From the IMG/VR virus record IMGVR_UViG_3300028920_000022, positions 1 through 64,000 of that record: a stretch of DNA of 64,000 nt, one strand, 5' to 3'. The notes under the pieces were generated by a model that saw nothing but the letters and a program-made list of their open reading frames with translations, did no database searches and was not told the origin of the DNA. Shown piece by piece: positions 1-64,000 of the stretch. The stretch's first letter is position 1. The number at the start of each line of letters is the position of its first letter. The position numbers were made by a program, and so were the translations under genes.

Positions 1-1349
1 TCTTCTAATAGAGGAACGATATCACTGAACGCAGTATGATTTAATCTTTCAATATCATGTGTGGCATTCTGCAAATCCGACACCCAACTATTTAAATCAT
101 GTTTTCCCCACCAGACGGAATTTCCCCGCATGTGCTGGAAGATATTATAAAACGAATTTGCTCCACGGATTACACTATCGTTTTTTATCAAATAATTCAA
201 CTGCTCTTCAGTGGCATCACCATATTCCTCTTTTATTTTTTTCACTTGTTTTTCTGCAATATCCTTAACAATGGCACGTATTTTGTTTTCTACCGAAATA
301 ATGTTTTTATAAATGAAGCTTTTTAATTCTCCATACTTTACATCTTGGTGTTCCATTGTAGAAGAGCTGTGTTGAGAATAAGCCGGGAGATGTCTTACCT
401 CTGTTTTCACCGTATCAGGCGCAACACTATCCAGTTGGAGTGCTGTTTGTTTTGCTTCATCAACTCCACCTTTGTCCACGAAAACGATAATTTTATCCAA
501 ATCCGATTCGTCAAATTTAAATGGTAGTGGAAGAACCCATTCTTGTTCGTAACGATATATTTCTGAAATAAATGGGGATTTGTAATTTTCTGATTGTAGA
601 CCTTTTTCAAACATTTCCAGATATTCTTTTTCCGGAAGATAACGTTGTTTTTTAGCTTTACGTCGTTGTATTACTTTAGGATCAAAAGCAAAAATGACAT
701 TACCAAACTTGGCAGCTACAGTCAATTCAGAAGTCAACGACAACACATCAAACGCGCTAGATTTGAAAAATTCTCTATTCACTAACACCGAATAGGCATC
801 TGCTGGATTTGTACCATGATACAGGTGTGATTTTGGTTGAGCAAATTCCCGACGAGGCATATTTAGGAACTGTCGATAATATTCCCTACTGTTTTCTCCG
901 AACTGGTTTAATTTGTTGTATTCTCTTTGTAATATTCCCTCAGCCCATCTATTACCTTGGCGCATAAAATATTTACGCAAATTATACAGTTCCTGAAGAA
1001 TATCTTTAATATCTTCCTGTGCCGTTTGCCAATTAATTTGGCGTGGTTTTGCTAATAACTCTTCTATCTTTCCAAAGATTGGATCATTATCTGCTATAAA
1101 TTTTAAACCACTTATAGTTTGTCTAAGATAATCAAATCTATCTTTTAATTCTGCTGCAAAGGCAAATAATGTTGCTACCTTTACTAGCGGCGCAAAACAT
1201 GCCTTTTTCTTACGCTTGCGCTTTTTCTTATTTTTAGTGGCACGTTCTGGAAGGTTGGTACCTTTGGGGGTATGGGCTTCCCATTTCTCAGCCATTTCAG
1301 GCTTGTTAGCATACATCCATCGGCGCTGTTGTTTAGATTTGAACGGCAT
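1..1349 (-). CDS. ADP-ribosyltransferase-like protein, possibly virion-packaged (3' partial, runs off window)
   Basis: Translated by hand from ATG at 1349 and open to the window edge (not in ORF track). N-term MPFKSKQQRRWMYANKPEMAEKW; ART-like motifs LYHGT, LSLTSE, YRYEQEW. Confidence 0.65.
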   Translation of the reverse strand, partial: MPFKSKQQRRWMYANKPEMAEKWEAHTPKGTNLPERATKNKKKRKRKKKACFAPLVKVATLFAFAAELKDRFDYLRQTISGLKFIADNDPIFGKIEELLAKPRQINWQTAQEDIKDILQELYNLRKYFMRQGNRWAEGILQREYNKLNQFGENSREYYRQFLNMPRREFAQPKSHLYHGTNPADAYSVLVNREFFKSSAFDVLSLTSELTVAAKFGNVIFAFDPKVIQRRKAKKQRYLPEKEYLEMFEKGLQSENYKSPFISEIYRYEQEWVLPLPFKFDESDLDKIIVFVDKGGVDEAKQTALQLDSVAPDTVKTEVRHLPAYSQHSSSTMEHQDVKYGELKSFIYKNIISVENKIRAIVKDIAEKQVKKIKEEYGDATEEQLNYLIKNDSVIRGANSFYNIFQHMRGNSVWWGKHDLNSWVSDLQNATHDIERLNHTAFSDIVPLLE

Positions 1350-1364
1350 TACCGATATGCATAA

Positions 1365-1619
1365 TTATCGCCTGAGCATAATAAACCGGGTTAAATCAAC
1401 AAATAACAATCTGGCACAAACGGTTACGCCCAACCAGTATATTATGTTTTGGAAGGAAAAATCAGAACCTATTACGAAAAATACCCACACGAAAGCCGTC
1501 AATGATCCTGTCCATACAGCAGTGGCAACACTATTCATTTCTTTTTGAATAGCAATATTATAGCTGACCGGAAGATTAGAACTTACCGGCGTTCGTTTTT
1601 TGTTTCTAAAGCTGACCAT
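1365..1619 (-). CDS. small membrane protein
   Basis: two hydrophobic segments; start corrected to MVSFRN. Confidence 0.55.
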   Translation of the reverse strand: MVSFRNKKRTPVSSNLPVSYNIAIQKEMNSVATAVWTGSLTAFVWVFFVIGSDFSFQNIIYWLGVTVCARLLFVDLTRFIMLRR

Positions 1620-1831
1620 TATTCTATAATATCCTTGATTATCCACTCATCGTCTGTCATTTTGCAAGGAAAAGCTGAGCTTATCAACTCTTCCCTTTTC
1701 TCCGGATGTTCTTTTATCAACTGCCATATATGCGGATCTCGATGGTTTTTGACTATGAAATTAATAAACATTTCTCTAGTTCTACATTTGATGCAGACAC
1801 CGTTTTCGAATCTATGTATCTTTTTTTGCAC
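1619..1831 (-). CDS. ZnF-IIE family protein
   Basis: H..CIKC..C, ends EWIIKDIIE. Confidence 0.75.
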   Translation of the reverse strand: MQKKIHRFENGVCIKCRTREMFINFIVKNHRDPHIWQLIKEHPEKREELISSAFPCKMTDDEWIIKDIIE

Positions 1832-1835
1832 AGTA

Positions 1836-2120
1836 TTATTCGATAATATTCCAAATTATCATCTCGGCGCAAGTTTCCTCGCCGGTTAATTCTCTGTGAG
1901 GTAATGCTGGATTAGGATACACCACTACTAATTTGTTTTTTTCGTTTTTTCTAGCCATTAATCCACACTTGGAACACCGATACATTAGTTGTTCAACCCA
2001 GTTGCGCCCAACACATTCGAAGTCATGGTGTGCTTTGATTTCTGTTTCTTTGAGTATAACAGTGCCATACAAAACGCCTGGGATTGAGTATCCTCCGGGA
2101 AAATTTGGCATACATACCAC
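1836..2120 (-). CDS. ZnF-IIE family protein
   Basis: HHDF..CSKCG..TCAEMIIWNIIE. Confidence 0.75.
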   Translation of the reverse strand: MVCMPNFPGGYSIPGVLYGTVILKETEIKAHHDFECVGRNWVEQLMYRCSKCGLMARKNEKNKLVVVYPNPALPHRELTGEETCAEMIIWNIIE

Positions 2121-2125
2121 CTGTT

Positions 2126-2329
2126 TTACTCAATAATTTCGCGAATTATAATTTCTTCGCAAGTTTCTTTTCCGGTTATATTTTTTGGAGTAATTTCTAT
2201 CTCAATACCAACGAGGAGTGGCATTCGTTTTTGTCCTGGAGTCCACGTTCGTTTAAGATTTTTAATAATATCATCCGTCGGCATCAGTTCGCTACTGTAA
2301 CAACGTTTAAGATTTCTAAGTTTAGTCAT
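2126..2329 (-). CDS. IIE-tail protein
   Basis: ends TCEEIIIREIIE. Confidence 0.7.
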   Translation of the reverse strand: MTKLRNLKRCYSSELMPTDDIIKNLKRTWTPGQKRMPLLVGIEIEITPKNITGKETCEEIIIREIIE

Positions 2330-2573
2330 TCCACCTTTTTATCACCAGCTGATATTCGTCTAAACCCTCACAACATACTGCAATAAGTTTTCCTTCGTTT
2401 TTTTCGCAAATTATGTGTTTATGTCCTTTGCACATGTGTTCGCATTGATCTTGACGTATACGGTAATGTCTTTCTGACCTACCAATATCAGAACACGCAG
2501 CGAATAAAAGCAATATTACAACTGATATTGTAACAAATAATATCATCCATGTGCTAACATCTCCTTTTTCCAT
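2322..2573 (-). CDS. Cys-rich membrane-anchored/lipoprotein-like protein
   Basis: N-terminal hydrophobic helix, LFAAC, several Cys. Confidence 0.6.
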   Translation of the reverse strand: MEKGDVSTWMILFVTISVVILLLFAACSDIGRSERHYRIRQDQCEHMCKGHKHIICEKNEGKLIAVCCEGLDEYQLVIKRWND

Positions 2574-2580
2574 GACATCC

Positions 2581-3501
2581 TCACAGTGACAGCATAGCTG
2601 CGGCTTCTTCTACATTAATTCTGTTAGCAGCCAAATCTGACAATACATGTCTTAATGTACGAACTTGCCATCCGTCGTAAACAATCCCATCGTAATACAA
2701 AACCTGTTTCGAAAACTGAACCGGATTGATAGGCTGTTTTCTAAACGGGGTCTGTAACCCACACATTTGTCGGAAATTAACCGGCACGTCATCAATTACC
2801 GTGTCATGATTGCATCCGTCAATAAAAGGATCTTGCGTTAACCCATGTTTGTTTTCGTAAATGTCGCACAAATCTACAAATTTTTCCCCGTCAAATTTAA
2901 GTTCCGCAAACCTAACATTTGTGGCGCCCAAGTTTTTAGCAAAATTAATATATTTGGCTATTTCTTTTTCTGAGTCTATTGCGTTTTTGATTAGATTACA
3001 ATTCAACCTAATTCTTCCACCAATATTACGAATTTTCTGGATAGATTCTTTTAGTTCGATTTCTTTTAGATTAACCCCTACAATATTACGATTTTTATTC
3101 AAATCATAATGGTGGATAGATATATTTACACCAGCTATTTGATCAAGAAAATCAACCGTTCTTTTCAATAAAGATCCGTTAGTAGTAATCCAAACAGAGC
3201 GGTTTGCCTCATTTAACATTCGAATTAGGGGTTCTAAATCTTTATATAAGGTAGGTTCTCCGCCTAAAAGGATTATGTTTTGTTTTCCGGTATTAATTGC
3301 TGCTTGTCCAATTTCCCGCCAGGTAGCTTTATGATCTGGGTGCCATCCACGTTTTTCTACACACCAGCTACATTTACCATTGCATTCGGGTAATAGGTTA
3401 ACTTCCAACCAATCTTGGAAATTACCTCCGCAAAAATTGGATGGATGAGGATATGTTTTAGTAGACGCATCCACGTGGTTGTTCTTGCACATTGATGACA
3501 C
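2581..3501 (-). CDS. radical SAM protein
   Basis: CNGKCSWC (CxxxCxxC), GGEP, TTNG; start uncertain. Confidence 0.9.
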   Translation of the reverse strand: MSSMCKNNHVDASTKTYPHPSNFCGGNFQDWLEVNLLPECNGKCSWCVEKRGWHPDHKATWREIGQAAINTGKQNIILLGGEPTLYKDLEPLIRMLNEANRSVWITTNGSLLKRTVDFLDQIAGVNISIHHYDLNKNRNIVGVNLKEIELKESIQKIRNIGGRIRLNCNLIKNAIDSEKEIAKYINFAKNLGATNVRFAELKFDGEKFVDLCDIYENKHGLTQDPFIDGCNHDTVIDDVPVNFRQMCGLQTPFRKQPINPVQFSKQVLYYDGIVYDGWQVRTLRHVLSDLAANRINVEEAAAMLSL

Positions 3502-3607
3502 AATTAACTTCTGGAGTCGCTAGCTTTTTGATTAAAGCTTCTGCTTTTTCAACAGAAATTTTGCCAGACTGTACGTCCTTCAGTATGTCTTTGATTTGTT
3601 TTTCCAT
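3458..3607 (-). CDS. 49-aa peptide with SHOCT-like helix pair
   Basis: hand translation MEKQIKDILKDVQSGKISVEKAEALIKKLA...GCVY. Confidence 0.55.
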   Translation of the reverse strand: MEKQIKDILKDVQSGKISVEKAEALIKKLATPEVNCVINVQEQPRGCVY

Positions 3608-3609
3608 AG

Positions 3610-3683
3610 TGACTCCAGTGGGACTTGAACCCAACATTTCTAGAGTGAGAGTCTAGTTGCCTATCCTGTTAGCAGATGGAGCC
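3610..3683 (-). tRNA. tRNA-Glu(CTC)
   Basis: GGCTCCA/TGGAGTC acceptor, CTAGA-CTCTCAC-TCTAG anticodon arm, GGTTCAAGTCC T arm; no CCA. Confidence 0.9.
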
Positions 3684-4003
3684 TATTCTATTATCTCTTT
3701 AATATCCCAATCGTTATCTGTATATTGACAAGGTAGAATTCTTTTGATTACTTTTCCCCACTCACCAACTTTGTAAAACGAATATGAAACTCTAAATCTA
3801 TTCAAACCACATTTAATACAATTATTATCATCTCCCCATGTATGTTTGAATTTTTCTGCGTGGCTTCTAGATTCGAATTTACATTCTGGTTCTTCAATTT
3901 TTTCGCTAGACCATTTTGTACATTTTAAACAGATATATTTGCGTCCCGGAATTTGAGAAGTTGTTCTGCACCAATCATGAAAATACATACTACTATTATT
4001 CAA
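3683..4003 (-). CDS. ZnF-IIE family protein (two zinc knuckles)
   Basis: HDW..CLKC, HTW..CIKC, ends WDIKEIIE. Confidence 0.8.
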   Translation of the reverse strand: MNNSSMYFHDWCRTTSQIPGRKYICLKCTKWSSEKIEEPECKFESRSHAEKFKHTWGDDNNCIKCGLNRFRVSYSFYKVGEWGKVIKRILPCQYTDNDWDIKEIIE

Positions 4004-4259
4004 TAATATTCTTGATTATTACTTCTCGACAAGTATCTTCAGAATCATATGGCAAAATATCCTCGGTCCATTCTCCCATTTCGTCATTCCAGCGCTGGTA
4101 CCCAGATGTACCACATTCCGTGCAGTAATACCACCTAATTGTACCTTCCGCCGTATGGTTGTCCGAATCTTCCACAAAATGGTGTGTTTTTGATGCGGCT
4201 AATCTCTTTCGTATTGTTTCCACCAAAAAAATAAAGTCTTTGTTTTCCTTCAGTTTCAT
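3996..4259 (-). CDS. ZnF-IIE family protein
   Basis: HHF..CTECG..TCREVIIKNIIE. Confidence 0.8.
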   Translation of the reverse strand: MKLKENKDFIFLVETIRKRLAASKTHHFVEDSDNHTAEGTIRWYYCTECGTSGYQRWNDEMGEWTEDILPYDSEDTCREVIIKNIIE

Positions 4260-4615
4260 ATAATATCTCGAATGATTAATTCAGAACAAGTATATTTTTC
4301 AGCGAAACCATCTGCTGGCGAAAACTTCCCAGGTTTAGAAACCCTAAGTTTTTCATTATAATCTTTATAAAACATATTTTCGCACTCAGGACATATAATA
4401 ATTAAATCGCTTGATAATATTAAATATGAGAAGTAATCTCTTTTTATTTGGACACGATGCCCTAGCTTTTCTAGTAATTTAATCTCATCCCACAGTTTGT
4501 ATTTTCCATAACCAAATCTTATTATTCTGTATAACGTACAAGAGGAATGAAAGATTAGCTTCCATAAAGGCTTCAAACATAGGGAAAAAAACAATATGAT
4601 TAAAAGTTCAATCAT
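4256..4615 (-). CDS. ZnF-IIE family protein with N-terminal hydrophobic segment
   Basis: LGH..CPEC..TCSELIIRDII; ATGA-coupled start. Confidence 0.75.
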   Translation of the reverse strand: MIELLIILFFSLCLKPLWKLIFHSSCTLYRIIRFGYGKYKLWDEIKLLEKLGHRVQIKRDYFSYLILSSDLIIICPECENMFYKDYNEKLRVSKPGKFSPADGFAEKYTCSELIIRDII

Positions 4616-4878
4616 TCTATTATATCTTTCGTTGCAAACTCTCCACAAGTCATATCTGGATAATCAAACCACATATTGTTTTCCAAATAGTAAATGTTCA
4701 AATAAGTACGAAAATTATTGTACCAAGCAATATCTTTATCCCAGCCGCCGGTTACAGTAAAAATGGTACCACAGTTTTCGCATATCATATCATAATGGTT
4801 TGCCAGTATATGTCTTTTGACCAGTTTGTGTCCTAAATTCTCTAACTTTTCTATGGCGTGGTGAGGATATTTGATCAT
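4612..4878 (-). CDS. ZnF-IIE family protein (CGTIFTxxGGW subfamily)
   Basis: LGH..CENCGTIFTVTGGW..TCGEFATKDIIE. Confidence 0.8.
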   Translation of the reverse strand: MIKYPHHAIEKLENLGHKLVKRHILANHYDMICENCGTIFTVTGGWDKDIAWYNNFRTYLNIYYLENNMWFDYPDMTCGEFATKDIIE

Positions 4879-5171
4879 TTGATTACATCCATAATAATAC
4901 ATTCGTCACAAGTAATATCAGTGTAATATTCCCACATCAAATCACCACCAACCCAATAATGTAAACGTATGAGCAGATCAGATTTTGCGTACCACTCTTG
5001 ATCTCTATACCATCCGCCATTGATAGTAAAGATTGTACCACATTTAGAACAAGTGATTTCCAACACTTTATCTTCTGGTGGCATACAAGCCCTCCAAGGA
5101 AATTCTATTTCAGCCAAAGAATGCCCCAAACGTATTAATTGGTTTTTGAATTTGTTGCGACAATCTTTCAT
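4875..5171 (-). CDS. ZnF-IIE family protein (CGTIFTxxGGW subfamily)
   Basis: LGH..CSKCGTIFTINGGW..TCDECIIMDVIK. Confidence 0.8.
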   Translation of the reverse strand: MKDCRNKFKNQLIRLGHSLAEIEFPWRACMPPEDKVLEITCSKCGTIFTINGGWYRDQEWYAKSDLLIRLHYWVGGDLMWEYYTDITCDECIIMDVIK

Positions 5172-5479
5172 TCAATTATTTCCTTGATAATACATTCTTT
5201 ACAGGTCAAGTTAGGATACTTTCGCCAGTTGGTGAAGCGTCCTACCTTGTTGGTGCTCCAGTAGTATAAAAGCACAGGCTCTCCGATTTTGATATACCAC
5301 GAATTGTCTCTTTCCCATCCGCCAGTAATGGTGAAAATAGTTTTGCAATTATTACATACAAAAACAGCATGGTCTTTATAGATGTCAATACCAACATCCA
5401 TACGTGATTTTTTGATTAGATCGTGCCCCAGATTCTTTAGAATCATTTTGAAATCTTCTGGATATTTTGGCGTGGTCAT
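5168..5479 (-). CDS. ZnF-IIE family protein (CGTIFTxxGGW subfamily)
   Basis: LGH..CNNC..TCKECIIKEIIE. Confidence 0.8.
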   Translation of the reverse strand: MTTPKYPEDFKMILKNLGHDLIKKSRMDVGIDIYKDHAVFVCNNCKTIFTITGGWERDNSWYIKIGEPVLLYYWSTNKVGRFTNWRKYPNLTCKECIIKEIIE

Positions 5480-5499
5480 GTGATTATTTAGAAATTATT

Positions 5500-5772
5500 T
5501 CATTCAATTACGCCCTTAATTATACACTCATCACATGTTTCGTTTTCATAATGAAGCCAATCATCCTTTTTGATATTCCAATAATACATAAAATTACTTT
5601 CGTTGCTGTTGCTGTAAAATGCACCAGGAGTTACAAAAACAGTGGAACACTTTTCGCACACAAAAACAGTGTAATGTAAACCTTTTTTATTGCACAAAAC
5701 TTCGTCAACCAGTTTTTCAACTACTTTGTGTTCAAGGTTTTCTAATATTACTACGAGTTGTGCTTTAGTCAT
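5500..5772 (-). CDS. ZnF-IIE family protein
   Basis: LEH..CEKC..TCDECIIKGVIE. Confidence 0.8.
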   Translation of the reverse strand: MTKAQLVVILENLEHKVVEKLVDEVLCNKKGLHYTVFVCEKCSTVFVTPGAFYSNSNESNFMYYWNIKKDDWLHYENETCDECIIKGVIE

Positions 5773-6050
5773 TGTATAATGTTTCTGATTATAAAGTCTT
5801 TACATGTGTCTTTAGGATAATATTTCCAACCAACCATATTTCCTCCCCAATACAATATATCCTTTACGAACATGTTGTTACCACCCCACTGACCTCCGCT
5901 CGTAGTAAAAATCGTTCCACAATTATTACAAACGAAAAGCGAGTTATCAGGGAACACGTTATCTTTAAACACATCATCCCATGGTTTTTCAACCGGATGA
6001 TGACCAAGGCTTTGTAATGCCTTCACAAATTTTTGTTTTTTGGTGGTCAT
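5769..6050 (-). CDS. ZnF-IIE family protein
   Basis: LGH..CNNCG..TCKDFIIRNIIQ. Confidence 0.8.
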   Translation of the reverse strand: MTTKKQKFVKALQSLGHHPVEKPWDDVFKDNVFPDNSLFVCNNCGTIFTTSGGQWGGNNMFVKDILYWGGNMVGWKYYPKDTCKDFIIRNIIQ

Positions 6051-6319
6051 TTGATGATATTTCTAACAATCGTTTCGTTGCAAGTATATTCATTATCTTT
6101 TTGCCAACCGTTCCATTTTCCGCCCCAATATATAATAGTTATTTCAGATATATCACCTTCAAATGTACCACCCAATATAGTAAAAATTGTGCCGCAACTG
6201 CGGCAAACAAAAACATTAAATCTCATACCTTTAATATCAAGCGCTTTGCTCGCTGGTGTTTCAATAACCTGATGACCACGCAACTTTAATTTTTCTACAA
6301 ATTTTTGCTTTTTAGTCAT
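6047..6319 (-). CDS. ZnF-IIE family protein
   Basis: RGH..CRSCG..TCNETIVRNIIK. Confidence 0.8.
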   Translation of the reverse strand: MTKKQKFVEKLKLRGHQVIETPASKALDIKGMRFNVFVCRSCGTIFTILGGTFEGDISEITIIYWGGKWNGWQKDNEYTCNETIVRNIIK

Positions 6320-6600
6320 TGAATAATGCTTCTAATAATAGTTTCATCGCATGTTAAGTTATTATAATCCTCCCACTTATCTGTAACATAATTAAATATT
6401 TGCCATTCTGCTCTTGGAAGATTACAAAACCAACCACCGTTTACAGTAAAAATAGTTCCACACTTGGTACATATTTTTTCTTTAATTTTCCCTTTCTCAT
6501 CGTAAGATAGGGGTTGCCTCCATGGAAACACAATCCATTTTAGCGTGTGACCTTTGCCACATAAATATTCCAAACATTCGTTGGAGCTTGAGAAATTCAT
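6316..6600 (-). CDS. ZnF-IIE family protein
   Basis: KGH..CTKCG..TCDETIIRSIIQ. Confidence 0.8.
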   Translation of the reverse strand: MNFSSSNECLEYLCGKGHTLKWIVFPWRQPLSYDEKGKIKEKICTKCGTIFTVNGGWFCNLPRAEWQIFNYVTDKWEDYNNLTCDETIIRSIIQ

Positions 6601-6881
6601 TGGATTATATTTCGGATAATCATTTCTTTACAGGTTATCATGGGATATTCTTCCCAAAATCCGGTCCAATAATATATACAGTACGGATATAATCCATAAA
6701 ATTCATCATCTCTATCCCAGCCACCGTTGAGAGTAAAAACAGTGCCACAATTAATGCACTCAAAATTTCGATTGGGCGAATATAACAATGTAACGCTAGG
6801 AAATGACGTTGATGTTCTTACCAAATGATGACCAAGCTTACCCAACTTTTCTTTATATTTTTGTGGGACAGTTGCCAGCAT
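6597..6881 (-). CDS. ZnF-IIE family protein
   Basis: LGH..CINCG..TCKEMIIRNIIQ. Confidence 0.8.
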   Translation of the reverse strand: MLATVPQKYKEKLGKLGHHLVRTSTSFPSVTLLYSPNRNFECINCGTVFTLNGGWDRDDEFYGLYPYCIYYWTGFWEEYPMITCKEMIIRNIIQ

Positions 6882-7138
6882 TACTCTATTACTTCCCGAA
6901 TTATAAACTCATCACATGTTTCGTTTTTATATTCTAACCATTCTGTGTAACTGTGTCGATAATATATTTTGATACCAAAACCGATTGTAGAAAATGCTGC
7001 ACCACAACCATCACATATTGTTATTTTAGAACGCCTTGGGCTAGAATGCAATATTTCCTTCGCGGATTTTTCTATTAAACTATGACCACGTGTTTCTAAT
7101 TGTTTTCGGTATCTTTGAGGTAGTGGTCTTATATTCAT
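6881..7138 (-). CDS. ZnF-IIE family protein
   Basis: RGH..CDGCG..TCDEFIIREVIE. Confidence 0.8.
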   Translation of the reverse strand: MNIRPLPQRYRKQLETRGHSLIEKSAKEILHSSPRRSKITICDGCGAAFSTIGFGIKIYYRHSYTEWLEYKNETCDEFIIREVIE

Positions 7139-7177
7139 GCCGCATCCTACCGCACCAAGCGAAAAATGTCTAGAACA

Positions 7178-7615
7178 TTATTCTATAATATTTTGTATAA
7201 TTGCTTCTTTTTCAATTAGAAATATTTTTCTCAAATCTTCTACACTATCAGCAAATCTGGGCCACTCGTCAGTACCGCCTATCTCATATATATATTTTCT
7301 ATCGAAAATACTAATAATTGAAAACACATTAATTGACGTACCTTTGAACTTTTGTTCAGAATCGATAAGCCCAGTATCTGCGAAATATTGGTATTTCGAA
7401 CCAATATATTTCCATGTTTCTAACATTGCTTTGTTTTCCTCGCAATTAAATGTTTCGTATTTTCCACTCCTAAATACTGCTTTGTATATATTTGATACGT
7501 CAACCTCTGGCGAAAGCAACAAATTAACAACTTTAACCAATACACCCTGACAGTACATCCCATCAGTGTCTTCTGGGTCTTTCAAACTATTATGTACTAT
7601 GACGTAATACTTCAT
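7178..7615 (-). CDS. IIE-tail protein without zinc finger
   Basis: ends EAIIQNIIE. Confidence 0.7.
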   Translation of the reverse strand: MKYYVIVHNSLKDPEDTDGMYCQGVLVKVVNLLLSPEVDVSNIYKAVFRSGKYETFNCEENKAMLETWKYIGSKYQYFADTGLIDSEQKFKGTSINVFSIISIFDRKYIYEIGGTDEWPRFADSVEDLRKIFLIEKEAIIQNIIE

Positions 7616-7628
7616 AGTTTACCTTGAG

Positions 7629-7701
7629 CAGGGCAGTCCGGATTCGAACCGAAATCGGCGGAGTTGGAAACCACAATGCTTGCCATTTGCACCACTGCCC
7701 T
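7629..7701 (-). tRNA. tRNA-Trp(CCA)
   Basis: AGGGCAG/CTGCCCT acceptor, anticodon loop TTCCAAC, GGTTCGAATCC. Confidence 0.85.
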
Positions 7702-7753
7702 GGGTCGGTTATGCAACCTCAGTTATCAAATTAACCTTTCGGTCAAGCTTCAG

Positions 7754-7836
7754 TGCTTTGGGAGAGACTCGAACTCTCACGCCCGGAGGGCATCAAATTT
7801 TGAATTTGACATGTCTTCCTGTTCCATCACCAAAGC
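7754..7836 (-). tRNA. tRNA-Leu(CAA)
   Basis: GCTTTGG/CCAAAGC acceptor, TCAAA-TTCAAAA-TTTGA, long variable arm. Confidence 0.9.
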
Positions 7837-7841
7837 GGTTG

Positions 7842-7870
7842 TGAGTCAGGTCGGGATCGAACCCAACCGT
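7842..7870 (-). pseudogene. tRNA 3'-half remnant (T arm plus acceptor 3' strand)
   Basis: GGTTGGGTTCGATCCCGACCTGACTCA; no matching 5' strand found. Confidence 0.4.
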
Positions 7871-7934
7871 TTTACTTTGCCGCTAGCCTTAACAACGTTT
7901 AGAATTTGTTGTCTCAGTTTTTCCTCTTGTTCTG

Positions 7935-8165
7935 TCATTTCTTGTCCAAAATCTTTTCTAAGTCCTCTGCGACTTGTTCTATTCTTATTTCTCTATCAAG
8001 CTCTATTTTGATCGGATCGATAACCACCAGTTCACCCTCTATATTTTTCCTAACTTCTTCCTCTTTCTTTTTTAAAACTTTTCTTACGGATTCATCAAAA
8101 CCCCTAAGTTCGTACCTAGAAATTTCTTTAGCCCAAGTCAAACCCTCGTATTTTGCCTTTTCCAT
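7935..8165 (-). CDS. hypothetical coiled-coil protein
   Basis: start corrected to MEKAKY, just 3' of tRNA-Pro. Confidence 0.65.
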   Translation of the reverse strand: MEKAKYEGLTWAKEISRYELRGFDESVRKVLKKKEEEVRKNIEGELVVIDPIKIELDREIRIEQVAEDLEKILDKK

Positions 8166-8167
8166 AG

Positions 8168-8240
8168 TCCGGGATGCATGATTCGAACATGCGTCTCGTG
8201 GTCCCAAACCACGTGCTAAACCAAACTCAGCTAAACCCGG
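8168..8240 (-). tRNA. tRNA-Pro(TGG)
   Basis: CGTGG-TTTGGGA-CCACG anticodon arm, GTTCGAATC T loop. Confidence 0.9.
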
Positions 8241-8474
8241 TTATTCAATTATCTCTTTAATTAAGAAATCTTCGTCTGACATCTTACAGGGTAAAAACTC
8301 CTGGATCCTTTCTTTTGTTTCTTGAATTGAACAATGTACATCGTATTTCCCAGTTTTGACAAACAGTTGCAGATGTAAATGTTGTAATGGCTGCCTACAC
8401 TTTTTACAAATTATAGTCGGTGGCTCATCGTATGCCGGCGGTAACTCCTCCCAAATGTGTCTGTATCCGCTCAT
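8241..8474 (-). CDS. ZnF-IIE family protein
   Basis: HIW..CKKC..PCKMSDEDFLIKEIIE. Confidence 0.8.
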   Translation of the reverse strand: MSGYRHIWEELPPAYDEPPTIICKKCRQPLQHLHLQLFVKTGKYDVHCSIQETKERIQEFLPCKMSDEDFLIKEIIE

Positions 8475-8755
8475 TCATCCATCCATTGTTCAATATATAC
8501 AGGTCCCATTTCCCATATTTTCTTAAAACATTCGTTGAGCAAGTTCGCATCGTCTTCTTCGCAAAAATGATACATTAAAGTGTCGTTAGTGCTCCAATTC
8601 ATACACCCATCCCACTTTAAATGTCCTTTTACCCTGGTTATAGAAACGTCCTTACCATTTTCTCTCCTGTTTTCTTTTATGCTAAAATCCATACTATACT
8701 CTCCAGGAATGATTTCTAGAAAATGATATTTGCGTATGTTAACAACTTCACTCAT
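8471..8755 (-). CDS. hypothetical protein
   Basis: coupled ORF, KWDGC..HFC motif. Confidence 0.7.
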   Translation of the reverse strand: MSEVVNIRKYHFLEIIPGEYSMDFSIKENRRENGKDVSITRVKGHLKWDGCMNWSTNDTLMYHFCEEDDANLLNECFKKIWEMGPVYIEQWMDE

Positions 8756-8928
8756 TCTATTATGTCCTTGATTATCATTTCCCTCACTATTTTTTCAACA
8801 TCAACACCATTTTTGATAGCTTCTTCGCATATGAATTTAAACTCTTCTTCGTAAAATGAAGACGCTCCGTCCGGCGACAATGTTTTGGCTTTTGGTCTCT
8901 TTTTAATCCGCGAACATGGTTTATTCAT
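8752..8928 (-). CDS. 58-aa IIE-tail protein
   Basis: hand translation MNKPCSR...IVREMIIKDIIE; ATGA overlaps on both sides. Confidence 0.7.
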   Translation of the reverse strand: MNKPCSRIKKRPKAKTLSPDGASSFYEEEFKFICEEAIKNGVDVEKIVREMIIKDIIE

Positions 8929-9215
8929 CGAACCAACCCTCTTTCCCTCAAAGTTTGATAAGCAAATTCCATCGCCTCCCCCTCGGATCCTATAAAAATA
9001 TAGTTTAACTCATCATCGTCTGTTTCGTATACACCATACAAATCGTCTTCAATCATCCGGTAATCCACCCATCTACCATCTTCTCCAGAAACAATAGACT
9101 TTAGCATTGGCTTAATATAAGCAGGACGTACACTAAAAGTACCCTTAGTATATTGGGCTTGAATTCCGCTAAAATAGTTTAATTCATTTGCAATTTGTTC
9201 AAATGGGTGGGTCAT
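8925..9215 (-). CDS. hypothetical protein
   Basis: AAGGAGG SD upstream of ATG. Confidence 0.7.
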   Translation of the reverse strand: MTHPFEQIANELNYFSGIQAQYTKGTFSVRPAYIKPMLKSIVSGEDGRWVDYRMIEDDLYGVYETDDDELNYIFIGSEGEAMEFAYQTLRERGLVR

Positions 9216-9250
9216 GATTCCTCCTTATGTCATTTAATGGTTCCTTTCGT

Positions 9251-9324
9251 TGGGGTGATCGACGGGTAACGCTCCCGCTACAACAGTGCCACAAACTGTC
9301 CGCTCACTTTTTGCGTTCGATCAC
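9251..9324 (-). tRNA. tRNA-His(GTG), C73 plus encoded CCA, no encoded G-1
   Basis: GTGATCG/CGATCAC acceptor, ACAGT-TTGTGGC-ACTGT; atypical T loop AGCGTTA. Confidence 0.85.
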
Positions 9325-9326
9325 AG

Positions 9327-9399
9327 CTCCCCGAGTTGAGATTCGAACTCACGACCACGCGGTTAACAGCCGCGCGCTCTACCACTGAGCTATCGGGGA
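9327..9399 (-). tRNA. tRNA-Asn(GTT)
   Basis: TCCCCGA/TCGGGGA acceptor, loop CTGTTAA, canonical D and T arms. Confidence 0.95.
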
Positions 9400-9406
9400 A
9401 TATTCT

Positions 9407-9751
9407 TCATTCTATCACTTCTTTTATTATTACCTCCTTACAACTGCATTTTACTAGTGTATTTAAATTGTCAAAATCTTTTTTACTAAAATATCCATAC
9501 GCAGTGAAAACAGATTTCTTAAAACCAAATGTACTGTTTATGTAATCCCAAGTTGTTTCTATTTTTAGATTCAGATCATTGCTTTCCAAAACTTCTTCAA
9601 CAAAATTAATTTTTGATCTTAATCCGCGCATATCGTACAATTTAGCTAAATTCGTCAAATAAAACCCTACACCTCGGCAGCATAAACATCTGTAATATAC
9701 TGCAGGACCTGAAACGTGGTCTAAAATTAGTTTATGATTCTTATCTATCAT
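9407..9751 (-). CDS. ZnF-IIE family protein
   Basis: NHKL..CLCC..SCKEVIIKEVIE. Confidence 0.75.
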   Translation of the reverse strand: MIDKNHKLILDHVSGPAVYYRCLCCRGVGFYLTNLAKLYDMRGLRSKINFVEEVLESNDLNLKIETTWDYINSTFGFKKSVFTAYGYFSKKDFDNLNTLVKCSCKEVIIKEVIE

Positions 9752-9762
9752 AGTGTTTCCAG

Positions 9763-9835
9763 TGGTACGGGTCGGAGTCGAACCAACGACGCTCGCCTCT
9801 TCGGGGCGACGCTCTACCTGCTGAGCTACCGTACC
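9763..9835 (-). tRNA. tRNA-Phe(GAA)
   Basis: GGTACGG/CCGTACC acceptor, TCGCC-CCGAAGA-GGCGA (C33, G37). Confidence 0.85.
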
Positions 9836-9880
9836 ATGATTGTTTTATACGCATGTTTTTGTGTTATCTCCTAACTTTAG

Positions 9881-9955
9881 CGCCCATACCGAAATTCGAA
9901 TTCGGGATCTCTTGATTGACAATCAAGCGTCTTAACCTAGCTGGACCATATGGGC
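9881..9955 (-). tRNA. tRNA-Asp(GTC)
   Basis: GCCCATA/TATGGGC acceptor, CTTGA-TTGTCAA-TCAAG. Confidence 0.9.
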
Positions 9956-9956
9956 A

Positions 9957-10034
9957 TGGCTGGGATGGCAAGGATTGAACTTGCAACCTCCAAATTCAGA
10001 GTCTGGCGCTCTGTTCCAATTGAGCTACATCCCA
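9957..10034 (-). tRNA. tRNA-Gln(CTG), encoded CCA
   Basis: TGGGATG/CATCCCA acceptor, CCAGA-CTCTGAA-TTTGG. Confidence 0.9.
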
Positions 10035-10051
10035 TTATTAACCTACTTAAA

Positions 10052-10087
10052 ACCAAAAAACCCGGCTAGCCATTTTTGCTGCCGGGT
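10052..10087 (-). terminator. intrinsic terminator (candidate attenuator) upstream of tRNA cluster
   Basis: minus strand CCCGGCAGC-AAAAATG-GCTAGCCGGG followed by TTTTTT. Confidence 0.8.
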
Positions 10088-10114
10088 CGTGCCATCGAAT
10101 TAAATTAAAAGATC

Positions 10115-10246
10115 TTAGAACCACATATCTTTTGGCACGATCTGGCTGGGCTGATTATTAAATTGCCGTGGATCGCCAGGCGCATTACAATCCAACCACT
10201 TATCCAAATGATTAAAAGAATGTAATTTTTGTGCCAAAATACTCAT
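10115..10246 (-). CDS. 43-aa candidate leader peptide
   Basis: MSILAQKLHSFNHLDKWLDCNAPGDPRQFNNQPSQIVPKDMWF, ending just before the terminator. Confidence 0.6.
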   Translation of the reverse strand: MSILAQKLHSFNHLDKWLDCNAPGDPRQFNNQPSQIVPKDMWF

Positions 10247-10368
10247 GATTGTGTCTCTATATGTTTAAATGCCTATCTGTGCTCGACTTTTTTGAAACGT
10301 TATTTAAAAGCTCCCTGTGTCCAGTATGGAAGATCATGGACACGCTATTTGCGTATCCACTGAACACA

Positions 10369-10510
10369 GGGAAAATCTAAACGATCCCCCGGTATCCGGC
10401 TCATCTGGCGGAAAAATCAGATACCAGGGGGACCAAACTAGGAAAAATTTAAGCGATCCCCCGGTATCCAATCTTGGGGGGGAAAGAAGAATACCGGGGA
10501 ACCAAACCAA
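10369..10510. repeat. two ~70-bp tandem hairpin-forming units
   Basis: GGAAAA..CGATCCCCCGGTATCC...ATACC(A)GGGG..ACCAAAC occurs twice. Confidence 0.75.
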
Positions 10511-10712
10511 CGCCAACCAACTTGAGTAGCAACAAACACCCTACAACACCACTAAACGAAGGTCAAGAAGAATCGGGAGCCGCCCAAAAATGCGGGTCCC
10601 AGACCAGCTGGGACCCTACCCTCACCGCAATGTGCAGGATGCCTATATTTATAAAGGAGCAGGACGAATTTGTCAAGCCATTTTCTCCCAGGCAATATCT
10701 AAACATATTAAC

Positions 10713-11120
10713 ATGGATCCTAGAAATTTAAACAAAATCGTACGAATGGCAGAAGATTTCGAAAAAATGGCTCAGCTCAATTCCCAGAGCGGATTAGTTA
10801 TGGATGTGCTGAAAGCTGCGAAACTAGCGTACCAACAGGGAAGAGATGTTCTACCAAGTTGGCTGCGTCCAGATCTAGAAAAGGTAAGAAGTGCTGTTCG
10901 TGTGTTTTATGGCGCGGTTCATGCCGGCAATACCAAACCACAAGAGTTGTCTAAATTCCTGGGCAATGTTGCACAACAATCAAACGCTCTTGCTTCTCGA
11001 ATTCAACAAAACGAAGACAACCCATATGCAGATCAAACGGCAATGACGGCATCTCAGATTGTGGTTCCATACCTTAACGCACTTAGTCAGTTCGCCCACA
11101 CAATGCGCCGGATGATGTGA
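10713..11120 (+). CDS. hypothetical protein, possibly virion-associated
   Basis: start corrected to MDPRNLNKIVRMAEDFEKMAQ. Confidence 0.65.
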   Translation: MDPRNLNKIVRMAEDFEKMAQLNSQSGLVMDVLKAAKLAYQQGRDVLPSWLRPDLEKVRSAVRVFYGAVHAGNTKPQELSKFLGNVAQQSNALASRIQQNEDNPYADQTAMTASQIVVPYLNALSQFAHTMRRMM

Positions 11121-11183
11121 AGATTCCAACTGATACAATCACGCCTTCAAAACCACAGCCTCGCGATGTAGCCCGGGTTCTGC

Positions 11184-11531
11184 CTACAAAGTAACATTAT
11201 AGATACAGAGCTTGCCCCAGGTTAAACTGTCCACAGGATAGGTAATACCTGGCGGACCAAACTTGTTGGCTTCAATTGTAACCGTGGCATGGGCAACAAA
11301 TATCACCACATCTGCCAAGTCACGATTATCCTCTTCCTCAAAAGAACGAATAACCATAATGCGCTGGTTTAGCTGTTTCACCTTGTCTGGATAATCTGGA
11401 TCTGCAGCAATAATAGCGTCAAATTCGCTGCCTGACATATAATCATTGATATACAGCTGTTTAACCAATGCATTTCTTACACTGGCAGTAAGATCGTTAT
11501 TAACAAAGATTATAGCGGCGGGAAGACCCAT
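11184..11531 (-). CDS. hypothetical protein
   Basis: ORF with protein-like composition. Confidence 0.7.
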   Translation of the reverse strand: MGLPAAIIFVNNDLTASVRNALVKQLYINDYMSGSEFDAIIAADPDYPDKVKQLNQRIMVIRSFEEEDNRDLADVVIFVAHATVTIEANKFGPPGITYPVDSLTWGKLCIYNVTL

Positions 11532-11533
11532 TT

Positions 11534-11995
11534 TTAGAGCGTAACCTCGAAACCTTCGTTTAACTGATCGTCAGCGTCACTGACATCTTCGGGCTTTTCT
11601 TCCTCTTTTTGTTCTTTTTGCCACTTTGAGAAGGATTCGGTAGAACCGTCTTCATGGGCTTTCATCCATTTTCCATCACACGAATAAGCAATATCCTGGT
11701 TATCTTTTACCTTAACTTCGTTGGCTCCGACCATATCCATTTTCTTCATAATTTCGTAACAAGCCAAGATAGCTTCTCGTGAGGATTCTACACCTTCTCG
11801 GTATTCGTCTGCTAGCTGAGTAAGATTAGACAGGTTACTTTCGGCGTCCTGCAATTTTGCTTTAAGATCCGAATAGGTTTTTTTAATCTTTCCCAAGTGT
11901 TTTTCTACACTTTTACGGGAGTGTTTACCATTCAGTTTTTCTGGTCTTTTAGCCGCCAATGAGATAAGAATACGTTTTCTTTGGATAGATTTCAT
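11534..11995 (-). CDS. coiled-coil hypothetical protein
   Basis: heptad-rich centre, acidic C-terminus. Confidence 0.7.
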   Translation of the reverse strand: MKSIQRKRILISLAAKRPEKLNGKHSRKSVEKHLGKIKKTYSDLKAKLQDAESNLSNLTQLADEYREGVESSREAILACYEIMKKMDMVGANEVKVKDNQDIAYSCDGKWMKAHEDGSTESFSKWQKEQKEEEKPEDVSDADDQLNEGFEVTL

Positions 11996-12085
11996 AAAAA
12001 GCCTAAAAATAACAATCTTATCTGTATGCGGCGATATTACCCTGGAATTTTGTCGATGACAGCGCTGAGAATGACCGAGCTATAT

Positions 12086-12505
12086 ATGGCAAAAATAGAC
12101 CCAAAGAAAATGGAAGCCTTTATCAAAAAGAGTTTGAATCAAGTTTTGGCGCCATTTTGTGGAGAAAAACTAACAGAAACAACCGAAGATATTATTAGAC
12201 ACCAGCTGATAAACAAACTACAAACCCTAAAAACGGCTAGAACAATAGATGATTTTGATATTCGTGGAATTAGTTTTTCAGATGATGGGCGTGTAGATGT
12301 TTCTTGTGATATCCAACCCAGCATTCTTGGCTGCGAACTTCTATCCCCAGAAAATTATGTTACACATGACTGGGTGGATGATTGTGTTATCAAGCGATGT
12401 CATACCTGTGGTTTGGTTATTCAAATAAATGATGGAGAATATTTGGTATCTATTGGAGACAATTTGAGCTGCCAAGAATATGCTATCAGAGAAATAATCG
12501 AGTGA
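12086..12505 (+). CDS. ZnF-IIE module fused to a tail-sheath-C-like domain
   Basis: start MAKIDPKK; HDW..CHTCG..SCQEYAIREIIE; sheath resemblance judged by eye only. Confidence 0.65.
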   Translation: MAKIDPKKMEAFIKKSLNQVLAPFCGEKLTETTEDIIRHQLINKLQTLKTARTIDDFDIRGISFSDDGRVDVSCDIQPSILGCELLSPENYVTHDWVDDCVIKRCHTCGLVIQINDGEYLVSIGDNLSCQEYAIREIIE

Positions 12506-13086
12506 AAATATCATCCAGAAAAATTAGAAAAGTTCCTTACGAAGCACGCAAAGAATTAATTAAATGCATGGAAGGAAACGAGTTTGATGTAGAAGCCAGC
12601 GCTTTGCTTAATGATTTTCCGGATACCGATCATTCTGACTTAATATTGGTGGCGGCAGAAAAGAAAGAAAAGAATTTTCTATTGAGGCTTCTTGAAAACC
12701 CAAAAACCGATATAATAAGTGTGGTTACGGTACTTGTGGGATATCAGTTGGTGGGTAGAAGCAGTATTAGTATTTTATATGATTTGAAAAAGCATCATTT
12801 GCGCAATCCGGCTCTACCGGAAGCTTTTAGGATAATGGAAGATTATATAGTTGAGTGTTATGAGCGCGCGGCTCATCAACCATATCCTTCGCCATATAAC
12901 TACTACGCCCTGACCTTCTTTTTCGAACAAAATATTCCTCATCGAGATGAGAAAAAACTTATCCGAGCATTATTTTCAACTCCTGCTGGTGTAGAGTGGG
13001 TGCGCAGATTCGCGATAAAACTTCCCGTTCAGGATCCGCTGCGAAAATTTATAGATAATATGATGGCTATTTACGACATTATCTAG
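12502..13086 (+). CDS. helical hypothetical protein with IIE-like tail
   Basis: GTGA-coupled, ends MAIYDII. Confidence 0.65.
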   Translation: MKISSRKIRKVPYEARKELIKCMEGNEFDVEASALLNDFPDTDHSDLILVAAEKKEKNFLLRLLENPKTDIISVVTVLVGYQLVGRSSISILYDLKKHHLRNPALPEAFRIMEDYIVECYERAAHQPYPSPYNYYALTFFFEQNIPHRDEKKLIRALFSTPAGVEWVRRFAIKLPVQDPLRKFIDNMMAIYDII

Positions 13087-13107
13087 CGTTAACAAGACAT
13101 TAAAGTA

Positions 13108-14631
13108 ATGTCTTCTTTTGGTGGAATTAGTACAGTTTCAACTAATGAAGTTGAAGAGTTACAGGAATCTGTTGCGGAAATACAATCCGTGGTTACACCC
13201 ACAACGTTAGATTACAATTCTGTTATAACGTTATCCCAATCCGGAAGCATGATATATAATGGTGCAGATACTTCTGTAGAGCTTTCTGCCCTACCTCCTC
13301 ATGTACCGGGAGCAACTTTGGTAATTCTTTTTCCGTCGGGAACAATTACTGGAGATAACACTGTTACATTAGCTGATTCTCTAAATCCACCAGCTTCTGT
13401 CGCAAATGGAGAAATATTCGATTCTAGTTTGCATTATCGGGTTTGGGTTACTGCCGTATCCACTACTATGGTGGTATCTACAGTAACGGTATGTGTTGAT
13501 ACTGATTTTATAAATCCAACTATAACTGATGCCGCAATCGATGGTTATGTTGATATAATCGATGTCACTTTTTCAGAATCAGTTAATTGGTTAAATGCCT
13601 CGGGATTTAGTATTGCCAACCACACTATCGACAGTATTAGTGGATCTGGCACCGATTGGTCTATACAATTAGTAGACCCATTTTCGGTAGATGAAAGTCG
13701 TTCTTTAGTGTGGACTAGTGATAACACCGTATATGATTTAGCTTCCAATCAATTATTAGCGTCATCTATTGCGATAACGAATACACTAGGATACCCCACT
13801 ATAAGTTCCGCTGAAGTTACCGATGATGCACTGACCATTGTTTTTTCAGAAGCTGTTGATGTTACAGGTGTTACTGGATTAACTCTTGTTGGAACTTCGG
13901 CAGTTTTTGCCTCGGTTACTAGTGGAAGTGGAACAACTACGGTTATATTTGCTTTGGATACCCCTGTTGATGAAGCGGACACCATAACATTAACAATAAC
14001 AACCCCTAATGACATAGAGTCTTCTATTTCTGGGGTCTCACTTCAGGCGGCGTCCGGAATTAGCGTAATAAATAATACTACCAGTTATATTTGGCAAGAT
14101 ACTTTTGATGTTGATGATGGAAGTTGGCACGCGCTTAATTCTGCAGTATTTACTATAGCTGGTGGTGTATTAAATAGGTCTGATGTTGGTGGTTATAGAA
14201 TTGTGTACAACGATACTGATGTAACACTTCCAGCTGCGTATACTGTCACAGCTACAGTACCTCATAGCACATTAAGCACTAATTATTGGGGATTAGCGGC
14301 ATTGTTTGATTCCGGAGATAATAGCGGAATTCGTGTCATTGTAACAAATCCGTCAAATGTTATCACTGCCGGAAGCTCTACAGATTGGAATAATGGTGAT
14401 GTGGAGGTTACAGTAACCGGAGGTTTCCCGGCATCTTGGAGCACAGATCAGAATCATACTTTTGGGTTTACAGTGAATGCCGATGGAAGTTGCATTATAT
14501 TGCTGGATGGTTTTGAGTATGGTACTTTTACTTGTACTAATAACCAGGGGGAAACGGGGTTAGGTATAGCTATCGTGGGTGAAGGTAACGACCGTGATTG
14601 GCTTAGCATAGAAGTTACCTCAATAAGTTAA
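13108..14631 (+). CDS. virion surface/fibre protein with Ig-like repeats and lectin-like C-terminal domain
   Basis: S/T/V/D-rich beta composition, repeated PTI..A.....vtFSE.V; WQDTF..W start of beta-sandwich. Confidence 0.65.
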   Translation: MSSFGGISTVSTNEVEELQESVAEIQSVVTPTTLDYNSVITLSQSGSMIYNGADTSVELSALPPHVPGATLVILFPSGTITGDNTVTLADSLNPPASVANGEIFDSSLHYRVWVTAVSTTMVVSTVTVCVDTDFINPTITDAAIDGYVDIIDVTFSESVNWLNASGFSIANHTIDSISGSGTDWSIQLVDPFSVDESRSLVWTSDNTVYDLASNQLLASSIAITNTLGYPTISSAEVTDDALTIVFSEAVDVTGVTGLTLVGTSAVFASVTSGSGTTTVIFALDTPVDEADTITLTITTPNDIESSISGVSLQAASGISVINNTTSYIWQDTFDVDDGSWHALNSAVFTIAGGVLNRSDVGGYRIVYNDTDVTLPAAYTVTATVPHSTLSTNYWGLAALFDSGDNSGIRVIVTNPSNVITAGSSTDWNNGDVEVTVTGGFPASWSTDQNHTFGFTVNADGSCIILLDGFEYGTFTCTNNQGETGLGIAIVGEGNDRDWLSIEVTSIS

Positions 14632-14633
14632 TT

Positions 14634-15653
14634 ATGTCACTTTTGCCATTTATCTCTTCTATACAAATAGAAAATAATTCAATCGTGTTTATAACGGAGG
14701 GAAGTAGCTTTTCTCCTATAATCAATATAGAGGGCGGAGCGGATGTTCTTTGGAGGTTTCCCGGAAATATTACATCCAATAGCACAACTCCAACTGTTGA
14801 TTTCGGTTCATCAGCCACTAGACGCACAGAACTTGCTGTTAGCCCATTTTCCGCATTACAATCAATTAATGTTGGATATGATGGTGATGATGGCGGTAGT
14901 TCCTCAACTGTGCAACCTGATCTTATGGATTTACTTTCACAACAAAACGTTTCATCGATAACTGGTTTAGATAAAGCCACCAACTTACTAGCATTGATGT
15001 GTTCAAATAACCCTATAACGTCAATAGATTTAAGTAATTTATTGTTTCTGGAGCGGTTTGAGGCGTATAATGCCTCTTTAACTACGTTAACAACAGCATT
15101 GCCGTCATTAAAGCGTCTTTGTATTGAAAATAATTCTATTACTGGTACGCTAGACCTAGGCGCCATGACTGATATAGAAGATATTCGTGCAGCCTCAAAT
15201 TCTTTTGATTCTATTATCTGGCCAGAGGAAGAGTTATCATCTCTATGGCACATTTGTATTAGAGAAATGCCAAATTTAGATGAATCAGATTTCCCACCAA
15301 TGTCTCAAATTCCAGCAATTAGTCAATTGTGGATATCTGAAAATAATATTTCAGGCGCATACTCATTATCTGGGGCGTTTCCTGAAGGTCGTAACGGAAG
15401 TGTTTGGTTATATGGAAACCCCATAACAGAGGTAGATCTTACTGATTGTCCTGGTTTGATTCAAGCTAATTTACGTAACATGTCTTTAGATCAAGATGCC
15501 GTAGATTATGTATTAATAACTCTAGCTGGTTATGGTTACGACGGTGGCGGAAGCTATGTATACGTAAATGGTAACACCGCCCCATCGGCTGCAGGATTAG
15601 AAGCCGTAGATACTTTAGAAGGGCTAGGGTGGACTGTTTTAGTCAGTCCGTGA
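14634..15653 (+). CDS. leucine-rich repeat protein
   Basis: repeated LxxLxxxNNxI (LLALMCSNNPITSIDLS, LKRLCIENNSITGTLDL, ISQLWISENNIS). Confidence 0.8.
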   Translation: MSLLPFISSIQIENNSIVFITEGSSFSPIINIEGGADVLWRFPGNITSNSTTPTVDFGSSATRRTELAVSPFSALQSINVGYDGDDGGSSSTVQPDLMDLLSQQNVSSITGLDKATNLLALMCSNNPITSIDLSNLLFLERFEAYNASLTTLTTALPSLKRLCIENNSITGTLDLGAMTDIEDIRAASNSFDSIIWPEEELSSLWHICIREMPNLDESDFPPMSQIPAISQLWISENNISGAYSLSGAFPEGRNGSVWLYGNPITEVDLTDCPGLIQANLRNMSLDQDAVDYVLITLAGYGYDGGGSYVYVNGNTAPSAAGLEAVDTLEGLGWTVLVSP

Positions 15654-16422
15654 TGTCATCATCAGCGTCAACAATCCTATCCTCGCTACTGTATAGATTG
15701 GATTTTGTTACACCCCTGCGTCTGTTGTCAAAATAGCTACCGTAGGCATCGTTAGTCATAGCGGTGCCTCTGGTTACACTTTGGGCGTTTGCGGCAAACT
15801 TTAGCATGTTTCCTTTGGAAATTCCCGTGCTGTCAGACAGCGCCGCCAAATCAATGTTGGCGCCCATTACAGAAAATGTCCAACGGTCTGTTGCTTTCAG
15901 CCGAGAAATCATACCAGAAACATCTTCGTTGGTAAATGTCTTGGATGAATTCTCCTGCCCATCAGTAATGATTAACATTAGAACGGCAACCTGAGGTTCG
16001 TTGATATCTGGTAAATCCTCAAGTTTACGAATAGTAGAACAAACCGCATCATAGAATGCTGTCATTCCACTAGGCTCGTAATCCTTTTGCTCTAATGTTG
16101 GTAATTGGTCTACATCTTCATCAAACTTAACGAAATTCACATCATGGTTGAAGATGGTGAGACAAATTCTGGTTTCTAAGTCTTGGGATTCTTTCTGAAT
16201 TCTTTTTACCTGTTCGTTGAAGGATGTTCGAGCTTCTTCCTGAAGTGTGCCCATAGAACCGCTTTTATCCAGAACTATGGCAACGTATGTTTTTGTAGCT
16301 TTGAAGGTTTTTTCTGGATCCTTCTTGGGCTTATCTTTCTTTTTTGGCATTTTCTTTTTTCTCTTTTTGGTTGTCTTTTTTGTTGAACGATTTCTATGAT
16401 TAATTTTTAGAGGTGTTCTCAT
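15643..16422 (-). CDS. von Willebrand factor A domain protein
   Basis: MIDAS: VLDKSGSM, GMTAFYDAV, IITDGQENSS. Confidence 0.9.
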   Translation of the reverse strand: MRTPLKINHRNRSTKKTTKKRKKKMPKKKDKPKKDPEKTFKATKTYVAIVLDKSGSMGTLQEEARTSFNEQVKRIQKESQDLETRICLTIFNHDVNFVKFDEDVDQLPTLEQKDYEPSGMTAFYDAVCSTIRKLEDLPDINEPQVAVLMLIITDGQENSSKTFTNEDVSGMISRLKATDRWTFSVMGANIDLAALSDSTGISKGNMLKFAANAQSVTRGTAMTNDAYGSYFDNRRRGVTKSNLYSSEDRIVDADDDITD

Positions 16423-17000
16423 CTAAGTCCATGTGTTTTCATAAAGGTATGACACGTTTCATTATCAAATATTCCGCTATACTTTTTGAATATAAAATGT
16501 CCCAATTCATGTGCTAACGCAGTATCATCTAAATTATCTTTGTATCCCACAACTACCGCATCGCCCATCGCAAACCCTGCCAGTTTTCCCAGCCTGTCAT
16601 GTTTAATTGGGAACCTTTTGAACACAACAAATAAATCGTCAATTGCGTTTTCACACATTGTTTGGTATTTCTTAGGATAATTTATTTTAGAAAGTGCAAA
16701 GTTCCAAGAATTGATTGTACTCGTAGTGACGTTTTCTACATCATCCTTTAAGACTGGGAACCCGTTTGTTATTATATGCAAATTATGTTTTGTGGTATAG
16801 GTTATGGTGCTAACAAACTTCCATCTATATGCAACAAAAGCCAAAAATACACTAGCAAAGACAATCGACAATACTATTAATAATGCTAGTGGCTCCCCTC
16901 TGAGTCCATTAAAATAACCGTACATGGTTATTGCGGTTGAAATAATTGCTGGGACTAGAAATGTTAAATCCAGCGGTCTTACTACAGATAATTTATTCAT
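16419..17000 (-). CDS. membrane-anchored HExxH metallopeptidase-like protein
   Basis: two TM helices, ALAHELGH..H. Confidence 0.6.
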   Translation of the reverse strand: MNKLSVVRPLDLTFLVPAIISTAITMYGYFNGLRGEPLALLIVLSIVFASVFLAFVAYRWKFVSTITYTTKHNLHIITNGFPVLKDDVENVTTSTINSWNFALSKINYPKKYQTMCENAIDDLFVVFKRFPIKHDRLGKLAGFAMGDAVVVGYKDNLDDTALAHELGHFIFKKYSGIFDNETCHTFMKTHGLR

Positions 17001-17404
17001 TCTATTATTTCCTTAATATTAAGCTCTGTATATTCTTTCTCTAAAAGTTTATACAAATCGTGGTCAACTATAATTTTATGTTTTTCTTTGAATTCGAATG
17101 GAATATCTGCGTTAGGAAATTTTGGATTATTTTCAAAAGAATGAAATAATTGACAAGCGGTTCCTTGACCAACCAATACTCTCCATATATAATATTCGTT
17201 TTTGTATTCTAAATATAATCTGGCGTCATAAAACATATCCGAACAATCGTCTAATTGGTTTTGATATGTTTTGTGAAAATATTCCCATAGTACTAAAAAC
17301 TCACTTTGGGAAAATGGATAATCATTCGGGTAGTATGCCATAGATTCATCATCTATCACGCCATACTTTTTAGCATATTCGAAAATCTGATCTACAATAT
17401 TCAC
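16997..17404 (-). CDS. IIE-tail protein without zinc finger
   Basis: ends ELNIKEIIE. Confidence 0.7.
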   Translation of the reverse strand: MNIVDQIFEYAKKYGVIDDESMAYYPNDYPFSQSEFLVLWEYFHKTYQNQLDDCSDMFYDARLYLEYKNEYYIWRVLVGQGTACQLFHSFENNPKFPNADIPFEFKEKHKIIVDHDLYKLLEKEYTELNIKEIIE

Positions 17405-17901
17405 TCGATTATTTCCTTAATTATATTTTCTTTTTTGGCAATTTTGATTGATTTAGGAAGGTCAAATAGTCGACATTTAGTTAACATCAAAAAGAATTTT
17501 ACAGAGTTGGTGAAAATGGCACGATCTATTTCTTTTAAACCATGGTCCTGGATGTCTGGATATAAATCATCAGGATCAGCATCAGTATATACCACAAAAC
17601 CCCGATCTGTATTTTTTATTATTGCGCACCGCGATGAGTTAACTAACCGCACACCCTCTGCCATATATTCTCCGTTTAACCATATTTCTGAGTTCACTAT
17701 CTTAAACGGAGAAAAATACGAGTTATAACGACAAATGCCAGCACCACCTACTGGTATTTTATCCACAGTATAGATAAATTTTTCTATTTTACAACTGTTT
17801 TTCTGCCTACAATAAACATCTGGCGTTTCAAACAGCTTTCCTATTATAACAAAAATAGCAAAAACAACAGGAATGCCCAAACAGACCCAAACGTATATCA
17901 T
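17401..17901 (-). CDS. IIE-tail protein with N-terminal TM helix
   Basis: ends ENIIKEIIE. Confidence 0.7.
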   Translation of the reverse strand: MIYVWVCLGIPVVFAIFVIIGKLFETPDVYCRQKNSCKIEKFIYTVDKIPVGGAGICRYNSYFSPFKIVNSEIWLNGEYMAEGVRLVNSSRCAIIKNTDRGFVVYTDADPDDLYPDIQDHGLKEIDRAIFTNSVKFFLMLTKCRLFDLPKSIKIAKKENIIKEIIE

Positions 17902-18086
17902 TTGCTGCTGTATCCCTCTTTAGACCAACCACCACCTGAGAGAATAAAGCCTGTGCCACCAGAAATTAAGCGTTTTGCTGTTTCTTTTCCACACTTAGGA
18001 CACTTATCTAAAGGCTGATCTTTAATGCTTTGATCTGCCTCCCACTCGTGTTTGCAATTGGTACATAAATATTCATAGGTGGGCAT
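17898..18086 (-). CDS. FmdB-family zinc ribbon protein
   Basis: MPTYEYLCTNC..CPKCG..RLISGG.GF.L.G.GW. Confidence 0.9.
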   Translation of the reverse strand: MPTYEYLCTNCKHEWEADQSIKDQPLDKCPKCGKETAKRLISGGTGFILSGGGWSKEGYSSK

Positions 18087-18262
18087 GATTCAGATTCCCC
18101 TAATTGTTTCCTTTATAGCTTTATTTTGTTCTTCTGCAGATGTGTTTGTTTCTAATATTTCTTTAATTTCGTCAACCACAAATTTGAGTTGAAAATTGTT
18201 TTGTTCTGCAGCTTCTAGTTTTGCCAACAAACTAGCGTATTCTTCGTAATACATTGTGTGCC

Positions 18263-18502
18263 TCAGTCATTCCATAATTCTGGGATAGAATTAGACCAAC
18301 AGTCGTGTCCTGAAGCTTTCATCGCTTTACAAATTTCTTCTTGAACATTTTCGAATTCACGGAATACTTTTTTCCAGCGTTTATAGGTTTTATGATCGAT
18401 TTCTAATTGTCCATGCCAATCGTATTCCGCATCATAAACGAAATATATCGGAAAAGCTTCGGTGCCATGTATACTAATTTTGAGTTTCATTTTTCGCCTC
18501 AA
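18263..18502 (-). CDS. hypothetical protein
   Basis: coupled ORF. Confidence 0.6.
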   Translation of the reverse strand: MRRKMKLKISIHGTEAFPIYFVYDAEYDWHGQLEIDHKTYKRWKKVFREFENVQEEICKAMKASGHDCWSNSIPELWND

Positions 18503-19110
18503 ACAACTATATCCTCTATTATTTTTTCTTCACAAGTAAGCAGTTTATCTGGGCAAATTGCGGATTTAACCCGCATGTGATTTGCGGTGTAGAATTTACC
18601 TCTACCAATCATTCCACAATTTGAACATTTAAACATATTTGCGTCTCTATTGTTCTTCACTTTTTCCCAAATATGACCAAATATTTTCATTGGTTTTATT
18701 ATATTTGAAGAAGTAACCCATGTTATGGCACTAATCGACAGATCACTGGCAGAATCATAAATAACCATATCCAACATTTCTAAATTTTCAGGCTTTCTAA
18801 TTTCTGTATATGTTTTTGCTTTTTTAGCTTCTGGCTTTAATAACCTCACCCTGGTGTTTAAATTAAAATTAATATGTTGTGTTGATGGTCTTCTAAACCA
18901 GCGATGATATTCTTGATTTATTAATAATTCTTCGTGTTTATATTTTGAAAAATTTTCTTGTACTCGGTCATACAGCCCGCCTGCAACGTAAGGCACAATC
19001 ATCCAGCTGGGAACGCAAGAAAGATTATATACTAAATCTTCACTGGCGTTTTGGTTTATTTCTGTTGCGGTACCATGCGCTTGCACCGTACCAAACGATT
19101 GCATCGTCAT
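18499..19110 (-). CDS. ZnF-IIE module fused to a ~140-aa N-terminal domain
   Basis: FGH..CSNCG..TCEEKIIEDIVV. Confidence 0.75.
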   Translation of the reverse strand: MTMQSFGTVQAHGTATEINQNASEDLVYNLSCVPSWMIVPYVAGGLYDRVQENFSKYKHEELLINQEYHRWFRRPSTQHINFNLNTRVRLLKPEAKKAKTYTEIRKPENLEMLDMVIYDSASDLSISAITWVTSSNIIKPMKIFGHIWEKVKNNRDANMFKCSNCGMIGRGKFYTANHMRVKSAICPDKLLTCEEKIIEDIVV

Positions 19111-19379
19111 ACTATTACGTCCTGAATATAGAACTCATCTATAGTTAACATTAAAATGTTTTGGTTTTTATCATCCCATACGAATTTATCATCGGGAGAT
19201 CTGCGAATGGCTTTTTGTCCGCTTTTTTGGCAACGTATTAATTGTGGATATTCGGCATCTTTGTTTTCTATCCAACTATAGCTCTCTGCAGCTTTTATAG
19301 CGCGTTGAAGCTGCGATTCGGATAGGGCAACACCAGAACCATAGCTTTTTGCTTCCCCCAACCAAACCTGATAAGCCAC
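19107..19379 (-). CDS. degenerate ZnF-IIE protein
   Basis: CQKSG, ends DEFYIQDVIV. Confidence 0.65.
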   Translation of the reverse strand: MAYQVWLGEAKSYGSGVALSESQLQRAIKAAESYSWIENKDAEYPQLIRCQKSGQKAIRRSPDDKFVWDDKNQNILMLTIDEFYIQDVIV

Positions 19380-19600
19380 TACTTTTTGACCTCGAAAGAT
19401 TCTTGAAGTTTTTGTTGGGCGTAATTTAATTCGTTTTTGTCTAGTTGATAATCTTTTGTAATGTTAGTTTTTAATATATCGCTTATTAGCCGCTCTATTT
19501 CACACGCCCATCTGTGGTCTCTAGAGCCCGGAAAATATCCTTGACGCAAATTTCTTGCAATTTCTAACGCTTCTAAAAGATATGTTCGTCCACTGTCCAC
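19379..19600 (-). CDS. hypothetical protein
   Basis: ORF in operon. Confidence 0.55.
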   Translation of the reverse strand: MDSGRTYLLEALEIARNLRQGYFPGSRDHRWACEIERLISDILKTNITKDYQLDKNELNYAQQKLQESFEVKK

Positions 19601-19636
19601 GAATTACTACTAAAAATACAGCTAGCGCCTCGACGA

Positions 19637-19891
19637 TTATACGATAATATTTCTTATTACGATCTCTTTGCAAGTTAAACCCTCGTTATCTATAAGTTCG
19701 TAATATAAAGGGATAATGTGGGTTTTTCCCATATTAGCGTTTCCCAAGCAGTCTTTTGTTACCGGCATGCCTGTAGGAATATTACTTATTCCTATTGCTT
19801 GGCAATTTTTACATTTGAAATAGGTGGCAGACATAGTTTCCCACCGATAAACCCAATCATGAGTTTCCATAATTTCCATAGGCTGAATCAT
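19637..19891 (-). CDS. ZnF-IIE family protein
   Basis: THDW..CKNC..TCKEIVIRNIIV. Confidence 0.8.
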   Translation of the reverse strand: MIQPMEIMETHDWVYRWETMSATYFKCKNCQAIGISNIPTGMPVTKDCLGNANMGKTHIIPLYYELIDNEGLTCKEIVIRNIIV

Positions 19892-20328
19892 AACAGTCTC
19901 TGTTTCTTTAGTAACGGATCTCTTTCATCCCTAAACATAGGAGGAAGAATCATCACAGTTGTGGTTTTGGGCGCAACTTCAGTTTTTCCCGCATCGATAA
20001 CTACGATAGGATTATATATTTCCTTTAGCTTAAACCAATCTTTGTCGTGAGCCCCAAGAACCAGTTTGGTGAACCCTCCATTTTCCTCCATGTTTTCCCA
20101 AAGAGTAATTCGTTGAACCAAATTTGGTAAACCAGAACCACAAACAAGAGGATCCCAAAAAGCACCATTTTCGCAAAACTTCCTATATTCCAAATCTAGC
20201 AAATGTACAGCATGACCACATTGGGCTCCAACTTTCCCGATACCCATATTAAGATCTTTTCTGACAACCAGATATACTACCAAAGAATCTTCTGGGGTAG
20301 GATTGCGAGGTAAAGGTTGAGCGTCCAT
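19888..20328 (-). CDS. pth2: peptidyl-tRNA hydrolase, PTH2 type
   Basis: VVRKDLNMGIGKVGAQCGHA and VIDAGKTEV..T motifs. Confidence 0.9.
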   Translation of the reverse strand: MDAQPLPRNPTPEDSLVVYLVVRKDLNMGIGKVGAQCGHAVHLLDLEYRKFCENGAFWDPLVCGSGLPNLVQRITLWENMEENGGFTKLVLGAHDKDWFKLKEIYNPIVVIDAGKTEVAPKTTTVMILPPMFRDERDPLLKKQRLL

Positions 20329-21360
20329 CTAATATCTCGTCAGCGTATATTCACATTCAGGTTTGCTTCCTGCAAGAATAGCGTTTCCGCAGGTAATTCT
20401 TCCCAGGTCTTCCTCCAGAGAAGGAACAAATACCAACACATCAAAACCAGCTTTTTTCAAAGAATCTTCTGCTTGCTGGTAAGGATAAAATTGCTGATAA
20501 GCGTTTTCATCCCAGAATTTGTTCTGTACGCATGCATCGGTTTTGTGCATTGGAGTAATTTTACACATAAATTTATCCGGATCAAACAGTTTTGCCAGTT
20601 TAGTCCCACTAATTGCCGCATCAGTGAGAGCAAAGTTTAGAGCAATTTTACGTCCAACAACATCGGTAATGTTAGACATAATTTTGGAAATATCTTCCAA
20701 ACCCAAAGCAGACCCACCAAAATCTTCGAATCTTCTCTGCTCATCAGTAGTATTGATGGACAACTGTAGCCCAGCATTTCCTTCCATTAAATGGTTTTTA
20801 ATATCCATCCACTGGCAAATAAAAGCTTCGAGTCTTCTATTGTTTCGGGGCATCATGGTGGAAACAACGGGATGAAAACCCCAACCTCGTTTTTCTCTAA
20901 TTTCGTGTACCATATGTGGTGTAACTGATAATACATCATTATTGAAGGTGGGCTCACCCATTCTCGCAAAATGCAGGTTTAAACGATCTGTATGTTTTAC
21001 CTCGGGATGAATGGAAATAGCCGCGCGCATTTGGTTTAATAGATCGCCGTAGGTTGCATTATATCCTGGACCTACTTTGGGAACGTCGCAGAATTTACAT
21101 TTCATAGAGCACCCATATTGAGAAGAAATAGTAATCACCCATTTCTTTTCTAGTGGCATTAGCTTGCCATGAGGCACTCCGTTTATTTGATCTTTTAACC
21201 CCATAAAATCGGCTTTGACATTCTTTTCTTTACCATAATCGCCAAGAGAAAGACACTCCAGTTTTCTACCAGGATCAAAAAGAGATCTTTCGCCTTCAAC
21301 GATCAAGATGGTGCCGGTTGGAACAGCGATTTTTTCTTTGATTATAGAAAACATATTCAA
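20329..21360 (-). CDS. RlmN/Cfr-like radical SAM enzyme (putative RNA methyltransferase)
   Basis: ISSQYGCSMKCKFC, RMGEP, LQLSIN, C-terminal ITCG. Confidence 0.8.
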   Translation of the reverse strand: MNMFSIIKEKIAVPTGTILIVEGERSLFDPGRKLECLSLGDYGKEKNVKADFMGLKDQINGVPHGKLMPLEKKWVITISSQYGCSMKCKFCDVPKVGPGYNATYGDLLNQMRAAISIHPEVKHTDRLNLHFARMGEPTFNNDVLSVTPHMVHEIREKRGWGFHPVVSTMMPRNNRRLEAFICQWMDIKNHLMEGNAGLQLSINTTDEQRRFEDFGGSALGLEDISKIMSNITDVVGRKIALNFALTDAAISGTKLAKLFDPDKFMCKITPMHKTDACVQNKFWDENAYQQFYPYQQAEDSLKKAGFDVLVFVPSLEEDLGRITCGNAILAGSKPECEYTLTRY

Positions 21361-21476
21361 CCCTTATGTAGAGTGGGTAGGGTGTTCTCACAGCCCTCGC
21401 GATTGCCACCCCTCCGTGAAGGTTCCCGAGCGGCGAGGATTACTACACGAATACGAAGGTTTCCCACAGTGAGTCT

Positions 21477-22004
21477 TCAGTTAGGATCGTCCTCAATGAA
21501 AACGATTTTGGCGGCAACAATGTCTTTTCTAAGCTGGTCTCTCACAAACAGACAAATATAACTTCCATCGCCGTAGCCTGATGAACTAACCACACCACCA
21601 TCCATAATGCCGGCTCTACCACTATTTAGCGTTTTGTCGCACGCTTTTCCGTAGAACGTATTAAGATCCCCATATTCACCCTCGCCATTACCATACTTTG
21701 GATCGTCCCAAAACCCAGCTTGTCCCGAATCTACACCAACATCTATTCCTGAGTTTTCCCAACATTCGTTCAAAGCGTTAGGTAAACCATCTATGTCGGC
21801 ATGACGTATCTCAAGTTCAACAACTCTCTCATCATTAACGCGAATATAAGCTGTCCACTTGCCATTACGAACATCTTTCAAAGAACCAGCACACCAAGTA
21901 CCTCGGCTGTAACAAGGATCTGAAACAATAAGCGTTCCCGAAGTAATCTCGAACGTTCCTAGTTTATTGTCTACCATATCTTTCAAATGGGCTGTGTATA
22001 CCAT
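21477..22004 (-). CDS. DUF4241-like protein
   Basis: VSDPCY, GVDSGQAG, SGYGDGSY motifs. Confidence 0.75.
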   Translation of the reverse strand: MVYTAHLKDMVDNKLGTFEITSGTLIVSDPCYSRGTWCAGSLKDVRNGKWTAYIRVNDERVVELEIRHADIDGLPNALNECWENSGIDVGVDSGQAGFWDDPKYGNGEGEYGDLNTFYGKACDKTLNSGRAGIMDGGVVSSSGYGDGSYICLFVRDQLRKDIVAAKIVFIEDDPN

Positions 22005-22017
22005 ATGTTTTGTCTTT

Positions 22018-22239
22018 CTAGTTTATATCGTAAACACAAGGTTCCGGAATTTTAACTGGCTCTTTCTTTTCGTTTACACACTTTGCGTTACATGCTTGGC
22101 AAGTATACGTATGCATCAAGCCTTCATGCAACAATGTGCCCTGAAGTTTTACTAGGGGGTCTTTATCTATTACAGGACCGTTTGGTGTTTCAACCGTGTA
22201 AAGATACTCGGATCCAGTATATTTCCAAACGTGTGTCAT
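22018..22239 (-). CDS. small zinc-binding protein
   Basis: THVW..CQAC..PC. Confidence 0.6.
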   Translation of the reverse strand: MTHVWKYTGSEYLYTVETPNGPVIDKDPLVKLQGTLLHEGLMHTYTCQACNAKCVNEKKEPVKIPEPCVYDIN

Positions 22240-22673
22240 GATGGTACTATTTTCCAGCCCAAATATTCTAGGTGAGCATTCGTCAGAACTATATTTGCAT
22301 CGCTGGCTTCGAGTTCAGGAACCAACGTGTCAGAATATGTGGGCGTTTTCCAAGTCAAAATTTCCTCAGCTCTTCCCAAACGTAGCTTCATTCCATTATC
22401 TCTTAGGAGCCTCCCAACCTTTCTTAGAATGGCTCTCTTGGCACGATGACCTATATCTGGGTTTGATACAGAAACGCCGTCAGGTAAAATCCTAATATTA
22501 ATAACACCGGCTTCTGGACGGAATCCAAAAACCAGCCTAGCAGTGTTCTTAGTATAATTACAGGTTTCAGAAAATGCCAAATCTGCAGCTTCCCAAAAAT
22601 GACGGTTGAAAACTGCCTTGTTTAAACCATTTCTAATTCTTCGCCAACTGATTTTTTTCATGCCGAACCTCAT
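22236..22673 (-). CDS. hypothetical protein
   Basis: start corrected to MRFG, downstream of promoter. Confidence 0.6.
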   Translation of the reverse strand: MRFGMKKISWRRIRNGLNKAVFNRHFWEAADLAFSETCNYTKNTARLVFGFRPEAGVINIRILPDGVSVSNPDIGHRAKRAILRKVGRLLRDNGMKLRLGRAEEILTWKTPTYSDTLVPELEASDANIVLTNAHLEYLGWKIVPS

Positions 22674-22683
22674 TTTCAACAGT

Positions 22684-22712
22684 ATTTTATATGACACGCT
22701 GCGTCATGTCAA
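22684..22712 (-). promoter_or_regulatory. sigma70-like promoter
   Basis: TTGACA-17 nt-TAAAAT. Confidence 0.65.
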
Positions 22713-22720
22713 GAAAAAGC

Positions 22721-23464
22721 TCACTCTTCTTTTTGAATTAAGAATTTCCCAATATATTCGCGATCTTGGGAGAAGATAGGTATATCCCAATCTTGATCAA
22801 GTTCGGTTCTAAACGTATCATCAGAAAATTTAATTGTTTTTCTAACTACACACCAGCCTCGCTTTTGAAAGGTAGCGCATTGATTCCAATCAATATTCTT
22901 ATGGCGAAGAAGCATTTCTTTCATACGTTTTGTATTCTTTTTGTGAAGCTCTTTGTGGGAGAAGTGTTTTTGGGCAAGCCCAGATATAGAATTTCTGATG
23001 GCATCAATCTGTCTCCAGTAAAAATAATTAACCACATCTTCTCTAGGAATAGTGAAACTACGGGCATCAAATATTGCTTTTTTATTAGGACGTTCTCCTT
23101 GTGCTAGCATAGCATAATTGAAAGCAACCGTAGCAGTACTAGCACTTACGCTGCTCATTTTTTGAACATTTTTATCAAACCACGGAGAAGTATCAAACTT
23201 TTCATAATCGTTGATTAACACCGAAATTTCGTCAGATTGGCAGTAGGCAATTTTGCTACCTTGTATACTATCTAGCAAATCTCTTGCAGCAGAAGACATT
23301 GCTTCTATTATTCTTAGATCCCAGGGTTTATCACATCCGCGAGTATAGGAGTGGAAGCTCTTACCATCTACTCTAACTATAGTTGGCATTCTTGGGGTAA
23401 TATAGATACGAGAAACATTCTCGTATCGTTTCATACGGTTGCCTAAGTCGGAATGATCAGTCAT
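22721..23464 (-). CDS. thg1: tRNA(His) guanylyltransferase (Thg1-like)
   Basis: RMKRYE, RVDGKSFH, YCQSDEIS, FDAR, YFYWRQ.DA.RNS. Confidence 0.95.
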   Translation of the reverse strand: MTDHSDLGNRMKRYENVSRIYITPRMPTIVRVDGKSFHSYTRGCDKPWDLRIIEAMSSAARDLLDSIQGSKIAYCQSDEISVLINDYEKFDTSPWFDKNVQKMSSVSASTATVAFNYAMLAQGERPNKKAIFDARSFTIPREDVVNYFYWRQIDAIRNSISGLAQKHFSHKELHKKNTKRMKEMLLRHKNIDWNQCATFQKRGWCVVRKTIKFSDDTFRTELDQDWDIPIFSQDREYIGKFLIQKEE

Positions 23465-23946
23465 GCTGTTAGTAATTCTTTGGGTATATTTTTAGTTACT
23501 ATTTTTCGTATATATTGTCTATGTTTGTAATATTCCTCATTAGTTTGTTGACCATCTACTAATTCTCTCGTCCACTTTTCTCTAAGATCTAGCCACTCTA
23601 TATAATTATTAGCCTCTAATTTTGGTTCCCATTTATCGTCCACACCTTCGTCGCTACGAATTCCTTTCAAGGATATTCCAAGAGTGTTGGCTAACCAATA
23701 TTGCAAATAAGAAGAAAACTCGGAATGTCCTTGCAGAAAAGCAAGTTTTCTTTTGCTAAGAATAGAGATGTATAAACTGCCTATATGTTGTTTTGCTTCC
23801 AAACTAATTTCTATATATTTAGAATCATCACTAATATCTATACGACCATGTTTTCCGAATTTGTTCCTAACCAAATCGCTAATATAATTAGCAACAGTTT
23901 CTGGTTCTATATTACGCTTAAAAGTAATAAATGAGTGATTAGTCAT
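23461..23946 (-). CDS. hypothetical protein
   Basis: coupled ORF. Confidence 0.65.
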   Translation of the reverse strand: MTNHSFITFKRNIEPETVANYISDLVRNKFGKHGRIDISDDSKYIEISLEAKQHIGSLYISILSKRKLAFLQGHSEFSSYLQYWLANTLGISLKGIRSDEGVDDKWEPKLEANNYIEWLDLREKWTRELVDGQQTNEEYYKHRQYIRKIVTKNIPKELLTA

Positions 23947-24128
23947 CTTTGCTGTGACTCACTATTGCTGTTGTTATATTAGCACACCCTAGTAAAATTG
24001 ACAAGCATATCATAGCCCCAATAGCTCGAAATAAAAATTCGTCAGGAGATAAGTATATTGCTAAAGTCTCCGTTGGTACAACGAAAAGTAAAGTAATACC
24101 ATTGATGTGTATAATTTTTAGTTTGTGA

Positions 24129-24326
24129 TCAGTGTTTTTTGACACGTTTATACTCCGTAAGATAGTACGACAATGGACCAGCAACCAACATTCCAACGCA
24201 CATTCCTGCAAAGATTTTGCAGTAACCTACTGCGGTAGGCTCAACCCACGACAAAAACAAAATAAAAAGCAACATCAACCCTAATGCCACAAAAATAAAA
24301 TATAGGTTCATTTTGATATCTTTCAT
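24129..24326 (-). CDS. small two-TM membrane protein
   Basis: hydrophobic helices. Confidence 0.6.
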   Translation of the reverse strand: MKDIKMNLYFIFVALGLMLLFILFLSWVEPTAVGYCKIFAGMCVGMLVAGPLSYYLTEYKRVKKH

Positions 24327-24544
24327 TTTAGCCCCCTTAACATTCCAAGAACACGTTGCCTAGCCGCCAACTCATTTTCCCATCGCCTAACAATAGCCGT
24401 TTCTTTCTGTCTAAAATGAGGGTATAACTCTACCCGCTCGTTAGCAGCTTCTAACATGTTTTGGGCATGTTGAACCTGTTGCTCTAAACGTGTCTGTAGC
24501 TCTTTGACAATAAGAGTTACTTTGTTGTTGATCTTGTCAGTCAT
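24323..24544 (-). CDS. coiled-coil hypothetical protein
   Basis: start corrected to MTDK. Confidence 0.55.
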   Translation of the reverse strand: MTDKINNKVTLIVKELQTRLEQQVQHAQNMLEAANERVELYPHFRQKETAIVRRWENELAARQRVLGMLRGLK

Positions 24545-25460
24545 TGAAAAACCTATCCGCATAACAAAACTGAAAACCACACCTGGAAGCAAACGTTTCG
24601 TCCGCCTTCAGATCTCCCACCATTAAACATAACGCTGGGTTTAATTTATATTTGACGATAAAATATACTCCGATACCAGGCATCGGCTTTCTACTCCACG
24701 TTCTAATCGGTGGTACTCCAGAAGGATCGAATTTGTAATCAATATCATGACCCAGTAGTTTATTGGTATATTCAAACAACTCAGTAGCTTTTTCCAACGT
24801 CAGGTCTTTTTTAGCAACTCCGGATTGATTTGATGCCCCACACAAAATGAACCCATTATTTTTGAATTCGGTTAACTTTTCTGCGCGCTCCGGGAGTATT
24901 TTTATTTGACTTTTTTCGGTTGGAAACTTACCATTTCCCCCAACACAATCTCTCAATGTTCCATCGTAATCCAAGATTAGTGCTTTGTTTTTGAATGATG
25001 AATTCCAATTCCTTTTGAATGGCACCTTAACTATTGAATCAAAACCTTCTTCCGTAGTGGGTTTTTGAAATTCCTTACGATATTTGAAAATAACAGCAGG
25101 CGGAAAAATGCCCGGGTCATTAGATTGAGATTCTAATATTTGATTATATTTATTCATGGATCGCAAACAATAATTAACCTGAGAGTCTTCAATTGAGGTT
25201 TGCATCCAATGGCATTCTACATTAGCTTTGTATTTCTTGGCTAGGTCAATAAATGGTTTTCTAGACGTTTGAGTAGCAAATAGGTTGTCCAACACTATAT
25301 TTGAACCGTTTTTGAGTTGCCGTTCCATTTCTGGCAACAGGGAGTTTAATTTGCCGCCGACTGTATCTCTGTTCAAACGAAAATATCCCTCATTCAGAAA
25401 CTGTTCTGTGACGGTAGTTTTTCCTGAGGCGGGAAAACCCAAAACTAATATTACGTTCAC
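24537..25460 (-). CDS. polynucleotide 5'-kinase/3'-phosphatase (PNKP-like; P-loop plus HAD-IIIA)
   Basis: GFPASGKTT, LDYDGTLR, SNQSG, RKPMPG, MVGD..D. Confidence 0.9.
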   Translation of the reverse strand: MNVILVLGFPASGKTTVTEQFLNEGYFRLNRDTVGGKLNSLLPEMERQLKNGSNIVLDNLFATQTSRKPFIDLAKKYKANVECHWMQTSIEDSQVNYCLRSMNKYNQILESQSNDPGIFPPAVIFKYRKEFQKPTTEEGFDSIVKVPFKRNWNSSFKNKALILDYDGTLRDCVGGNGKFPTEKSQIKILPERAEKLTEFKNNGFILCGASNQSGVAKKDLTLEKATELFEYTNKLLGHDIDYKFDPSGVPPIRTWSRKPMPGIGVYFIVKYKLNPALCLMVGDLKADETFASRCGFQFCYADRFFND

Positions 25461-25729
25461 TTTTCTCTACACCTTAGCAACTGTCGTTCGTAACCTTCGA
25501 CCCACACCCAACCGTGCGGACATACAGATTGTATATAGTCTGTACAATTCACACCAACACCATAACACTCAAAAACCATAGCTGGTTGCCCATCTGCAGC
25601 CATGGTTTCCTCAACACTATGATGTGGATAACTTGCCCAAACACCAAAGCATATGATGCCTATAAGCGTTATACTGAAAAATGAAAAACACAGTAGTTCC
25701 TGGTAGTCCCTCATACATCCAATCTCCAA
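25457..25729 (-). CDS. small membrane-anchored Cys-containing protein
   Basis: TM helix plus C..C..CPHG. Confidence 0.55.
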   Translation of the reverse strand: MEIGCMRDYQELLCFSFFSITLIGIICFGVWASYPHHSVEETMAADGQPAMVFECYGVGVNCTDYIQSVCPHGWVWVEGYERQLLRCREK

Positions 25730-25776
25730 TCACCTTCCAGTAACGTTTTCCTTACCCAAATAGTGAGTGCGAATAA

Positions 25777-26442
25777 TTACTCTTGCACCCATGGGGACTG
25801 GTTTGTGTAGGGTTGGTTGCATTGTATACTCCTCTTGAATTGTTCCAACCTATCATAAAACCGCGGCTCCCACAAGTTCAAATAATCTTTTCCTTTTTGA
25901 GATGGATTATTGATTAATTCAAAATATATTTCGCCGCATTTTTGATAATCTAATATTTTTCCGTGCTTTGTAATTTGTGTGCCAAAATCTAAAACCCTCA
26001 TGGCATGAAATAATGATTTCTTTGCCTTCTCCAGACTGCCGGCAGTAAAACGCACCTCAGCTTTTTCAAAGTCTAATCTGGATTTTCTACATATGTTGTT
26101 CGCAAGTACGGTTTTGTTTGGAGTAAAACTAAAAACAGCCGTATTCAGTAGCAACAACTCTTCTGGTAAGAAAATACATTCCATTGCGGAGATAGAATGT
26201 TCCTTTAGTTTTTGAGAAAAAGATTGGGTATCGTACACTATGGCACTGAATTGCCTACCTAAGTATTCTCCCTTCAAATTTAGGCAATCTATTTCTATTG
26301 GTTTAATATATGTATTACCCACAACAATATAATCGTAGTCTGATTTGTGGGAGTTTGTACCATATACACGTGACCCAAACGGATATACATTGAGCACATC
26401 CGCATTATTGAGGTTCAGGGCTTTAATCAAATGACCATACAT
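25777..26442 (-). CDS. Pol-beta superfamily nucleotidyltransferase
   Basis: YPFGSRVYGT..SDYDYIVV; KKSLFHAMRVL. Confidence 0.85.
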   Translation of the reverse strand: MYGHLIKALNLNNADVLNVYPFGSRVYGTNSHKSDYDYIVVGNTYIKPIEIDCLNLKGEYLGRQFSAIVYDTQSFSQKLKEHSISAMECIFLPEELLLLNTAVFSFTPNKTVLANNICRKSRLDFEKAEVRFTAGSLEKAKKSLFHAMRVLDFGTQITKHGKILDYQKCGEIYFELINNPSQKGKDYLNLWEPRFYDRLEQFKRSIQCNQPYTNQSPWVQE

Positions 26443-26720
26443 TAATTTGTTTTTTGTCTTTGTCTAAGAGCGGAACGAAAAACGAAATCGTATACATCCA
26501 TATACTCTCGTGTTCCGCCGGAAACTACTCCTTCTATTTCAAAATCTCCCTCACCACTCTGCGCCCCAACTGTCACTGCGCATATCGCCAAACATTTCAT
26601 CATTTTTAAGGCGTCCTCTTCCTTTTCTAGATCTATAGAGAGTTTTTTCGCCGTACGTTTCAAACTTTTTAGCATTTCGTTTACGAGGTTTTCTTCCCAA
26701 ATCTGTTCTTGTTCTTTCAC
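26442..26720 (-). CDS. hypothetical protein
   Basis: coupled to nucleotidyltransferase gene. Confidence 0.55.
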   Translation of the reverse strand: MKEQEQIWEENLVNEMLKSLKRTAKKLSIDLEKEEDALKMMKCLAICAVTVGAQSGEGDFEIEGVVSGGTREYMDVYDFVFRSALRQRQKTN

Positions 26721-26916
26721 TAATAGAAACCTTTCTTTTTCTAATTTCCTTTTTAGCCATTTGCTCGCATATTAAACAAGCACGACATTCGTACTGTATT
26801 TCTTGTTTGTTTTTGTAAATCGTATGTTTGAATCGTATTACTGGGTGCCCGGCATGATCCGTGTCCCATTCTTCCGTTAAATTGTGTTCTTTGCAATCTG
26901 TTCCGGATATTTTCAT
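26551..26916 (-). CDS. hypothetical protein
   Basis: ATGA-coupled start; 3' part overlaps next ORF. Confidence 0.4.
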   Translation of the reverse strand: MKISGTDCKEHNLTEEWDTDHAGHPVIRFKHTIYKNKQEIQYECRACLICEQMAKKEIRKRKVSISERTRTDLGRKPRKRNAKKFETYGEKTLYRSRKGRGRLKNDEMFGDMRSDSWGAEW

Positions 26917-27500
26917 TTGGAAAGCACCACCACCATGTGACCATTAACCCAATCAAACGAAAATTTTCTTGCCCCGCATTCTTTACACATATCAATCATA
27001 TTTTGTTTACTAAAATAATGTAAATGATGGGGATTATTATCTGGTTTGGATGGTACCGAAATTATTGAATATTTTGTGGAAACCCTAACAATTTCTTGCA
27101 AAGCCTTTGTGGGGTTTTCTAGGTGCTCTATGACTTCCAGAGCAGTAACGACATCAAAAGAATCGTTGTGAAAAGGTATTGCGGAAATACTACCAAGAAC
27201 GAGAGAAATGTTAACCCCTCCGTTTTGTAGCTTGGATAAGATTTCAATTTTGCTAGGGTCGTTGTCCAAAACAGTGACTGATGTTTCTGGAAATTCCTCT
27301 AACAAAGGGTACAGGAAGCCACCGCGACCATAACCTATATCTAAGATAGAAGCCGGACACAAGCCTTTAATGATGCCGAGGCACTTTTTTACCCTGGGAA
27401 GTATATTTTTCCTTTTGAAGTCTAATAATATTTCTTTTCCGCCACCTTGTATAAAACAATTGGCAAAGCGCATATAATGTGTTTTGTCATTCAATGACAT
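26913..27500 (-). CDS. class I SAM-dependent methyltransferase
   Basis: ILDIGYGRG, SFDVVTALEVIEHL; start uncertain. Confidence 0.9.
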   Translation of the reverse strand: MSLNDKTHYMRFANCFIQGGGKEILLDFKRKNILPRVKKCLGIIKGLCPASILDIGYGRGGFLYPLLEEFPETSVTVLDNDPSKIEILSKLQNGGVNISLVLGSISAIPFHNDSFDVVTALEVIEHLENPTKALQEIVRVSTKYSIISVPSKPDNNPHHLHYFSKQNMIDMCKECGARKFSFDWVNGHMVVVLSK

Positions 27501-27840
27501 CACGAATGATACAATTTCTACAGGAATACTCTTCAATATTGTCGCTGGCTTTTCCAAGCCAGCGAAATGGAGAGCCCTGATACCAGTGCCAAATATTTCC
27601 GGTACATGTTACAGAGAATTTATTTTTACAGTTTGGACAAACAAAAACAATATCAGTAAAACCAAATTTAATTCTTTTCCAGAAAGGGATTTTGTGACCA
27701 ACACGAAGTATTTCTTTTATGGCAAAATCTTTATTCTTAAAAATTTCTTTGTAGTGTAGAGCGTTCAAATCTCCTATGTCGTATGCCCAGCACAACATCT
27801 GTGCCGTTTGTTTTTTAGTTTTTATTTCTTGTGGGGTCAT
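27487..27840 (-). CDS. ZnF-IIE family protein
   Basis: VGH..CPNC..SCRNCIIRDVIE. Confidence 0.8.
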   Translation of the reverse strand: MTPQEIKTKKQTAQMLCWAYDIGDLNALHYKEIFKNKDFAIKEILRVGHKIPFWKRIKFGFTDIVFVCPNCKNKFSVTCTGNIWHWYQGSPFRWLGKASDNIEEYSCRNCIIRDVIE

Positions 27841-28145
27841 TTGATAATATCCTTAATAATCAAATCATCACAACGAGCAGGTTCTGGTGTTTTATGTTCC
27901 ATTGGTCCGCGAACTGGTTTGCATATATAGTCTTGGAAAAATGCGCCAACTCCGTCTAAATATTCGCTAAACAAATATATGTCATTACTATTGTCAACGG
28001 CAAATATATTTTCACACCTTTTGCATTTATAGAAAACATATTCGATGCAACAATCTTTTACATCCGAAGACATTTCAGTACGTACCACATTATGTCCGAG
28101 ATCTTCCATTTCACGGGCAACAAACATGTCCATAAAGGAATTCAT
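27837..28145 (-). CDS. ZnF-IIE family protein
   Basis: LGH..CKRC..RCDDLIIKDIIK. Confidence 0.8.
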   Translation of the reverse strand: MNSFMDMFVAREMEDLGHNVVRTEMSSDVKDCCIEYVFYKCKRCENIFAVDNSNDIYLFSEYLDGVGAFFQDYICKPVRGPMEHKTPEPARCDDLIIKDIIK

Positions 28146-28618
28146 GTGATTATTTCCGCGATATCGTTCATTTTTTCAAGATCGCTGTACTTCATTATCG
28201 AATTAGCGAATTCATTCAACAAATTAAGATCAGCTTGTTGTTCTTCCTGATTACTTTCAAAAATTGGCATAAACAACATTTCATTTTTGTGTGGAAATAA
28301 ACGAACTGTAAAATCTAAATTCAAAGATTTATATTTTTTGTAATTATCAGAAAAGTAATAATAATCTCTTCCGCACAACTCAAAATACTTTTGTTGATTG
28401 TCAACTCGATCTTTGATTATGATCACGTATCGTTTATAAGGTTGCTGTTTGTTACAATAACCACATTTTCTATCGCAACCTATCACGACGGTATGATTCC
28501 AGTTAAGTTCGTGCACATAATATCTATATGGGGTAGAAATTATTCTAAATGTTGATCCATATACTGGCACAAATATAGGCAACGGTGGTTTTGTTTTCAA
28601 CGTAGTGGGGACAATCAT
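28142..28618 (-). CDS. gp32/SSB-core-like domain with IIE tail
   Basis: FRII..YYVH..C...CGYC..RYVIIIKDR; ends DIAEIIT; SSB resemblance by eye. Confidence 0.55.
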   Translation of the reverse strand: MIVPTTLKTKPPLPIFVPVYGSTFRIISTPYRYYVHELNWNHTVVIGCDRKCGYCNKQQPYKRYVIIIKDRVDNQQKYFELCGRDYYYFSDNYKKYKSLNLDFTVRLFPHKNEMLFMPIFESNQEEQQADLNLLNEFANSIMKYSDLEKMNDIAEIIT

Positions 28619-28875
28619 TCGATTATTTCCCGAATAGTTTCTTCGTTTTGGGTAGAAACAATTATTTTAGCATTACGTATGCCCAACTGCCAATCTCTGC
28701 GTACTACAGTTCCGCATCGTATACAAACAAACTTGTCAATAGTATCACCTTCGTTGCATTCAAATTGCCCGTAATATTCCCACACATGACTGCAACCGTT
28801 GTTTAGTTTTTGTTTATCAATATCTGAAAGAGAATTAATACTGTATTGTAGAATGTTCTCGAAAACCAATTTCAT
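28615..28875 (-). CDS. ZnF-IIE family protein
   Basis: CSHVW..CIRCG, ends TIREIIE. Confidence 0.75.
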   Translation of the reverse strand: MKLVFENILQYSINSLSDIDKQKLNNGCSHVWEYYGQFECNEGDTIDKFVCIRCGTVVRRDWQLGIRNAKIIVSTQNEETIREIIE

Positions 28876-29339
28876 TCAATTATGTCCTTGATATCAAGCT
28901 CTTCTTTGGTTAGATAGGTGTGTTGTTGCCAATAATGAACAAATCTGACGGCATCCATTATATTAACAACATTATCGAGTACATTATCAAATGTTTGAAT
29001 AAGAGGAGCTTTGTCACCGAGATTAATCCATTCGTTCCACTGGTCTAGTACCCAAAAACTGGCTTTAGCCAACTTAATTCTTTTTCGGTCACGGGCACGA
29101 TACCAATCTTTTGATAATATTTCCTCTAAACACATGTCAATTTTTTCGCACGACATTTTGTTCCTATCAGTAGTAATAGGACTACGCCCATATCCTACGA
29201 TAATTGTCTGGCTTTGGTTATTATCGCCTATTATTTCTTTACTTTTCCACACACCACACTTATTACATCGAAACAGAATCTGTGTCACATTAGGTGCAAT
29301 GTCGTGCACAACAATTTGTCGAAATGCGTGTTTAGACAT
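28872..29339 (-). CDS. ZnF-IIE family protein with extra domain
   Basis: KHAF..CNKCG..SC, ends LDIKDIIE. Confidence 0.75.
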   Translation of the reverse strand: MSKHAFRQIVVHDIAPNVTQILFRCNKCGVWKSKEIIGDNNQSQTIIVGYGRSPITTDRNKMSCEKIDMCLEEILSKDWYRARDRKRIKLAKASFWVLDQWNEWINLGDKAPLIQTFDNVLDNVVNIMDAVRFVHYWQQHTYLTKEELDIKDIIE

Positions 29340-29826
29340 ACAAATTATTTTCCTTAATATATTTTAGAACAGCTGGAAGCAGGTAGTGTTTGTGATTTTC
29401 AAAATCTTTTCTAATCCGGGTTGATGATATGGAGCTACGTTTTACAGGAAAAAGAGTTACCTCTTTTATAAGATCGGGGTATTTGTGCCAATTAGGAAGA
29501 TCGTGTACTACATCTTCCCCAACCAGTAGATGAATATCATCCATGATGCCCTGTTGACGCAGATACATTACCACATCATAGGAATACACTTTTTGTTTTG
29601 TTTTCTCCGTTAATATTTTCTCTATATCAGAAACCTCTATATTATCGAACGCCAATTTACACATTGCCATTCGGTGTTCAAAAGAAACTAGGCTTTTGCC
29701 ATACGGGTGTTGGTATACAGGGAACACTATAGCACGAGAGAACCCTCTTGCCGCTTGAAAAAGAGCTTCCGTATGTCCTACATGAGGAGGGTTGAAACTA
29801 CCACCAAATATCAATAACTTATTCAC
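29332..29826 (-). CDS. nadD: nicotinate/nicotinamide mononucleotide adenylyltransferase
   Basis: FGGSFNPPHVGH, HRMAM, LVGED..L.NW, ISSTRIR. Confidence 0.92.
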   Translation of the reverse strand: MNKLLIFGGSFNPPHVGHTEALFQAARGFSRAIVFPVYQHPYGKSLVSFEHRMAMCKLAFDNIEVSDIEKILTEKTKQKVYSYDVVMYLRQQGIMDDIHLLVGEDVVHDLPNWHKYPDLIKEVTLFPVKRSSISSTRIRKDFENHKHYLLPAVLKYIKENNLYV

Positions 29827-30203
29827 TCTATTATCGACTTGATGTAGCCTTCTTTATGGCTCATGGTACACGGAAACTTAATTGATGGGTTGTACATTCT
29901 TGTTTCGTAATTTTTTATACTGCCAGCAGAACATGCCCAATCTATCAACTCTTTTTTGTTCCAAGAATGTCTCCCACTTTTAGTTAATTTGGTTATACGA
30001 TAGCGTCTAACAACGTCACCATATCTAATGCCACATTTAACGCAGCAATAGCCAACTTTCGTGTGTTCAAACATATGTGAGTAGTTTTGTTTCCATGTTT
30101 TATCTGTCATGATACAGGGTTTGGTTTTTGCGTACCACCGCGCCATACCACATTTTACACAAAAAGTCCATTGTTTTCCGTAGTGTTTCCATTTATGTTT
30201 CAT
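29823..30203 (-). CDS. ZnF-IIE protein, two zinc knuckles
   Basis: HKW..CVKCG..HMF..CVKCG..PCTMSHKEGYIKSIIE. Confidence 0.8.
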   Translation of the reverse strand: MKHKWKHYGKQWTFCVKCGMARWYAKTKPCIMTDKTWKQNYSHMFEHTKVGYCCVKCGIRYGDVVRRYRITKLTKSGRHSWNKKELIDWACSAGSIKNYETRMYNPSIKFPCTMSHKEGYIKSIIE

Positions 30204-30577
30204 TCGATCACCGATTTGATGTAGCCCTCTTTATGGCTCATGGTACAAGGAATTTTGATTGACGGGGTATGTCTTTTTGGGTACGCACAGCAAGCGATCC
30301 AAGGTGAGCAAGGTTCGTGTTCTCTTTTAATATTATTGAATTTGTAATGCAATACTATATAATGTTTTATTATTTCTGATCGAAGCAGTCCACATTTTAC
30401 ACACCGATGTTTTCCGTTTTGTTTTTCGAACATATGCGGAAAGTTTTGTTTCCATACTGCATCACTCATCGTACAGGGGCGTTTGTTGAATCGATCTTGC
30501 ATTAGACATTTGTAGAAGCCACATTTGACACAAAAAGATGAATCCTTTCCGTACCATTTCCATTTGTGTCGATTCAT
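30200..30577 (-). CDS. ZnF-IIE protein, two zinc knuckles (paralog of 29823)
   Basis: same architecture, PCTMSHKEGYIKSVIE. Confidence 0.8.
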   Translation of the reverse strand: MNRHKWKWYGKDSSFCVKCGFYKCLMQDRFNKRPCTMSDAVWKQNFPHMFEKQNGKHRCVKCGLLRSEIIKHYIVLHYKFNNIKREHEPCSPWIACCAYPKRHTPSIKIPCTMSHKEGYIKSVIE

Positions 30578-30798
30578 TTAATTACCTCAGCAATGCATAT
30601 TTCTCTGCATGGCATTTGACTGGTGTAAAAAGCTTTTTTAGTATTATCCCAATATCTAACCGCGGTTCCCACACCATACATCAATGTGCCACAACTTTTG
30701 CACAAATATGCCTGGTGTTCTTCGTTATATACCAAACGATAATGACCCAACTTTCTAAACAAATGTTTTTGCTGTCTCTGTGGTGGAACAGTTTTCAT
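30574..30798 (-). CDS. ZnF-IIE family protein
   Basis: LGH..CKSCG..PCREICIAEVIK. Confidence 0.8.
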   Translation of the reverse strand: MKTVPPQRQQKHLFRKLGHYRLVYNEEHQAYLCKSCGTLMYGVGTAVRYWDNTKKAFYTSQMPCREICIAEVIK

Positions 30799-31115
30799 TC
30801 TATTATATCTTTTACTAAATAATCGCGACAAGATATTTCGTTTCCTATCCAACGTATGTATCTATGTTTAGAAGTGGACCATACATACAGATCACTATCT
30901 TTTACAAACACTCCGTTTTTTCGATATTCTGTTATTTTGAATAACGCATAACACTTTATACATTTCCAGCATGTTGAAATCTCTGTATACGCATTACCAC
31001 ATACAAAGGCAGTGTCCATAAGCTGGTATGTATATTCGTATTCTACTTCGTGCCCCTCGCACCGAAATAGTGTTGTAAGAGCCTCTACGCTCGGAACCAC
31101 CAAATCGTTGCTCAT
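30795..31115 (-). CDS. ZnF-IIE family protein
   Basis: EGH..CIKC..SCRDYLVKDIIE. Confidence 0.8.
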   Translation of the reverse strand: MSNDLVVPSVEALTTLFRCEGHEVEYEYTYQLMDTAFVCGNAYTEISTCWKCIKCYALFKITEYRKNGVFVKDSDLYVWSTSKHRYIRWIGNEISCRDYLVKDIIE

Positions 31116-31324
31116 GTAATTATTTCTAAACCAGCCAAAGCGCTACATGAAATATAAGATATACGTGCAGCAATTCCTACATTGTCGATATGAGCGGCAC
31201 ATAATTCCCCAGAAGAATTGTTCCAGAAAATAAATCCACAATCGTAGCAATGGTATACATTGTCTACTACTTTGACAAAATCTTTGTGATGATTAACACA
31301 TAGATATTTGGGCAAGTCTGTCAT
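31112..31324 (-). CDS. ZnF-IIE family protein
   Basis: CYDCG..SC..LEIIT. Confidence 0.75.
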   Translation of the reverse strand: MTDLPKYLCVNHHKDFVKVVDNVYHCYDCGFIFWNNSSGELCAAHIDNVGIAARISYISCSALAGLEIIT

Positions 31325-31584
31325 TTTATTATATCCATAATAATCTGGTTCTTACATGTGGTGACGCTAAAATTCCAACTATCTAGATCAAAATTTTTGT
31401 TTGAAGTCACCCATACGCACCCATGGTGTCCAACTGCAAAATACGACAAACACCCCGGACACCAGTATGTGCTGTATGCAAAACTACATTTCTTCACAGA
31501 CGGCTGTATGGCGTGTCCAAGAGATTTGAGATATCGTATCCCTTGTTTTCTGATCGCATAACGTCTGTCTTTAAAGGAAACCAT
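31321..31584 (-). CDS. ZnF-IIE family protein
   Basis: LGH..CPGC..TCKNQIIMDIIK. Confidence 0.8.
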   Translation of the reverse strand: MVSFKDRRYAIRKQGIRYLKSLGHAIQPSVKKCSFAYSTYWCPGCLSYFAVGHHGCVWVTSNKNFDLDSWNFSVTTCKNQIIMDIIK

Positions 31585-31842
31585 TTATTCGATAATATTT
31601 TTGATTATCAACTCTTTGCAAGGAATTTTGGCATTTTCTGTTTGCACATTTCTCCTATGCGAAGGACTATAATATGATCTGGAATAATTTTCTAATTCAA
31701 TTTCGTTGTTCCAATTAATCGTGAAAAAATAATCGCATTTTACACAATGGAATTGTCTTTCGGCAACATATTCTACATCATGTCCCAACTTTTTAAGTTG
31801 GCGCAAAGGTGCGTCTCTGCCGGTAGAAAAGAAGCTTGTCAT
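31585..31842 (-). CDS. ZnF-IIE family protein
   Basis: LGH..CVKC..PCKELIIKNIIE. Confidence 0.8.
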   Translation of the reverse strand: MTSFFSTGRDAPLRQLKKLGHDVEYVAERQFHCVKCDYFFTINWNNEIELENYSRSYYSPSHRRNVQTENAKIPCKELIIKNIIE

Positions 31843-32078
31843 TCGATAATGTCCATTACAATCATTTCGCTACATTTCATTCCGGCAAACTTGCTAGTTG
31901 CTACACTAGATTGCCCGTCCGATATAGTAAAATATACATCGTTGTTTGGTACAATTACAGCCTGAAAACGATTTACCACAAACTGAAATCCACAGTTACG
32001 ACATCGCATGGTAGGGTCAATGTCGTGTCCTAGGTTTTTTAATTGACGTAGCACTAGGTTTTCAAAATATTTTTGCAT
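31839..32078 (-). CDS. ZnF-IIE family protein
   Basis: LGH..CRNCG..KCSEMIVMDIIE; start uncertain. Confidence 0.75.
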   Translation of the reverse strand: MQKYFENLVLRQLKNLGHDIDPTMRCRNCGFQFVVNRFQAVIVPNNDVYFTISDGQSSVATSKFAGMKCSEMIVMDIIE

Positions 32079-32116
32079 AACGTAGCTTATAACACAGTTG
32101 CGCAATAATTGCAACA

Positions 32117-32350
32117 CTATTCGATAATATTTTTGATCACCAGCTCGTCGCATGTTTCTCCGTTGTAATCAGCGAATTTATAAAAATAATCTGGGAAAAC
32201 ACCAAAAGCTCGTGAGCTTACACCAATAGAATTGAAACGAATTGAAAAATAATATCCACATTTGTTACAAAAATATAAATCACACTTTATGTGTGGTGTT
32301 AAATGGTGTCCTCTCATGCGTAGGAAATCTATGTTCTGATCAATCTTCAC
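32117..32350 (-). CDS. ZnF-IIE family protein
   Basis: RGH..CNKCG..TCDELVIKNIIE. Confidence 0.8.
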   Translation of the reverse strand: MKIDQNIDFLRMRGHHLTPHIKCDLYFCNKCGYYFSIRFNSIGVSSRAFGVFPDYFYKFADYNGETCDELVIKNIIE

Positions 32351-32805
32351 TCGATTATGTCCTGTATTTCCGATAGATGATTAAGGTGTTCTAGTCGAAG
32401 ATTAAGATTTTCCGTATAATGACGAAATCTATCGACTTCAGATTGCATCTCGTTGATGGCGTTTTCTATGTATATTTTTTGTTCTATTGGATTCCAATAT
32501 ACACTATCATCCTTGACAGGTAATAATATACGACTACCATCAAATCCTCTACCGGATGCGGTTGTTGACCACCGATCGTGCCAGGGTCGGTTGTCTACCC
32601 TGATATCAATTGTACCAATTGATGCGTTTCTCTCCTCAAAATATGGCACTATAACATAGGCGTATATTTTCTCTTTTGGTAGCCACAACCTGCTTACCAT
32701 AGGATTCTCCAGCCAACGTGCGCCAGGCAGCGGCTCTACGTCTTCCGGCACAGAAATGATGTCAAAGTCGTCACCAAAAAGAGTAACACAATCATAAACT
32801 CTCAT
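32347..32805 (-). CDS. IIE-tail protein without zinc finger
   Basis: ends EIQDIIE after a coiled coil. Confidence 0.7.
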   Translation of the reverse strand: MRVYDCVTLFGDDFDIISVPEDVEPLPGARWLENPMVSRLWLPKEKIYAYVIVPYFEERNASIGTIDIRVDNRPWHDRWSTTASGRGFDGSRILLPVKDDSVYWNPIEQKIYIENAINEMQSEVDRFRHYTENLNLRLEHLNHLSEIQDIIE

Positions 32806-33035
32806 GTAATTATCTCCCAAATATAAGTATCCTTACAAGGAATATCGGTACAATTGGGGTCTCCATATCTAAACCTTCCTTTTGAATCTAAAATCCTTGC
32901 ATACAGTATACCTTCTCCGTCTGTATCGAATTCACGCTTGCATTCCGTACATTTGTATACTATTCGTCCGGAAGTGGAATCTACAGTAATGGTATGTCCC
33001 TTGTTTTTCAAGTATGTAACCCATGGGCTATTCAT
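32802..33035 (-). CDS. ZnF-IIE family protein
   Basis: KGH..CTEC..PCKDTYIWEIIT. Confidence 0.8.
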   Translation of the reverse strand: MNSPWVTYLKNKGHTITVDSTSGRIVYKCTECKREFDTDGEGILYARILDSKGRFRYGDPNCTDIPCKDTYIWEIIT

Positions 33036-33280
33036 TTGATAATATCCCTTACTATAAAGTCATCACAGGTTTTTAAATTAGGACCACTTAATATTGTCCC
33101 ACCCGCCGGGCTGTAACAAATGTATGCCATATTTGTTTCTCCGATAGCAAGTATATAAATGCGCCTGTTTAATTTTTGTATTCTAAATTTATGATTGCAA
33201 TTAGAGCAAACCAAATGTTGTGGTGTTCCACTAATATTGTGACCACGGTCTTCTAAAAATATTTGCCAGAGTTTTTTCAT
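33032..33280 (-). CDS. ZnF-IIE family protein
   Basis: RGH..CSNC..TCDDFIVRDIIK. Confidence 0.8.
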   Translation of the reverse strand: MKKLWQIFLEDRGHNISGTPQHLVCSNCNHKFRIQKLNRRIYILAIGETNMAYICYSPAGGTILSGPNLKTCDDFIVRDIIK

Positions 33281-33314
33281 TCGAGTCTTTTTGTTTTTAT
33301 TTTGTAATTTACTT

Positions 33315-33725
33315 ATGACTCATAACATTTATTCGGGAACTGCTACTCAGCCAATAGCAGCTTATCCTACAGTAAACGGCGGAAACGTTACTATAACGGC
33401 TGGAACCACAACCAGTTGGAATTCTGGTAATACAATCGTTGTGGGTGGAATGACTACTGATGGGTACATGAATTTTGCCGCGCAAGAAACAAAAACAATC
33501 ACCGAGGAAATTAAGCCGTGGAAAAGATTATGGTGTTCTATTTTCGGACACAAAGAGGTAAAACCACAAAATTCAGTTTCCATATATGTAATGGATAACG
33601 ATGGAAATAGATATCAAAAAGATTTCAAGTGTTGTTCTAGGTGCGGATTGTACGAAAAGTATTCTATTGAAAGGGCTGTTCCCTTGACCGAAAACGAACA
33701 AATTATCAAAGATATTATAACTTGA
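33315..33725 (+). CDS. inverted ZnF-IIE protein (C-x3-GH..CSRC type)
   Basis: start MTHNIY; WCSIFGH..CSRCG; ends QIIKDIIT. Confidence 0.7.
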   Translation: MTHNIYSGTATQPIAAYPTVNGGNVTITAGTTTSWNSGNTIVVGGMTTDGYMNFAAQETKTITEEIKPWKRLWCSIFGHKEVKPQNSVSIYVMDNDGNRYQKDFKCCSRCGLYEKYSIERAVPLTENEQIIKDIIT

Positions 33726-34020
33726 GGTTTTTGTTTTCCTTTTGTAAGAAGTCTTCTACTTCTTCCATATCTTCGTTAGTATAATTGGTGTCTATTCTAG
33801 TTTTCGGTTGAACAATTTTTTGTGCGATAACACTAGTAAGTTTGGAAAGACCCGTTGGTATTACGGCGATAATTAAGAAAAACAATGCAAGTGGCCAAAG
33901 TATCATAGTCATAGCCAACTCTTCGTCATCATCTGTTGGACGTTCGTGTCGCAAATCGTACCAACGCATTATAACACCTACAGGAATTATACCAGCCAAC
34001 CAAATTATCAAGAAAATCAT
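33715..34020 (-). CDS. two-TM membrane protein
   Basis: TM helices, ILWPL motif. Confidence 0.7.
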   Translation of the reverse strand: MIFLIIWLAGIIPVGVIMRWYDLRHERPTDDDEELAMTMILWPLALFFLIIAVIPTGLSKLTSVIAQKIVQPKTRIDTNYTNEDMEEVEDFLQKENKNLKL

Positions 34021-34286
34021 TTTATTACCTCGCGGATAATGAAATCTTTGCAGCTAATCATACGTCTTGCGAAAATTCCCTTATGTTCGTAGCCGGGGTT
34101 CACCTTTGATATCACAAATTCATCAGGATATTTTATTTTTCTTTTGTTTGTCTTAAGAGCGATCATGCTACATTTTCTACAATGATAATATTGTGCTTGG
34201 TAGGCAATATATGCAAGCCTATCTCCGGCAAGCTTTTCTAATTCTTTATAAGAAATCTTTCTAAAACGATGACCAAGAAGATTCAT
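34017..34286 (-). CDS. ZnF-IIE family protein
   Basis: LGH..CRKC..SCKDFIIREVIK. Confidence 0.8.
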   Translation of the reverse strand: MNLLGHRFRKISYKELEKLAGDRLAYIAYQAQYYHCRKCSMIALKTNKRKIKYPDEFVISKVNPGYEHKGIFARRMISCKDFIIREVIK

Positions 34287-34528
34287 TCTATTATCCCGCG
34301 AATAATACAATTGTTACAATTCATAGTGTCGTCTAATGGTTTTAGTTCGTAAAATCCGTTGCACCTTGACGCCTTCAACTGTGACTCTTTGTCGTATACA
34401 ATCAAGCCACACGTTTCACACCTGTAATAATCGCAACAAGATGGTATGGTTCCCGACCCTTGTTTATGAAAAATTTTTAGCACCACACCCCTTTCTATCG
34501 GAGAAAAGTTGTGCCCAAACATTTTCAT
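34283..34528 (-). CDS. ZnF-IIE family protein
   Basis: FGH..CETCG..CNNCIIRGIIE. Confidence 0.8.
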   Translation of the reverse strand: MKMFGHNFSPIERGVVLKIFHKQGSGTIPSCCDYYRCETCGLIVYDKESQLKASRCNGFYELKPLDDTMNCNNCIIRGIIE

Positions 34529-34764
34529 ACGATTATATCTTCCACGATGTAATCAGCACAGGTTAATGTTCCATCATAATCGTTCCAAAAACTAATAGTT
34601 GGATAGGTTAATATTTGTACTTTTCCGTTGTAAATTCTAAAACATCGTCCACAATTTCCGCAAGTTATTCCTAAACCAAACACCATATGATTAATAGAAA
34701 ATTTTCCATGACCATATTCTTGTAACCACATGATCCATAGATTGTCTATAATTTGGTCTGTCAC
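34525..34764 (-). CDS. ZnF-IIE family protein
   Basis: YGH..CGNCG..TCADYIVEDIIV. Confidence 0.8.
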   Translation of the reverse strand: MTDQIIDNLWIMWLQEYGHGKFSINHMVFGLGITCGNCGRCFRIYNGKVQILTYPTISFWNDYDGTLTCADYIVEDIIV

Positions 34765-35024
34765 GTCAAAACTTCTTTTATAACTATTTCAGCGCAAGGT
34801 GTGTTTGGTTTGATGTCGTATCTGGTTTTGTAACTGTTTTGATATAAGTTTATCACATAGGTTCCATCATAATCAGTGGTGCCTACGCAAAAATGATAGC
34901 CACATGTTTCGCATTTGTACACTATTCTGTCGTCATAATCGTCTTCAGCATGCCAAAATCTACGTTTCCCAATTTTGGTCAAGACATGACCTAAAGACTC
35001 TAATTTTTCTTTTTCTATTCTCAT
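34761..35024 (-). CDS. ZnF-IIE family protein
   Basis: LGH..CETCG..PCAEIVIKEVLT; alternative start 35057. Confidence 0.75.
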   Translation of the reverse strand: MRIEKEKLESLGHVLTKIGKRRFWHAEDDYDDRIVYKCETCGYHFCVGTTDYDGTYVINLYQNSYKTRYDIKPNTPCAEIVIKEVLT

Positions 35025-35053
35025 GTTATTACCGCTGTGACTATCCCAAGCAC

Positions 35054-35311
35054 TCATTTGATTACGTCTTCCACACAAACATCGTTGCAAAGTGGTAGAA
35101 ACCCACCATCTATTTCAGATCCTTTTATGTACAAACAATCCAAGCGCTTGAAACGATGGGTTTCTATTCTTACATAAAATGTTTCAAATGGGCTGTATAT
35201 GCCGAATACACATCCACAAATAACACATTCCCAGTACGTTTTGTTGTATTGCAAATCATGACCGTGCAGTTCAATAACACTTATTGCGTGTTTTAGTTGT
35301 ATGTCGTTCAT
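35054..35311 (-). CDS. ZnF-IIE family protein
   Basis: HGH..CVICG..LCNDVCVEDVIK. Confidence 0.8.
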   Translation of the reverse strand: MNDIQLKHAISVIELHGHDLQYNKTYWECVICGCVFGIYSPFETFYVRIETHRFKRLDCLYIKGSEIDGGFLPLCNDVCVEDVIK

Positions 35312-35520
35312 TCTATTACGTCTTTGATACAAAGCAAATTGCACTCAAGTAGTTTCTTGGTTTTTACAATTCTGCCTTGGTATATAGCGTTGAATGATTT
35401 TGTTGGAGCACCGCGTCCTTTGAACATTTCTGTTCCACAATTCTCGCAGGTATACCATTCAAATTTGCTGTTTGTTCTTGTGTGGCGCAACAAGTGCCCT
35501 TTGTATTTGATAACTATCAA
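35308..35520 (-). CDS. ZnF-IIE family protein
   Basis: KGH..CENCG..ECNLLCIKDVIE. Confidence 0.8.
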   Translation of the reverse strand: MIVIKYKGHLLRHTRTNSKFEWYTCENCGTEMFKGRGAPTKSFNAIYQGRIVKTKKLLECNLLCIKDVIE

Positions 35521-35720
35521 TGTTCGATTATGTGTTTGATTATGTATTCATTGCAATTGATTTTTTCAATAAGTGTACCCAACAGCGGGTGCACTTTTTT
35601 ATCCTCGGTGAAAATTGATAATTTGAATGTGCCATCGATAGTTTTGTAGAATACTAAGCCACAATTTTCGCACTTAAACAGATCGTGGCCTCTGTATAAC
35701 TTTAGATCATGCCCGTTCAT
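35517..35720 (-). CDS. ZnF-IIE family protein
   Basis: NGH..CENCG..NCNEYIIKHIIEH. Confidence 0.8.
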   Translation of the reverse strand: MNGHDLKLYRGHDLFKCENCGLVFYKTIDGTFKLSIFTEDKKVHPLLGTLIEKINCNEYIIKHIIEH

Positions 35721-35929
35721 TTGATTATGCTCTGAATGAGAAATTCGTTACAGGTTATAAGTCCAAAATGACACTCTTCACACATATCTTCCGTATAAAC
35801 AATAACCTTATTTCCAAACGTATAAAACATATTATTAAACCGGAAGTCTGCGCAAATACCACAGGTTTTGCATTTATAACACCAGTCTTCGTCCGTTGCC
35901 TCCCAACTATGAGTGTCCCAAGCGTTCAT
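35717..35929 (-). CDS. ZnF-IIE family protein
   Basis: DTH..CKTCG..TCNEFLIQSIIK. Confidence 0.8.
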   Translation of the reverse strand: MNAWDTHSWEATDEDWCYKCKTCGICADFRFNNMFYTFGNKVIVYTEDMCEECHFGLITCNEFLIQSIIK

Positions 35930-36285
35930 TCTAAATTCCTTAACAAATCTTCCACTTCTTGTGGAGATCTGGTTTCTGACGCTTTGGTTCGGCATTTTTG
36001 AAACAATTCTTTTCTGTTTTTGTATTCTTTCCTACACAACTTTGGCATTTGTCCAGACGCTATTCCTCCCAGCACATTAGATACTACCGACTTATCCCAT
36101 AAGGTGAAAGACAGAACCCACACCATATCGCTAACTTCTAATCTAGAATCTTCGTTGGCAGTTTTGATTAGTTCTTCAATTTCTACAAAATTTTGTGCTT
36201 CCGTTAAATCGTCTATGGTTTCAAGCAGAAAATCAATTTTTTCTGTACTGGTTTCTAACGCAAAATATTTGTCCCAAAAATTCAT
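35926..36285 (-). CDS. non-family helical protein inserted in the array
   Basis: ATGA-coupled on both sides, no motif. Confidence 0.7.
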   Translation of the reverse strand: MNFWDKYFALETSTEKIDFLLETIDDLTEAQNFVEIEELIKTANEDSRLEVSDMVWVLSFTLWDKSVVSNVLGGIASGQMPKLCRKEYKNRKELFQKCRTKASETRSPQEVEDLLRNLE

Positions 36286-36497
36286 TCGATTATTTCCCTG
36301 ATCAGAAAATCGTTGCAACTCACTTCAGATAATAGTTTTCCACCAAATGGTTGATTCAAATATATATTCCTAGAAACGAAATATGCACCGTTTTTATAAA
36401 TTTTATCATGCCAAACTACAATACCACACACATCACATTTGTAATATTCTAAATCTCCCAAGTACTCCGCATCAAAACGTCTAAGTTTGTGAGTCAT
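36282..36497 (-). CDS. ZnF-IIE family protein
   Basis: THKL..CDVCG..SCNDFLIREIIE. Confidence 0.8.
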   Translation of the reverse strand: MTHKLRRFDAEYLGDLEYYKCDVCGIVVWHDKIYKNGAYFVSRNIYLNQPFGGKLLSEVSCNDFLIREIIE

Positions 36498-36751
36498 TCT
36501 ATTATATCACGAATCGTCAAATCGTTATTAGAAATACAGGGCTGTACTTTGGAAATATAATCAACGTATATTTGATACTTTTTCCATGGAGTTTTCCGTT
36601 GCTCTTCTCGCATTTTCCCGAAACCCTCTGGGTCTTTTTCTAACGCAAGTTTGTTTAGTTCCTGAGTTGTGCATCGACATCTCAAACAAGCATAATTATG
36701 CTCGTCATAAAACTGTGCTTTCGGAACCCAAAATGCGTGGAAAATTGTCAT
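36494..36751 (-). CDS. ZnF-IIE family protein
   Basis: FHAF..CLRC..PC..LTIRDIIE. Confidence 0.8.
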   Translation of the reverse strand: MTIFHAFWVPKAQFYDEHNYACLRCRCTTQELNKLALEKDPEGFGKMREEQRKTPWKKYQIYVDYISKVQPCISNNDLTIRDIIE

Positions 36752-36969
36752 TCTATAACGTTTTTGATGATAAACTCGTCACAGCTAATGCTTTCCAGTG
36801 GTGTTACGTGCGGTTGATGTCCATTCAAAGTAGAAACGAAGTTGTTTCCCCCAGATTGGTACACTATAATACCACAATTTTCGCAAATTCTGTAAGCACC
36901 CCCGGCGCCCATATGTCCTTTGAATTTATCCATTTCTTGGATAGTAACATGTCTAAGTTTGTGACTCAT
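36748..36969 (-). CDS. ZnF-IIE family protein
   Basis: SHKL..CENCG..SCDEFIIKNVIE. Confidence 0.8.
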   Translation of the reverse strand: MSHKLRHVTIQEMDKFKGHMGAGGAYRICENCGIIVYQSGGNNFVSTLNGHQPHVTPLESISCDEFIIKNVIE

Positions 36970-37108
36970 TCTATGATATCCTTAATGATTTGCTCAGCAC
37001 AATTAATTGAATCGACAGATGTCACAGAAAACCAATTGTTGCGATCATGAACCTCTGTTGGTCTCATGCCCATTTTGTACCACACTTTTTGAAAAATGTC
37101 AACATCTG
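36966..37108 (-). pseudogene. 5'-truncated ZnF-IIE remnant
   Basis: frame ends INCAEQIIKDIIE but lacks the H/CxxC half. Confidence 0.55.
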
Positions 37109-37363
37109 TTATTCAATAATATATTTGATAATTTCTTCGTCTTGAATTGTTTGGCACGGTCTTAAATCATCTTTCCCACCAGTGCCAGGAAAACCATATA
37201 GGTGTATTTCCGAAAACACTTTTCCATCGTAAATTGAAGATAATATGTGCATATGAATACCACAGTTGCGACACGTGTAATATCTTTTGAAATTTGTTTC
37301 GATAAATTGGTGCCCCAGCTCATGCAAAAACTTTTCTGTGTATATTTCGCGAATCTTTTTCAT
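37109..37363 (-). CDS. ZnF-IIE family protein
   Basis: LGH..CRNCG..PC..IIKYIIE. Confidence 0.8.
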   Translation of the reverse strand: MKKIREIYTEKFLHELGHQFIETNFKRYYTCRNCGIHMHILSSIYDGKVFSEIHLYGFPGTGGKDDLRPCQTIQDEEIIKYIIE

Positions 37364-37578
37364 TCTATGATGTCCTTAATCATCACCTCTGTACAAGTCA
37401 TAAACCCATCAAATATATCGTTTCCTACTGTTGTTACATTATAATAGCTTTTCCAAGGTGTAAGCAATTCTTTCCATAAACGTGCTCCGCAATTGCGACA
37501 TAAATAGTTGGTGCCGTTTGGATAAACTATTATGGGAGTAAGATTATGTCCCAAATTTTCAAATTCCTTCAAGGTCAT
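37360..37578 (-). CDS. ZnF-IIE family protein
   Basis: LGH..CRNCG..TCTEVMIKDIIE. Confidence 0.8.
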   Translation of the reverse strand: MTLKEFENLGHNLTPIIVYPNGTNYLCRNCGARLWKELLTPWKSYYNVTTVGNDIFDGFMTCTEVMIKDIIE

Positions 37579-37820
37579 TCTATTATTTCTCTAATTATAT
37601 CTTCTGCCATAATCTTTTTGAATGTGGCGCAATCTACCTCTTCTGCATAATCGCAATCTATTTTTTTCCTGTGAATACCTGAGATTACGTTGTTGCTACA
37701 AACTAATAACATACATTTTTTGCATATTCTATACTGCAAATCGGGACCAATAATACCTTTGTTGTGTTTGTGTAAATAATTCAATTCTTTTTTAGTAATA
37801 TCTCTAAATTTGTGGCTCAT
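37575..37820 (-). CDS. ZnF-IIE family protein
   Basis: MSHKFRDITK..CKKC..IIREIIE. Confidence 0.8.
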   Translation of the reverse strand: MSHKFRDITKKELNYLHKHNKGIIGPDLQYRICKKCMLLVCSNNVISGIHRKKIDCDYAEEVDCATFKKIMAEDIIREIIE

Positions 37821-38044
37821 GTGATTATGTCCTTAATTATTACTTCGTTACATTTGATAGAAGATAAAAAGACCCGGTTGCCTTTGCTGTTTAGATTACT
37901 ACGCGACCATCGCATAGATATAAGCCATGTTTTGTGGCTTGTTCCCCAAAACACCTCTACACCACAATGTTGGCATCTATAATATTGCACAGACGTACCA
38001 GGATCATAATATGTGGCAAGCACATGATTTTCAACCTTAATCAT
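37817..38044 (-). CDS. ZnF-IIE family protein
   Basis: NH..CQHCG..KCNEVIIKDIIT. Confidence 0.8.
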   Translation of the reverse strand: MIKVENHVLATYYDPGTSVQYYRCQHCGVEVFWGTSHKTWLISMRWSRSNLNSKGNRVFLSSIKCNEVIIKDIIT

Positions 38045-38289
38045 TCTATTATTTCCCTGATTATATCATTTAACATGGTGCGTTTAAATGTGTCGCAATT
38101 TACCTCATCTATTCTTCTGTGCAAACCCAGCTTATCCGCATGAATATTTGAAACCCAATTTGTCCCATGGACTAACAGCAAACACTTATCACATATTTGG
38201 TATTGCAAACGACAACCAATTATTTTAGGGTAGTGCCTGGAAAAATAGTTCAATTCTTCTTTGGTAATATCTCTAAACTTGTGACTCAT
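38041..38289 (-). CDS. ZnF-IIE family protein (close paralog of 37575)
   Basis: MSHKFRDITK..CDKC..IIREIIE. Confidence 0.8.
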   Translation of the reverse strand: MSHKFRDITKEELNYFSRHYPKIIGCRLQYQICDKCLLLVHGTNWVSNIHADKLGLHRRIDEVNCDTFKRTMLNDIIREIIE

Positions 38290-38495
38290 TCTATTATTTC
38301 CTTGATGATCACATCATCACACCGCAGATCCTTTAGATATACTTGGAAAACCTTATGCGATCCCCGCCACCACTCACCAATAACCCAAGTATTTTTGCTG
38401 TTCTTAAACACCTCAATCCCACAATTAACACAGTAATAATATGTCTCAAATGGATGTGACATTTTCACCAAATTATGATTTTTAAACCTAATCAT
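38286..38495 (-). CDS. ZnF-IIE family protein
   Basis: NH..CVNCG..RCDDVIIKEIIE. Confidence 0.8.
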   Translation of the reverse strand: MIRFKNHNLVKMSHPFETYYYCVNCGIEVFKNSKNTWVIGEWWRGSHKVFQVYLKDLRCDDVIIKEIIE

Positions 38496-38705
38496 TTGAT
38501 TATTCCCAAAACAATAATATCGTTACAGTTGAGTTGTTCCAAACTGCTAGAATAGGTTTTGTTTGCGACACACCAATGCGTTGATATACGCCACCTTTTC
38601 GAGCCTTTATATACCTCTACGCCACAATTGCGACAGACAAAATATTGGATACCTAGCGCCTCCGCGCAGCGTGATTTGATCAAATCATGCCCAAAATATC
38701 TTCAT
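38492..38705 (-). pseudogene. frameshifted ZnF-IIE gene
   Basis: ATG AAG ATA TTT TGG GCA TGA; removing one T restores MKIFGHDLIKSRC.. Confidence 0.7.
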
Positions 38706-38929
38706 TTAATTATCCCCATGATAATGTAATCGTTGCATGTTATAGTTTCTGCAAAATCGTTTTGATATTTATATGCAATCGGATCGTCCATAGAAACATA
38801 TATTTTGTTCCTAACACAACCAGCTATGAGTCCTTTGTTGTGCCAACACATCATGCCGCATATAGAACAAATTAATTTATCCTCTTGCGTAAATAGTTTG
38901 TGTGTACCACACTGGATTGTTTTTGTCAT
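38702..38929 (-). CDS. ZnF-IIE family protein
   Basis: GTH..CSICG..TCNDYIIMGIIK. Confidence 0.8.
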   Translation of the reverse strand: MTKTIQCGTHKLFTQEDKLICSICGMMCWHNKGLIAGCVRNKIYVSMDDPIAYKYQNDFAETITCNDYIIMGIIK

Positions 38930-39177
38930 TTGATTATGTCAGCTATGATAACATCATCACAGGTTATACACTCTGGGCTTTCAAATTTGCTGCTTTTTAT
39001 TTGATTCACTCCGGATATTGAAAGTGTTTCTGCAAAAGAATAGGCGATTAAACCACATGTATCACAAATAAAATACATAGCAGTGTGGCTTCCGGCGCAC
39101 CAGTTGTATGTTGGATGTTTCACCTTTGCCTGTTTAAGGCACCCTATTTCGTGAAAATTATGTGTACCTATTTTCAC
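38926..39177 (-). CDS. ZnF-IIE family protein (MKIGTH subfamily)
   Basis: CDTCG..TCDDVIIADIIK. Confidence 0.82.
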   Translation of the reverse strand: MKIGTHNFHEIGCLKQAKVKHPTYNWCAGSHTAMYFICDTCGLIAYSFAETLSISGVNQIKSSKFESPECITCDDVIIADIIK

Positions 39178-39428
39178 CTGATTATGCTCTCCACAATAAT
39201 ATCATTACAAGTAACATTTTCTAGTTTTGTGGTTCTTCCTATGCCGTTCCTGTTTATACCGGACCAAACGAACGTATCCTCTTTTAAACGAAAACACGCC
39301 ACCCCACACGTTTCGCAAATAAAATATTCAGATCCGCCAGACGCCTCGTTCCAATTGTATTCTGGATATTTGGTTTCAGCTATCTCGGCTTTACCAACTG
39401 AGTAGAATATGTGTGTGCCTATCTTCAT
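39174..39428 (-). CDS. ZnF-IIE family protein (MKIGTH subfamily)
   Basis: CETCG..TCNDIIVESIIR. Confidence 0.82.
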   Translation of the reverse strand: MKIGTHIFYSVGKAEIAETKYPEYNWNEASGGSEYFICETCGVACFRLKEDTFVWSGINRNGIGRTTKLENVTCNDIIVESIIR

Positions 39429-39650
39429 ACGATTATTTCCCGGATTATTACATCAGTACAGGTCGTATCTTCAATGGAAGAAAATGTTTTTTTGGAATCC
39501 GTTGCTATAAGAAATTAACTCTGGAGAATTATACCCATATACAACCAAACCACAGTTAGCACATTTGTAATATTTGTCATGCTTCGATATAAAATAATTG
39601 GGTAGAGATTTTGGATCTATTTCCACAAAATTATGTGTGCCAATTTTCAT
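39425..39650 (-). pseudogene. frameshifted ZnF-IIE gene (A7 tract)
   Basis: A7 at 39487-39493; A6 restores ..QKTFSSIEDTTCTDVIIREIIV. Confidence 0.75.
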
Positions 39651-39886
39651 TCGATTATTCCCATTATAATAACTTCGTTGCATGTAACATCTGACGGTCG
39701 CATTTCTTTTTTAAATTTGTTCGCGGCGGAAATAAATATTGTTCCCTCCAATAGTGTTCCCTTGCGGGCTCTATGTATGATTAATCCACAGTTTTCACAC
39801 TTGTAATATGTGTCTAAAGGAGATACAATTTCTACTGGTAATAGTTTTTTGTCTATTTCCACAAAATTATGCGTTCCCACCTTCAT
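39647..39886 (-). CDS. ZnF-IIE family protein
   Basis: MKVGTH..CENCG..TCNEVIIMGIIE. Confidence 0.82.
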   Translation of the reverse strand: MKVGTHNFVEIDKKLLPVEIVSPLDTYYKCENCGLIIHRARKGTLLEGTIFISAANKFKKEMRPSDVTCNEVIIMGIIE

Positions 39887-40116
39887 TCAATTATTTCCTT
39901 GATTAGAAAATCATTACAGTCTATAGACGCCGGATCGTAATAGCTAGTACCCTTTATCGAAATCCTGGAAACATAATATTTATTATCGATCGAGCCTCTG
40001 AAAATAACAAGGTCACAGTTTTGGCACCGAAAATAATCGAAGTGATGGTTAACTCGTGATGGGTCCATAAGAGTGTTTTTGTCTACTTCTTGAAAAATGT
40101 GGTTGCCTATTTTCAC
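39883..40116 (-). CDS. ZnF-IIE family protein
   Basis: MKIGNH..CQNC..DCNDFLIKEIIE. Confidence 0.82.
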   Translation of the reverse strand: MKIGNHIFQEVDKNTLMDPSRVNHHFDYFRCQNCDLVIFRGSIDNKYYVSRISIKGTSYYDPASIDCNDFLIKEIIE

Positions 40117-40358
40117 GTGATTATATCCTCTATTATTTCGTTCCTGACCTTTATTTCTTCCTCAGTACAGTCTATGGATTCTGGAGAACCATCTGGCGCC
40201 TTAAACTCTCTCCAAATAGAAGAAATAACCAACGATTTATTTTCGTTTTTGTATACCAACAAATTACAACGTTCGCATCGATAATATTTACAACGACGAT
40301 TGAAAGCACGATGAAATGACATGTTCTCATGTGTTGGTATAAATTTGTGCGCTCTCAT
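40113..40358 (-). CDS. ZnF-IIE family protein
   Basis: AHKF..CERC..DC..IIEDIIT. Confidence 0.82.
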   Translation of the reverse strand: MRAHKFIPTHENMSFHRAFNRRCKYYRCERCNLLVYKNENKSLVISSIWREFKAPDGSPESIDCTEEEIKVRNEIIEDIIT

Positions 40359-40621
40359 TCGATGATTTCCTTGATTATACAGTCGTTACAATCCAAATCT
40401 TCGGGTCGCCTTCTTTGGTACGAATTTTCCATCCAAAAATCCGATACCCAATAGATGTCTTGGCATCTAACAATAATCATGCTACATTGTTTGCAAATTA
40501 GATACCGTTTTCGATATCGTTTGTTTGGTTCGGAACCTATTTTTATATTGCCGTCGGAACCTATTTTGCACCTATACTCTTCGGCGCTAATTTTTTTAAA
40601 AATATGATTGCCAATTCTCAT
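40355..40621 (-). CDS. ZnF-IIE family protein
   Basis: MRIGNH..CKQC..DCNDCIIKEIIE. Confidence 0.82.
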   Translation of the reverse strand: MRIGNHIFKKISAEEYRCKIGSDGNIKIGSEPNKRYRKRYLICKQCSMIIVRCQDIYWVSDFWMENSYQRRRPEDLDCNDCIIKEIIE

Positions 40622-40839
40622 TCAATTACCTCTTTGATAATTAGTTCTCGATATTCTTTGCAGCTTACGTTTTCCAAAGTTTCGCCAGGCACACAAAAAT
40701 TGCATTGCGAAATGTAGATTATTCCACTTCTATACCGCAGGACAATCAAACCACATGTAACACATTCAAAATAGTCAGCAGTAACTGCCCCTTTTGATGG
40801 ATTTTTTATTGGATAAAACGTATGGGTACCAAGTTTCAT
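40618..40839 (-). CDS. ZnF-IIE family protein
   Basis: MKLGTH..CVTCG..SC..LIIKEVIE; alternative start 40890. Confidence 0.8.
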   Translation of the reverse strand: MKLGTHTFYPIKNPSKGAVTADYFECVTCGLIVLRYRSGIIYISQCNFCVPGETLENVSCKEYRELIIKEVIE

Positions 40840-40886
40840 TCGATTATGTCCCTTGGCAGAATCAATTTTGAAGAATTTATCTCCAG

Positions 40887-41087
40887 TCATTTGATTATTT
40901 CTCGAATTATCCACTCATCACAACTTATTTGGTCTGGACAGATTCCCACTCCGAAATAACCCGGATCCCCATTATTAACAACCCAGTAGCCTAAATACCC
41001 ACTCCAAACATACATTCCACATTTTGTACATATATAGATCCGCTCTTTCTCCGTTCGTTCCAATATGTGTGTTCCGAGCTGTTTCAC
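40887..41087 (-). CDS. ZnF-IIE family protein
   Basis: LGTH..CTKCG..SCDEWIIREIIK. Confidence 0.82.
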   Translation of the reverse strand: MKQLGTHILERTEKERIYICTKCGMYVWSGYLGYWVVNNGDPGYFGVGICPDQISCDEWIIREIIK

Positions 41088-41302
41088 GTTATCACCGATT
41101 TGATAACATATTCGTCACAATCTATACCATCTACTTCAGTAAAACCAACAGCTAACCCACGCTCGCAACGATTGGCAATATAATAATTTAAACCAACACT
41201 TTTCCAAACCATTATACCACATACCTTGCAACGCCAAAGTTTTCCTTTAGGAAAATTAAACTCTCCGCTGTACGGCTCTAAATCGTGCGTTCCTATTTTC
41301 AT
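41084..41302 (-). CDS. ZnF-IIE family protein
   Basis: MKIGTH..CKVCG..DCDEYVIKSVIT. Confidence 0.82.
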   Translation of the reverse strand: MKIGTHDLEPYSGEFNFPKGKLWRCKVCGIMVWKSVGLNYYIANRCERGLAVGFTEVDGIDCDEYVIKSVIT

Positions 41303-41550
41303 ATTATTTCTTTAATTATCCATTCGTTGCAAGTTATGTCCTGAGGGTGTCCAAAGCTATAAGGCGAATCATTGATTTCAGAAATACATGGAAGCAGATC
41401 ATTGTGAAATACTATTATACCACAGTCTGTGCAACAAAAATAATGCCCAACAGCACGTTTCAACCATTCAGGGCTGTATCTTTTAGTTTGTGCAATATTT
41501 TCAAGCTCCATGCGCGTTATGCCCCTAAATGTATGTGTGCCATATTTCAT
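41299..41550 (-). CDS. ZnF-IIE family protein
   Basis: MKYGTH..CTDCG..TCNEWIIKEII. Confidence 0.82.
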   Translation of the reverse strand: MKYGTHTFRGITRMELENIAQTKRYSPEWLKRAVGHYFCCTDCGIIVFHNDLLPCISEINDSPYSFGHPQDITCNEWIIKEII

Positions 41551-41768
41551 TTGATTATTTCTCGAATTATCCACTCATTACATGTTATATCTTTCGCTAA
41601 AATTAATCTATTATGTTTATGCACCAATATCATGTTGAAATCGCAAACGAAATATTCCCCAGTTACATGCGATCTCCACATTACTATACCACACATCTTA
41701 CATTCCCATGACTGATTGGAAAGAACATTTGTAAGCTTGGTTATAGAATGAGTTCCAACTGTTCTCAT
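41547..41768 (-). CDS. ZnF-IIE family protein
   Basis: VGTH..CKMCG..TCNEWIIREIIK. Confidence 0.82.
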   Translation of the reverse strand: MRTVGTHSITKLTNVLSNQSWECKMCGIVMWRSHVTGEYFVCDFNMILVHKHNRLILAKDITCNEWIIREIIK

Positions 41769-41980
41769 TGGATTATACTTCGAATGATGTGGTCATTACA
41801 TTTTATTTCTTCAGCAAAATAGTTTCTTGAATTGCCCGAAATTATGTATTCTCCGTGTTTTCTAAAAACAACTAATTCACAATTTTGACATTTGTAATAT
41901 GGATACATTAAAGGACACATCCACTCTTTTGCCTCATCAGTAGGTAATGGCTCTAGTATGTGCGTTCCTGCAGTGATCAT
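41765..41980 (-). CDS. ZnF-IIE family protein
   Basis: AGTH..CQNC..KCNDHIIRSIIQ. Confidence 0.82.
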   Translation of the reverse strand: MITAGTHILEPLPTDEAKEWMCPLMYPYYKCQNCELVVFRKHGEYIISGNSRNYFAEEIKCNDHIIRSIIQ

Positions 41981-42201
41981 TCAATAATGTCCCGGATTAT
42001 TATGTTTTTATACTCTTGACAGGAAATGCGCTTTGGGTCTTCTCGCCAGGGTTCTGTGGAATATGCTGATACAATATATTGTTTATATGAGTAAAACACT
42101 ATCAAACCACAAACATTGCATTCGTAATATTTTCTGCCTTCCGGAGTTTTAGGATCCAAGTCTTCCCGTGGTATTAATTGATGAGTACCCACATTTTTCA
42201 T
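41977..42201 (-). CDS. ZnF-IIE family protein
   Basis: VGTH..CNVCG..SC..IIIRDIIE. Confidence 0.82.
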   Translation of the reverse strand: MKNVGTHQLIPREDLDPKTPEGRKYYECNVCGLIVFYSYKQYIVSAYSTEPWREDPKRISCQEYKNIIIRDIIE

Positions 42202-42434
42202 TTGATTATGCTCTCAATAATGAAATCACGGCAAGAAATGCTTTCAGGTTCAAATACGCTTTTTTTGTGAAGATCAGAAATTTTGTATTCCCCACCAATA
42301 TTGTGATAAACAATTAAATCACACTTACTGCACTTAAAATATGTAGTTTTCAGGTTTGGTCCAAAACCATCCCTTTTCAAAGCGCGTACTTCTTTGTGAG
42401 ATAACTTCAGGAAATTATGTGTTCCTATCTTCAT
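42198..42434 (-). CDS. ZnF-IIE family protein
   Basis: MKIGTH..CSKC..SCRDFIIESIIK. Confidence 0.82.
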   Translation of the reverse strand: MKIGTHNFLKLSHKEVRALKRDGFGPNLKTTYFKCSKCDLIVYHNIGGEYKISDLHKKSVFEPESISCRDFIIESIIK

Positions 42435-42649
42435 TCTATTATCTCCCGTATCACCCTCTCTAAACAATTAACTTCGTCTGGGTTCCAGGCTGTTTCGTAT
42501 GGTTCGTTTGCTCCAGAAATAATCAAAATCTTTTCGTCACCAATACATTCTAAACATAATAAACCACAAACTTCGCACCTGTAATATTCCCCTCTAGGAT
42601 CAACAATGTGACCACCCGGAGTTGGGATTTTTACGAATTTGTGGCTCAT
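42431..42649 (-). CDS. ZnF-IIE family protein
   Basis: MSHKF..CEVCG..NCLERVIREIIE. Confidence 0.82.
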   Translation of the reverse strand: MSHKFVKIPTPGGHIVDPRGEYYRCEVCGLLCLECIGDEKILIISGANEPYETAWNPDEVNCLERVIREIIE

Positions 42650-42891
42650 TCTATTATTTCACGAATGATAAAATCATCACAGCTAATTTCCTTAGCCAAT
42701 CTTCTTTTTTCTCCCCTTTCTGTTATCTTAAACGCTGTCTTGTAACCACAAATAACAGAAATGTATTTTGTATCACCAAAGGCTATTAACCCGCATTCAC
42801 AACACCTATAATATGTAAGACCAGGAGAAAACTCCTCCCGATCTTTTTCTCCGTCTTCTATTTTTCGAAATTTGTGTTCCCGTGTTGTCAT
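42646..42891 (-). CDS. ZnF-IIE family protein
   Basis: EHKF..CCECG..SCDDFIIREIIE. Confidence 0.82.
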   Translation of the reverse strand: MTTREHKFRKIEDGEKDREEFSPGLTYYRCCECGLIAFGDTKYISVICGYKTAFKITERGEKRRLAKEISCDDFIIREIIE

Positions 42892-43100
42892 TCGATTATT
42901 TCCCGTATTATCCAATCATTACAACTGATTTCTGCAGGATATACCAAAGATGAGTCGGAACTGTAGGAAATTAGATAACGATTTTTGTACTGCCATGATT
43001 CGAATACTATTATTCCACAATTGATACACCGAAAATATCTATCGTTATTACGTTTATACGGATCCAATGCCGGTTCAAACTCGTGGGTTCCTATTTTCAT
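42888..43100 (-). CDS. ZnF-IIE family protein
   Basis: MKIGTH..CINCG..SCNDWIIREIIE. Confidence 0.82.
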   Translation of the reverse strand: MKIGTHEFEPALDPYKRNNDRYFRCINCGIIVFESWQYKNRYLISYSSDSSLVYPAEISCNDWIIREIIE

Positions 43101-43318
43101 TCTATTATTTCCCGTATTATCCATTCCTTACAATCAATATCTTCTGGCTTAACATAAGGATGAAATCTCCAATCTATGTGTCCGTCAAATTTGGTTATCC
43201 AAAAATTCTCGTTACGCTCATCAAACCACAAAAACATCCCGCAAATGTCGCACCGGTAGAAGTTTTTTGACAATCCAAAACTTTTTCGCATTGTTATTTC
43301 GTGACTGCCAAGCTTCAT
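43097..43318 (-). CDS. ZnF-IIE family protein
   Basis: MKLGSH..CDICG..DCKEWIIREIIE. Confidence 0.82.
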   Translation of the reverse strand: MKLGSHEITMRKSFGLSKNFYRCDICGMFLWFDERNENFWITKFDGHIDWRFHPYVKPEDIDCKEWIIREIIE

Positions 43319-43530
43319 ACCAAAATCTCATGAATAATGAATTCTTCGCACGTCATGTCTTCAGCAAATTTGCGAGTTCCCGAATTCGTTTTGTAAACGT
43401 TCCCATTCATTAAAGATATCCAATATTCTCCCCGCGAATTACGAAATATTATCATACCACACTTTGTACAACTAAACCTCATACCAATTTCAAATTTGCG
43501 TATTCCAACTATGTGCGTCCCGATTTTCAT
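43315..43530 (-). CDS. ZnF-IIE family protein
   Basis: MKIGTH..CTKCG..TCEEFIIHEILV. Confidence 0.82.
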   Translation of the reverse strand: MKIGTHIVGIRKFEIGMRFSCTKCGMIIFRNSRGEYWISLMNGNVYKTNSGTRKFAEDMTCEEFIIHEILV

Positions 43531-43745
43531 TCGATTATACACCTTATTACGTATTCGTCACATGTTATTTCGGTCCCCAACATCCGCGTGCCATCATCTT
43601 TTATAATATTTTTCATGTCCGAATGCGCCGAAACTGCTAAGTTACCTCTAGTGTACGAATATAAAATTATACCGCACTCTGTACACTGATAATAAACATC
43701 ATCATCCTTCCATGGAATTAACTTGTGCGTCCCTACTCTCTTCAT
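43527..43745 (-). CDS. ZnF-IIE family protein
   Basis: VGTH..CTECG..TCDEYVIRCIIE. Confidence 0.82.
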   Translation of the reverse strand: MKRVGTHKLIPWKDDDVYYQCTECGIILYSYTRGNLAVSAHSDMKNIIKDDGTRMLGTEITCDEYVIRCIIE

Positions 43746-43966
43746 TTGATTATGCTCGCGATTATATACTCTTTACAGGTAATTTCGTGAGCTTCTTTCT
43801 TTATTGGTACACCGTTACAGATTTTAGAATCCAACCCAAAACCACAAAATGCTGAAATATGTAGTGTTTCGGTTGTTCCCGCGTTATACGTTATTAACCC
43901 ACACTCTTCACAAATATAATACCTTTCCATATCCCATTTCCTAAACCTGTGCGTACCGTATTTCAT
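43742..43966 (-). CDS. ZnF-IIE family protein
   Basis: MKYGTH..CEECG..TCKEYIIASIIK. Confidence 0.82.
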   Translation of the reverse strand: MKYGTHRFRKWDMERYYICEECGLITYNAGTTETLHISAFCGFGLDSKICNGVPIKKEAHEITCKEYIIASIIK

Positions 43967-44172
43967 TTAATTATCTCTCGTATTATCCATTCATTACAAC
44001 TGATTTTCTCAACTGGTATCTGCCCTATCCCATTCCCATTTCCTAAAGACGTTACAAAACCATTGCTAGTTGTGTATACAAGTAATCCACAGTTTTCACA
44101 TACAAAATAATCGTCCGGATAGCCAATCTCAAACTTGTCTTCTTTAGTTATTGGTCTGAATTCGTGAGCCAT
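43963..44172 (-). CDS. ZnF-IIE family protein
   Basis: AHEF..CENCG..SCNEWIIREIIK. Confidence 0.82.
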   Translation of the reverse strand: MAHEFRPITKEDKFEIGYPDDYFVCENCGLLVYTTSNGFVTSLGNGNGIGQIPVEKISCNEWIIREIIK

Positions 44173-44385
44173 CTATTCTATTATCTCCCGGATTATCCAT
44201 TCCTCACAATTTATGCTATCTGCACGCATATAATGATGCAGCTTATTCGTTGCACAAATGTAATACTCCCTCATTCTCGTTGACCAACAAACCATGCCAC
44301 AATGTATGCATCTGTAATATTTGACGTATATTTCATCACTGGGTTTTTCAAAAATGCGCTCCAAATTATGCGTGCCACAAATCAC
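44173..44385 (-). CDS. ZnF-IIE family protein
   Basis: CGTH..CIHCG..NCEEWIIREIIE. Confidence 0.82.
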   Translation of the reverse strand: MICGTHNLERIFEKPSDEIYVKYYRCIHCGMVCWSTRMREYYICATNKLHHYMRADSINCEEWIIREIIE

Positions 44386-44627
44386 TCAATTATCCCCCTT
44401 ATTATTACTTCTCTGCAGTTTAGATCAGCCGCCTTCCTCCTTAAACCCCCATTATGTGTGAAACTCTCTCCACCGTTTATGTTGGATATCCAAAACTCTC
44501 CGTCCTTCGAATAAACCACTAAATCGCAATCCTCACATACCCAGTAGTCTAACAATTGTGGAGCTTGTGTTCGTATATTCATCGCTTCGTTGTCAGATTC
44601 GCTTAGCTTTATTAACCTGTGACTCAT
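44382..44627 (-). CDS. ZnF-IIE family protein
   Basis: SHRL..CEDC..NCREVIIRGIIE. Confidence 0.82.
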   Translation of the reverse strand: MSHRLIKLSESDNEAMNIRTQAPQLLDYWVCEDCDLVVYSKDGEFWISNINGGESFTHNGGLRRKAADLNCREVIIRGIIE

Positions 44628-44842
44628 TTGATTACTTCCCTAATTATCCAGTCACTGCATGTCGTTTCTTCAGGAGACCACATAAATTTGTCAGAAATGT
44701 TAGATATTATATATTTACCAGTGTGTATTCCCTTGAATATAACTAAACCACACTCTTTGCATTTATAATATTCCTCCTGGTGCGGCTCTCCGGCACATAA
44801 TGGCTTGCCGGTTGACTCAAATTCATGCGTCCCGATTTTCAT
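44624..44842 (-). CDS. ZnF-IIE family protein
   Basis: MKIGTH..CKECG..TCSDWIIREVIK. Confidence 0.82.
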   Translation of the reverse strand: MKIGTHEFESTGKPLCAGEPHQEEYYKCKECGLVIFKGIHTGKYIISNISDKFMWSPEETTCSDWIIREVIK

Positions 44843-45081
44843 TCGATTATTTCTCGTATTATCCACTCATCACAACTGATTTCTTCCGCTTTTCTCCTAC
44901 GAAAATTATCCTCCATAGCTACCGCCCCACACCGACTCGAAATGTACTTCGTAGAAGACCTGCCTCTGAAGCGAAATGCTAACATTCCACACGCTTTACA
45001 CTCATAATATTCGTTTTCCTCAGGAAAATTGGCTCTAGCGAACTTTCCTTCGTGTCTTATTTTTTCGAATTTGTGTGACAC
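44839..45081 (-). CDS. ZnF-IIE family protein
   Basis: SHKF..CKACG..SCDEWIIREIIE. Confidence 0.82.
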   Translation of the reverse strand: MSHKFEKIRHEGKFARANFPEENEYYECKACGMLAFRFRGRSSTKYISSRCGAVAMEDNFRRRKAEEISCDEWIIREIIE

Positions 45082-45084
45082 TGT

Positions 45085-45282
45085 CTACTTGATTATCTCC
45101 CTCACTACCCATTCGTTACAACTTATCTCTCCAGGATCAAGTAACGCAGGATCAGACATCGTGGATATTATATGTTTTCCATCACTAGCTTCAAATATTA
45201 CAATTCCACACTCTTTGCATTTATAATATCGATATCGATATCTCCCGTTCATCTTTTCAAACTTGTGCGTTCCAATTTTCAT
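45085..45282 (-). CDS. ZnF-IIE family protein
   Basis: MKIGTH..CKECG..SCNEWVVREIIK. Confidence 0.82.
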   Translation of the reverse strand: MKIGTHKFEKMNGRYRYRYYKCKECGIVIFEASDGKHIISTMSDPALLDPGEISCNEWVVREIIK

Positions 45283-45500
45283 TCGATTATTTCCCTGATT
45301 ATCCGTTCCCGACACCCTATACTCCCTATTAATTCCTGCCTCTCCGAACAGGCTAGCGATGTCCAAAACTCTCCGTCATCATTTTCGAATATTATTATCT
45401 CACATTCCTGGCATATCCAGTACAAAGAAGAAGGTCCAATATTAAACTTTGAACGCTCTTCCTCAGATGTCTTACGAAATGTGTGATCCCCTATCTTCAT
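45279..45500 (-). CDS. ZnF-IIE family protein
   Basis: MKIGDH..CQEC..GCRERIIREIIE. Confidence 0.82.
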   Translation of the reverse strand: MKIGDHTFRKTSEEERSKFNIGPSSLYWICQECEIIIFENDDGEFWTSLACSERQELIGSIGCRERIIREIIE

Positions 45501-45736
45501 TCGATTATCTCCCGGATTATAAACTCATCGCAACTTATTATTTCAGGACTTTTACCCACAAATCTAAGCTCTAATCCGCTCAATAATGATATCCCTACTC
45601 GGTCTCTTTCCCTGTATGCTACTATCCCACATTCTGAACATTGATAATATGTTTTAAATAAATTGTGGATTTTCGGATGCTTTCGGCTTATCTTTTCTAC
45701 CTCTTCTTGGGTTAATTCTTTGAATTTATGCGTCAT
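45497..45736 (-). CDS. ZnF-IIE family protein
   Basis: THKF..CSECG..SCDEFIIREIIE. Confidence 0.82.
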   Translation of the reverse strand: MTHKFKELTQEEVEKISRKHPKIHNLFKTYYQCSECGIVAYRERDRVGISLLSGLELRFVGKSPEIISCDEFIIREIIE

Positions 45737-45966
45737 TTGATTATTTCCTGAATTATAAAATCTCGGCAGCTTATATATTCAGGGTTGTAAATGTTTTGAC
45801 GATGAAATTCTGATATACTACATTTGCCATTGAAATCATAAATTATAATACCACATTCTTCGCATTTGTAGTATTTGGCATCGTGGTTCGGTATGAATCC
45901 ATAATTACGTAACTTTTGTACCTCTCCTTTCCTCATTTCTTTGAATTTGTGCGTCCCTATCTTCAT
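45733..45966 (-). CDS. ZnF-IIE family protein
   Basis: MKIGTH..CEECG..SCRDFIIQEIIK. Confidence 0.82.
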   Translation of the reverse strand: MKIGTHKFKEMRKGEVQKLRNYGFIPNHDAKYYKCEECGIIIYDFNGKCSISEFHRQNIYNPEYISCRDFIIQEIIK

Positions 45967-46205
45967 TCGATTATCTCCCGGATTATTAATTCATTGCAGT
46001 TAATGTCCTCCGCTTTGTACCTGCCACCATCGTGAAAAGCAAATTCGTGATACCCAGATACAACTAATCTCCCAGTATCTGGTTTCTCAAATGCCACCAA
46101 TCCACATTCCTCACATTTGTAATAATCCATTTTCTCCGGTGTAAACCTGTAAGACTGTAAACCATCCCTCTCCTCAATACTTAATTTCCGAAACCTGTGA
46201 TTCAC
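45963..46205 (-). CDS. ZnF-IIE family protein
   Basis: NHRF..CEECG..NCNELIIREIIE. Confidence 0.82.
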   Translation of the reverse strand: MNHRFRKLSIEERDGLQSYRFTPEKMDYYKCEECGLVAFEKPDTGRLVVSGYHEFAFHDGGRYKAEDINCNELIIREIIE

Positions 46206-46405
46206 TTGATTATCCCCATTATTATCACATCCTCACAGCTTATCTCCTCAGGATATGTCGGTAATTCCTGATAATTGTAATTCCTTATCGATATCAACCT
46301 ACTCTTGTTCCAAAATACCCACAATCCACATTCGCTACATTGATAATACCTGTCCTCTTTCGGAAATAATCTGTGAGTCCCAGCTTTCTTCAAAATTGTG
46401 CCCAC
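46202..46405 (-). CDS. ZnF-IIE family protein
   Basis: AGTH..CSECG..SCEDVIIMGIIK. Confidence 0.8.
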   Translation of the reverse strand: MGTILKKAGTHRLFPKEDRYYQCSECGLWVFWNKSRLISIRNYNYQELPTYPEEISCEDVIIMGIIK

Positions 46406-46478
46406 ACCCTTTCTAATCCTTTTCCTAACAGCTTTTCTTTTCTTAACCCGCCCCTTGCCCTAAATATATAAAACGCCT

Positions 46479-46718
46479 TTAAATTAAAATTTCCCTTATT
46501 ATAAAATCGTCGCAACTTATGTCAGACGCTAGGATGGGAAGTGTGTCGCAAACATAGTTCGCCGCTGAAATGTGGTATTCCCCCTCATACAATACTTCGT
46601 ATATTATGAGTCCACAATTCTTACATTGATGATAATTGTTTCCCTTTAAATGTCTGTACCTTTCTCCTAATTCTTCTAAATCCATTCTCCTACATTCATG
46701 CGTTCCAATCTTCTTCAC
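46479..46718 (-). CDS. ZnF-IIE family protein
   Basis: GTG start; IGTH..CKNCG..SCDDFIIREILI. Confidence 0.8.
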   Translation of the reverse strand: MKKIGTHECRRMDLEELGERYRHLKGNNYHQCKNCGLIIYEVLYEGEYHISAANYVCDTLPILASDISCDDFIIREILI

Positions 46719-46918
46719 TTGATTATTTCCCGTATTATCCATTCATTACAACTGATTTGCTCTATCGGTATCTGCCCTATTCCTTTTTGGTTCTCAAGTG
46801 AGGTAAGATATTCTTTCCCGTATTTGAAAAGTATTAATCCGCATTCTTTGCACCTGTAATATTTGTAACAATCATCCCCCGTTGTTATTTCGGTCAAATT
46901 GTGCCCGTTTATCTTCAT
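46715..46918 (-). CDS. ZnF-IIE family protein
   Basis: NGH..CKECG..SCNEWIIREIIK. Confidence 0.82.
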   Translation of the reverse strand: MKINGHNLTEITTGDDCYKYYRCKECGLILFKYGKEYLTSLENQKGIGQIPIEQISCNEWIIREIIK

Positions 46919-47163
46919 TTAATTATCTCCCTTATAATTATCTCCTCACAACTCATATCCTTAACCTCGTACCATCTGATTTCGTTTAATTCGGAAATTC
47001 CCCAATTTTTGCTTTTCTTGCTTTTGTATATTATTATCCCACATTCCTTACACCTGTAATAATACTTGGTTAAATCATGTACACCAAATCCATGCGCTTT
47101 ACATATCTCCACTAACTCTTTGTTCCTTATTAATTTGCACTTTTCGTGTGTCCCTATCCTCAT
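46915..47163 (-). CDS. ZnF-IIE family protein
   Basis: MRIGTH..CKECG..SCEEIIIREIIK. Confidence 0.82.
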   Translation of the reverse strand: MRIGTHEKCKLIRNKELVEICKAHGFGVHDLTKYYYRCKECGIIIYKSKKSKNWGISELNEIRWYEVKDMSCEEIIIREIIK

Positions 47164-47405
47164 TTTATTATTCCCATCACTATCCAATCGTTACATGTTA
47201 TCCCCTCAGGTCTTCTATAAGTAAATTCGTGATTGCCATTTAAATCTGAAATGTAATATTGTAGCACTCCCTCTAATAAAATAATTCCACAAATAGTACA
47301 TTTATAATAACGCTCGCCTTCTGGTACTCCGCTAAATCCTAAACTTTTTGCCAATGCATCTACATCTTGTACTGGCTTTAATTCGTGCGTACCAAGTTTC
47401 TTCAT
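47160..47405 (-). CDS. ZnF-IIE family protein
   Basis: LGTH..CTICG..TCNDWIVMGIIK. Confidence 0.82.
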   Translation of the reverse strand: MKKLGTHELKPVQDVDALAKSLGFSGVPEGERYYKCTICGIILLEGVLQYYISDLNGNHEFTYRRPEGITCNDWIVMGIIK

Positions 47406-47638
47406 TTAATAATCTCCAGGATTATAAACTCATTGCAGCTTATATTCTTCGCAAAATTATACTTTGTTACCCCAGATATCATGAACTCGCCTTCCTTAGT
47501 CTCAAATGCTATCATCCCACATTCTGCGCATCGGTAATATTTGAATGTTCTGTCCATCCATATGTATCCGTTATCCTTTAAATAATCGAACTCTGCCCCG
47601 CTTATCCCCTCCAAATTGTGCGTTCCCACCGCTTTCAC
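47402..47638 (-). CDS. ZnF-IIE family protein
   Basis: VGTH..CAECG..SCNEFIILEIIK. Confidence 0.82.
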   Translation of the reverse strand: MKAVGTHNLEGISGAEFDYLKDNGYIWMDRTFKYYRCAECGMIAFETKEGEFMISGVTKYNFAKNISCNEFIILEIIK

Positions 47639-47859
47639 TCTATTATCTCCCGTATGATTATCTCTTCACAACTTATCTCTTCAGGTCTTTTAGGTAAATC
47701 TCTCCCGTTTAATTCGGAAATAACCATCCTCCCTAATCCGTCACTCTCGTCATATACCAATAATCCGCATTCGCTACACCTGTAATAATAATCCTCAAAT
47801 ACTACTCCGTTATAAAACTCCCTGTCCTCGTCAGTTAATTCCTTGAATCTGTGATTCAT
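47635..47859 (-). CDS. ZnF-IIE family protein
   Basis: NHRF..CSECG..SCEEIIIREIIE. Confidence 0.82.
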   Translation of the reverse strand: MNHRFKELTDEDREFYNGVVFEDYYYRCSECGLLVYDESDGLGRMVISELNGRDLPKRPEEISCEEIIIREIIE

Positions 47860-48122
47860 TCGATTATCTCTCTTATTACTAATTCGTTGTATTTTATTGC
47901 GTATTCATCACAAGTTATTACTTCAGAACTCTTGCCAATAAATACCACACTTAATCCGCTCATCCATGATATTAGAAATTCACCGTATTCTTCGTATACT
48001 ACTAATCCACATTCCTTACATTTATAATAATTTTCCAATATCTCCGGATTACAGAAACCTAAAGCTTGTGTTTGTAATTCCTTTACCTCATCCTCCTCCA
48101 TCTTTTCGAAATTGTGCCTCAT
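47856..48122 (-). CDS. ZnF-IIE family protein
   Basis: RHNF..CKECG..TC..LVIREIIE. Confidence 0.82.
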   Translation of the reverse strand: MRHNFEKMEEDEVKELQTQALGFCNPEILENYYKCKECGLVVYEEYGEFLISWMSGLSVVFIGKSSEVITCDEYAIKYNELVIREIIE

Positions 48123-48319
48123 TCGATTATTCCCCGTATTATCCATTCGTTACAACTTATTAAAGATGGATCTTTTCCAAGATATTCAAGGCTGTTATTA
48201 AAATGGGACATTAACATTTTATCGTCCTCTAAATATAATACCATCCCACATTCTTCGCATTTGTAATGGTATTGTGATAATTCAGCGATTTTCTTCATCC
48301 TGTGCGTCCCTATCTTCAT
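48119..48319 (-). CDS. ZnF-IIE family protein
   Basis: MKIGTH..CEECG..SCNEWIIRGIIE. Confidence 0.82.
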   Translation of the reverse strand: MKIGTHRMKKIAELSQYHYKCEECGMVLYLEDDKMLMSHFNNSLEYLGKDPSLISCNEWIIRGIIE

Positions 48320-48348
48320 CGGAAAAACCTACATCCCGTTTTATATAT

Positions 48349-48573
48349 TTACACTATTATCTCACCTATGATAAAATCATCGCAACTTATCTTCAAAGGA
48401 TTTTGTGGGTATGAACCGTTGATACGCGAAACTACAAACTCTTCGCTAAGATAGTATAAAATTATCCCACATGTGCTGCATTTGTAATATGTCCAATTTG
48501 TTTTGGGACATTGTGGGTGGTATGGATCTTTTATTTCTATTAATTCGTGCGTCCCTACCTCGATTACTTGCAT
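48349..48573 (-). CDS. ZnF-IIE family protein (first gene of array)
   Basis: VGTH..CSTCG..SCDDFIIGEIIV. Confidence 0.8.
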   Translation of the reverse strand: MQVIEVGTHELIEIKDPYHPQCPKTNWTYYKCSTCGIILYYLSEEFVVSRINGSYPQNPLKISCDDFIIGEIIV

Positions 48574-48889
48574 ATTCAACCCCGTTCTCGAATTTTAAAA
48601 GCTTGAAACGTAGTTTCTTTTTTATTTTTTCTTATCGTAATCCAATATTTTAAAACATTTTTGGGCATCTAAGTGCTCGAAATTAAAGGACTTTTTCACT
48701 TGGCTATGAGAGCTTATCACAGTTTGTAGGAAAAAACAAGGGGTTTTGTGAAGGGGGATTATTATAAGTTTGTAGAGAGATTGGTTTTAAATAATTGTAC
48801 AGGGTTTTTGCTTCGGTTATTCCCCAAGGTTTCAGGTTTCCCCAGTTTCTACGGCTTCTTCAGCTCTGGTTTCTACGGTTTACTCCAGT

Positions 48890-49046
48890 TTCTTTTTCGG
48901 TTGCCGCCGTTTCGGTTGCCATATTTCGATTGCCCCCGTTTCGGTTTCTTATTCGTTTTCGGTTTCTTATTCGGTTTCGGTTGCCATATTTCGGTTTTCT
49001 TATTCGGTTTCGGTTGCTTATTCGGTTGCTACATATTCGTTTGCCA
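48890..49046. repeat. iteron-like short tandem repeats (TTCGGTT core)
   Basis: about 10 exact TTCGGTT copies plus 3 variants, as TTTCGGTTGCC / TTCGGTTTCTTA units. Confidence 0.8.
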
Positions 49047-49511
49047 TAACACAGGTGGAGGGGGCGCCCGCCAGGGCGCGGCTGTCAACCCTTTATTGCG
49101 ATTCCAATATCCCCACAAACTATCCCACTTTCCACCCAAACTCTATTACCTTTCCATTCACTCTTTAATTCTTTTCCCCACTTTCTATTCTTACTGTTTT
49201 CTTTTTCTTCTCTCATCGAATATTCTTAAACCTTCGTTATTATTAGTTAAAACAAAACACTTTCAAAACTTAAATGTTTTCCAATACTTATAACTTGTTA
49301 CAGAAAAAAACGAATGATTCTCGACAATTATCTGGCAACACCAAACAACTATTGACAACCTTAAACCCCTCATGCTTTATTATCCGCTTTCTTATTCCTG
49401 CCATAGCTAACCCCGTGGAATCATTGAGGAATGTAAAAGAAGGAATAAGGAAGTTGACATAGTAGGAGGGATTGGGGTAAGGTTTGAGTCAATCGAACGG
49501 AGGCAAAGACA

Positions 49512-49829
49512 ATGGTTGTCAGTTTTGCAACGAAGGGTGGAGGCTCACAGCGAGCGCGGCGCCGGAGGCGAGCGGAGCGGAAAACCAGGCGGTATCCTCA
49601 GATTGAGGCACGAATGGCGCGGAACAATCGTCCGAGCCGGAAGCCAGAGAAGCAGCGGGAAAAGCCGGTCAATCTGACAGGACCGTGGACGATTCGGGAG
49701 GCGCGGGTGGCATTGCGTCGGCATGCAGAGTCGGGGCTGAGTCAACGTGCGTTTGCGGAAGCGGAAGGGTTCCCGGTGGGAAGGTTGTCAACGTGGCGGA
49801 AGCGATTGGAGGTTGACAGAGCCAGCTAA
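49512..49829 (+). CDS. HTH protein, IS66 TnpA-like, basic N-terminus
   Basis: WT..EAR..L....SGLSQRAFA...G....RLSTWRKRL; GGAGG SD. Confidence 0.65.
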   Translation: MVVSFATKGGGSQRARRRRRAERKTRRYPQIEARMARNNRPSRKPEKQREKPVNLTGPWTIREARVALRRHAESGLSQRAFAEAEGFPVGRLSTWRKRLEVDRAS

Positions 49830-50306
49830 TTGTGCGAATATAGGCTTAGTCAGTCAGCGAGAAAAGAGTTACGACCATGTGGGATCTTTGGGTAGAATAT
49901 GGCGGGCTGGTATCATTCTTAGTCCTTGTCAACGGTTGGATTCTTTTCATTGCGCGGATGATTAGGCGCCTTGAAAAGGCAGACATTCAAGAGGGTAATT
50001 CCTCCACTTGTTACTGTCATAGTTTGCCTTTTTATGTTTTCTTCCGTTGACAGAGCCGGTTAATTCTGGCATAAAGGGAACATCCTTAAAACATAACTTT
50101 TCCGGGTTCAATCCCTGAACGCCCCAAACAGTTCGGCTGCTGGGGCTTTTGGGGTAGGAATAGTTTCTCTCTCTTGAAAGGATCATCAGGAGTCCACGGA
50201 AAGACAATCGGAATTGGACTTTCGATTGAGAGGTTCCCGCAGGCGCAACGCGGGGATTGATTAATTCCGCCTGATGGTTCTTTCAAGGCAGAGGAAGGCA
50301 ATTCCA

Positions 50307-50735
50307 ATGTATAGAATTCCGATCTATGAATGCCAGTTGGTTCAATGTGGTGAGCAAGTTCACAGCGTGGATCGGGTGGATTGTTTCGAGCAAGCGACCC
50401 GAATCATTCACGGGATGACCAAACATTCCCCTTGTGAACGGATCATTGTGGTCTATCTGAACGGTGCCAACGGGCTCATGGGAGCGGAGCAGGTTTCTCA
50501 GGGTGGGCTGCATGGGTGTGCCATTATGCCGCGGGATGTAGTCCGTGGCGCCCTGGTGGCAAACGCTAGTGCGATCGTTATCGGACACAATCATCCTTCT
50601 GGTGATCCGACTCCCAGCGTGGAGGATATTCGGATGACCGAAGAGTTGGCGAAAGTCTGCGATATGATTGGGGTTCCGCTGCTGGACCATGTGATTGTCA
50701 CCCGGGACGGCAAGTCGCGGTCAATATTGTCTTGA
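50307..50735 (+). CDS. RadC-like JAB-domain protein
   Basis: E..., PRDV, HNHPSGDPTPSVED, LLDHVIV. Confidence 0.9.
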   Translation: MYRIPIYECQLVQCGEQVHSVDRVDCFEQATRIIHGMTKHSPCERIIVVYLNGANGLMGAEQVSQGGLHGCAIMPRDVVRGALVANASAIVIGHNHPSGDPTPSVEDIRMTEELAKVCDMIGVPLLDHVIVTRDGKSRSILS

Positions 50736-50814
50736 CATAACTTTTTGGCTGTGGTATTCTCGCGTTGCTTTCGACGCATACAGCGGCGAAGCAACGCGAG
50801 AAAGGTTGATTAGA

Positions 50815-51060
50815 ATGTTTGCAATTCACCTATGCGCGTCCAACGATCTGAACGGCAATGCTCGGCGATGTTTCCTGGTTTTCGATCGGGAGGTTCCGGT
50901 TGCCTGCGTTGACGAGGGTTGTGCTGGCAGAGGCGCCCTGAAACGAGCGGGATTCGAGGATTGTCCGGTCCAAGCCAGTTTCCAGGTTCCGCCGGCAGAA
51001 TATCGCAGCTGTCTCAAGTTTTACCCCAACCGGAAGGTTGACATTCGTTCGATAGTGTGA
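50815..51060 (+). CDS. hypothetical protein
   Basis: start MFAIHL; NDLNGNARR..VDEG motif. Confidence 0.7.
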   Translation: MFAIHLCASNDLNGNARRCFLVFDREVPVACVDEGCAGRGALKRAGFEDCPVQASFQVPPAEYRSCLKFYPNRKVDIRSIV

Positions 51061-51078
51061 GAGAATCTGGAACATATC

Positions 51079-51363
51079 ATGCCACGCGAATATTACTTTG
51101 AGGGGTTGGAACCTAGCGGCACCCTTGCAGATCACTGTTATGGCAGGCGTATCTACATACACCGAAACGGGCTGATTCCAGAGACAGTGAAAAAGGTGCT
51201 AGACTTCGTCTCAGTGTGGGGAGGGTGGGACAAGAATATTGACGGTTGGTTGGGGTGGGAATTACCCATTAACCGGGCGGAAGCAGAAAACGCTTTCTTT
51301 CTGGCACGGAAAGTATTAGAACACGAAAGGTTCCGCCGGCTATCGAATCGACCTTGGAAGTAA
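51079..51363 (+). CDS. hypothetical protein
   Basis: follows a promoter. Confidence 0.65.
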   Translation: MPREYYFEGLEPSGTLADHCYGRRIYIHRNGLIPETVKKVLDFVSVWGGWDKNIDGWLGWELPINRAEAENAFFLARKVLEHERFRRLSNRPWK

Positions 51364-51400
51364 CATTGACATTCGCCTTTTGGTGTGAGATAATCTGACC

Positions 51401-51574
51401 ATGAAGCACTATCAATCTGGTATCGAGTGGAGAACCGGTGCAGTCAACCAATTACAGCACCGCGGTAACAAGTGGTTTCTGATCACTTGTCAAAACGGGA
51501 ACACGAACGAAACTCCCGTGTCCAAGAAGATAGCGAAGTCTCTCCTGGCGGGAGGCATGAGCTACGGGTCATGA
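51401..51574 (+). CDS. 57-aa hypothetical protein (leaderless)
   Basis: ATG 6 nt after GATAAT; MKHYQSGIEW..GMSYGS. Confidence 0.6.
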   Translation: MKHYQSGIEWRTGAVNQLQHRGNKWFLITCQNGNTNETPVSKKIAKSLLAGGMSYGS

Positions 51575-51638
51575 CAGACTTTCGGCACGGGTTTTTGGTG
51601 GGGGCAACGTTAGCATTCCTACTGATGGGGATCATGTT

Positions 51639-51824
51639 GTGAAAGACTTCGGGTTAGTGGAGCTGGAGGAGAGGTTTCCGGCGGCATATGGGGCGTTGTC
51701 GGAACCGTACCGAAACGATTCCTGTTTGGTGTTTTTCGTTGACATAAACGGGAATCTATGTGCGGAGCTGGACATAGGGGGAGAATATCTCTGGACGGGG
51801 GAAAAGTGGGTTACAATCGGGTAA
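51639..51824 (+). CDS. hypothetical protein
   Basis: ORF. Confidence 0.55.
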   Translation: MKDFGLVELEERFPAAYGALSEPYRNDSCLVFFVDINGNLCAELDIGGEYLWTGEKWVTIG

Positions 51825-51844
51825 AAGCCTGATAGGGTAAAGCT

Positions 51845-52240
51845 ATGAAAAAGATTATTGACGGAATGGCTCGCGCCATGTACGTATGCTGGTGGGCGGA
51901 CCGGGAGGAAGAGAGGGGACGCAGCCACGGAGGGGAGGAGTTAACCGAGGTTGCTCCTGCAACGAACCGGCACGCCAAGGATCGAGCGTGGCTATTGTGC
52001 GGGATGTTCGAGCAACTGAACGGATTGAGCATCATGTCCCTTTTCGTGCGAGCCATGATTGCTGATGGCATCCTGCCGAGTTGGGAGTATACGGACGACC
52101 AGTTTCGGGAGGCATACGAGCGATATTCGGGGGAATTCGGGCATTACTTGGCAATGAGGGCAACCGGCACGGGGTGTGCGTGGGAGGACGATCACGCCAA
52201 GTTTGAGATTGAGTACCCGAATTACGAATATTACGCTTGA
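51845..52240 (+). CDS. hypothetical protein
   Basis: FGHYLAM...G.G..W.D motif; stop lies in TTGACA. Confidence 0.7.
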   Translation: MKKIIDGMARAMYVCWWADREEERGRSHGGEELTEVAPATNRHAKDRAWLLCGMFEQLNGLSIMSLFVRAMIADGILPSWEYTDDQFREAYERYSGEFGHYLAMRATGTGCAWEDDHAKFEIEYPNYEYYA

Positions 52241-52524
52241 CACGTGTTTCTAAACGTGCGAACATGGGTTTCATCAAAAGGAGAGAATAAGACTTATCAA
52301 GAAAAACCGCCAGGGTAGCTCCTCCGACGTTCAAGGTTTAGCTAACTTTTGGGCGACTTAAACTGGCAATCTCAGGAAAGCACCTGGGGAGCCTAGATAA
52401 AAGGACCAGAGAATAATGGTTTAGGGTTTTCTGGTGGCGGTTTTACTTGGTTAAAAAAGGGTTTTACAATGTCAGACTGGGAAAAAGGTTGACAGTCCCT
52501 CTTAATTGAGGTAAAAAGGGAACA

Positions 52525-52782
52525 ATGAACAAGCGGCAGTGGACACACTACTTCAAGGTACAGGGGCACGGACGTTTTCCCTACGATATGCTTCGGTATG
52601 ATCGGTGTTATCCGGCATACGAAGATGAATCATACAAGCTGGACACCACGGATATGCCCATAGCCAAGTATCTGGAGGATCGGGTGGTAGAATTGGTGCA
52701 TGTGGGCTCGCCGGACTGGCGCCCCATGAAAGCCCGTTGGACTTCGTTCGGCTGGCATGTGGTAGAAACCAGAAAAGCTTGA
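52525..52782 (+). CDS. conserved phage hypothetical protein
   Basis: F.V.G.G.FP.DMLRYD.C.P..RW.SFGW. Confidence 0.75.
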   Translation: MNKRQWTHYFKVQGHGRFPYDMLRYDRCYPAYEDESYKLDTTDMPIAKYLEDRVVELVHVGSPDWRPMKARWTSFGWHVVETRKA

Positions 52783-52813
52783 CAATCGGTTCTAAAAGAG
52801 GTAAAAGGGAACA

Positions 52814-53002
52814 ATGAAGCACACGGACAGAAAGAGTCGAGCGGACACAATCCCGGTTATCTGTGACAAGTGCGGAGCGGAAGCCAGAGGATTCCCGGGG
52901 ATGAGTCACCGAAGGTGTTCCGGGCAGGGAGACCAGGGACCGCGGGAAAAGCGAGCTGAGCGGCTGGCGCCCAAGAATCGAGGAGTCTGGCGAGCCGGCT
53001 GA
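52814..53002 (+). CDS. small zinc-binding protein
   Basis: CDKCG..H..C; own promoter. Confidence 0.65.
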   Translation: MKHTDRKSRADTIPVICDKCGAEARGFPGMSHRRCSGQGDQGPREKRAERLAPKNRGVWRAG

Positions 53003-53268
53003 GAGGACTAATCAACCAAAAACCGCCAAAGAGCAGAAAGAGGTTGTTTATAGGATAGAATAAGAGTAAACTCGGGGCGTGAGGGATCAAACGGGATCAA
53101 ACGGGTCTCTCACGCCTCGAATAGGGCACAGCAGAATAGTTTAGGCAGCGCGGCAACATAACCCTCACCGCCCCTGATTCCTTCTGTGCCGTATTCGGGG
53201 AGCCGCCCGAGCCCTATCGCGCCAGGGGTAATACTGGCGCTTAGATTAAACCCAGAGTAATTCTGAGG

Positions 53269-53538
53269 ATGACTACCGACAAGCAAAACGTTCTTTTTCG
53301 GAATATTCAGAAAAGACTGAATACGCTCGATGAAGCAAAACAGGATGATGACACAATCATTGTCTCGTTTTATTCGGATCAAAACCATCAAAAACTGGTT
53401 CTGACCCTATGGATTCGCAACCATACCGCCACGGTAGCCACTTCGGTTGCGGCGCCGGTTCACGGCTGGAAACAGCATGCAGCGGCTTGGCAACGGGCGG
53501 AAGAATTGGTATACTACCACAACCTAACGGATGGTTGA
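53269..53538 (+). CDS. hypothetical protein
   Basis: ORF. Confidence 0.55.
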   Translation: MTTDKQNVLFRNIQKRLNTLDEAKQDDDTIIVSFYSDQNHQKLVLTLWIRNHTATVATSVAAPVHGWKQHAAAWQRAEELVYYHNLTDG

Positions 53539-53588
53539 TTCCGGTAAAAAAGGCTTGACAATTTTTTCAATTGATGTAGGATACTGTC

Positions 53589-53813
53589 ATGAAACTTCAA
53601 GAAGTCGTGGACGCATTCACTCGCGGGGAAGTTGGTTCTGGAAACAACGTAATGTCGACTGGGGATAGGGTATATTCCTATCAGATGTTGATTGCGCAGC
53701 GGATTGATGGGAAGGTTCGCGTGGTGAATCCGAAGTGCAGTCCAAGCCGGACGACCAGCAAACACATCAATGCGGTTCTGCGGGCGTGTCCGGGTGCAGG
53801 GGTGGGCATCTGA
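53589..53813 (+). CDS. conserved phage hypothetical protein
   Basis: VYSY..LIA..S.TTSKH; own promoter. Confidence 0.7.
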   Translation: MKLQEVVDAFTRGEVGSGNNVMSTGDRVYSYQMLIAQRIDGKVRVVNPKCSPSRTTSKHINAVLRACPGAGVGI

Positions 53814-53883
53814 AGGTAAACAATGGCAATCAAGTACACAACCACAGTTGACGTTCAGTCAGCATCGATGAAAGGGTAGCAAC

Positions 53884-54120
53884 ATGGCAAAAACGAGAAA
53901 GAAGATGCCGCAAGATGCGGTCTTGTTCAAGTCTGAGAGCGTGTGCGCCGGCGGGACGATCATTGGCCCAGTATGGGTTCGGCGGAAAGGCAAGATTAGC
54001 AACTACAAGGACAGCGACCTACTGATCAGCGGGACCAAGAAGTTCTACCCGGAGTGGTTCACGCTGGGTGAGGCTCGTCGCCTCGCCAAGGTTTTGGATC
54101 TTGAATTCGAGGATGCCTGA
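53884..54120 (+). CDS. hypothetical protein
   Basis: ORF with SD. Confidence 0.6.
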   Translation: MAKTRKKMPQDAVLFKSESVCAGGTIIGPVWVRRKGKISNYKDSDLLISGTKKFYPEWFTLGEARRLAKVLDLEFEDA

Positions 54121-54184
54121 CTGGCAAGGACCGGCGAAAACGGATAATAAAGAGGTCGCTTTTACTTCGGTAGAAAAGAAGACA

Positions 54185-54367
54185 ATGAATAACACCCTAG
54201 CCCACTGTCCTACGGTTGCCCTTATCAACCGAATAAGGAACGCACCTATGGGTATGACCATGCGTGAGGTTGCGGATCAGTTGGTTGACGCTGGCGAGGA
54301 TCCTGGTACGGTTTTTCTGGCATATACTGCCGCAAAGATACTTGACAAGGACCAGGCTAAAAGGTAG
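54185..54367 (+). CDS. hypothetical protein
   Basis: start MNNTL. Confidence 0.55.
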   Translation: MNNTLAHCPTVALINRIRNAPMGMTMREVADQLVDAGEDPGTVFLAYTAAKILDKDQAKR

Positions 54368-54377
54368 AATAACACTC

Positions 54378-54584
54378 ATGAATGACGCAGAACGCGAAAA
54401 CTGGATTCTTAACGATGAAGGTCTCTATCACTGGTGGAAGTCCTCACGTCTGAGCATGCGCAGGTTTATCCGCGAAAACAGGGAAACCCTCACTTCCGCT
54501 ATCGAGGCTGCCGGTTCCGGCGGTGCTCCCGACCCACACCTGACCGAAGCTCAACGCGCTTCTGTTTGGTGTATGTCCATGTAG
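54378..54584 (+). CDS. hypothetical protein (leaderless)
   Basis: MNDAERENWILNDEGLY; TTGACA-17-TAGAAT. Confidence 0.7.
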   Translation: MNDAERENWILNDEGLYHWWKSSRLSMRRFIRENRETLTSAIEAAGSGGAPDPHLTEAQRASVWCMSM

Positions 54585-54591
54585 GTGTATA

Positions 54592-54960
54592 ATGTCTGAA
54601 TATAAAGCAACCTGTATTATTACGGGAAAAACGTTCACGGATCAAGAAGCCGAGGAACACATTGCGGAAACTTCTTTGGGTCCTGTGTGGGCGGCTCTTT
54701 GGGATTCGGATATTCAGTTCGATGAATATGGTATGGCTCTTATTCCTCGAAAGTGGAAGGAACGGTTTCGAATTCTTGAGAATGCTTCGGAAGATGCTTT
54801 TGAGAAGGAATGTCCACACGACCAGTTGATTGAATGTTATTCTCAAGAGTGGGTGTCTGGGGACTGTCTTCGATTGGATCTTCAGTGTAGCCAATGTGGG
54901 AAAAAGGGAACAATGTCAGTTCTATTGGACCCTAAAAACATTCTTTGGGAAAAAGATTGA
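54592..54960 (+). CDS. zinc-binding hypothetical protein
   Basis: CPH..CSQCG. Confidence 0.65.
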   Translation: MSEYKATCIITGKTFTDQEAEEHIAETSLGPVWAALWDSDIQFDEYGMALIPRKWKERFRILENASEDAFEKECPHDQLIECYSQEWVSGDCLRLDLQCSQCGKKGTMSVLLDPKNILWEKD

Positions 54961-54991
54961 CATTACCTAAAACCTGGAGTATAATCTTTTC

Positions 54992-55300
54992 ATGAATCTT
55001 TTCGTAGAAGAGTCGCACGTCGATGCCACCCGAGGGGTCAATTACGGCTCATCCGGCGTTCAGGAAAGTTTTACCAATAATGTTGGGCGTCTTTTCCGCT
55101 CCTGTCAGAGTCACTTCGGGCGCTGCACTTCCAGCGTCTATATCGACACCCCACAAGGGTCCAAAAAGATCGGTTGGGTTTTCGAGAAACAGGAAAAGTA
55201 CACTGACACTGGAGAGCCCTACCTGAGCGAAACGTGGGTAACAGTACACAAGTGCGCACCTGAACGTATGGTCAGATACGATTATCAGTTTTTGGATTGA
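54992..55300 (+). CDS. hypothetical protein (leaderless)
   Basis: GRCTSSVYID..IGWVFEK..ETWV. Confidence 0.75.
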   Translation: MNLFVEESHVDATRGVNYGSSGVQESFTNNVGRLFRSCQSHFGRCTSSVYIDTPQGSKKIGWVFEKQEKYTDTGEPYLSETWVTVHKCAPERMVRYDYQFLD

Positions 55301-55348
55301 CACATGGGGATCTGATAAGATATAAGGGAGCTACAAGGAAACGAAAAC

Positions 55349-55684
55349 ATGAACGAACCAGAAACCATTAGTGTAAATAATGTGGAATATGTGCGCAAAG
55401 ATGCTCAGCCGCCTCCGAACGGCAAGCGTGCTGTGGTCGTGGTTGACCGGGGTTGGATTTTTGCCGGCGATGTAGCTGAAGAAAACGGCAGAATTCGGCT
55501 CAGTCGTGCAGTGTTGGTGTTCAATTGGAGTCAGATTGGGTTTGATGGCGTGCTGAGGAATCCTAGAAGTGAGAAGGTGAACATCCGGAAGTTGTCACAC
55601 GACGTGGACTTGCCGTGTGATGCTGAGGTTTTTCGTATTCCAGTAGCTGATAACTGGGGACTGTTTTCGTATTCCAGTAGCTGA
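55349..55684 (+). CDS. Sm-like (DUF6948-like) protein
   Basis: VVVVDRGWIFAG..L..A....W; typically linked to GYG repeats. Confidence 0.6.
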   Translation: MNEPETISVNNVEYVRKDAQPPPNGKRAVVVVDRGWIFAGDVAEENGRIRLSRAVLVFNWSQIGFDGVLRNPRSEKVNIRKLSHDVDLPCDAEVFRIPVADNWGLFSYSSS

Positions 55685-55697
55685 TAACTGGGGACTG
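55630..55697. repeat. perfect 34-bp tandem duplication
   Basis: TTTTCGTATTCCAGTAGCTGATAACTGGGGACTG x2. Confidence 0.9.
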
Positions 55698-55699
55698 TG

Positions 55700-55933
55700 A
55701 TGGATGTTAATCCGATAGGTGACGGCTACGGCAGCGGCTACGGCGACGGCTACGGCAGCGGCTACGGCGACGGCTACGGCGACGGCTACGGCGACGGCTA
55801 CGGCGACGGCAGCGGCTACGGCTACGGCAACGGCAACGGCGACGGCAGCGGCTACGGCAACGGCTACGGCGACGGCGACGGCAGCGGCTACGGCTACGGT
55901 ACAATTAGACGCCGCATTAGAAGAAAACCTTGA
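55700..55933 (+). CDS. glycine-rich (GYGDG/GSG) repeat protein
   Basis: GGC-NAC tandem repeats; stop lies in TTGACA. Confidence 0.75.
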   Translation: MDVNPIGDGYGSGYGDGYGSGYGDGYGDGYGDGYGDGSGYGYGNGNGDGSGYGNGYGDGDGSGYGYGTIRRRIRRKP

Positions 55934-55964
55934 CAGCCATCTATCCTTTCTGATACACTGTATT

Positions 55965-56135
55965 CATCAAGCGGTCAGGAACCGAGGAGAATACTCTGGA
56001 ATACTGGACGAAGCAGGGACGCTTCGGGGGGATCCGTTTTATCTAGGCAACCCCAAACGGATCCCTCCGCACTCATGGTCCAACAGAGCCTCACGTTGAT
56101 CCTTCAGCCTTGGGCTTTCTCCGGCTGAACTCCCG
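55965..56135 (+). ncRNA. candidate structured non-coding RNA
   Basis: own promoter; nested stems GAGG/CCTC, CTCTG/CAGAG, TGGAC/GTCCA, CGAAGC/GCTTCG, GGATCCGTTT/AAACGGATCC. Confidence 0.55.
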
Positions 56136-56279
56136 ATTTCGTAAACGGTATCTGTTTCGTGGCTTTCCTTTCCTTGATTATGTTAAGGGTTATATCATGG
56201 GTCGGGATGGTTGTCAACCGGTTTTTTGATGGCAAGAAACTATTGACATTATCAAAAAAGTAAGATATAACCCTAGACC

Positions 56280-56531
56280 ATGAAAACAGCGATTATTGAG
56301 GTTGCTTACCTGTATGAGGACGGCACGTTTCTTACCCAGGTAATTGAGGTAAAAGCGGACCCGAAGGACAACGAAGCGGTCGAGCGAGCAAAGGACGAGT
56401 ATGCCCGTAAAAACCGAAATAAGGAGTGTGTCTGGTGTGTCACGCTTACCAACCACTTTGCGCTAGCAGAGATTCTGGAGGGGTTGAACCCTCGGGATCT
56501 GGTTGGACATAGCCGTCACGGAAACTATTGA
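56280..56531 (+). CDS. hypothetical protein
   Basis: own promoter. Confidence 0.65.
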   Translation: MKTAIIEVAYLYEDGTFLTQVIEVKADPKDNEAVERAKDEYARKNRNKECVWCVTLTNHFALAEILEGLNPRDLVGHSRHGNY

Positions 56532-56801
56532 CTTTGCCTGAAAACTAAGATATAACTCTGACTGCAAAAGCGGAGATAACATCACATGCAGATTTCGTTT
56601 GCTACTCTACACGTTTTGGCGTCGTTTTCGGTAGATGCAAAACGAACGCGGACTCGGTGGTTGGATCTAGTGGATTTGTATCCTGGGCAAGAAGTATCTT
56701 GTTTCTTTACCAATCACGAATTCAATCTTTTGGTATTCCCGGTTTTCGCGGATAAAAGGAAATAGTTGACATTATCCTAAAAACCCAATATAATCCTTCT
56801 C

Positions 56802-57950
56802 ATGTCTCAATACACAATCATGGCACACCGGCTCGACGAGCTGGAGAAACGAATCCGGCGCCTCAATAAAAAAGGTGGGAATATCGTCCTAGATGCCGGC
56901 TGTGAACGGGTCGAAGAATGGACCGACCCGGAAACCAATACCAAACATTCCCGCGTCGTGGTTGATATTGAGCTGGACGGGCTTGCCCCTGTCATTGATG
57001 GCTGGACCTTCATTGCCGCCCTGGAATGGCTGGAAACCGCCAATGTGGTCACTTCTGCCCCGGATACCCAGGTGCCCGAAAAGTACCGCCTGGCTGAGCC
57101 TATCTGCGAACATTGCGGCTGGGACCGTAAACGAATCTATACCTTCGTGCTTCGCTCGGAAACCGGGGAATATAAGCAGGTTGGCAAAACCTGCCTCCAA
57201 GACTTCCTCCGCTCCTCTGATCCCGGCTGGGCGGTCAACGTATTCAACCTCATGGGCGATCTGTCCCGGTGGGCTGAGTTGGACCGAGAAGAGTGTCTTG
57301 GGGGCGGTGGACCCCGGGGCTACAGTGCTCTGCGATTGCTGGCGGTTACTAGCAAGGTAATTCGGGAATATGGGTGGAAGGCGCGCAGCAAGGTTGTAGG
57401 CAACGAAGCAGCTACCGCTGACATTGCCTTGGCTTTTTTGGAAGATAACCCCTTTTCCGAGCTGGACCCTAAAGATCTCGAAAAGGCTACTGCGGTCCTC
57501 GATTGGGCGCCCACTATTGAACCCAAGTCGGATTATGAGCATAATCTCAAAACGGTATTAGGTGACGGACCTGACGGGCTAGTGAGGTACAAGCATGCTG
57601 GAATTGCGTGCAGCGGGATTATTGCGTACAATCGGGTACACGAGCAACCGAAGAGCAAGATTGAGTCAACCTATTTTGGTGAGATTGGAAAGCGATATCG
57701 TGGGGTTGCGGCTACGGTAAGCCGGGTGAGGTACACAGAGGGGATGTACGGGACCACGACTGTGGTATCGATGGTAACGCCGGAGGGGCAGGAATTGGTG
57801 TGGTTTGCTTCTGGAGGGGTCAAGGGGGTAGATGAGGATGAGCTGGTGGGAAAGGCGATCAAGCTGGACGGAACGGTAAAGAAGCATGATGAATTTCGGG
57901 GAGTAAAGCAAACGAAGCTGAACCGGTGTAAGATAGTGGTTGACGGGTGA
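56802..57950 (+). CDS. conserved phage protein with zinc finger and C-terminal OB-fold-like domain
   Basis: CEHCG..R..QVGKTC; G.IGKR..LVWFAS..GTVKKH.EF.G.KQT.L.R. Confidence 0.75.
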   Translation: MSQYTIMAHRLDELEKRIRRLNKKGGNIVLDAGCERVEEWTDPETNTKHSRVVVDIELDGLAPVIDGWTFIAALEWLETANVVTSAPDTQVPEKYRLAEPICEHCGWDRKRIYTFVLRSETGEYKQVGKTCLQDFLRSSDPGWAVNVFNLMGDLSRWAELDREECLGGGGPRGYSALRLLAVTSKVIREYGWKARSKVVGNEAATADIALAFLEDNPFSELDPKDLEKATAVLDWAPTIEPKSDYEHNLKTVLGDGPDGLVRYKHAGIACSGIIAYNRVHEQPKSKIESTYFGEIGKRYRGVAATVSRVRYTEGMYGTTTVVSMVTPEGQELVWFASGGVKGVDEDELVGKAIKLDGTVKKHDEFRGVKQTKLNRCKIVVDG

Positions 57951-58362
57951 GGTAAAGGTTGATATAAAGGATCTGTATCGCACGGGAGTAAAACATGGCA
58001 AAGCTAGTTGTATATTGCGGTAATGACGAAATTATTGTCACCACCAAGAAAAACGAAGCCCGAATGTTGGCGGAATATTTCCATGCCAAAACCGGTCGAA
58101 AGGTGGAGGACTACGATCGGAATGTCAAAATGACAATCCGTATTGCTAGTGAGGTAGTCGTCTCTGGTGATTAGAGGTGAGACGCTACTCCAAAGATCCT
58201 CATTGGTGGGTTGAGGTAAAGTTTAGTATAGGACGTTAGTGGGATGTGTATATTCAGTAAATGTAATTGGCAAGAGATTGCGCGCACATACGCGCCGCCG
58301 CTTAAAGTTGCGTTTGAGATTAAGGGTCCTTCTTACGCGGATGCGGCTGATAAGGTAATAGC

Positions 58363-58578
58363 ATGAATTGGGAATGCAGACTTTACGGAAAGATCAACAT
58401 TCAATCCGGAGCAATCCGCCGAGTAGACCGCAAGTTTGACGGGTCAGGGGACGTATATGCTGCTGCGTTGAGAGAGCTGAGCAAGCGGAAGGACCAAGGG
58501 GAACCGTGGTATGGGGATGCTGTCACGGTGATCACGCCACTAGGGCAGAAGCTCATTGTGGAAGTACCTTACCCTTGA
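58363..58578 (+). CDS. hypothetical protein
   Basis: SD; stop lies in TTGACA. Confidence 0.6.
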   Translation: MNWECRLYGKINIQSGAIRRVDRKFDGSGDVYAAALRELSKRKDQGEPWYGDAVTVITPLGQKLIVEVPYP

Positions 58579-58869
58579 CAGGTAGAATCAAGGGAAAAGA
58601 AACATATTGACATTGTTCCCTAAATACTGTAAGATCTTATCTTCAAATCGAAAACCAAGTTAAGTACCCGCTCGGAATGGTTCCGGGGCGGAACGAAGGT
58701 TAACACATATGAATCTAAAGCGATCGAGGTATCCTCCGCTTTCTTAACTTTTCGCTTGATAAAACTGTTGAATTTAATATGTTGATTGACTAAGTCCCCG
58801 TCCTGTTTGATAGAAGATTTCGCCGTCCTCTTGAAACACAGGGCGGGGCAACTTTTAGCGAAGGAAACC

Positions 58870-59121
58870 ATGACAGACAAGAAAAAGGGAATTTGGATTA
58901 TTGAGCGCCGGGATGGGGTTGAATATCTGGCGTGCGAGGTAGAATTCGCGCAAGGAATTGTTTATGTTCGCAAGCCGGTAAGAGCGAACGGCACTCACTG
59001 GGAAAAACTTTGTACTTCGGCGCTATACTTTCCCATTGACATGCTTGCGTCGTGGGGATGGACCGACGACAAAAATTATATTAAACAATATAATATTGCC
59101 GGCGCTTTTGCAGAAGAATAG
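58870..59121 (+). CDS. hypothetical protein
   Basis: AAGGA SD, MTDKKK. Confidence 0.6.
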   Translation: MTDKKKGIWIIERRDGVEYLACEVEFAQGIVYVRKPVRANGTHWEKLCTSALYFPIDMLASWGWTDDKNYIKQYNIAGAFAEE

Positions 59122-59176
59122 GGCAATCTGAGGCGCAATCATTCGCAGCTGCCGTCTGGGATGAGGAAAACAACCG

Positions 59177-59362
59177 ATGTCTCTAAAAACCGTCATAAAA
59201 GAAGAAAAGGATCTAATAAGCCTCACTATTGAAGGGATGAGCAAGGATCAGTTTCTGACGTTGTTTTATGCTCTTGAGAACCACGAAACTATGGATGGTC
59301 AAGACTTGTACGCCCGTATACGTTCAGCCATGCCGCAGGAATTGAGGGTTAAAATCTGGTAA
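59177..59362 (+). CDS. hypothetical protein
   Basis: GAGGA SD. Confidence 0.6.
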   Translation: MSLKTVIKEEKDLISLTIEGMSKDQFLTLFYALENHETMDGQDLYARIRSAMPQELRVKIW

Positions 59363-59403
59363 AAGAGATTGACAACCTGTTTTAAGTTTGGTATAAGGGT
59401 GAC

Positions 59404-59679
59404 ATGACAAAGCAAGAAATTATCACGGAGTTGGCGGGTGGACGTTGGAGTCACGAAGACATTCAGGATTTTGCCAGTGCTCTGAAGGGTTGTCGAGCAG
59501 CGGCTGATGCTGTTGCTAAGTGGCAATTTAATGTCGGGGATAAGGTCAAGTTTACGGGACGTCGGGGCAACGTAGTGGTTGGCACGGTAGTCAAGCGAAT
59601 GACCAAGAACCTGCAAGTTCGGGAGGATGAAAAGTTTCGTACCTGGACCGTTCCGCCGAGCATGTTGGAAAAGGTTTGA
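59404..59679 (+). CDS. KOW/SH3-like barrel protein
   Basis: FNVGDKVKF..G.V.K..K..WTVPPSML. Confidence 0.7.
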   Translation: MTKQEIITELAGGRWSHEDIQDFASALKGCRAAADAVAKWQFNVGDKVKFTGRRGNVVVGTVVKRMTKNLQVREDEKFRTWTVPPSMLEKV

Positions 59680-59710
59680 CAATTTGGGTAAAGTCTAGTA
59701 TAAAGATTTT

Positions 59711-60001
59711 ATGATTCACTTTAACGAACCTGGCGATCTCACGGAGTGGGCATTAGGGATATACCAGCAATTACGCTGGCAGCCCTGGGAGCCATTCGAT
59801 TCCGGCTCTAGGTTTCGTTGTATTGAGATTCCGATGCCCGCGACACAGAAAGCGTGGGAGGATCTGGAAACTAAGGTATTGACAGAATTACACTCTGACT
59901 GTTTTCTTGCACCTTCGGGGGAAAGCAGAGAAAAGGCGTTAATTGTCGAGATGGAGAATATTGTGGGATTTAGGACAATTCCATATCCGGGGCAACCTTG
60001 A
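59711..60001 (+). CDS. hypothetical protein (leaderless)
   Basis: own promoter. Confidence 0.65.
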   Translation: MIHFNEPGDLTEWALGIYQQLRWQPWEPFDSGSRFRCIEIPMPATQKAWEDLETKVLTELHSDCFLAPSGESREKALIVEMENIVGFRTIPYPGQP

Positions 60002-60032
60002 CAAGCGGATTTAATTAGAAAAAGGTTGACAA

Positions 60033-60383
60033 ATGCGAGTTTTAGGGCTAGACTTCACGGAACTTAAAACACATATTAACCAATCGGTTACGTCCGATCT
60101 AGCAAAAGGGGACCAAGTTTTCGAATATAAGGTTGGAGGGGCATCTTTGCTACTATTCCACCGGGCTGAAGATTGTCCTGAATATTCGGGGATGTGGTAC
60201 GTTTTATGGACTTTAGACTCCTGCGTGACGCAACTTCGAGGTTTTCCGGTGCCATTCGCTACACCGGAGGAGGCTCTTAATTTTCAAAAAGACTTAATTT
60301 TCGGGGAGCTTAAAACCAAGAAAAAGCAGATTATTGCTATTGAAAAACTATTAGCTCCTTTTGAGGATAAAGTTTTTAATTGA
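60033..60383 (+). CDS. hypothetical protein
   Basis: stop lies in TTGACA. Confidence 0.6.
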   Translation: MRVLGLDFTELKTHINQSVTSDLAKGDQVFEYKVGGASLLLFHRAEDCPEYSGMWYVLWTLDSCVTQLRGFPVPFATPEEALNFQKDLIFGELKTKKKQIIAIEKLLAPFEDKVFN

Positions 60384-60414
60384 CAGATTTTTTTAGTTAA
60401 GGTATAAGGGGACC

Positions 60415-60846
60415 ATGAATTACCGAGACGAAGCCGTTTACGACGCAAAGACGCTGGTCAAAGAGCAGCTAGCTGAACCCATTTTGGAACAGCTCGGACC
60501 GAATGGAAACCTAATGCGGGTTTTTGATCACGATTCGGTGTATACCTGGGTTCACGAATATTGTATTGATAAGTCGTACACGCTATTGGAAGCGGCAACG
60601 TTGCTTGACCAATTGCGAGATTATACCGAAACTGACTATGGACTTTGGCATTGTCTTGAGCCTAAAGATGCCATCGCCGTCCAGGCGGCATATACTTACG
60701 GGAATGCGGTGCAAAGTCTTGCCAGGAGTTTGGTGGAGAATATTGGGGAAGAATACGACACGCTAGAGCAGGGGGACGACGAGGCTGACGAAGCGTGGGA
60801 TGAGCGGGCACGAAAGCATATTGTCGAGTATATTGAGAACTTGTAG
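60415..60846 (+). CDS. acidic helical protein (possible Ocr-like DNA mimic)
   Basis: D/E-rich; leaderless early gene. Confidence 0.5.
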   Translation: MNYRDEAVYDAKTLVKEQLAEPILEQLGPNGNLMRVFDHDSVYTWVHEYCIDKSYTLLEAATLLDQLRDYTETDYGLWHCLEPKDAIAVQAAYTYGNAVQSLARSLVENIGEEYDTLEQGDDEADEAWDERARKHIVEYIENL

Positions 60847-60850
60847 GATC

Positions 60851-61219
60851 ATGACAGTAATTGATTTCAAAAAGGCACGAACCAGACAGCTAAAAGGCAA
60901 GAGTGTGGATGCCAATGGTATGTTCGTACCAGTACGAAAGGCTAAGGAAACCACAGAAGCAGATTGTTTCGTTTATCTAAACGGTGGCGACGGGGTGGTG
61001 CTATTACCGATAAGTGAAAGTTTGGATAATCTAAAACGATGTCTTGCAAAGTTTGATTTTAGCGACGACATGGAGATTGTGGAAATCGATGATATGCAAG
61101 GGTTTATGGAGATGGTACCTAAAGAGCTGGACGGAAAGCCAGTAAAGATAATTCTCAATCCTTTTCCAGTAGTGGGGGCAGAGAAGGTTGTATGTGGGAT
61201 GTTGTTAGATAAGGTTTGA
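60851..61219 (+). CDS. hypothetical protein
   Basis: start MTVIDF. Confidence 0.65.
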   Translation: MTVIDFKKARTRQLKGKSVDANGMFVPVRKAKETTEADCFVYLNGGDGVVLLPISESLDNLKRCLAKFDFSDDMEIVEIDDMQGFMEMVPKELDGKPVKIILNPFPVVGAEKVVCGMLLDKV

Positions 61220-61250
61220 CAACGGCTTATAATTGGGGTATAAAGAGACC

Positions 61251-61556
61251 ATGAATGACAAGGAATTTGAGGTTGGGTATGACGACTCCAATTGTTGGGG
61301 AGTTTTCGGTGTAGACTCAGGGCACTGTTATTCGCTTTATTCGGACAAGGGAGAAGCTGAGCTGGACGCGGTAAAGCGAGAGATTAACCGACTGGAGACT
61401 ATTGACAGCGGCTCGGATGAAATTCTCCGAACCATTCACAACGAATGGGTGGACACCTTGAGGGCTACGGAGGGGGACGCGGATGTTTCAGTATTGAAAC
61501 GACATATTCGGTTCGTTAAGAAGCTTTCGGAGGCAATTGAGATTCTCAAAGGATAG
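61251..61556 (+). CDS. hypothetical protein (leaderless)
   Basis: start MNDKEF 6 nt after TATAAA. Confidence 0.65.
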   Translation: MNDKEFEVGYDDSNCWGVFGVDSGHCYSLYSDKGEAELDAVKREINRLETIDSGSDEILRTIHNEWVDTLRATEGDADVSVLKRHIRFVKKLSEAIEILKG

Positions 61557-61558
61557 CT

Positions 61559-61888
61559 ATGCTTAAGTACATCAATGGACGTTGGCAGAGATTGCCTGAC
61601 AAAATGCCTGAGCCGAATATCGATTACATGAGTTTCGATCTTGACGAACTAATTGGGGCGGTTTATAATTGGTGTCATAATAGTGCCGAGGGGCTACGTT
61701 TTGACGCTGGGAATCTGATCCATCGCGTAGATCCTGGTGAAAAAGATTATTTACTTTCGGCAGCGAAAGATTGTGACACTGTAAAGGCAAAGATGGCAGA
61801 GGCTCTTGAAGTGATGTTTCCGGGGCTTCTACAGGAATTCTGGGAAGCACAAGAGGAAATCAAAATCAACCGATGCATGGCATTGTAA
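61559..61888 (+). CDS. hypothetical protein
   Basis: ORF in operon. Confidence 0.6.
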   Translation: MLKYINGRWQRLPDKMPEPNIDYMSFDLDELIGAVYNWCHNSAEGLRFDAGNLIHRVDPGEKDYLLSAAKDCDTVKAKMAEALEVMFPGLLQEFWEAQEEIKINRCMAL

Positions 61889-61902
61889 AGAGGAGAATAA
61901 AA

Positions 61903-62070
61903 ATGGACCTTGAGGAAGACACGAAGAATGAATGTTTGCGCCGATTGAGAGCATTATTGTCAGAATATAGGCATCAATCAAGGGAAAACGAACTCAACGG
62001 ATTGCAACATACTGCGGCGGTAAAAGCGGGCAGGCTGGAATCTATTATTGTTGCATTAGAGCAGCTTTAA
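61903..62070 (+). CDS. hypothetical protein
   Basis: GAGGAG SD, MDLEED. Confidence 0.6.
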   Translation: MDLEEDTKNECLRRLRALLSEYRHQSRENELNGLQHTAAVKAGRLESIIVALEQL

Positions 62071-62287
62071 GGCGATAACATAGAGAGACGCCTGGGAGAG
62101 ATTCCGTCGGGGAGATCATGTCTTCTCATTGAGGACACAAAAAGTGCGGCAGATTGCTTGACTTACCGTGGAGAGTTTGGTATTGCTAAGTTCAAGTTGT
62201 ATCAGGATCTAGCGATGCTGGAGGGTTTCCAGCACGCCAGGCGAACACCGGGGCTTAAAAACCTCCCCTTTCTTCATAAGTTAGTTG

Positions 62288-62572
62288 ATGAATGATCTAA
62301 AGCAGAAATTATGGTTACGGCGCCAAGCCATTCTTGCCGAATGTCCCAGGGAGGTTGCTCGGGAACAGAATACGGAGGAAATGGTTGCGTTGGACCGTGA
62401 AGCAATTTCACACTGCGTGGATGATCGTATTGCTCGCGGGTGGGCGCCGGAGGATGTTTTGGCTTATGCTATCAATCTGGAGCATGTAAACCCTGTACTT
62501 GAGGAAGACGTGGCACTCAAGAGAATGGCAGAAGTTTCTAAAAAGTATCCTCCGATTAAGAAGAGGGGTTGA
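62288..62572 (+). CDS. hypothetical protein
   Basis: stop lies in TTGACT. Confidence 0.6.
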   Translation: MNDLKQKLWLRRQAILAECPREVAREQNTEEMVALDREAISHCVDDRIARGWAPEDVLAYAINLEHVNPVLEEDVALKRMAEVSKKYPPIKKRG

Positions 62573-62607
62573 CTTTCATATTAAGGCTTGATATAAGGAA
62601 ATTAGAT

Positions 62608-63075
62608 ATGTACTACAAACCAATCAACCGTAAATCTAGCGCCATTAGTGCATTGCTGGACGAATCCCCGGTATATCAAAAGCAAGGGGAGGTCAATGCT
62701 CGTCCTGCGAATACTGGAGAGGCAATCACTACTGAACTAAAGAGTGGTACTACGGAAACTACCAATACTGCAAAGCCCGGAGATTGGATCGTCACTAATC
62801 CGAGTGGAGAGCAGTACATTATTTCCGGGGAAAAGTTTTTCAATCGTTACCAACCGACCAGTAAAACTGGAGTTTACGCTGCCAAGGGGTTCTGCCGAGC
62901 AGTTCAGAATCCTTTTGGGGAACCGATTCAGATCATGGCATCTTGGGGTGAGGTGCAGGTAGGTGACGAACACTGTTTTATTGCGGACGTTTGCAACGCA
63001 GCCGGGGTAAGAGACGGAGAGCCGTACCTTATTGATGCTGATGCTTTTAGAGATACGTATCAAAAAGCGCATTGA
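62608..63075 (+). CDS. PGDYG-domain-like protein
   Basis: AKPGDWIV.NP.GEQY.I..EKF...Y; duplicated half domain. Confidence 0.7.
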   Translation: MYYKPINRKSSAISALLDESPVYQKQGEVNARPANTGEAITTELKSGTTETTNTAKPGDWIVTNPSGEQYIISGEKFFNRYQPTSKTGVYAAKGFCRAVQNPFGEPIQIMASWGEVQVGDEHCFIADVCNAAGVRDGEPYLIDADAFRDTYQKAH

Positions 63076-63106
63076 CAATTAGACTTTAATCGGCTATAAT
63101 TGCTTT

Positions 63107-63541
63107 ATGGAAATCGCAGAAAGTGATAAACCGCTATTCGATGCTTTACCTAAGCTAGTACAGCGAACACAGGAGCTATTGAAGGCAGCCGGGCTTACCT
63201 GTAAGATTAGTGTCAATGATGATGCCTGGTCGGATCCTTCGATTGAACTGGATACTACTGGTATTGGTGTTTGTATTTCGTGGGATTCCGATAAGGTTAC
63301 ATATGGCGCTTTTACTACGGTTTACAATCCGGGAGTGATGTACTACCCAGATGGTAGTGGGGAACCGCCGAGCGAGGATTACAGCGAACTGGGGAAAGCC
63401 AGCACGAATCCTAACGGTCCTCTCACTGAGGCAATCAAGGCATTGATTGAGTTTCGGCTTAATGATCTGTTTGAGCACGAAGCGGACGAAGAGGAAGCCA
63501 AGTATTGGGCGGAAATGGAAAGAGTGGATTTTAATCCTTGA
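63107..63541 (+). CDS. acidic hypothetical protein (leaderless)
   Basis: consensus promoter; YYPDGSGEPP motif. Confidence 0.7.
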   Translation: MEIAESDKPLFDALPKLVQRTQELLKAAGLTCKISVNDDAWSDPSIELDTTGIGVCISWDSDKVTYGAFTTVYNPGVMYYPDGSGEPPSEDYSELGKASTNPNGPLTEAIKALIEFRLNDLFEHEADEEEAKYWAEMERVDFNP

Positions 63542-63574
63542 CAATAGTCCTTATTCCGATCTATAAGGTTGGTC

Positions 63575-63814
63575 ATGACAATTATTCTAGCAAATGGTCC
63601 CAAGGTTCCGGCACACGGCACAACGGCAGCGTGGCGGAGTGTATTGGTTCAAGAGCCTACTGAGCTGGTGGTTTATGCCGAGTATTTCAATGATACTGGA
63701 TCATACTACAGTCACGGGGTGTACTTCGACAGTGCACAATGGAAGGAAGCAAAGCGGCACTTTACGCAAGCGGTATGTCGGGACCTGAGACGAATTGATG
63801 AGATTAGGGGTTGA
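63575..63814 (+). CDS. hypothetical protein
   Basis: Y.HG.YF motif; own promoter. Confidence 0.6.
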   Translation: MTIILANGPKVPAHGTTAAWRSVLVQEPTELVVYAEYFNDTGSYYSHGVYFDSAQWKEAKRHFTQAVCRDLRRIDEIRG

Positions 63815-63898
63815 CAAAAGGTTTAGATAGGGGTAGTATTCTCAACATCAAGTGACGGAAGTCACAGAAAGACACAACAAACAGGAGATTATCGAATT

Positions 63899-64000
63899 AT
63901 GGCACAGGTGAAGATTTTCAATCAGAGTTTCGTGAAGTTGGCTCGTTCGCGAGCTGAGCAGCTGATCGACGGTGGTGAGCGTGGCAGTGTGACTCGTCCG
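63899..64000 (+). CDS. hypothetical protein (partial)
   Basis: AGGAG SD, MAQVKIFNQSF, open to window edge. Confidence 0.55.
   Translation, partial: MAQVKIFNQSFVKLARSRAEQLIDGGERGSVTRP

Follow-up and report, generated by a model that had tools for sequence, protein, structure and literature searches.

Many small proteins of a 459-kb marine-sediment phage end in the same Ile-rich residues, although some of them appear to have nothing else in common. This raises the question of whether the shared tail is a portable element that is selected as protein, or merely what the ribosome-binding site (RBS) of the next gene happens to encode. The original prediction held that the tail occurs on proteins without a zinc finger and on larger fusions, that it is kept where a tRNA or a convergent gene follows, that the recognisable enzymes of the same operons lack it, and that it therefore works at the protein level as a sorting, docking or degradation signal and is not only a by-product of the RBS. 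To address this question, we analyzed a 64,000-nt stretch of the phage record IMGVR_UViG_3300028920_000022 (positions 1 to 64,000; denoted the window) together with related metagenomic phages. About 100 small proteins, most of one zinc-binding family but several unrelated, were found to end in a ten-residue Ile-rich predicted helix (…I-I-K/R-E-I-I-E), which is conserved as protein even though its codons also carry the RBS of the next gene.

Occurrence of the tail in the window

In our gene models for the region 2.5-48.6 kb, 98 of 131 genes end in Φ-I-x-x-I-I-x-stop, including 11 of 42 genes outside the zinc-finger (ZF) family. To exclude chance, the last seven residues were scored with a position-specific matrix built from the ZF tails. 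The C-termini of the 42 non-ZF genes split cleanly, with 11 scoring ≥7.8 and 31 scoring ≤−15.9, whereas none of 5,873 internal 7-mers reached 8. At the nucleotide level, a 36-nt DNA pattern of the tail gave 7 matches against 0 in shuffled sequence. The observation behind the original prediction is thus confirmed: all the coordinates it listed check out, including the three carriers followed by tRNAs, the convergent case and the four tail-less enzymes (Table 1). One of its examples, 12502-13086, is weak because it lacks the last residue.

Next we asked which carriers are truly unrelated to the ZF family, using a ZF hidden Markov model (HMM) from which the tail had been trimmed. Several genes proposed to be unrelated turned out to be diverged ZF paralogs, namely 33291-33725 (E 0.025), 28872 (N-terminal ZF, E 5e-5), 28615 (E 1e-5) and 9407 (E 0.06). 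The larger proteins 11981 and 18499 carry a C-terminal ZF, as judged from their sequence pattern only. No ZF similarity was found with this model for 7178, 8752, 16997, 17401, 19107, 28142 and 32347.

Table 1. Coordinates of tail-bearing genes, tail-less genes and neighboring features in the window. L049 is the syntenic relative used for comparison; orthologues are those of the gene in the same row.
Coordinates	Strand	Feature	C-terminal residues	Stop, downstream context and remarks
3683-7138	-	Array of 13 ZF-type genes with the tail		Next to the tRNA cluster
3609-3683		tRNA-Glu
3683-4003	-	Carrier	DIKEIIE	TAG stop, whose last base is the 5' base of tRNA-Glu
7178-7615	-	Non-ZF carrier (145 aa)	AIIQNIIE	TAA stop; no SD (CAA AAT); next gene starts 39 nt downstream; uncoupled
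8167-8240		tRNA-Pro
8241-8474	-	Carrier	LIKEIIE	TAA stop, abuts tRNA-Pro
8752-8928	-	Non-ZF carrier (58 aa)	MIIKDIIE	ATGA overlap
9326-9399		tRNA-Asn
9407-9751	-	Carrier	IIKEVIE	TGA stop; tRNA-Asn lies 7 nt downstream
11981-12505	+	174-aa protein with N-terminal extension, C-terminal ZF and tail	CQEYAIREIIE	Coupled (GTGA) to 12502-13086
12502-13086	+	Carrier of a weak, one-residue-short tail	AIYDII	TAG stop; orthologue L049:1177-1782 ends TVFDIIV, has a TAA stop and faces a convergent gene
16997-17404	-	Non-ZF carrier (135 aa)	LNIKEIIE	Orthologue L049:2781-3200 ends LMIKDIIE
17401-17901	-	Non-ZF carrier (166 aa)	NIIKEIIE	Against its L049 orthologue the body is 35% identical, but 7 of the last 8 residues are identical and 6 of those 7 codons differ synonymously
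18499-19110	-	203-aa protein with C-terminal ZF	CEEKIIEDIVV	Orthologue ends EIIREVIT
19107-19379	-	Non-ZF carrier (90 aa)	YIQDVIV	Orthologue ends SIQDIIV
19637-19891	-	Uncoupled ZF gene	VIRNIIV	TAA stop, 36-nt gap; uncoupled orthologue ends VIKNIVT
19888-20328	-	PTH2		No tail although ATGA-coupled
22721-23464		Thg1		No tail although ATGA-coupled
24537-25460		PNKP		No tail although ATGA-coupled
28142-28618	-	Carrier (158 aa)	NDIAEIIT	CxxC pair but no similarity to the ZF profile
28872-29339	-	ZF domain at residues 4-67, degenerate internal tail (CLEEILSKD), 90-aa extension, fresh terminal tail	LDIKDIIE
29332-29826		NadD-like		No tail although ATGA-coupled
30574-38929	-	Mixed array, mostly ZF genes with the tail		Also holds 32347-32805, 33715-34020, 35517-35720 and 35926-36285
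32347-32805	-	Non-ZF carrier (152 aa)	SEIQDIIE
33291-33725 (or 33315-33725)	+	Inverted ZF paralog with GH...CxxCG core	QIIKDIIT	Convergent with 33715-34020; no SD (AAA GAT)
33715-34020	-	Tail-less gene
35517-35720		One-residue-extended tail	IIKHIIEH
35926-36285		Tail-less gene
37109-37363	-	Uncoupled carrier	IIKYIIE	TAA stop, 139-nt gap; no SD (AAA TAT)
38926-48579	-	Uninterrupted array of 42 small ZF-family genes (59-90 aa); typically N-terminal MKIGTH or MSHKF, then CxxCG	C-N/D-E/D-Φ-I-I-R/K-E-I-I-E/K (typical)	41 of 42 end in the tail
39471-39650		Truncated gene of this array		No tail
41299-41550		Gene of this array	KEII	Lacks the last residue
42888-42923	-	Example tail and translation-initiation region: TGTAATGATTGGATAATACGGGAAATAATCGAATGA	C-N-D-W-I-I-R-E-I-I-E	GGGA is the SD, 9 nt before the ATG that overlaps TGA
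46479-46718	-	Uncoupled ZF gene	IIREILI	TAA stop, 73-nt gap
48349-48579	-	First gene of the array, uncoupled	IIGEIIV	TAA stop, 29-nt gap

RNA and protein layers of the tail

Analysis of the tail codons (numbered back from the stop) revealed two superimposed layers. In RNA, codons -5/-4 (A/C-R-G GA-N; AAG/AGG/CGG + GAN) spell an AGGA or GGGA Shine-Dalgarno sequence (SD) 9 nt before the next ATG. In about 85-90% of carriers the stop overlaps the next start, and 172 of 208 coupled tails have the 4-nt ATGA overlap, for which the last codon ends in A to complete the ATG. Accordingly, synonymous choice in the tails differs from that in the gene bodies: AAG makes up 50% versus 24%, CGG 30% versus 6%, ATA at -3 76% versus 45%, and ATC at -2 48% versus 14%. 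The RBS layer, which the original prediction under-weighted, is therefore real, and synonymous sites at -5, -3, -2 and -1 as well as the acidic residue at -4 are shaped by coupling.

The residues are nevertheless selected for themselves. Conservation is three-periodic, with third codon positions nearly random: they hold only 0.06-0.4 bit of information at -2, -4, -6 and -8 to -10, against 1.4-2 bit at codon positions 1 and 2. Of 152 ORFs picked by the tail-trimmed ZF HMM, 137 score as tails and 11 are minor variants, while only 3 are truncated and 1 is extended. Across 117 representatives at ≤50% identity, Ile68 and Ile69 are the only near-invariant columns besides His6, Cys25, Cys28 and Cys60, so that they are as conserved as the zinc ligands. 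Sets chosen by tail score are partly circular, which we controlled for by this selection on the ZF body and by the use of orthologues.

To compare synonymous with non-synonymous conservation, we aligned eight window-versus-L049 pairs (seven window carriers, with 17401 set against two L049 paralogs); L049 is the only syntenic relative that covers the non-ZF carriers. The last eight residues are 59% identical against about 42% for the bodies, yet 21 of 38 conserved tail codons (55%) differ synonymously. Tail-less genes stay tail-less in this comparison.

We then compared 19 strictly uncoupled tails, from genes followed by a tRNA, a convergent gene or a gap, with 208 coupled ones. In the uncoupled tails, TGA stops fall to 0% from 85%, the acidic residue at -4 to 37% from 72% (p=0.003) and GGA to 21% from 45%, whereas Ile/Val at -7, -6 and -3 is unchanged. 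In this small sample a slight relaxation is seen at -2 (Ile 79% versus 96%, p=0.011). The SD energy of uncoupled tails returns to background, at -2.6 against -2.2 kcal/mol in coding controls. Conversely, tail-less overlapping junctions have the same SD energy as tail junctions (-4.0 for both), and 20 coupled junctions manage without the tail.

Unrelated carriers and predicted structure

To find out whether the tail is shared beyond the ZF family, we examined related metagenomic phages, in which the same 12 residues end otherwise unrelated proteins. A profile-profile alignment (hhalign) of the ZF family with a Cys-less paralog family (MKY), which has a different predicted fold, aligns only the last 12 columns. 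The tail is also carried by DUF4116 repeat proteins (Pfam E 1e-32 and 4.5e-37) and by an L12-CTD-like protein (E 1.6e-7). Only 12 of the 120 closest DUF4116 homologues carry it. In a further sequence, L089, it is found on a 431-aa protein and on a DUF4116 protein that faces a convergent gene.

AlphaFold predicts a C-terminal helix in both the ZF and MKY families, at residues 60-69 (mean pLDDT 83) and residues 90-99 (mean pLDDT 89), respectively; the pLDDT of the last ten residues is about 85 in both models, with pTM values of 0.70 and 0.80. The helix has a broad Ile face with i, i+1, i+4, i+5 spacing and, in the ZF family, starts at Cys60. It is placed with about the same confidence as the rest of each domain, so that it may simply pack on each domain and a purely structural role remains possible. 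Leu accounts for only 0-3% at -7, -6, -3 and -2, although it makes up 26% of I/L/V/M/F in the bodies; this strict preference for Ile/Val is odd for a helix, and our model does not explain it.

The ZF family resembles zinc-ribbon and treble-clef mini-proteins in its short beta-rich domain with a CxxC knuckle and a last ligand at the N-terminus of a helix. Its ligand set, however, is H-x(~18)-CxxC-x(~31)-C, and it gave no Pfam or PHROG hit above threshold and no Foldseek match in PDB or BFVD.

Interpretation of the tail

Taken together, the reading offered by the original prediction is supported in part: the tail is portable and under selection as protein, but no specific role as a sorting, docking or degradation signal emerged, no receptor was found, and several of the supposedly unrelated carriers belong to the ZF family. 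The RNA layer and the selection on the residues are what our data demonstrate; the mechanism, including any binding through the helix, is inferred.

The arrangement resembles translationally coupled ATGA-overlapping genes with the SD inside the upstream ORF, in which synonymous codon choice is likewise bent toward the SD, but here the residues are conserved far beyond what the SD needs, persist without coupling and recur on unrelated proteins. Short C-terminal docking peptides, such as the SSB C-terminal tip, the Hsp70/Hsp90 EEVD and clamp-binding motifs, are also position-fixed motifs on otherwise unrelated proteins and more conserved than the bodies; the phage tail differs in being an Ile-rich predicted helix that ends in E or K, has no known receptor and may be part of the fold. 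Poxvirus ankyrin-PRANC/F-box-like proteins likewise form large tandem paralog arrays of small variable domains or repeat proteins that end in one conserved short C-terminal module, but the present module belongs to a prokaryotic virus, is only 10-12 residues long and has no homology to F-box. By analogy with C-terminal degrons (ssrA tag, ClpX C-motifs), such a C-terminal peptide could mark many proteins for one machine; known tags end in non-polar or basic residues (LAA, or the MuA type), whereas the phage tail ends in I-I-E or I-I-K.

Among the alternatives, the one that survives best, although we consider it unlikely, is an intramolecular cap: the helix would only complete the hydrophobic core of each small domain, anchored by the last zinc ligand in the ZF family, without a shared partner, and would have spread by junction recombination and stayed wherever it stabilized the recipient. 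The confident placement of the helix, its start at Cys60 and the conservation of Ile68 and Ile69 are consistent with this view. Against it, the same near-invariant Ile pairs occur on unrelated folds and on DUF4116 repeat proteins that normally lack such a helix, a core-packing helix would usually tolerate Leu, Met or Phe, and the protein ends exactly one residue after the Ile-Ile pair even in uncoupled genes.

Less likely still is that the carriers assemble with each other, their helices bundling into hetero-oligomers as a sub-case of an intermolecular role. Dozens of carriers are translated from the same coupled operons and the helix has a broad Ile face, but direct evidence is lacking and the helix is only about 2.5 turns long. 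A cis-acting nascent peptide, in which the last residues in the exit tunnel at the stop codon would tune termination so that the ribosome re-initiates at the overlapping ATG, is very doubtful. It would explain residue-level selection, the exact distance to the stop and use on unrelated proteins inside operons, and the last residues affect termination efficiency in E. coli; however, the tail persists before tRNAs, convergent genes and long gaps, and coupled junctions exist without it.

A pure by-product of coupling, in which the residues would be only what an AGGA SD, an A/T-rich spacer and an ATGA overlap happen to encode in the fixed frame, with tails on unrelated proteins being retained 3' ends that keep the RBS of the next gene, is largely refuted as the sole cause. 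The position of the SD exactly at codons -5/-4 with optimal spacing, the synonymous bias toward it, the prevalence of ATGA coupling and the drop of TGA and of the acidic -4 residue upon uncoupling speak for it. Besides the periodicity, the orthologue, uncoupled-gene and tail-less-junction data, however, an A/T-rich spacer would equally allow K, N, Y, F and L, yet only Ile/Val occur and C is the commonest third base at -2; the motif also persists in a 20%-GC contig in which -5/-4 are often E-E, E-N or Q-N. That all carriers are one diverged ZF family is equally improbable despite the ZF-related cases above, because seven carriers show no ZF similarity, the MKY family has a different predicted fold, DUF4116 and L12-CTD are independent Pfam families, and most DUF4116 relatives lack the tail.

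We therefore favor, with moderate confidence, a dual-coded element. In this view, the last 10-12 residues, [S/T]-[C or I/V]-x-[D/E]-Φ-I-I-[K/R]-x-I-I-[E/K]-COOH, form a C-terminal amphipathic α-helix with a broad Ile/Val face at -11, -8, -7, -6, -3 and -2 and an acid-base-acid ladder at -9/-5/-1, which in the ZF family starts at the fourth zinc ligand. The module always sits at the extreme C-terminus and has been joined to unrelated domains in a clade of large phages: small H-C-C-C zinc proteins, a Cys-less α/β family, DUF4116 repeats, an L12-CTD-like protein and orphans. Its spread to new genes most plausibly went through recombination at the conserved junction of tail and next start. Most likely, it is a common protein-protein interaction helix, through which many different small binding domains, co-expressed from long translationally coupled operons, would engage one shared partner or each other, and which the enzymes of the same operons do not use.

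Occurrence of the tail and its carriers

The source contig IMGVR_UViG_3300028920_000022 (Ga0272441_10000008) is a 458,729-bp viral contig from a marine-sediment metagenome, and only one DNA run contains the sequence, as contigs. From about 2.5 to 48.6 kb of the window (GC about 36%), almost everything is a minus-strand chain of small genes, with 8 tRNA genes at 3.6-10 kb. Rfam found only these 8 tRNAs. No suppressor tRNA is present, and each gene after a TGA restarts in another frame with a family-typical N-terminus, so the standard code applies. Megablast and tblastn searches of the INPHARED phage set yielded no match.

To determine how many genes end in the tail, we built gene models by chaining stop-to-stop frames. 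Of 131 models, 95 end in [IVLM]-x-x-[IV]-[IVL]-x-stop and 3 more lack only the last residue. Most carriers (84 by sequence pattern) belong to one family of 59-100-aa proteins, here termed the ZF family, with invariant H6, C25, C28 and C60, which look like an H-C-C-C zinc site (ligand pattern H-x~18-CxxC-x~31-C). The family consensus is MKIGTH…YYxCxxCGxI…ISCNEWIIREIIE. A position-specific score (PSSM) for the last 7 residues separated the 42 non-ZF genes cleanly: eleven score >=7.8 and 31 score <=-15.9, and none of 5,873 internal 7-mers reaches 8. The motif is therefore specific to the C-terminus and is not a composition effect.

The original prediction held as an observation: all coordinates that it named are correct, as are the tRNA and convergent-gene neighbours and the tail-less NadD-like, Thg1, PNKP and PTH2 genes. 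Next we asked how unrelated the carriers are, using a ZF profile from which the tail had been removed. This profile recognised four of the carriers in question, and two more have an evident C-terminal ZF by sequence pattern, so the convergent-gene example and the larger "fusions" of the original prediction are family members; it found nothing in seven other carriers. The features concerned are collected in the table below.

Coordinates of features in the window and in related loci
Position	Strand	Feature	Observation
38926-48579 and the whole 2.5-48.6 kb chain; loci L003, L053		ZF family	About 85-90 copies in the window and further arrays elsewhere in the same 459-kb contig
28615		Carrier	Recognised by the tail-less ZF profile (E 1e-5)
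28872-29339		Carrier	N-terminus recognised by the tail-less ZF profile (E 5e-5); degenerate internal tail copy, then a terminal tail
33291-33725	+	Carrier, convergent-gene example	Recognised by the tail-less ZF profile (E 0.025)
9407		Carrier	Recognised by the tail-less ZF profile (E 0.06)
11981, 18499		Carriers	C-terminal ZF evident by sequence pattern
7178, 8752, 16997, 17401, 19107, 28142, 32347		Carriers	No match to the tail-less ZF profile
47856-48122		Carrier, CDEYAIKYNELVIREIIE	Degenerate internal tail copy, then a terminal tail
40618-40890, 41977-42201		Carriers	Degenerate internal tail copy, then a terminal tail
39471-39650		Truncated family member	Keeps the MKIGTHNF start and the CxxCG knuckle, lacks the last Cys and the tail; 42-nt gap follows; probably a decaying paralog
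3683-4003		Carrier, TAG stop	Last base of the stop coincides with the 5' end of tRNA-Glu (position 3683)
8241-8474		Carrier, TAA stop	tRNA-Pro starts right after the stop (8240/8241)
17898-18086; L049:4600-4785		FmdB-type Zn_ribbon_8 protein (E 2e-16) inside the same operon	74% identical between the two phages; last 8 residues identical; no tail
19888-29826		Tail carriers interleaved with tRNA- and RNA-related enzymes	PTH2, two radical-SAM proteins, Thg1, PNKP, a nucleotidyltransferase, a methyltransferase and a NadD-like protein
40894-48155	-	Weak sigma-70-like matches (TTGTRA-N18-RATAAT, 9 of 12)	Recur at about 18 junctions, formed by the Cys-Asn/Asp codons and the E-I-I codons; 78 sites in the region against 54 ± 8 in shuffles
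48600-64000		Region after the array	GC rises from about 36% to 46-50%; genes switch to the plus strand with loose spacing; may be a different module or an acquisition
50274-50735		RadC-like JAB protein	In the region after the array
62569-63075		PGDYG protein	In the region after the array
L051:1843-2097		ZF member	On Ga0068857_100000058
L051:4432-4692		86-aa protein, MORN/YwqK-like by eye	Ends EEWIIFQIIN; no Pfam hit at E <= 0.01
L039:7881-8366		161-aa phage protein with an L7/L12 C-terminal-domain match (E 1.6e-7)	Ends ILIKDVIT

At the two tRNA junctions, RNase P processing would cut the mRNA at or inside the stop codon, in a tRNA-punctuation-like layout. The FmdB-type protein shows that not every small zinc protein here uses the tail.

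Pfam and PHROG searches with ZF and non-ZF carriers yielded nothing significant; for known zinc-ribbon families the best Pfam hits had E 0.04-0.07, below gathering, and there was no PHROG hit at E <= 0.01. Word-indexed homologue searches for a ZF member and for 7178 returned only themselves or a 99% variant, a search for related loci with protein 16997 returned only the window's own contig, and an ESM Atlas search for 17401 gave no lead. The tail DNA pattern gave only single, chance-like matches in 185,579 genomes, and hence no host clue.

RNA-level and protein-level constraint

The stop codons of most tails overlap or abut the next start. In 172 of 208 coupled tails (window plus relatives) the stop is the TGA of an ATGA or GTGA overlap (-4 overlap), and 15 have a -1 overlap. 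Codons -5/-4 read AAG/AGG/CGG + GAN, which places an AGGA/GGGA Shine-Dalgarno (SD) 9 nt before the ATG; the GGA sits at -5 (position 3) to -4 (position 2) in 45% of tails, and the mean duplex energy is -4.0 kcal/mol, against -2.2 in coding controls. Synonymous usage in tails, as compared with gene bodies, is bent accordingly: Lys AAG at -5 (50% against 24%), Arg CGG at -5 (30% against 6%), Ile ATA at -3 (76% against 45%) and Ile ATC at -2 (48% against 14%). The last codon ends in A in 83% of coupled tails. Part of the pattern is thus indeed RBS-driven.

Nucleotide constraint alone does not, however, suffice to explain the conservation, and four lines of evidence support selection on the residues. 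First, information content is three-periodic: it is 1.4-2.0 bit at codon positions 1 and 2 of the Ile codons, but 0.06-0.4 bit at most third positions. Second, when genes were selected by the ZF body only, 137 of 152 ORFs had the tail and 11 were small variants, while only 3 were truncated and 1 was extended. In that set, positions -7, -6, -3 and -2 are Ile in 69%, 89%, 86% and 92%, with Val next; Leu is 0-3%, although it makes up 26% of I/L/V/M/F residues in the bodies. An A/T-rich spacer rule would equally admit Lys, Asn, Tyr, Phe and Leu. Third, a profile search of 1.84 billion representatives found 326 family members (clusters at 50% identity); of the 147 short hits listed, 137 end with the tail exactly at the C-terminus. 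Ile68 and Ile69 are the only near-invariant columns apart from the four ligands.

Fourth, contig L049 (Ga0307377_10009088) is syntenic with window 11.2-23.5 kb. All seven window carriers with L049 orthologues keep the tail there (eight gene pairs, because 17401 matches two L049 paralogs), and eight tail-less genes stay tail-less. The last 8 residues of carriers are 59% identical, against about 42% for their bodies; in tail-less genes the figures are 53% and about 67%. Of the conserved tail codons, 21 of 38 differ synonymously, against 16 of 34 in the controls. The clearest case is the non-ZF protein 17401, whose body is 35% identical and whose tail is 7/8 identical, with 6 of those 7 codons changed. 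The condition under which the original prediction would have failed, namely synonymous sites as conserved as non-synonymous ones, was thus examined and is not fulfilled.

To separate the two constraints, we compared coupled with uncoupled tails. Nineteen tails have no start within 12 nt downstream and no overlapping start; what follows is a tRNA, a convergent gene or a gap of 13-190 nt.

Codon and residue features of uncoupled and coupled tails
Feature	Uncoupled (19)	Coupled (208)	p
TGA stop	0%	85%	1.4e-14
Acidic residue at -4	37%	72%	0.003
Asn at -4	37%	9%	0.002
GGA core	21%	45%	0.053
ATC at -2	5%	27%	0.05

The SD pairing energy of the uncoupled tails falls to the coding background (-2.6 against -2.2 kcal/mol), whereas Ile/Val at -7, -6 and -3 is unchanged; only -2 relaxes slightly and conservatively, with Ile 79% against 96%. 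Conversely, 20 overlapping junctions behind tail-less genes have the same mean SD energy (-4.0) as the 86 behind tails, demonstrating that coupling does not need the tail. The acidic -4, the G at -5 position 3, the final A and the TGA stop are therefore RNA-driven, while the Ile pattern, and largely the K/R at -5 (84% when uncoupled), are protein-driven. We also considered a promoter (TTGTRA-N18-RATAAT) spanning the Cys codon and the tail. This was rejected as the main constraint because only weak 9/12 matches were found, with 78 sites against 54 ± 8 in shuffles, and the relevant third positions are not conserved.

Carriers in related contigs and predicted structure

A scan of metagenome contigs with the tail DNA pattern found, besides the source contig, many contigs with arrays of tail genes. 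After removal of the last 12 residues, the carriers fall into many unlinked clusters. Contig Ga0068857_100000058 (62 kb; the two loci read, L042 and L051, have GC 19-21%) has about 35 tandem copies of a Cys-less family, MKYKIKYL…YYGxSExDL…IKLIKDIIIEEIIE (the MKY family), and profile-profile comparison with the ZF family aligns only the last 12 columns: sC~E~IIkeIIE against ~IkdIIIkeIIE. DUF4116 repeat proteins (Pfam PF13475, E 1e-32 and 4.5e-37) and the protein at locus L039 with a ribosomal L12 C-terminal-domain match also carry the tail; the latter may link the tail carriers to translation factors. Among the 120 closest DUF4116 homologues, only 12 short ones have the tail and 108 lack it, so it is an addition to a widespread domain. 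In contig L089 the tail x-M/I-I-K-D-I-I-E ends six different proteins, including a 431-aa protein followed by a 235-nt gap and a DUF4116 protein facing a convergent gene. In contig L090 it ends the ZF and DUF4116 proteins but not the metallophosphatase or the RNA ligase (RNA ligase 1), with which the carriers are interleaved. Each contig seems to have its own tail dialect at positions -5/-4, shared across unrelated families: L089 and L013/L033 use K-D, L020/L050 use K-N, and the window's main array uses mostly R-E or K-E. This could reflect co-evolution with a partner, intragenomic conversion, or host RBS preference.

AlphaFold models were built on family alignments. The ZF member is predicted to form a small beta-rich domain with a C-terminal helix at residues 60-69 that starts at Cys60 (pLDDT 83, pTM 0.70), and the MKY family an alpha/beta domain with a C-terminal helix at residues 90-99 (pLDDT 89, pTM 0.80); these are confidence values only, without coordinates from which burial of the helix could be read. 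Foldseek searches with the ZF model found no match in PDB or BFVD at E <= 0.001. On a helical wheel, we infer that positions -11, -8, -7, -6, -3 and -2 form a broad hydrophobic face and that -9/-5/-1 (E/D, K/R, E/K) form an i/i+4 salt-bridge ladder, which would explain why K/R at -5 survives uncoupling while the acidic -4 does not.

Interpretation and alternative readings

Taken together, the analysis establishes that the tail is a dual-coded element under selection at the protein level, independently of neighbouring genes, and that it is strictly C-terminal, occurs on unrelated domains in several phages and is absent from the enzymes of the same operons. What it does is inferred: we propose a common interaction helix, either docking to a shared partner or assembling the carriers with each other, and binding of any receptor belongs to this inferred part, as the analysis covered only 64 kb of the 459-kb genome. 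The original prediction, that the tail is a portable signal acting as protein for sorting, docking or degradation, is accordingly supported only in part, namely in its portability and its selection as protein. Spread by recombination at the conserved junction is likewise inferred; the longest DNA identities between paralogs (42-73 nt at 86-93%) lie over the gene 3' ends that encode the tail. In the carriers with a degenerate internal copy, a few to 90 residues precede a fresh terminal tail, and the terminal position seems to be restored after insertions. As to degradation, ssrA-like and ClpX C-motif degrons have an LAA-like or basic MuA-like C-terminal end, which the tail does not have: its last residue is E in 58%, K in 22% and T in 7%, preceded by I-I.

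Among the alternatives, a purely structural role remains a serious possibility, although we consider it less likely. A cis-acting nascent-peptide role is unlikely, given the uncoupled carriers, and the readings of the tail as a pure RBS by-product or as the end of a single diverged family are largely excluded. A more far-reaching version of docking is not excluded but remains doubtful. In this view the tail would be a universal adaptor plug: a huge phage would encode a library of more than 100 variable mini-binders (zinc proteins, DUF4116 and other repeat proteins), all docking through the same Ile-rich C-terminal helix to one host or phage machine, such as a protease, the ribosome or the procapsid. 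This would be a prokaryotic counterpart of the ankyrin/F-box-type target-recruitment families of large eukaryotic viruses, and the coding sequence would have co-evolved to double as the RBS of the next library member.

Literature searches for the motif and for paralog arrays in huge or jumbo phages found nothing relevant, and we found no description of the family. C-terminal docking peptides and SD-in-ORF coupling are both known; what differs here is their superposition in a >100-member array and the transfer of the module between unrelated domains. The data thus identify an undescribed, very large family of phage mini-proteins, with about 100 copies in one genome, and a 12-residue C-terminal module that unrelated proteins in several uncultivated large phages share. 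They also provide a clean natural example of one 30-nt stretch serving two codes, in which coupled and uncoupled copies separate the RNA constraint from the protein constraint. If the helix is only structural, it is still a compact, transferable capping helix of interest for protein design; if it is a docking tag, a single bait could reveal the hub that a huge phage uses to deploy a whole library of small effectors.

What the first reader, a model, noticed from the sequence alone, without database searches (positions are those of the whole stretch)
9251..9326. tRNA-His lacks an encoded G-1 and the same genome encodes Thg1
Seen: base -1 of tRNA-His is T (9325), the discriminator is C73, and only 2 nt separate it from tRNA-Asn. 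A clear Thg1-like gene lies at 22721-23464. Established: HisRS normally needs G-1, most bacteria encode it genomically, and Thg1-like proteins add it by templated 3'-5' addition opposite C73. Inference: a self-contained enzyme-substrate pair. The T loop is also atypical (AGCGTTA).
Basis: partly seen in the sequence, partly recalled or inferred. Interest (0 to 1): 0.7.

Follow-up and report, generated by a model that had tools for sequence, protein, structure and literature searches.

The report
Phage tRNA-His without G-1, plus Thg1-like enzyme
A 459-kb sediment phage carries an odd but real histidine tRNA gene that lacks the usual extra 5' G, and also an enzyme able to add that G, but comparison with other phages shows the enzyme is mainly a general tRNA-repair tool rather than a dedicated partner.

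Summary
Minus-strand 9324-9251 is a real tRNA-His(GUG): -1 is T9325, the discriminator is C9254, CCA is encoded, and it starts 2 nt after tRNA-Asn. ARAGORN and Rfam miss it.

Its AGCGUUA T-loop and GG-less D-loop form a recurrent elbow variant. The variant is shared by at least 15 phage tRNA-His genes and by the cellular tRNA-His of some CPR bacteria.

ORF 22721-23464 is a bacterial-type Thg1-like protein (TLP). It matches B. thuringiensis TLP at E=3e-68 and keeps the catalytic D/DE residues. That enzyme adds G-1 opposite C73 efficiently in vitro, so the proposed pair is biochemically coherent. The nearest relative that has a tRNA-His shows the same arrangement.

The pair is not self-contained or obligate:
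- The TLP sits beside a Pnkp-like kinase/phosphatase, a nucleotidyltransferase and a methyltransferase, which looks like a tRNA-repair module.
- 16 of 22 near-complete TLP-bearing phage genomes have no tRNA-His.
- TLP phages that have one split about evenly between U-1 and encoded G-1.
- U-1/C73 tRNA-His also occurs in phages without TLP, such as cyanophage S-PM2.

Verdict: a real, testable, moderately interesting new member of a known kind.

The parts
9251..9324 (-). tRNA-His(GUG) gene with encoded CCA (9253-9251). C73 is 9254, the anticodon is 9292-9290, the T-loop AGCGTTA is 9273-9267, and the D-loop AAAAGTG is 9311-9305. It has A8 and a 3-bp D-stem.
   Evidence: Sequence. Leave-one-out covariance model at 68 bits, E~1e-20. 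Family covariation. ARAGORN -mt call. Missed by standard ARAGORN and Rfam.
9325..9326 (-). 2-nt spacer: C9326, then T9325, which is position -1 of tRNA-His. U-1 is the predicted leader nucleotide at the RNase P cleavage site.
   Evidence: Sequence. T is at -1 in 10 of 10 G-1-less members of the variant family and in 17 of 18 G-1-less canonical phage tRNA-His. Only 8 of 16 other tRNAs of this genome have T at -1. In genes that encode G-1, the T sits at -2 instead.
9327..9399 (-). tRNA-Asn(GUU), immediately upstream in the same tRNA cluster. The cluster runs Gln, Asp, Phe, ORF, Asn, His.
   Evidence: ARAGORN. Rfam 54.4 bits.
22721..23464 (-). Thg1-like protein (TLP), 247 aa, a bacterial-type 3'-5' nucleotidyltransferase. 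The catalytic residues D33 and D78/E79 are conserved.
   Evidence: PF04446 8e-30. PHROG 4717 5.7e-86. BtTLP 4KGK E=2.9e-68 over residues 6-242. Invariant D33, G34, S77, D78 and E79 in alignment A2. It lacks the eukaryotic HINNLYN-type motif in the alignment to 3WBZ.
23461..23946 (-). 161-aa ORF whose stop overlaps the TLP start. Function unknown.
   Evidence: ORF list. No Pfam or PHROG match.
24537..25460 (-). Pnkp-like polynucleotide kinase/3'-phosphatase, an RNA-end healing enzyme.
   Evidence: AAA_33 5e-12, PNK3P 5e-5 and a HAD hydrolase match. PHROG 505 'polynucleotide kinase' 1.7e-10.
25777..26442 (-). Pol-beta superfamily nucleotidyltransferase.
   Evidence: PF18765 1.4e-5, just below the cutoff. 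PHROG 388 'nucleotidyltransferase' 9e-11.
26913..27557 (-). SAM-dependent methyltransferase with a weak match to a phage 'tRNA methyltransferase' family.
   Evidence: Methyltransf_11 1.7e-16. PHROG 4752 9e-5.

Best explanation
The window holds a functional phage tRNA-His gene of an unusual structural class. It has a CPR-type elbow: T-loop A54-G55-C56-G57-U58, and a D-loop with A in place of G18. It has the bacterial identity nucleotide C73 but U instead of G at -1.

Shown here: the gene, its register, the family covariation, and the presence of an intact BtTLP-like enzyme inside a tRNA-repair gene cluster.

Inferred mechanism:
1. Host RNase P cuts the Asn-His precursor between U-1 and G+1. This leaves a 5'-monophosphate on a 7-bp acceptor stem.
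2. The phage TLP binds through the His anticodon, activates the 5' phosphate with ATP or GTP, and adds one G templated by C73. This creates the G-1:C73 pair that bacterial HisRS recognises.
3. The host HisRS then charges the tRNA, because the phage encodes no HisRS.

G-1 addition is most likely one task of a broader enzyme. The main job of the TLP in phages appears to be 5'-end repair or maturation of tRNAs, alongside Pnkp, RNA ligase and the CCA-adding enzyme. Having the TLP would then allow this phage lineage to keep a G-1-less tRNA-His.
For: - The tRNA is real and its register is fixed.
- It is the only tRNA-His in the genome.
- The genome has no phage HisRS and no class-A RNase P RNA.
- The TLP matches 4KGK at E=3e-68 and keeps the catalytic residues.
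- BtTLP adds templated G-1 to C73-tRNAHis 50-fold better than to A73.
- TLPs have a His-anticodon-dependent G-1 mode.
- The conserved U sits just 5' of the inferred RNase P site. It is at -1 in G-1-less genes and at -2 in genes that encode G-1.
- An orthologous U-1/C73 tRNA-His occurs with a TLP in the nearest such relative, G020.
- The same combination recurs in G013, G041, G044/G233, G046 and G069.
- The repair context is present: Pnkp, nucleotidyltransferase and methyltransferase next to the TLP, plus an RNA ligase and a CCA-adding enzyme elsewhere in the genome.
Against: - There is no direct evidence for the mature 5' end, because no RNA runs hold this sequence.
- The TLP is not tied to a phage tRNA-His. 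16 of 22 near-complete TLP-bearing phages have none, including the closest relatives.
- About half of the TLP-bearing lineages with a tRNA-His encode G-1.
- U-1/C73 tRNA-His exists in phages without TLP (G011; S-PM2). A G-1-less tRNA-His can therefore persist without a phage TLP.
- BtTLP prefers 5'-truncated tRNAs over G-1 addition by 5- to 160-fold.
- The window tRNA has A8 and a weak D-stem.
Confidence: 0.55

Rival explanations
1. The TLP works only as a tRNA 5'-end repair enzyme, part of a Pnkp/ligase/CCA toolkit that counters host tRNA-damaging defences or nucleolytic decay. The G-1-less tRNA-His works without G-1, either charged less efficiently or by a tolerant host HisRS. On this view, finding both in one genome is coincidental.
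For: - The repair-gene neighbourhood.
- Most near-complete TLP-bearing phages have no tRNA-His.
- G-1-less C73 tRNA-His is conserved in TLP-free cyanophages and in G011.
- The kinetic preference of BtTLP for truncated tRNAs.
- Published jumbo-phage surveys file Thg1 under RNA repair (PMC7824862).
Against: - BtTLP-type enzymes add G-1 to any C73 tRNA-His with a 5'-monophosphate at rates like yeast Thg1.
- If the enzyme and this tRNA meet in the cell, G-1 addition is hard to avoid.
- C73 is retained in all G-1-less family members. That is expected if the G-1:C73 pair is still formed.
Confidence: 0.3
2. The tRNA-His is a decaying or non-functional tRNA-like remnant.
For: - It is missed by ARAGORN and Rfam.
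- It has A8 instead of U8, and a 3-bp D-stem with an A-A mismatch.
- The single-sequence fold z-score is only -1.1.
Against: - The acceptor stem has 7 of 7 pairs. The anticodon and T stems, the GUG loop, C73 and CCA are all intact.
- It scores 68 bits against a model built without it.
- The G020 ortholog shares A8-A9 and the CGC/GCG D-stem, so these are lineage traits and not decay.
- The sequence is identical in an independent sample.
- It is the only tRNA-His in a genome with 17 tRNAs.
Confidence: 0.07
3. RNase P cuts one nucleotide upstream, so U-1 is kept and stands in for G-1. Alternatively, a host-encoded TLP supplies G-1 rather than the phage enzyme.
For: - T at -1 is almost invariant in G-1-less phage tRNA-His.
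- The host is unknown, so a host TLP cannot be excluded.
Against: - U-1 cannot pair with C73. From established knowledge of E. coli pre-tRNA-His processing, which was not tested here, the -1:73 pair is the known cause of the shifted RNase P cut.
- In genes that encode G-1, the conserved T lies at -2, so it marks the leader side of the cut.
- TLPs are rare in bacteria. Only 1 of the 14 control genomes had one, and that one is an archaeon. None of 5 CPR genomes had one.
Confidence: 0.08

Closest known systems
Bacillus thuringiensis Thg1-like protein (BtTLP, PDB 4KGK/4KGM)
   Same: Closest solved relative: E=2.9e-68 across nearly the full length, same length class, same catalytic D/DE motif. Its documented activities are templated G-1 addition to C73-tRNAHis and repair of 5'-truncated tRNAs.
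   Different: BtTLP is cellular, and its host encodes G-1, so its natural G-1 substrate is unclear. Here the enzyme is phage-encoded, sits next to a Pnkp-like gene, and shares a genome with a natural G-1-less C73 tRNA-His.
Archaeal TLP with a tRNA-His lacking encoded G-1 (for example Methanothermobacter, as cited in PMC3061083)
   Same: The logic is the same. A C73 tRNA-His without a genomic G-1 is completed by templated 3'-5' addition (discussion).
   Different: That system is cellular and essential. This one is viral and facultative, and it is not conserved across TLP-bearing relatives.
Eukaryotic Thg1 (yeast, Candida 3WBZ, human 3OTB)
   Same: Same fold family (PF04446) and same two-step chemistry.
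   Different: Eukaryotic Thg1 adds a non-templated G opposite A73 and carries the HINNLYN-type segment. The window protein aligns there with RQIDAIRNSISG. Similarity is only E=2e-13 to 2e-8.
Annotated phage 'tRNA-His guanylyltransferase' genes (PHROG 4717; Bacillus phage Bc431v3 gp143, Pseudomonas phage 201phi2-1 gp319, Lak megaphages, Caulobacter, Xanthomonas and Mycobacterium phages)
   Same: Same protein family. 164 INPHARED records carry it at 29-48% identity. Its presence in large phages has been noted in the literature.
   Different: In the papers found, the gene is treated as tRNA modification or repair. None links it to a G-1-less phage tRNA-His.
Alphaproteobacterial G-1-less tRNA-His (A73, co-evolved HisRS)
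   Same: No encoded G-1.
   Different: Those tRNAs have A73 and often G1:U72, and they need no G-1. Agrobacterium phage Atu_ph07 carries that type. The window tRNA keeps C73, the partner of G-1.
CPR (Patescibacteria) tRNA-His with the AGCGUWA T-loop
   Same: Same elbow variant and, for Daviesbacteria and Levybacteria, an identical T-arm GCGGG-AGCGTTA-CCCGT. Same AAAAGUR D-loop.
   Different: All CPR copies encode G-1. The variant is sporadic within CPR: 1 AGCGTTA and 1 ATCGTAA among the top 30 hits in 121 genomes sampled.
T4-type Pnkp/RNA-ligase tRNA repair
   Same: A Pnkp-like kinase/phosphatase sits next to the TLP, and an RNA ligase and a CCA-adding enzyme are in the genome.
   Different: The classical module heals anticodon-loop breaks. 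A TLP would add 5'-terminal nucleotide restoration to that.

Membership tests
tRNA-His (bacterial type) | Cloverleaf with a GUG anticodon in a 7-nt loop | tested here: met
   Sequence. Covariance-model alignment over the full length. Covariation in all four helices.
tRNA-His (bacterial type) | Discriminator C73 | tested here: met
   C9254 aligns to the last position of model R2, which is N73.
tRNA-His (bacterial type) | Genomically encoded G-1 paired with C73 | tested here: not met
   Position -1 is T9325. The alternative register, with G9324 as G-1, is excluded by the family alignment anchored on the T-arm.
tRNA-His (bacterial type) | Canonical elbow: G18G19 in the D-loop and T54-Psi55-C56 in the T-loop; detectable by RF00005 | tested here: not met
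   The D-loop is AAAAGUG and the T-loop is AGCGUUA. There is no RF00005 hit at E<=10.
AGCGUWA-elbow tRNA-His family (phage and CPR; models R1 and R2) | T-loop AGCGUWA with D-loop AAWAGYR and a short variable loop, scored by a model built without the query | tested here: met
   68 bits, E~1e-20. The T-arm is identical to that of Daviesbacteria and Levybacteria.
Thg1/TLP superfamily (PF04446) | N-terminal Thg1 catalytic domain above the Pfam threshold | tested here: met
   103.8 bits against a cutoff of 29.2.
Thg1/TLP superfamily (PF04446) | Catalytic carboxylates (human Thg1 D29, D76 and E77, numbering from memory) | tested here: met
   RVDG (D33) and QSDE (D78, E79) align with BtTLP and are invariant in A2.
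Thg1/TLP superfamily (PF04446) | C-terminal Thg1C domain | tested here: inconclusive
   PF14413 scores 19.2 bits, below the 26.3 cutoff. The alignment to BtTLP nevertheless runs to residue 242.
Bacterial-type TLP (as opposed to eukaryotic Thg1) | Closest to characterised bacterial TLPs, and lacking the eukaryote-specific HINNLYN-type segment | tested here: met
   4KGK at 3e-68, against 3WBZ at 2e-13 and 3OTB at 2e-8. The query has IDAIRNSISG where CaThg1 has VDCHINNLYN.
Bacterial-type TLP | Templated 3'-5' nucleotide addition (G-1 opposite C73; repair of truncated 5' ends) | not testable with these tools
   Activity is known for BtTLP only. It needs an enzyme assay.
Dedicated enzyme-substrate pair (TLP with a G-1-less tRNA-His) | The two co-occur across related genomes more often than either occurs alone | tested here: not met
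   - 16 of 22 near-complete TLP-bearing records have no tRNA-His.
- TLP-bearing lineages with a tRNA-His split 6 with U-1 against 7 with G-1.
- Among tRNA-ascertained records at least 90% complete, U-1 is found in 1 of 4 TLP-bearing and 1 of 6 TLP-free records.
- S-PM2 and G011 have a U-1/C73 tRNA-His and no TLP.

Phage tRNA-repair module | End-healing (Pnkp) and sealing (RNA ligase) enzymes present, with healing genes adjacent | tested here: met
   The Pnkp-like gene starts 1.1 kb from the TLP gene on the same strand. The genome has an RNA ligase (PF09414, 102 bits) and a CCA-adding enzyme (PF01743, 57 bits).

The most novel reading that the evidence does not exclude
Phage-encoded U-1/C73 tRNA-His genes are the long-sought natural G-1-addition substrates of bacterial-type TLPs. 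Under this reading the phage makes its own tRNA-His chargeable only after a phage enzyme has acted on it, which amounts to a licensing step independent of the host's unusual RNase P cut.

Separately, the A54:U58/G55/A18 elbow would be a structurally distinct tRNA-His class that has moved between CPR bacteria and phages and that escapes U54/Psi55 modification.
Probability: 0.15. Interest if true: 0.75.

Novelty: new member of a known kind. Interest (0 to 1): 0.55.

Why it matters
Bacterial and phage Thg1-like proteins have lacked an obvious physiological G-1 substrate, because bacterial tRNA-His genes encode G-1. This phage offers a natural, fully sequence-defined candidate pair: a C73 tRNA-His with U at -1, and a BtTLP-like enzyme. 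The pair can be tested with one transcript and one recombinant protein.

The survey done here also sets limits on the idea.
- Phage tRNA-His genes frequently lack G-1: about 40% of a pattern-based sample, and fewer when counted by lineage.
- This happens with or without a TLP.
- How such tRNAs are charged in TLP-free phages, such as T4-like cyanophages, is an open question.

The work also shows that a conserved non-canonical tRNA elbow can hide a phage tRNA from standard annotation.

Tried and rejected
1. Standard detection. ARAGORN in bacterial mode, including lowered thresholds, and Rfam at E<=10 do not find the gene. Its MFE fold is not better than shuffles. Single-sequence evidence alone was therefore rejected as proof.

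2. Alternative register. I considered G9324 as an encoded G-1 with an 8-bp helix, as the MFE fold suggests. I rejected it because the extra A:U pair is not conserved, and the family alignment places 12 nt between the T-loop and C73.

3. BLAST against INPHARED. Neither the tRNA cluster nor the tRNA itself gave a match.

4. 'The AGCGUWA loop is a general CPR trait'. Rejected: an even sample of 121 Patescibacteria genomes shows mostly canonical T-loops.

5. 'The family is invisible to annotation'. Rejected: 12 of 15 family members are found by ARAGORN, and several by Rfam. Only the window copy and three others are missed.

6. Enrichment of G-1-less tRNA-His among TLP-bearing phages. The counts show no detectable association. 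The samples are small and not phylogenetically independent.

7. Search of 16 isolate genomes with model R1. The large-batch run used strict filters and lost canonical tRNAs, so it was repeated in smaller batches. 'No hit' for XacN1, 201phi2-1 and BcepSauron, where the first look returned zero candidates, is not reliable evidence of absence.

8. RNA-seq test of the 5' end. No RNA run holds this sequence. DNA contigs only confirm the sequence.

9. TAA recoding suggested by the tRNA(UUA). Reading through each stop codon in turn gave no region-specific gain.

10. Host inference from the CPR-like T-arm. Not accepted. A 459-kb phage in a CPR cell seems physically implausible (my own reasoning), and the variant is sporadic in CPR.

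Full report
**Source.** The window is the first 64 kb of a 458,729-bp IMG/VR virus record. CheckV rates it 100% complete. The only near-identical public run is a marine sediment metagenome. The genome carries 16 tRNAs that standard tools detect, including a cluster on the minus strand at 7.6-10.0 kb.

**1. The observation.** Read on the minus strand, 9324-9251 folds as a cloverleaf.
- It has a perfect 7-bp acceptor stem (GTGATCG/CGATCAC).
- It has a 5-bp anticodon stem and the loop TTGTGGC, with anticodon GTG at 9292-9290.
- It has a 4-nt variable loop, a 5-bp T-stem, discriminator C9254 and an encoded CCA.
- Position -1 is T9325.
- Only C9326 and T9325 separate it from the discriminator of tRNA-Asn.

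The gene is nevertheless invisible to standard tools.
- ARAGORN in bacterial mode, even at reduced thresholds, does not call it.
- Rfam's tRNA model gives nothing at E<=10 on a 96-nt slice.
- The single-sequence fold is no better than shuffles.
- ARAGORN's mitochondrial mode calls it, but that mode gives about 87 spurious calls in this genome.

The reasons are the non-canonical T-loop (AGCGTTA), a D-loop without GG (AAAAGTG), A8 in place of U8, and a 3-bp D-stem.

**2. Comparative proof that it is a tRNA-His in this register.** A pattern scan of IMG/VR asked for a His anticodon loop, an AGCGTWA loop and a CCCA end. It returned 17 loci, of which 15 are clean cloverleaves sitting in phage tRNA arrays.
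- In the alignment of these with the window, 96.5% of cells pair and 18 of 21 pairs show compensatory changes.
- A scan of bacterial genomes found the same loop in 22 cloverleaf-consistent genes. 17 of these are the tRNA-His of CPR/Patescibacteria MAGs: Daviesbacteria, Levybacteria, Gottesmanbacteria, Nomurabacteria, Paceibacteria and Saccharibacteria.
- A covariance model built from 13 phage and 7 CPR sequences, without the window, scores window 9324-9254 at 68 bits (E~1e-20) over its full length. The next hit has E=0.57. That alignment has 98.3% of cells paired.

This fixes +1 = G9324 and N73 = C9254. It excludes the alternative reading in which G9324 would itself be an encoded G-1.

No other tRNA-His exists in the genome. 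A contig from an independent marsh metagenome is identical over 9274-9330.

**3. The elbow variant.** The T-loop reads A54 G55 C56 G57 U58 W59 A60, and the D-loop reads AAWAGYR.
- Relative to the canonical elbow, the U54:A58 pair is swapped to A54:U58.
- Psi55 becomes G.
- G18 becomes A.
- G19 and C56 are kept.

This structural reading is inference. The two loops do change together. The orthologous tRNA-His of the related phage G020 has the same acceptor stem, A8-A9, D-stem, anticodon stem and T-stem. It differs in having TTCGATT in the T-loop, a GG-containing D-loop and a longer variable loop.

The variant is sporadic within CPR. Among the top 30 tRNA-His hits in 121 evenly sampled genomes, 1 has AGCGTTA and 1 has ATCGTAA. 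Most family members are found by ARAGORN and Rfam. I found no paper describing this loop.

**4. The enzyme.** ORF 22721-23464 (247 aa) matches Pfam Thg1 at 8e-30 and PHROG 4717 'tRNA-His guanylyltransferase' at 6e-86.
- Its closest solved relative is the Bacillus thuringiensis Thg1-like protein 4KGK, at E=2.9e-68 over residues 6-242.
- Eukaryotic Thg1 matches only at 2e-13 to 2e-8.
- The catalytic RVDG and QSDE motifs (D33, D78, E79) are conserved in it and in four phage homologues.
- It lacks the eukaryotic HINNLYN-type segment.

It is therefore a bacterial-type TLP. For BtTLP, G-1 addition to C73-tRNAHis has kcat/KM 5500 M-1s-1, against 108 for A73. Repair of 5'-truncated tRNAs of any identity is 5- to 160-fold faster still (PMC3061083). 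An archaeal TLP uses an elbow-binding mode for repair and a His-anticodon mode for G-1 addition (PMC4820378).

**5. Genomic context.** Four genes lie upstream of the TLP gene on the same strand:
- an unknown 161-aa ORF;
- a Pnkp-like kinase/3'-phosphatase at 24537-25460;
- a Pol-beta nucleotidyltransferase at 25777-26442;
- a SAM methyltransferase at 26913-27557.

Elsewhere the genome encodes an RNA ligase and a CCA-adding enzyme. It has no RtcB, no HisRS and no class-A RNase P RNA. The TLP is thus embedded in a tRNA repair and maturation toolkit. The tRNA must rely on host RNase P and host HisRS.

**6.

*(a) Starting from the TLP.* IMG/VR holds at least 433 relatives, and INPHARED has 164 records.
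- Of 22 TLP-ascertained records that are at least 90% complete, 16 have no tRNA-His.
- 3 have a U-1/C73 tRNA-His (G041, G044, G233).
- 3 encode G-1 (G051, G062, G226).
- The closest TLP relatives G001, G003 and G004 have no tRNA-His.
- The closest relative that has one, G020, has the orthologous U-1/C73 gene.

*(b) Counting lineages.* TLP-bearing phages with a tRNA-His fall into 6 U-1 lineages and 7 G-1 lineages.

*(c) Starting from the tRNA.* In a pattern-based sample of canonical phage tRNA-His, 18 genes lack G-1 and 25 encode it.
- 17 of the 18 G-1-less genes have T at -1.
- 12 of the 18 belong to T4-like cyanophages.
- Among tRNA-ascertained records at least 90% complete, U-1 occurs in 1 of 4 TLP-bearing and 1 of 6 TLP-free genomes.
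- The S-PM2 record searched, which is its spontaneous deletion mutant, has a U-1/C73-CCA tRNA-His and no Thg1 domain.
- G011 (99% complete) is likewise TLP-free.

*(d) Isolates with a TLP.*
- Bacillus phage Bc431v3 and Rhodococcus phage Grayson carry G-1-less tRNA-His with A73.
- Agrobacterium phage Atu_ph07 carries the alphaproteobacterial type.
- Vibrio phage D181 and Fusobacterium phage Fnu1 encode G-1.

The combination therefore recurs in several lineages, but it is neither necessary nor demonstrably enriched.

**7. Where RNase P cuts.**
- In G-1-less genes the base at -1 is T in 10 of 10 variant-family members and in 17 of 18 canonical genes.
- In genes that encode G-1, the T sits at -2: 6 of 6 in the family, 22 of 25 canonical, and most CPR copies.
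- Other tRNAs of this genome have T at -1 in only 8 of 16 cases.

The conserved U thus tracks the nucleotide just 5' of the expected cleavage site. This supports cleavage at U-1|G+1 and a mature 5' end at G+1 before any addition. This is inference. It is consistent with the known preference of bacterial RNase P for U at -1, which I take from established knowledge and did not test.

**8. Synthesis.** Most likely (about 0.55), the phage TLP adds G-1 opposite C73 to this tRNA as one of its activities. Its wider role would be tRNA 5'-end repair within the Pnkp/ligase/CCA toolkit.
- The main rival (about 0.3) is that the TLP acts only in repair and the tRNA functions without G-1, as it must in TLP-free phages.
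- A pseudogene is unlikely (about 0.07).
- Retention of U-1, or supply of G-1 by a host TLP, are minor alternatives.

Phage Thg1 genes are already annotated and discussed as tRNA modification or repair. In the library searched, I found no paper linking them to G-1-less phage tRNA-His.

**9. Verdict.** This is a new member of a known kind, TLP-dependent completion of a C73 tRNA-His, in a phage, with a notable non-canonical tRNA elbow. Interest is moderate. It offers a clean, cheap biochemical test bearing on the unresolved physiological role of bacterial-type TLPs. The comparative data argue against a dedicated pair.

Noticed in passing
G000:451588-451662 (outside the window); also L016:4363-4439: A tRNA with anticodon UUA, a TAA suppressor, scoring 71.5 bits in Rfam. 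Another phage contig with the variant tRNA-His carries one too. Reading through TAA, TAG or TGA in turn gave no region-specific gain in ORF coverage, so there is no evidence of recoding.
   Followed up: partly
window 6316-12505, both strands: A family of small ORFs (58-174 aa) is interspersed with the tRNA genes. They share a C-terminal motif of the form C-x-E-x-x-I-(R/K)-x-(I/V)-I-(E/Q), for example ...TCDETIIRSIIQ, ...SCKEVIIKEVIE and ...SCQEYAIREIIE. Several also have CxxC pairs. Function unknown.
   Followed up: no
L269, L270, L284, L297, L299, L316, L318, L321, L323, L324, L327, L329, L331, L343, L345: The sole tRNA-His of several CPR/Patescibacteria MAGs has the AGCGUWA T-loop and a GG-less D-loop, with G-1 encoded. 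Two sequence types exist. The Microgenomates type has a T-arm identical to the window's. The Parcubacteria type is close to phage L016. The trait is sporadic in an even CPR sample.
   Followed up: partly
L427:398-472 (Synechococcus phage S-PM2); L152, L159, L171, L173, L175, L192, L197, L198, L200, L215, L226, L230: T4-like cyanophages carry a conserved tRNA-His with U at -1 and C73, and no Thg1 domain in the S-PM2 record. The Synechococcus elongatus control genome also lacks Thg1. How this tRNA acquires His identity is unexplained.
   Followed up: partly
L018:5410-5721 and 4423-4727; L015:3239-3835; L016, L026, L028, L030: Phage contigs that carry the variant tRNA-His also hold very large tRNA arrays of up to about 30 genes. 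They also carry tmRNA genes, a bacterial class-A RNase P RNA (L018, 192 bits) and a ROOL RNA (L015, 286 bits).
   Followed up: no
L408 (Bacillus phage vB_BceM_Bc431v3, record 156445-156519) and L402 (Rhodococcus phage Grayson): These cultured TLP-bearing phages have tRNA-His genes with C1:G72, A73 and no G at -1. Grayson also has a non-canonical T-loop, ATCAATA. Both are candidate experimental systems.
   Followed up: partly
window 9330-9409, seen in run X2: A low-depth contig from a marsh metagenome matches 9274-9330 exactly and then skips 78 nt. This would be a relative in which tRNA-Asn is precisely absent upstream of tRNA-His. The evidence is weak: depth 2.2 and a 25-nt side.
   Followed up: no
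L013:2277-2351 and 2544-2618; L027:392-467: Some phage contigs carry two or three tRNA-His-like genes. One has the T-loop AUCGUUA, another A54...U58 variant. L027 has a canonical tRNA-His next to a variant copy with two acceptor mismatches.
   Followed up: no
G000:441163-441239, 108016-108087 and 396326-396411 (outside the window): The tRNA finders disagree. Rfam reports a weak tRNA (31.3 bits) that ARAGORN does not call. ARAGORN calls tRNA-Ile(tat) and an 86-nt tRNA-Met that are absent from the Rfam list. More non-canonical tRNAs may be present in this genome.
   Followed up: no
window 20329-21360 (-): A 343-aa protein with a very strong match to PHROG 24834, a family of unknown function (4e-116), and a weak radical-SAM signal. 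It lies about 1.4 kb downstream of the TLP gene on the same strand.
   Followed up: no
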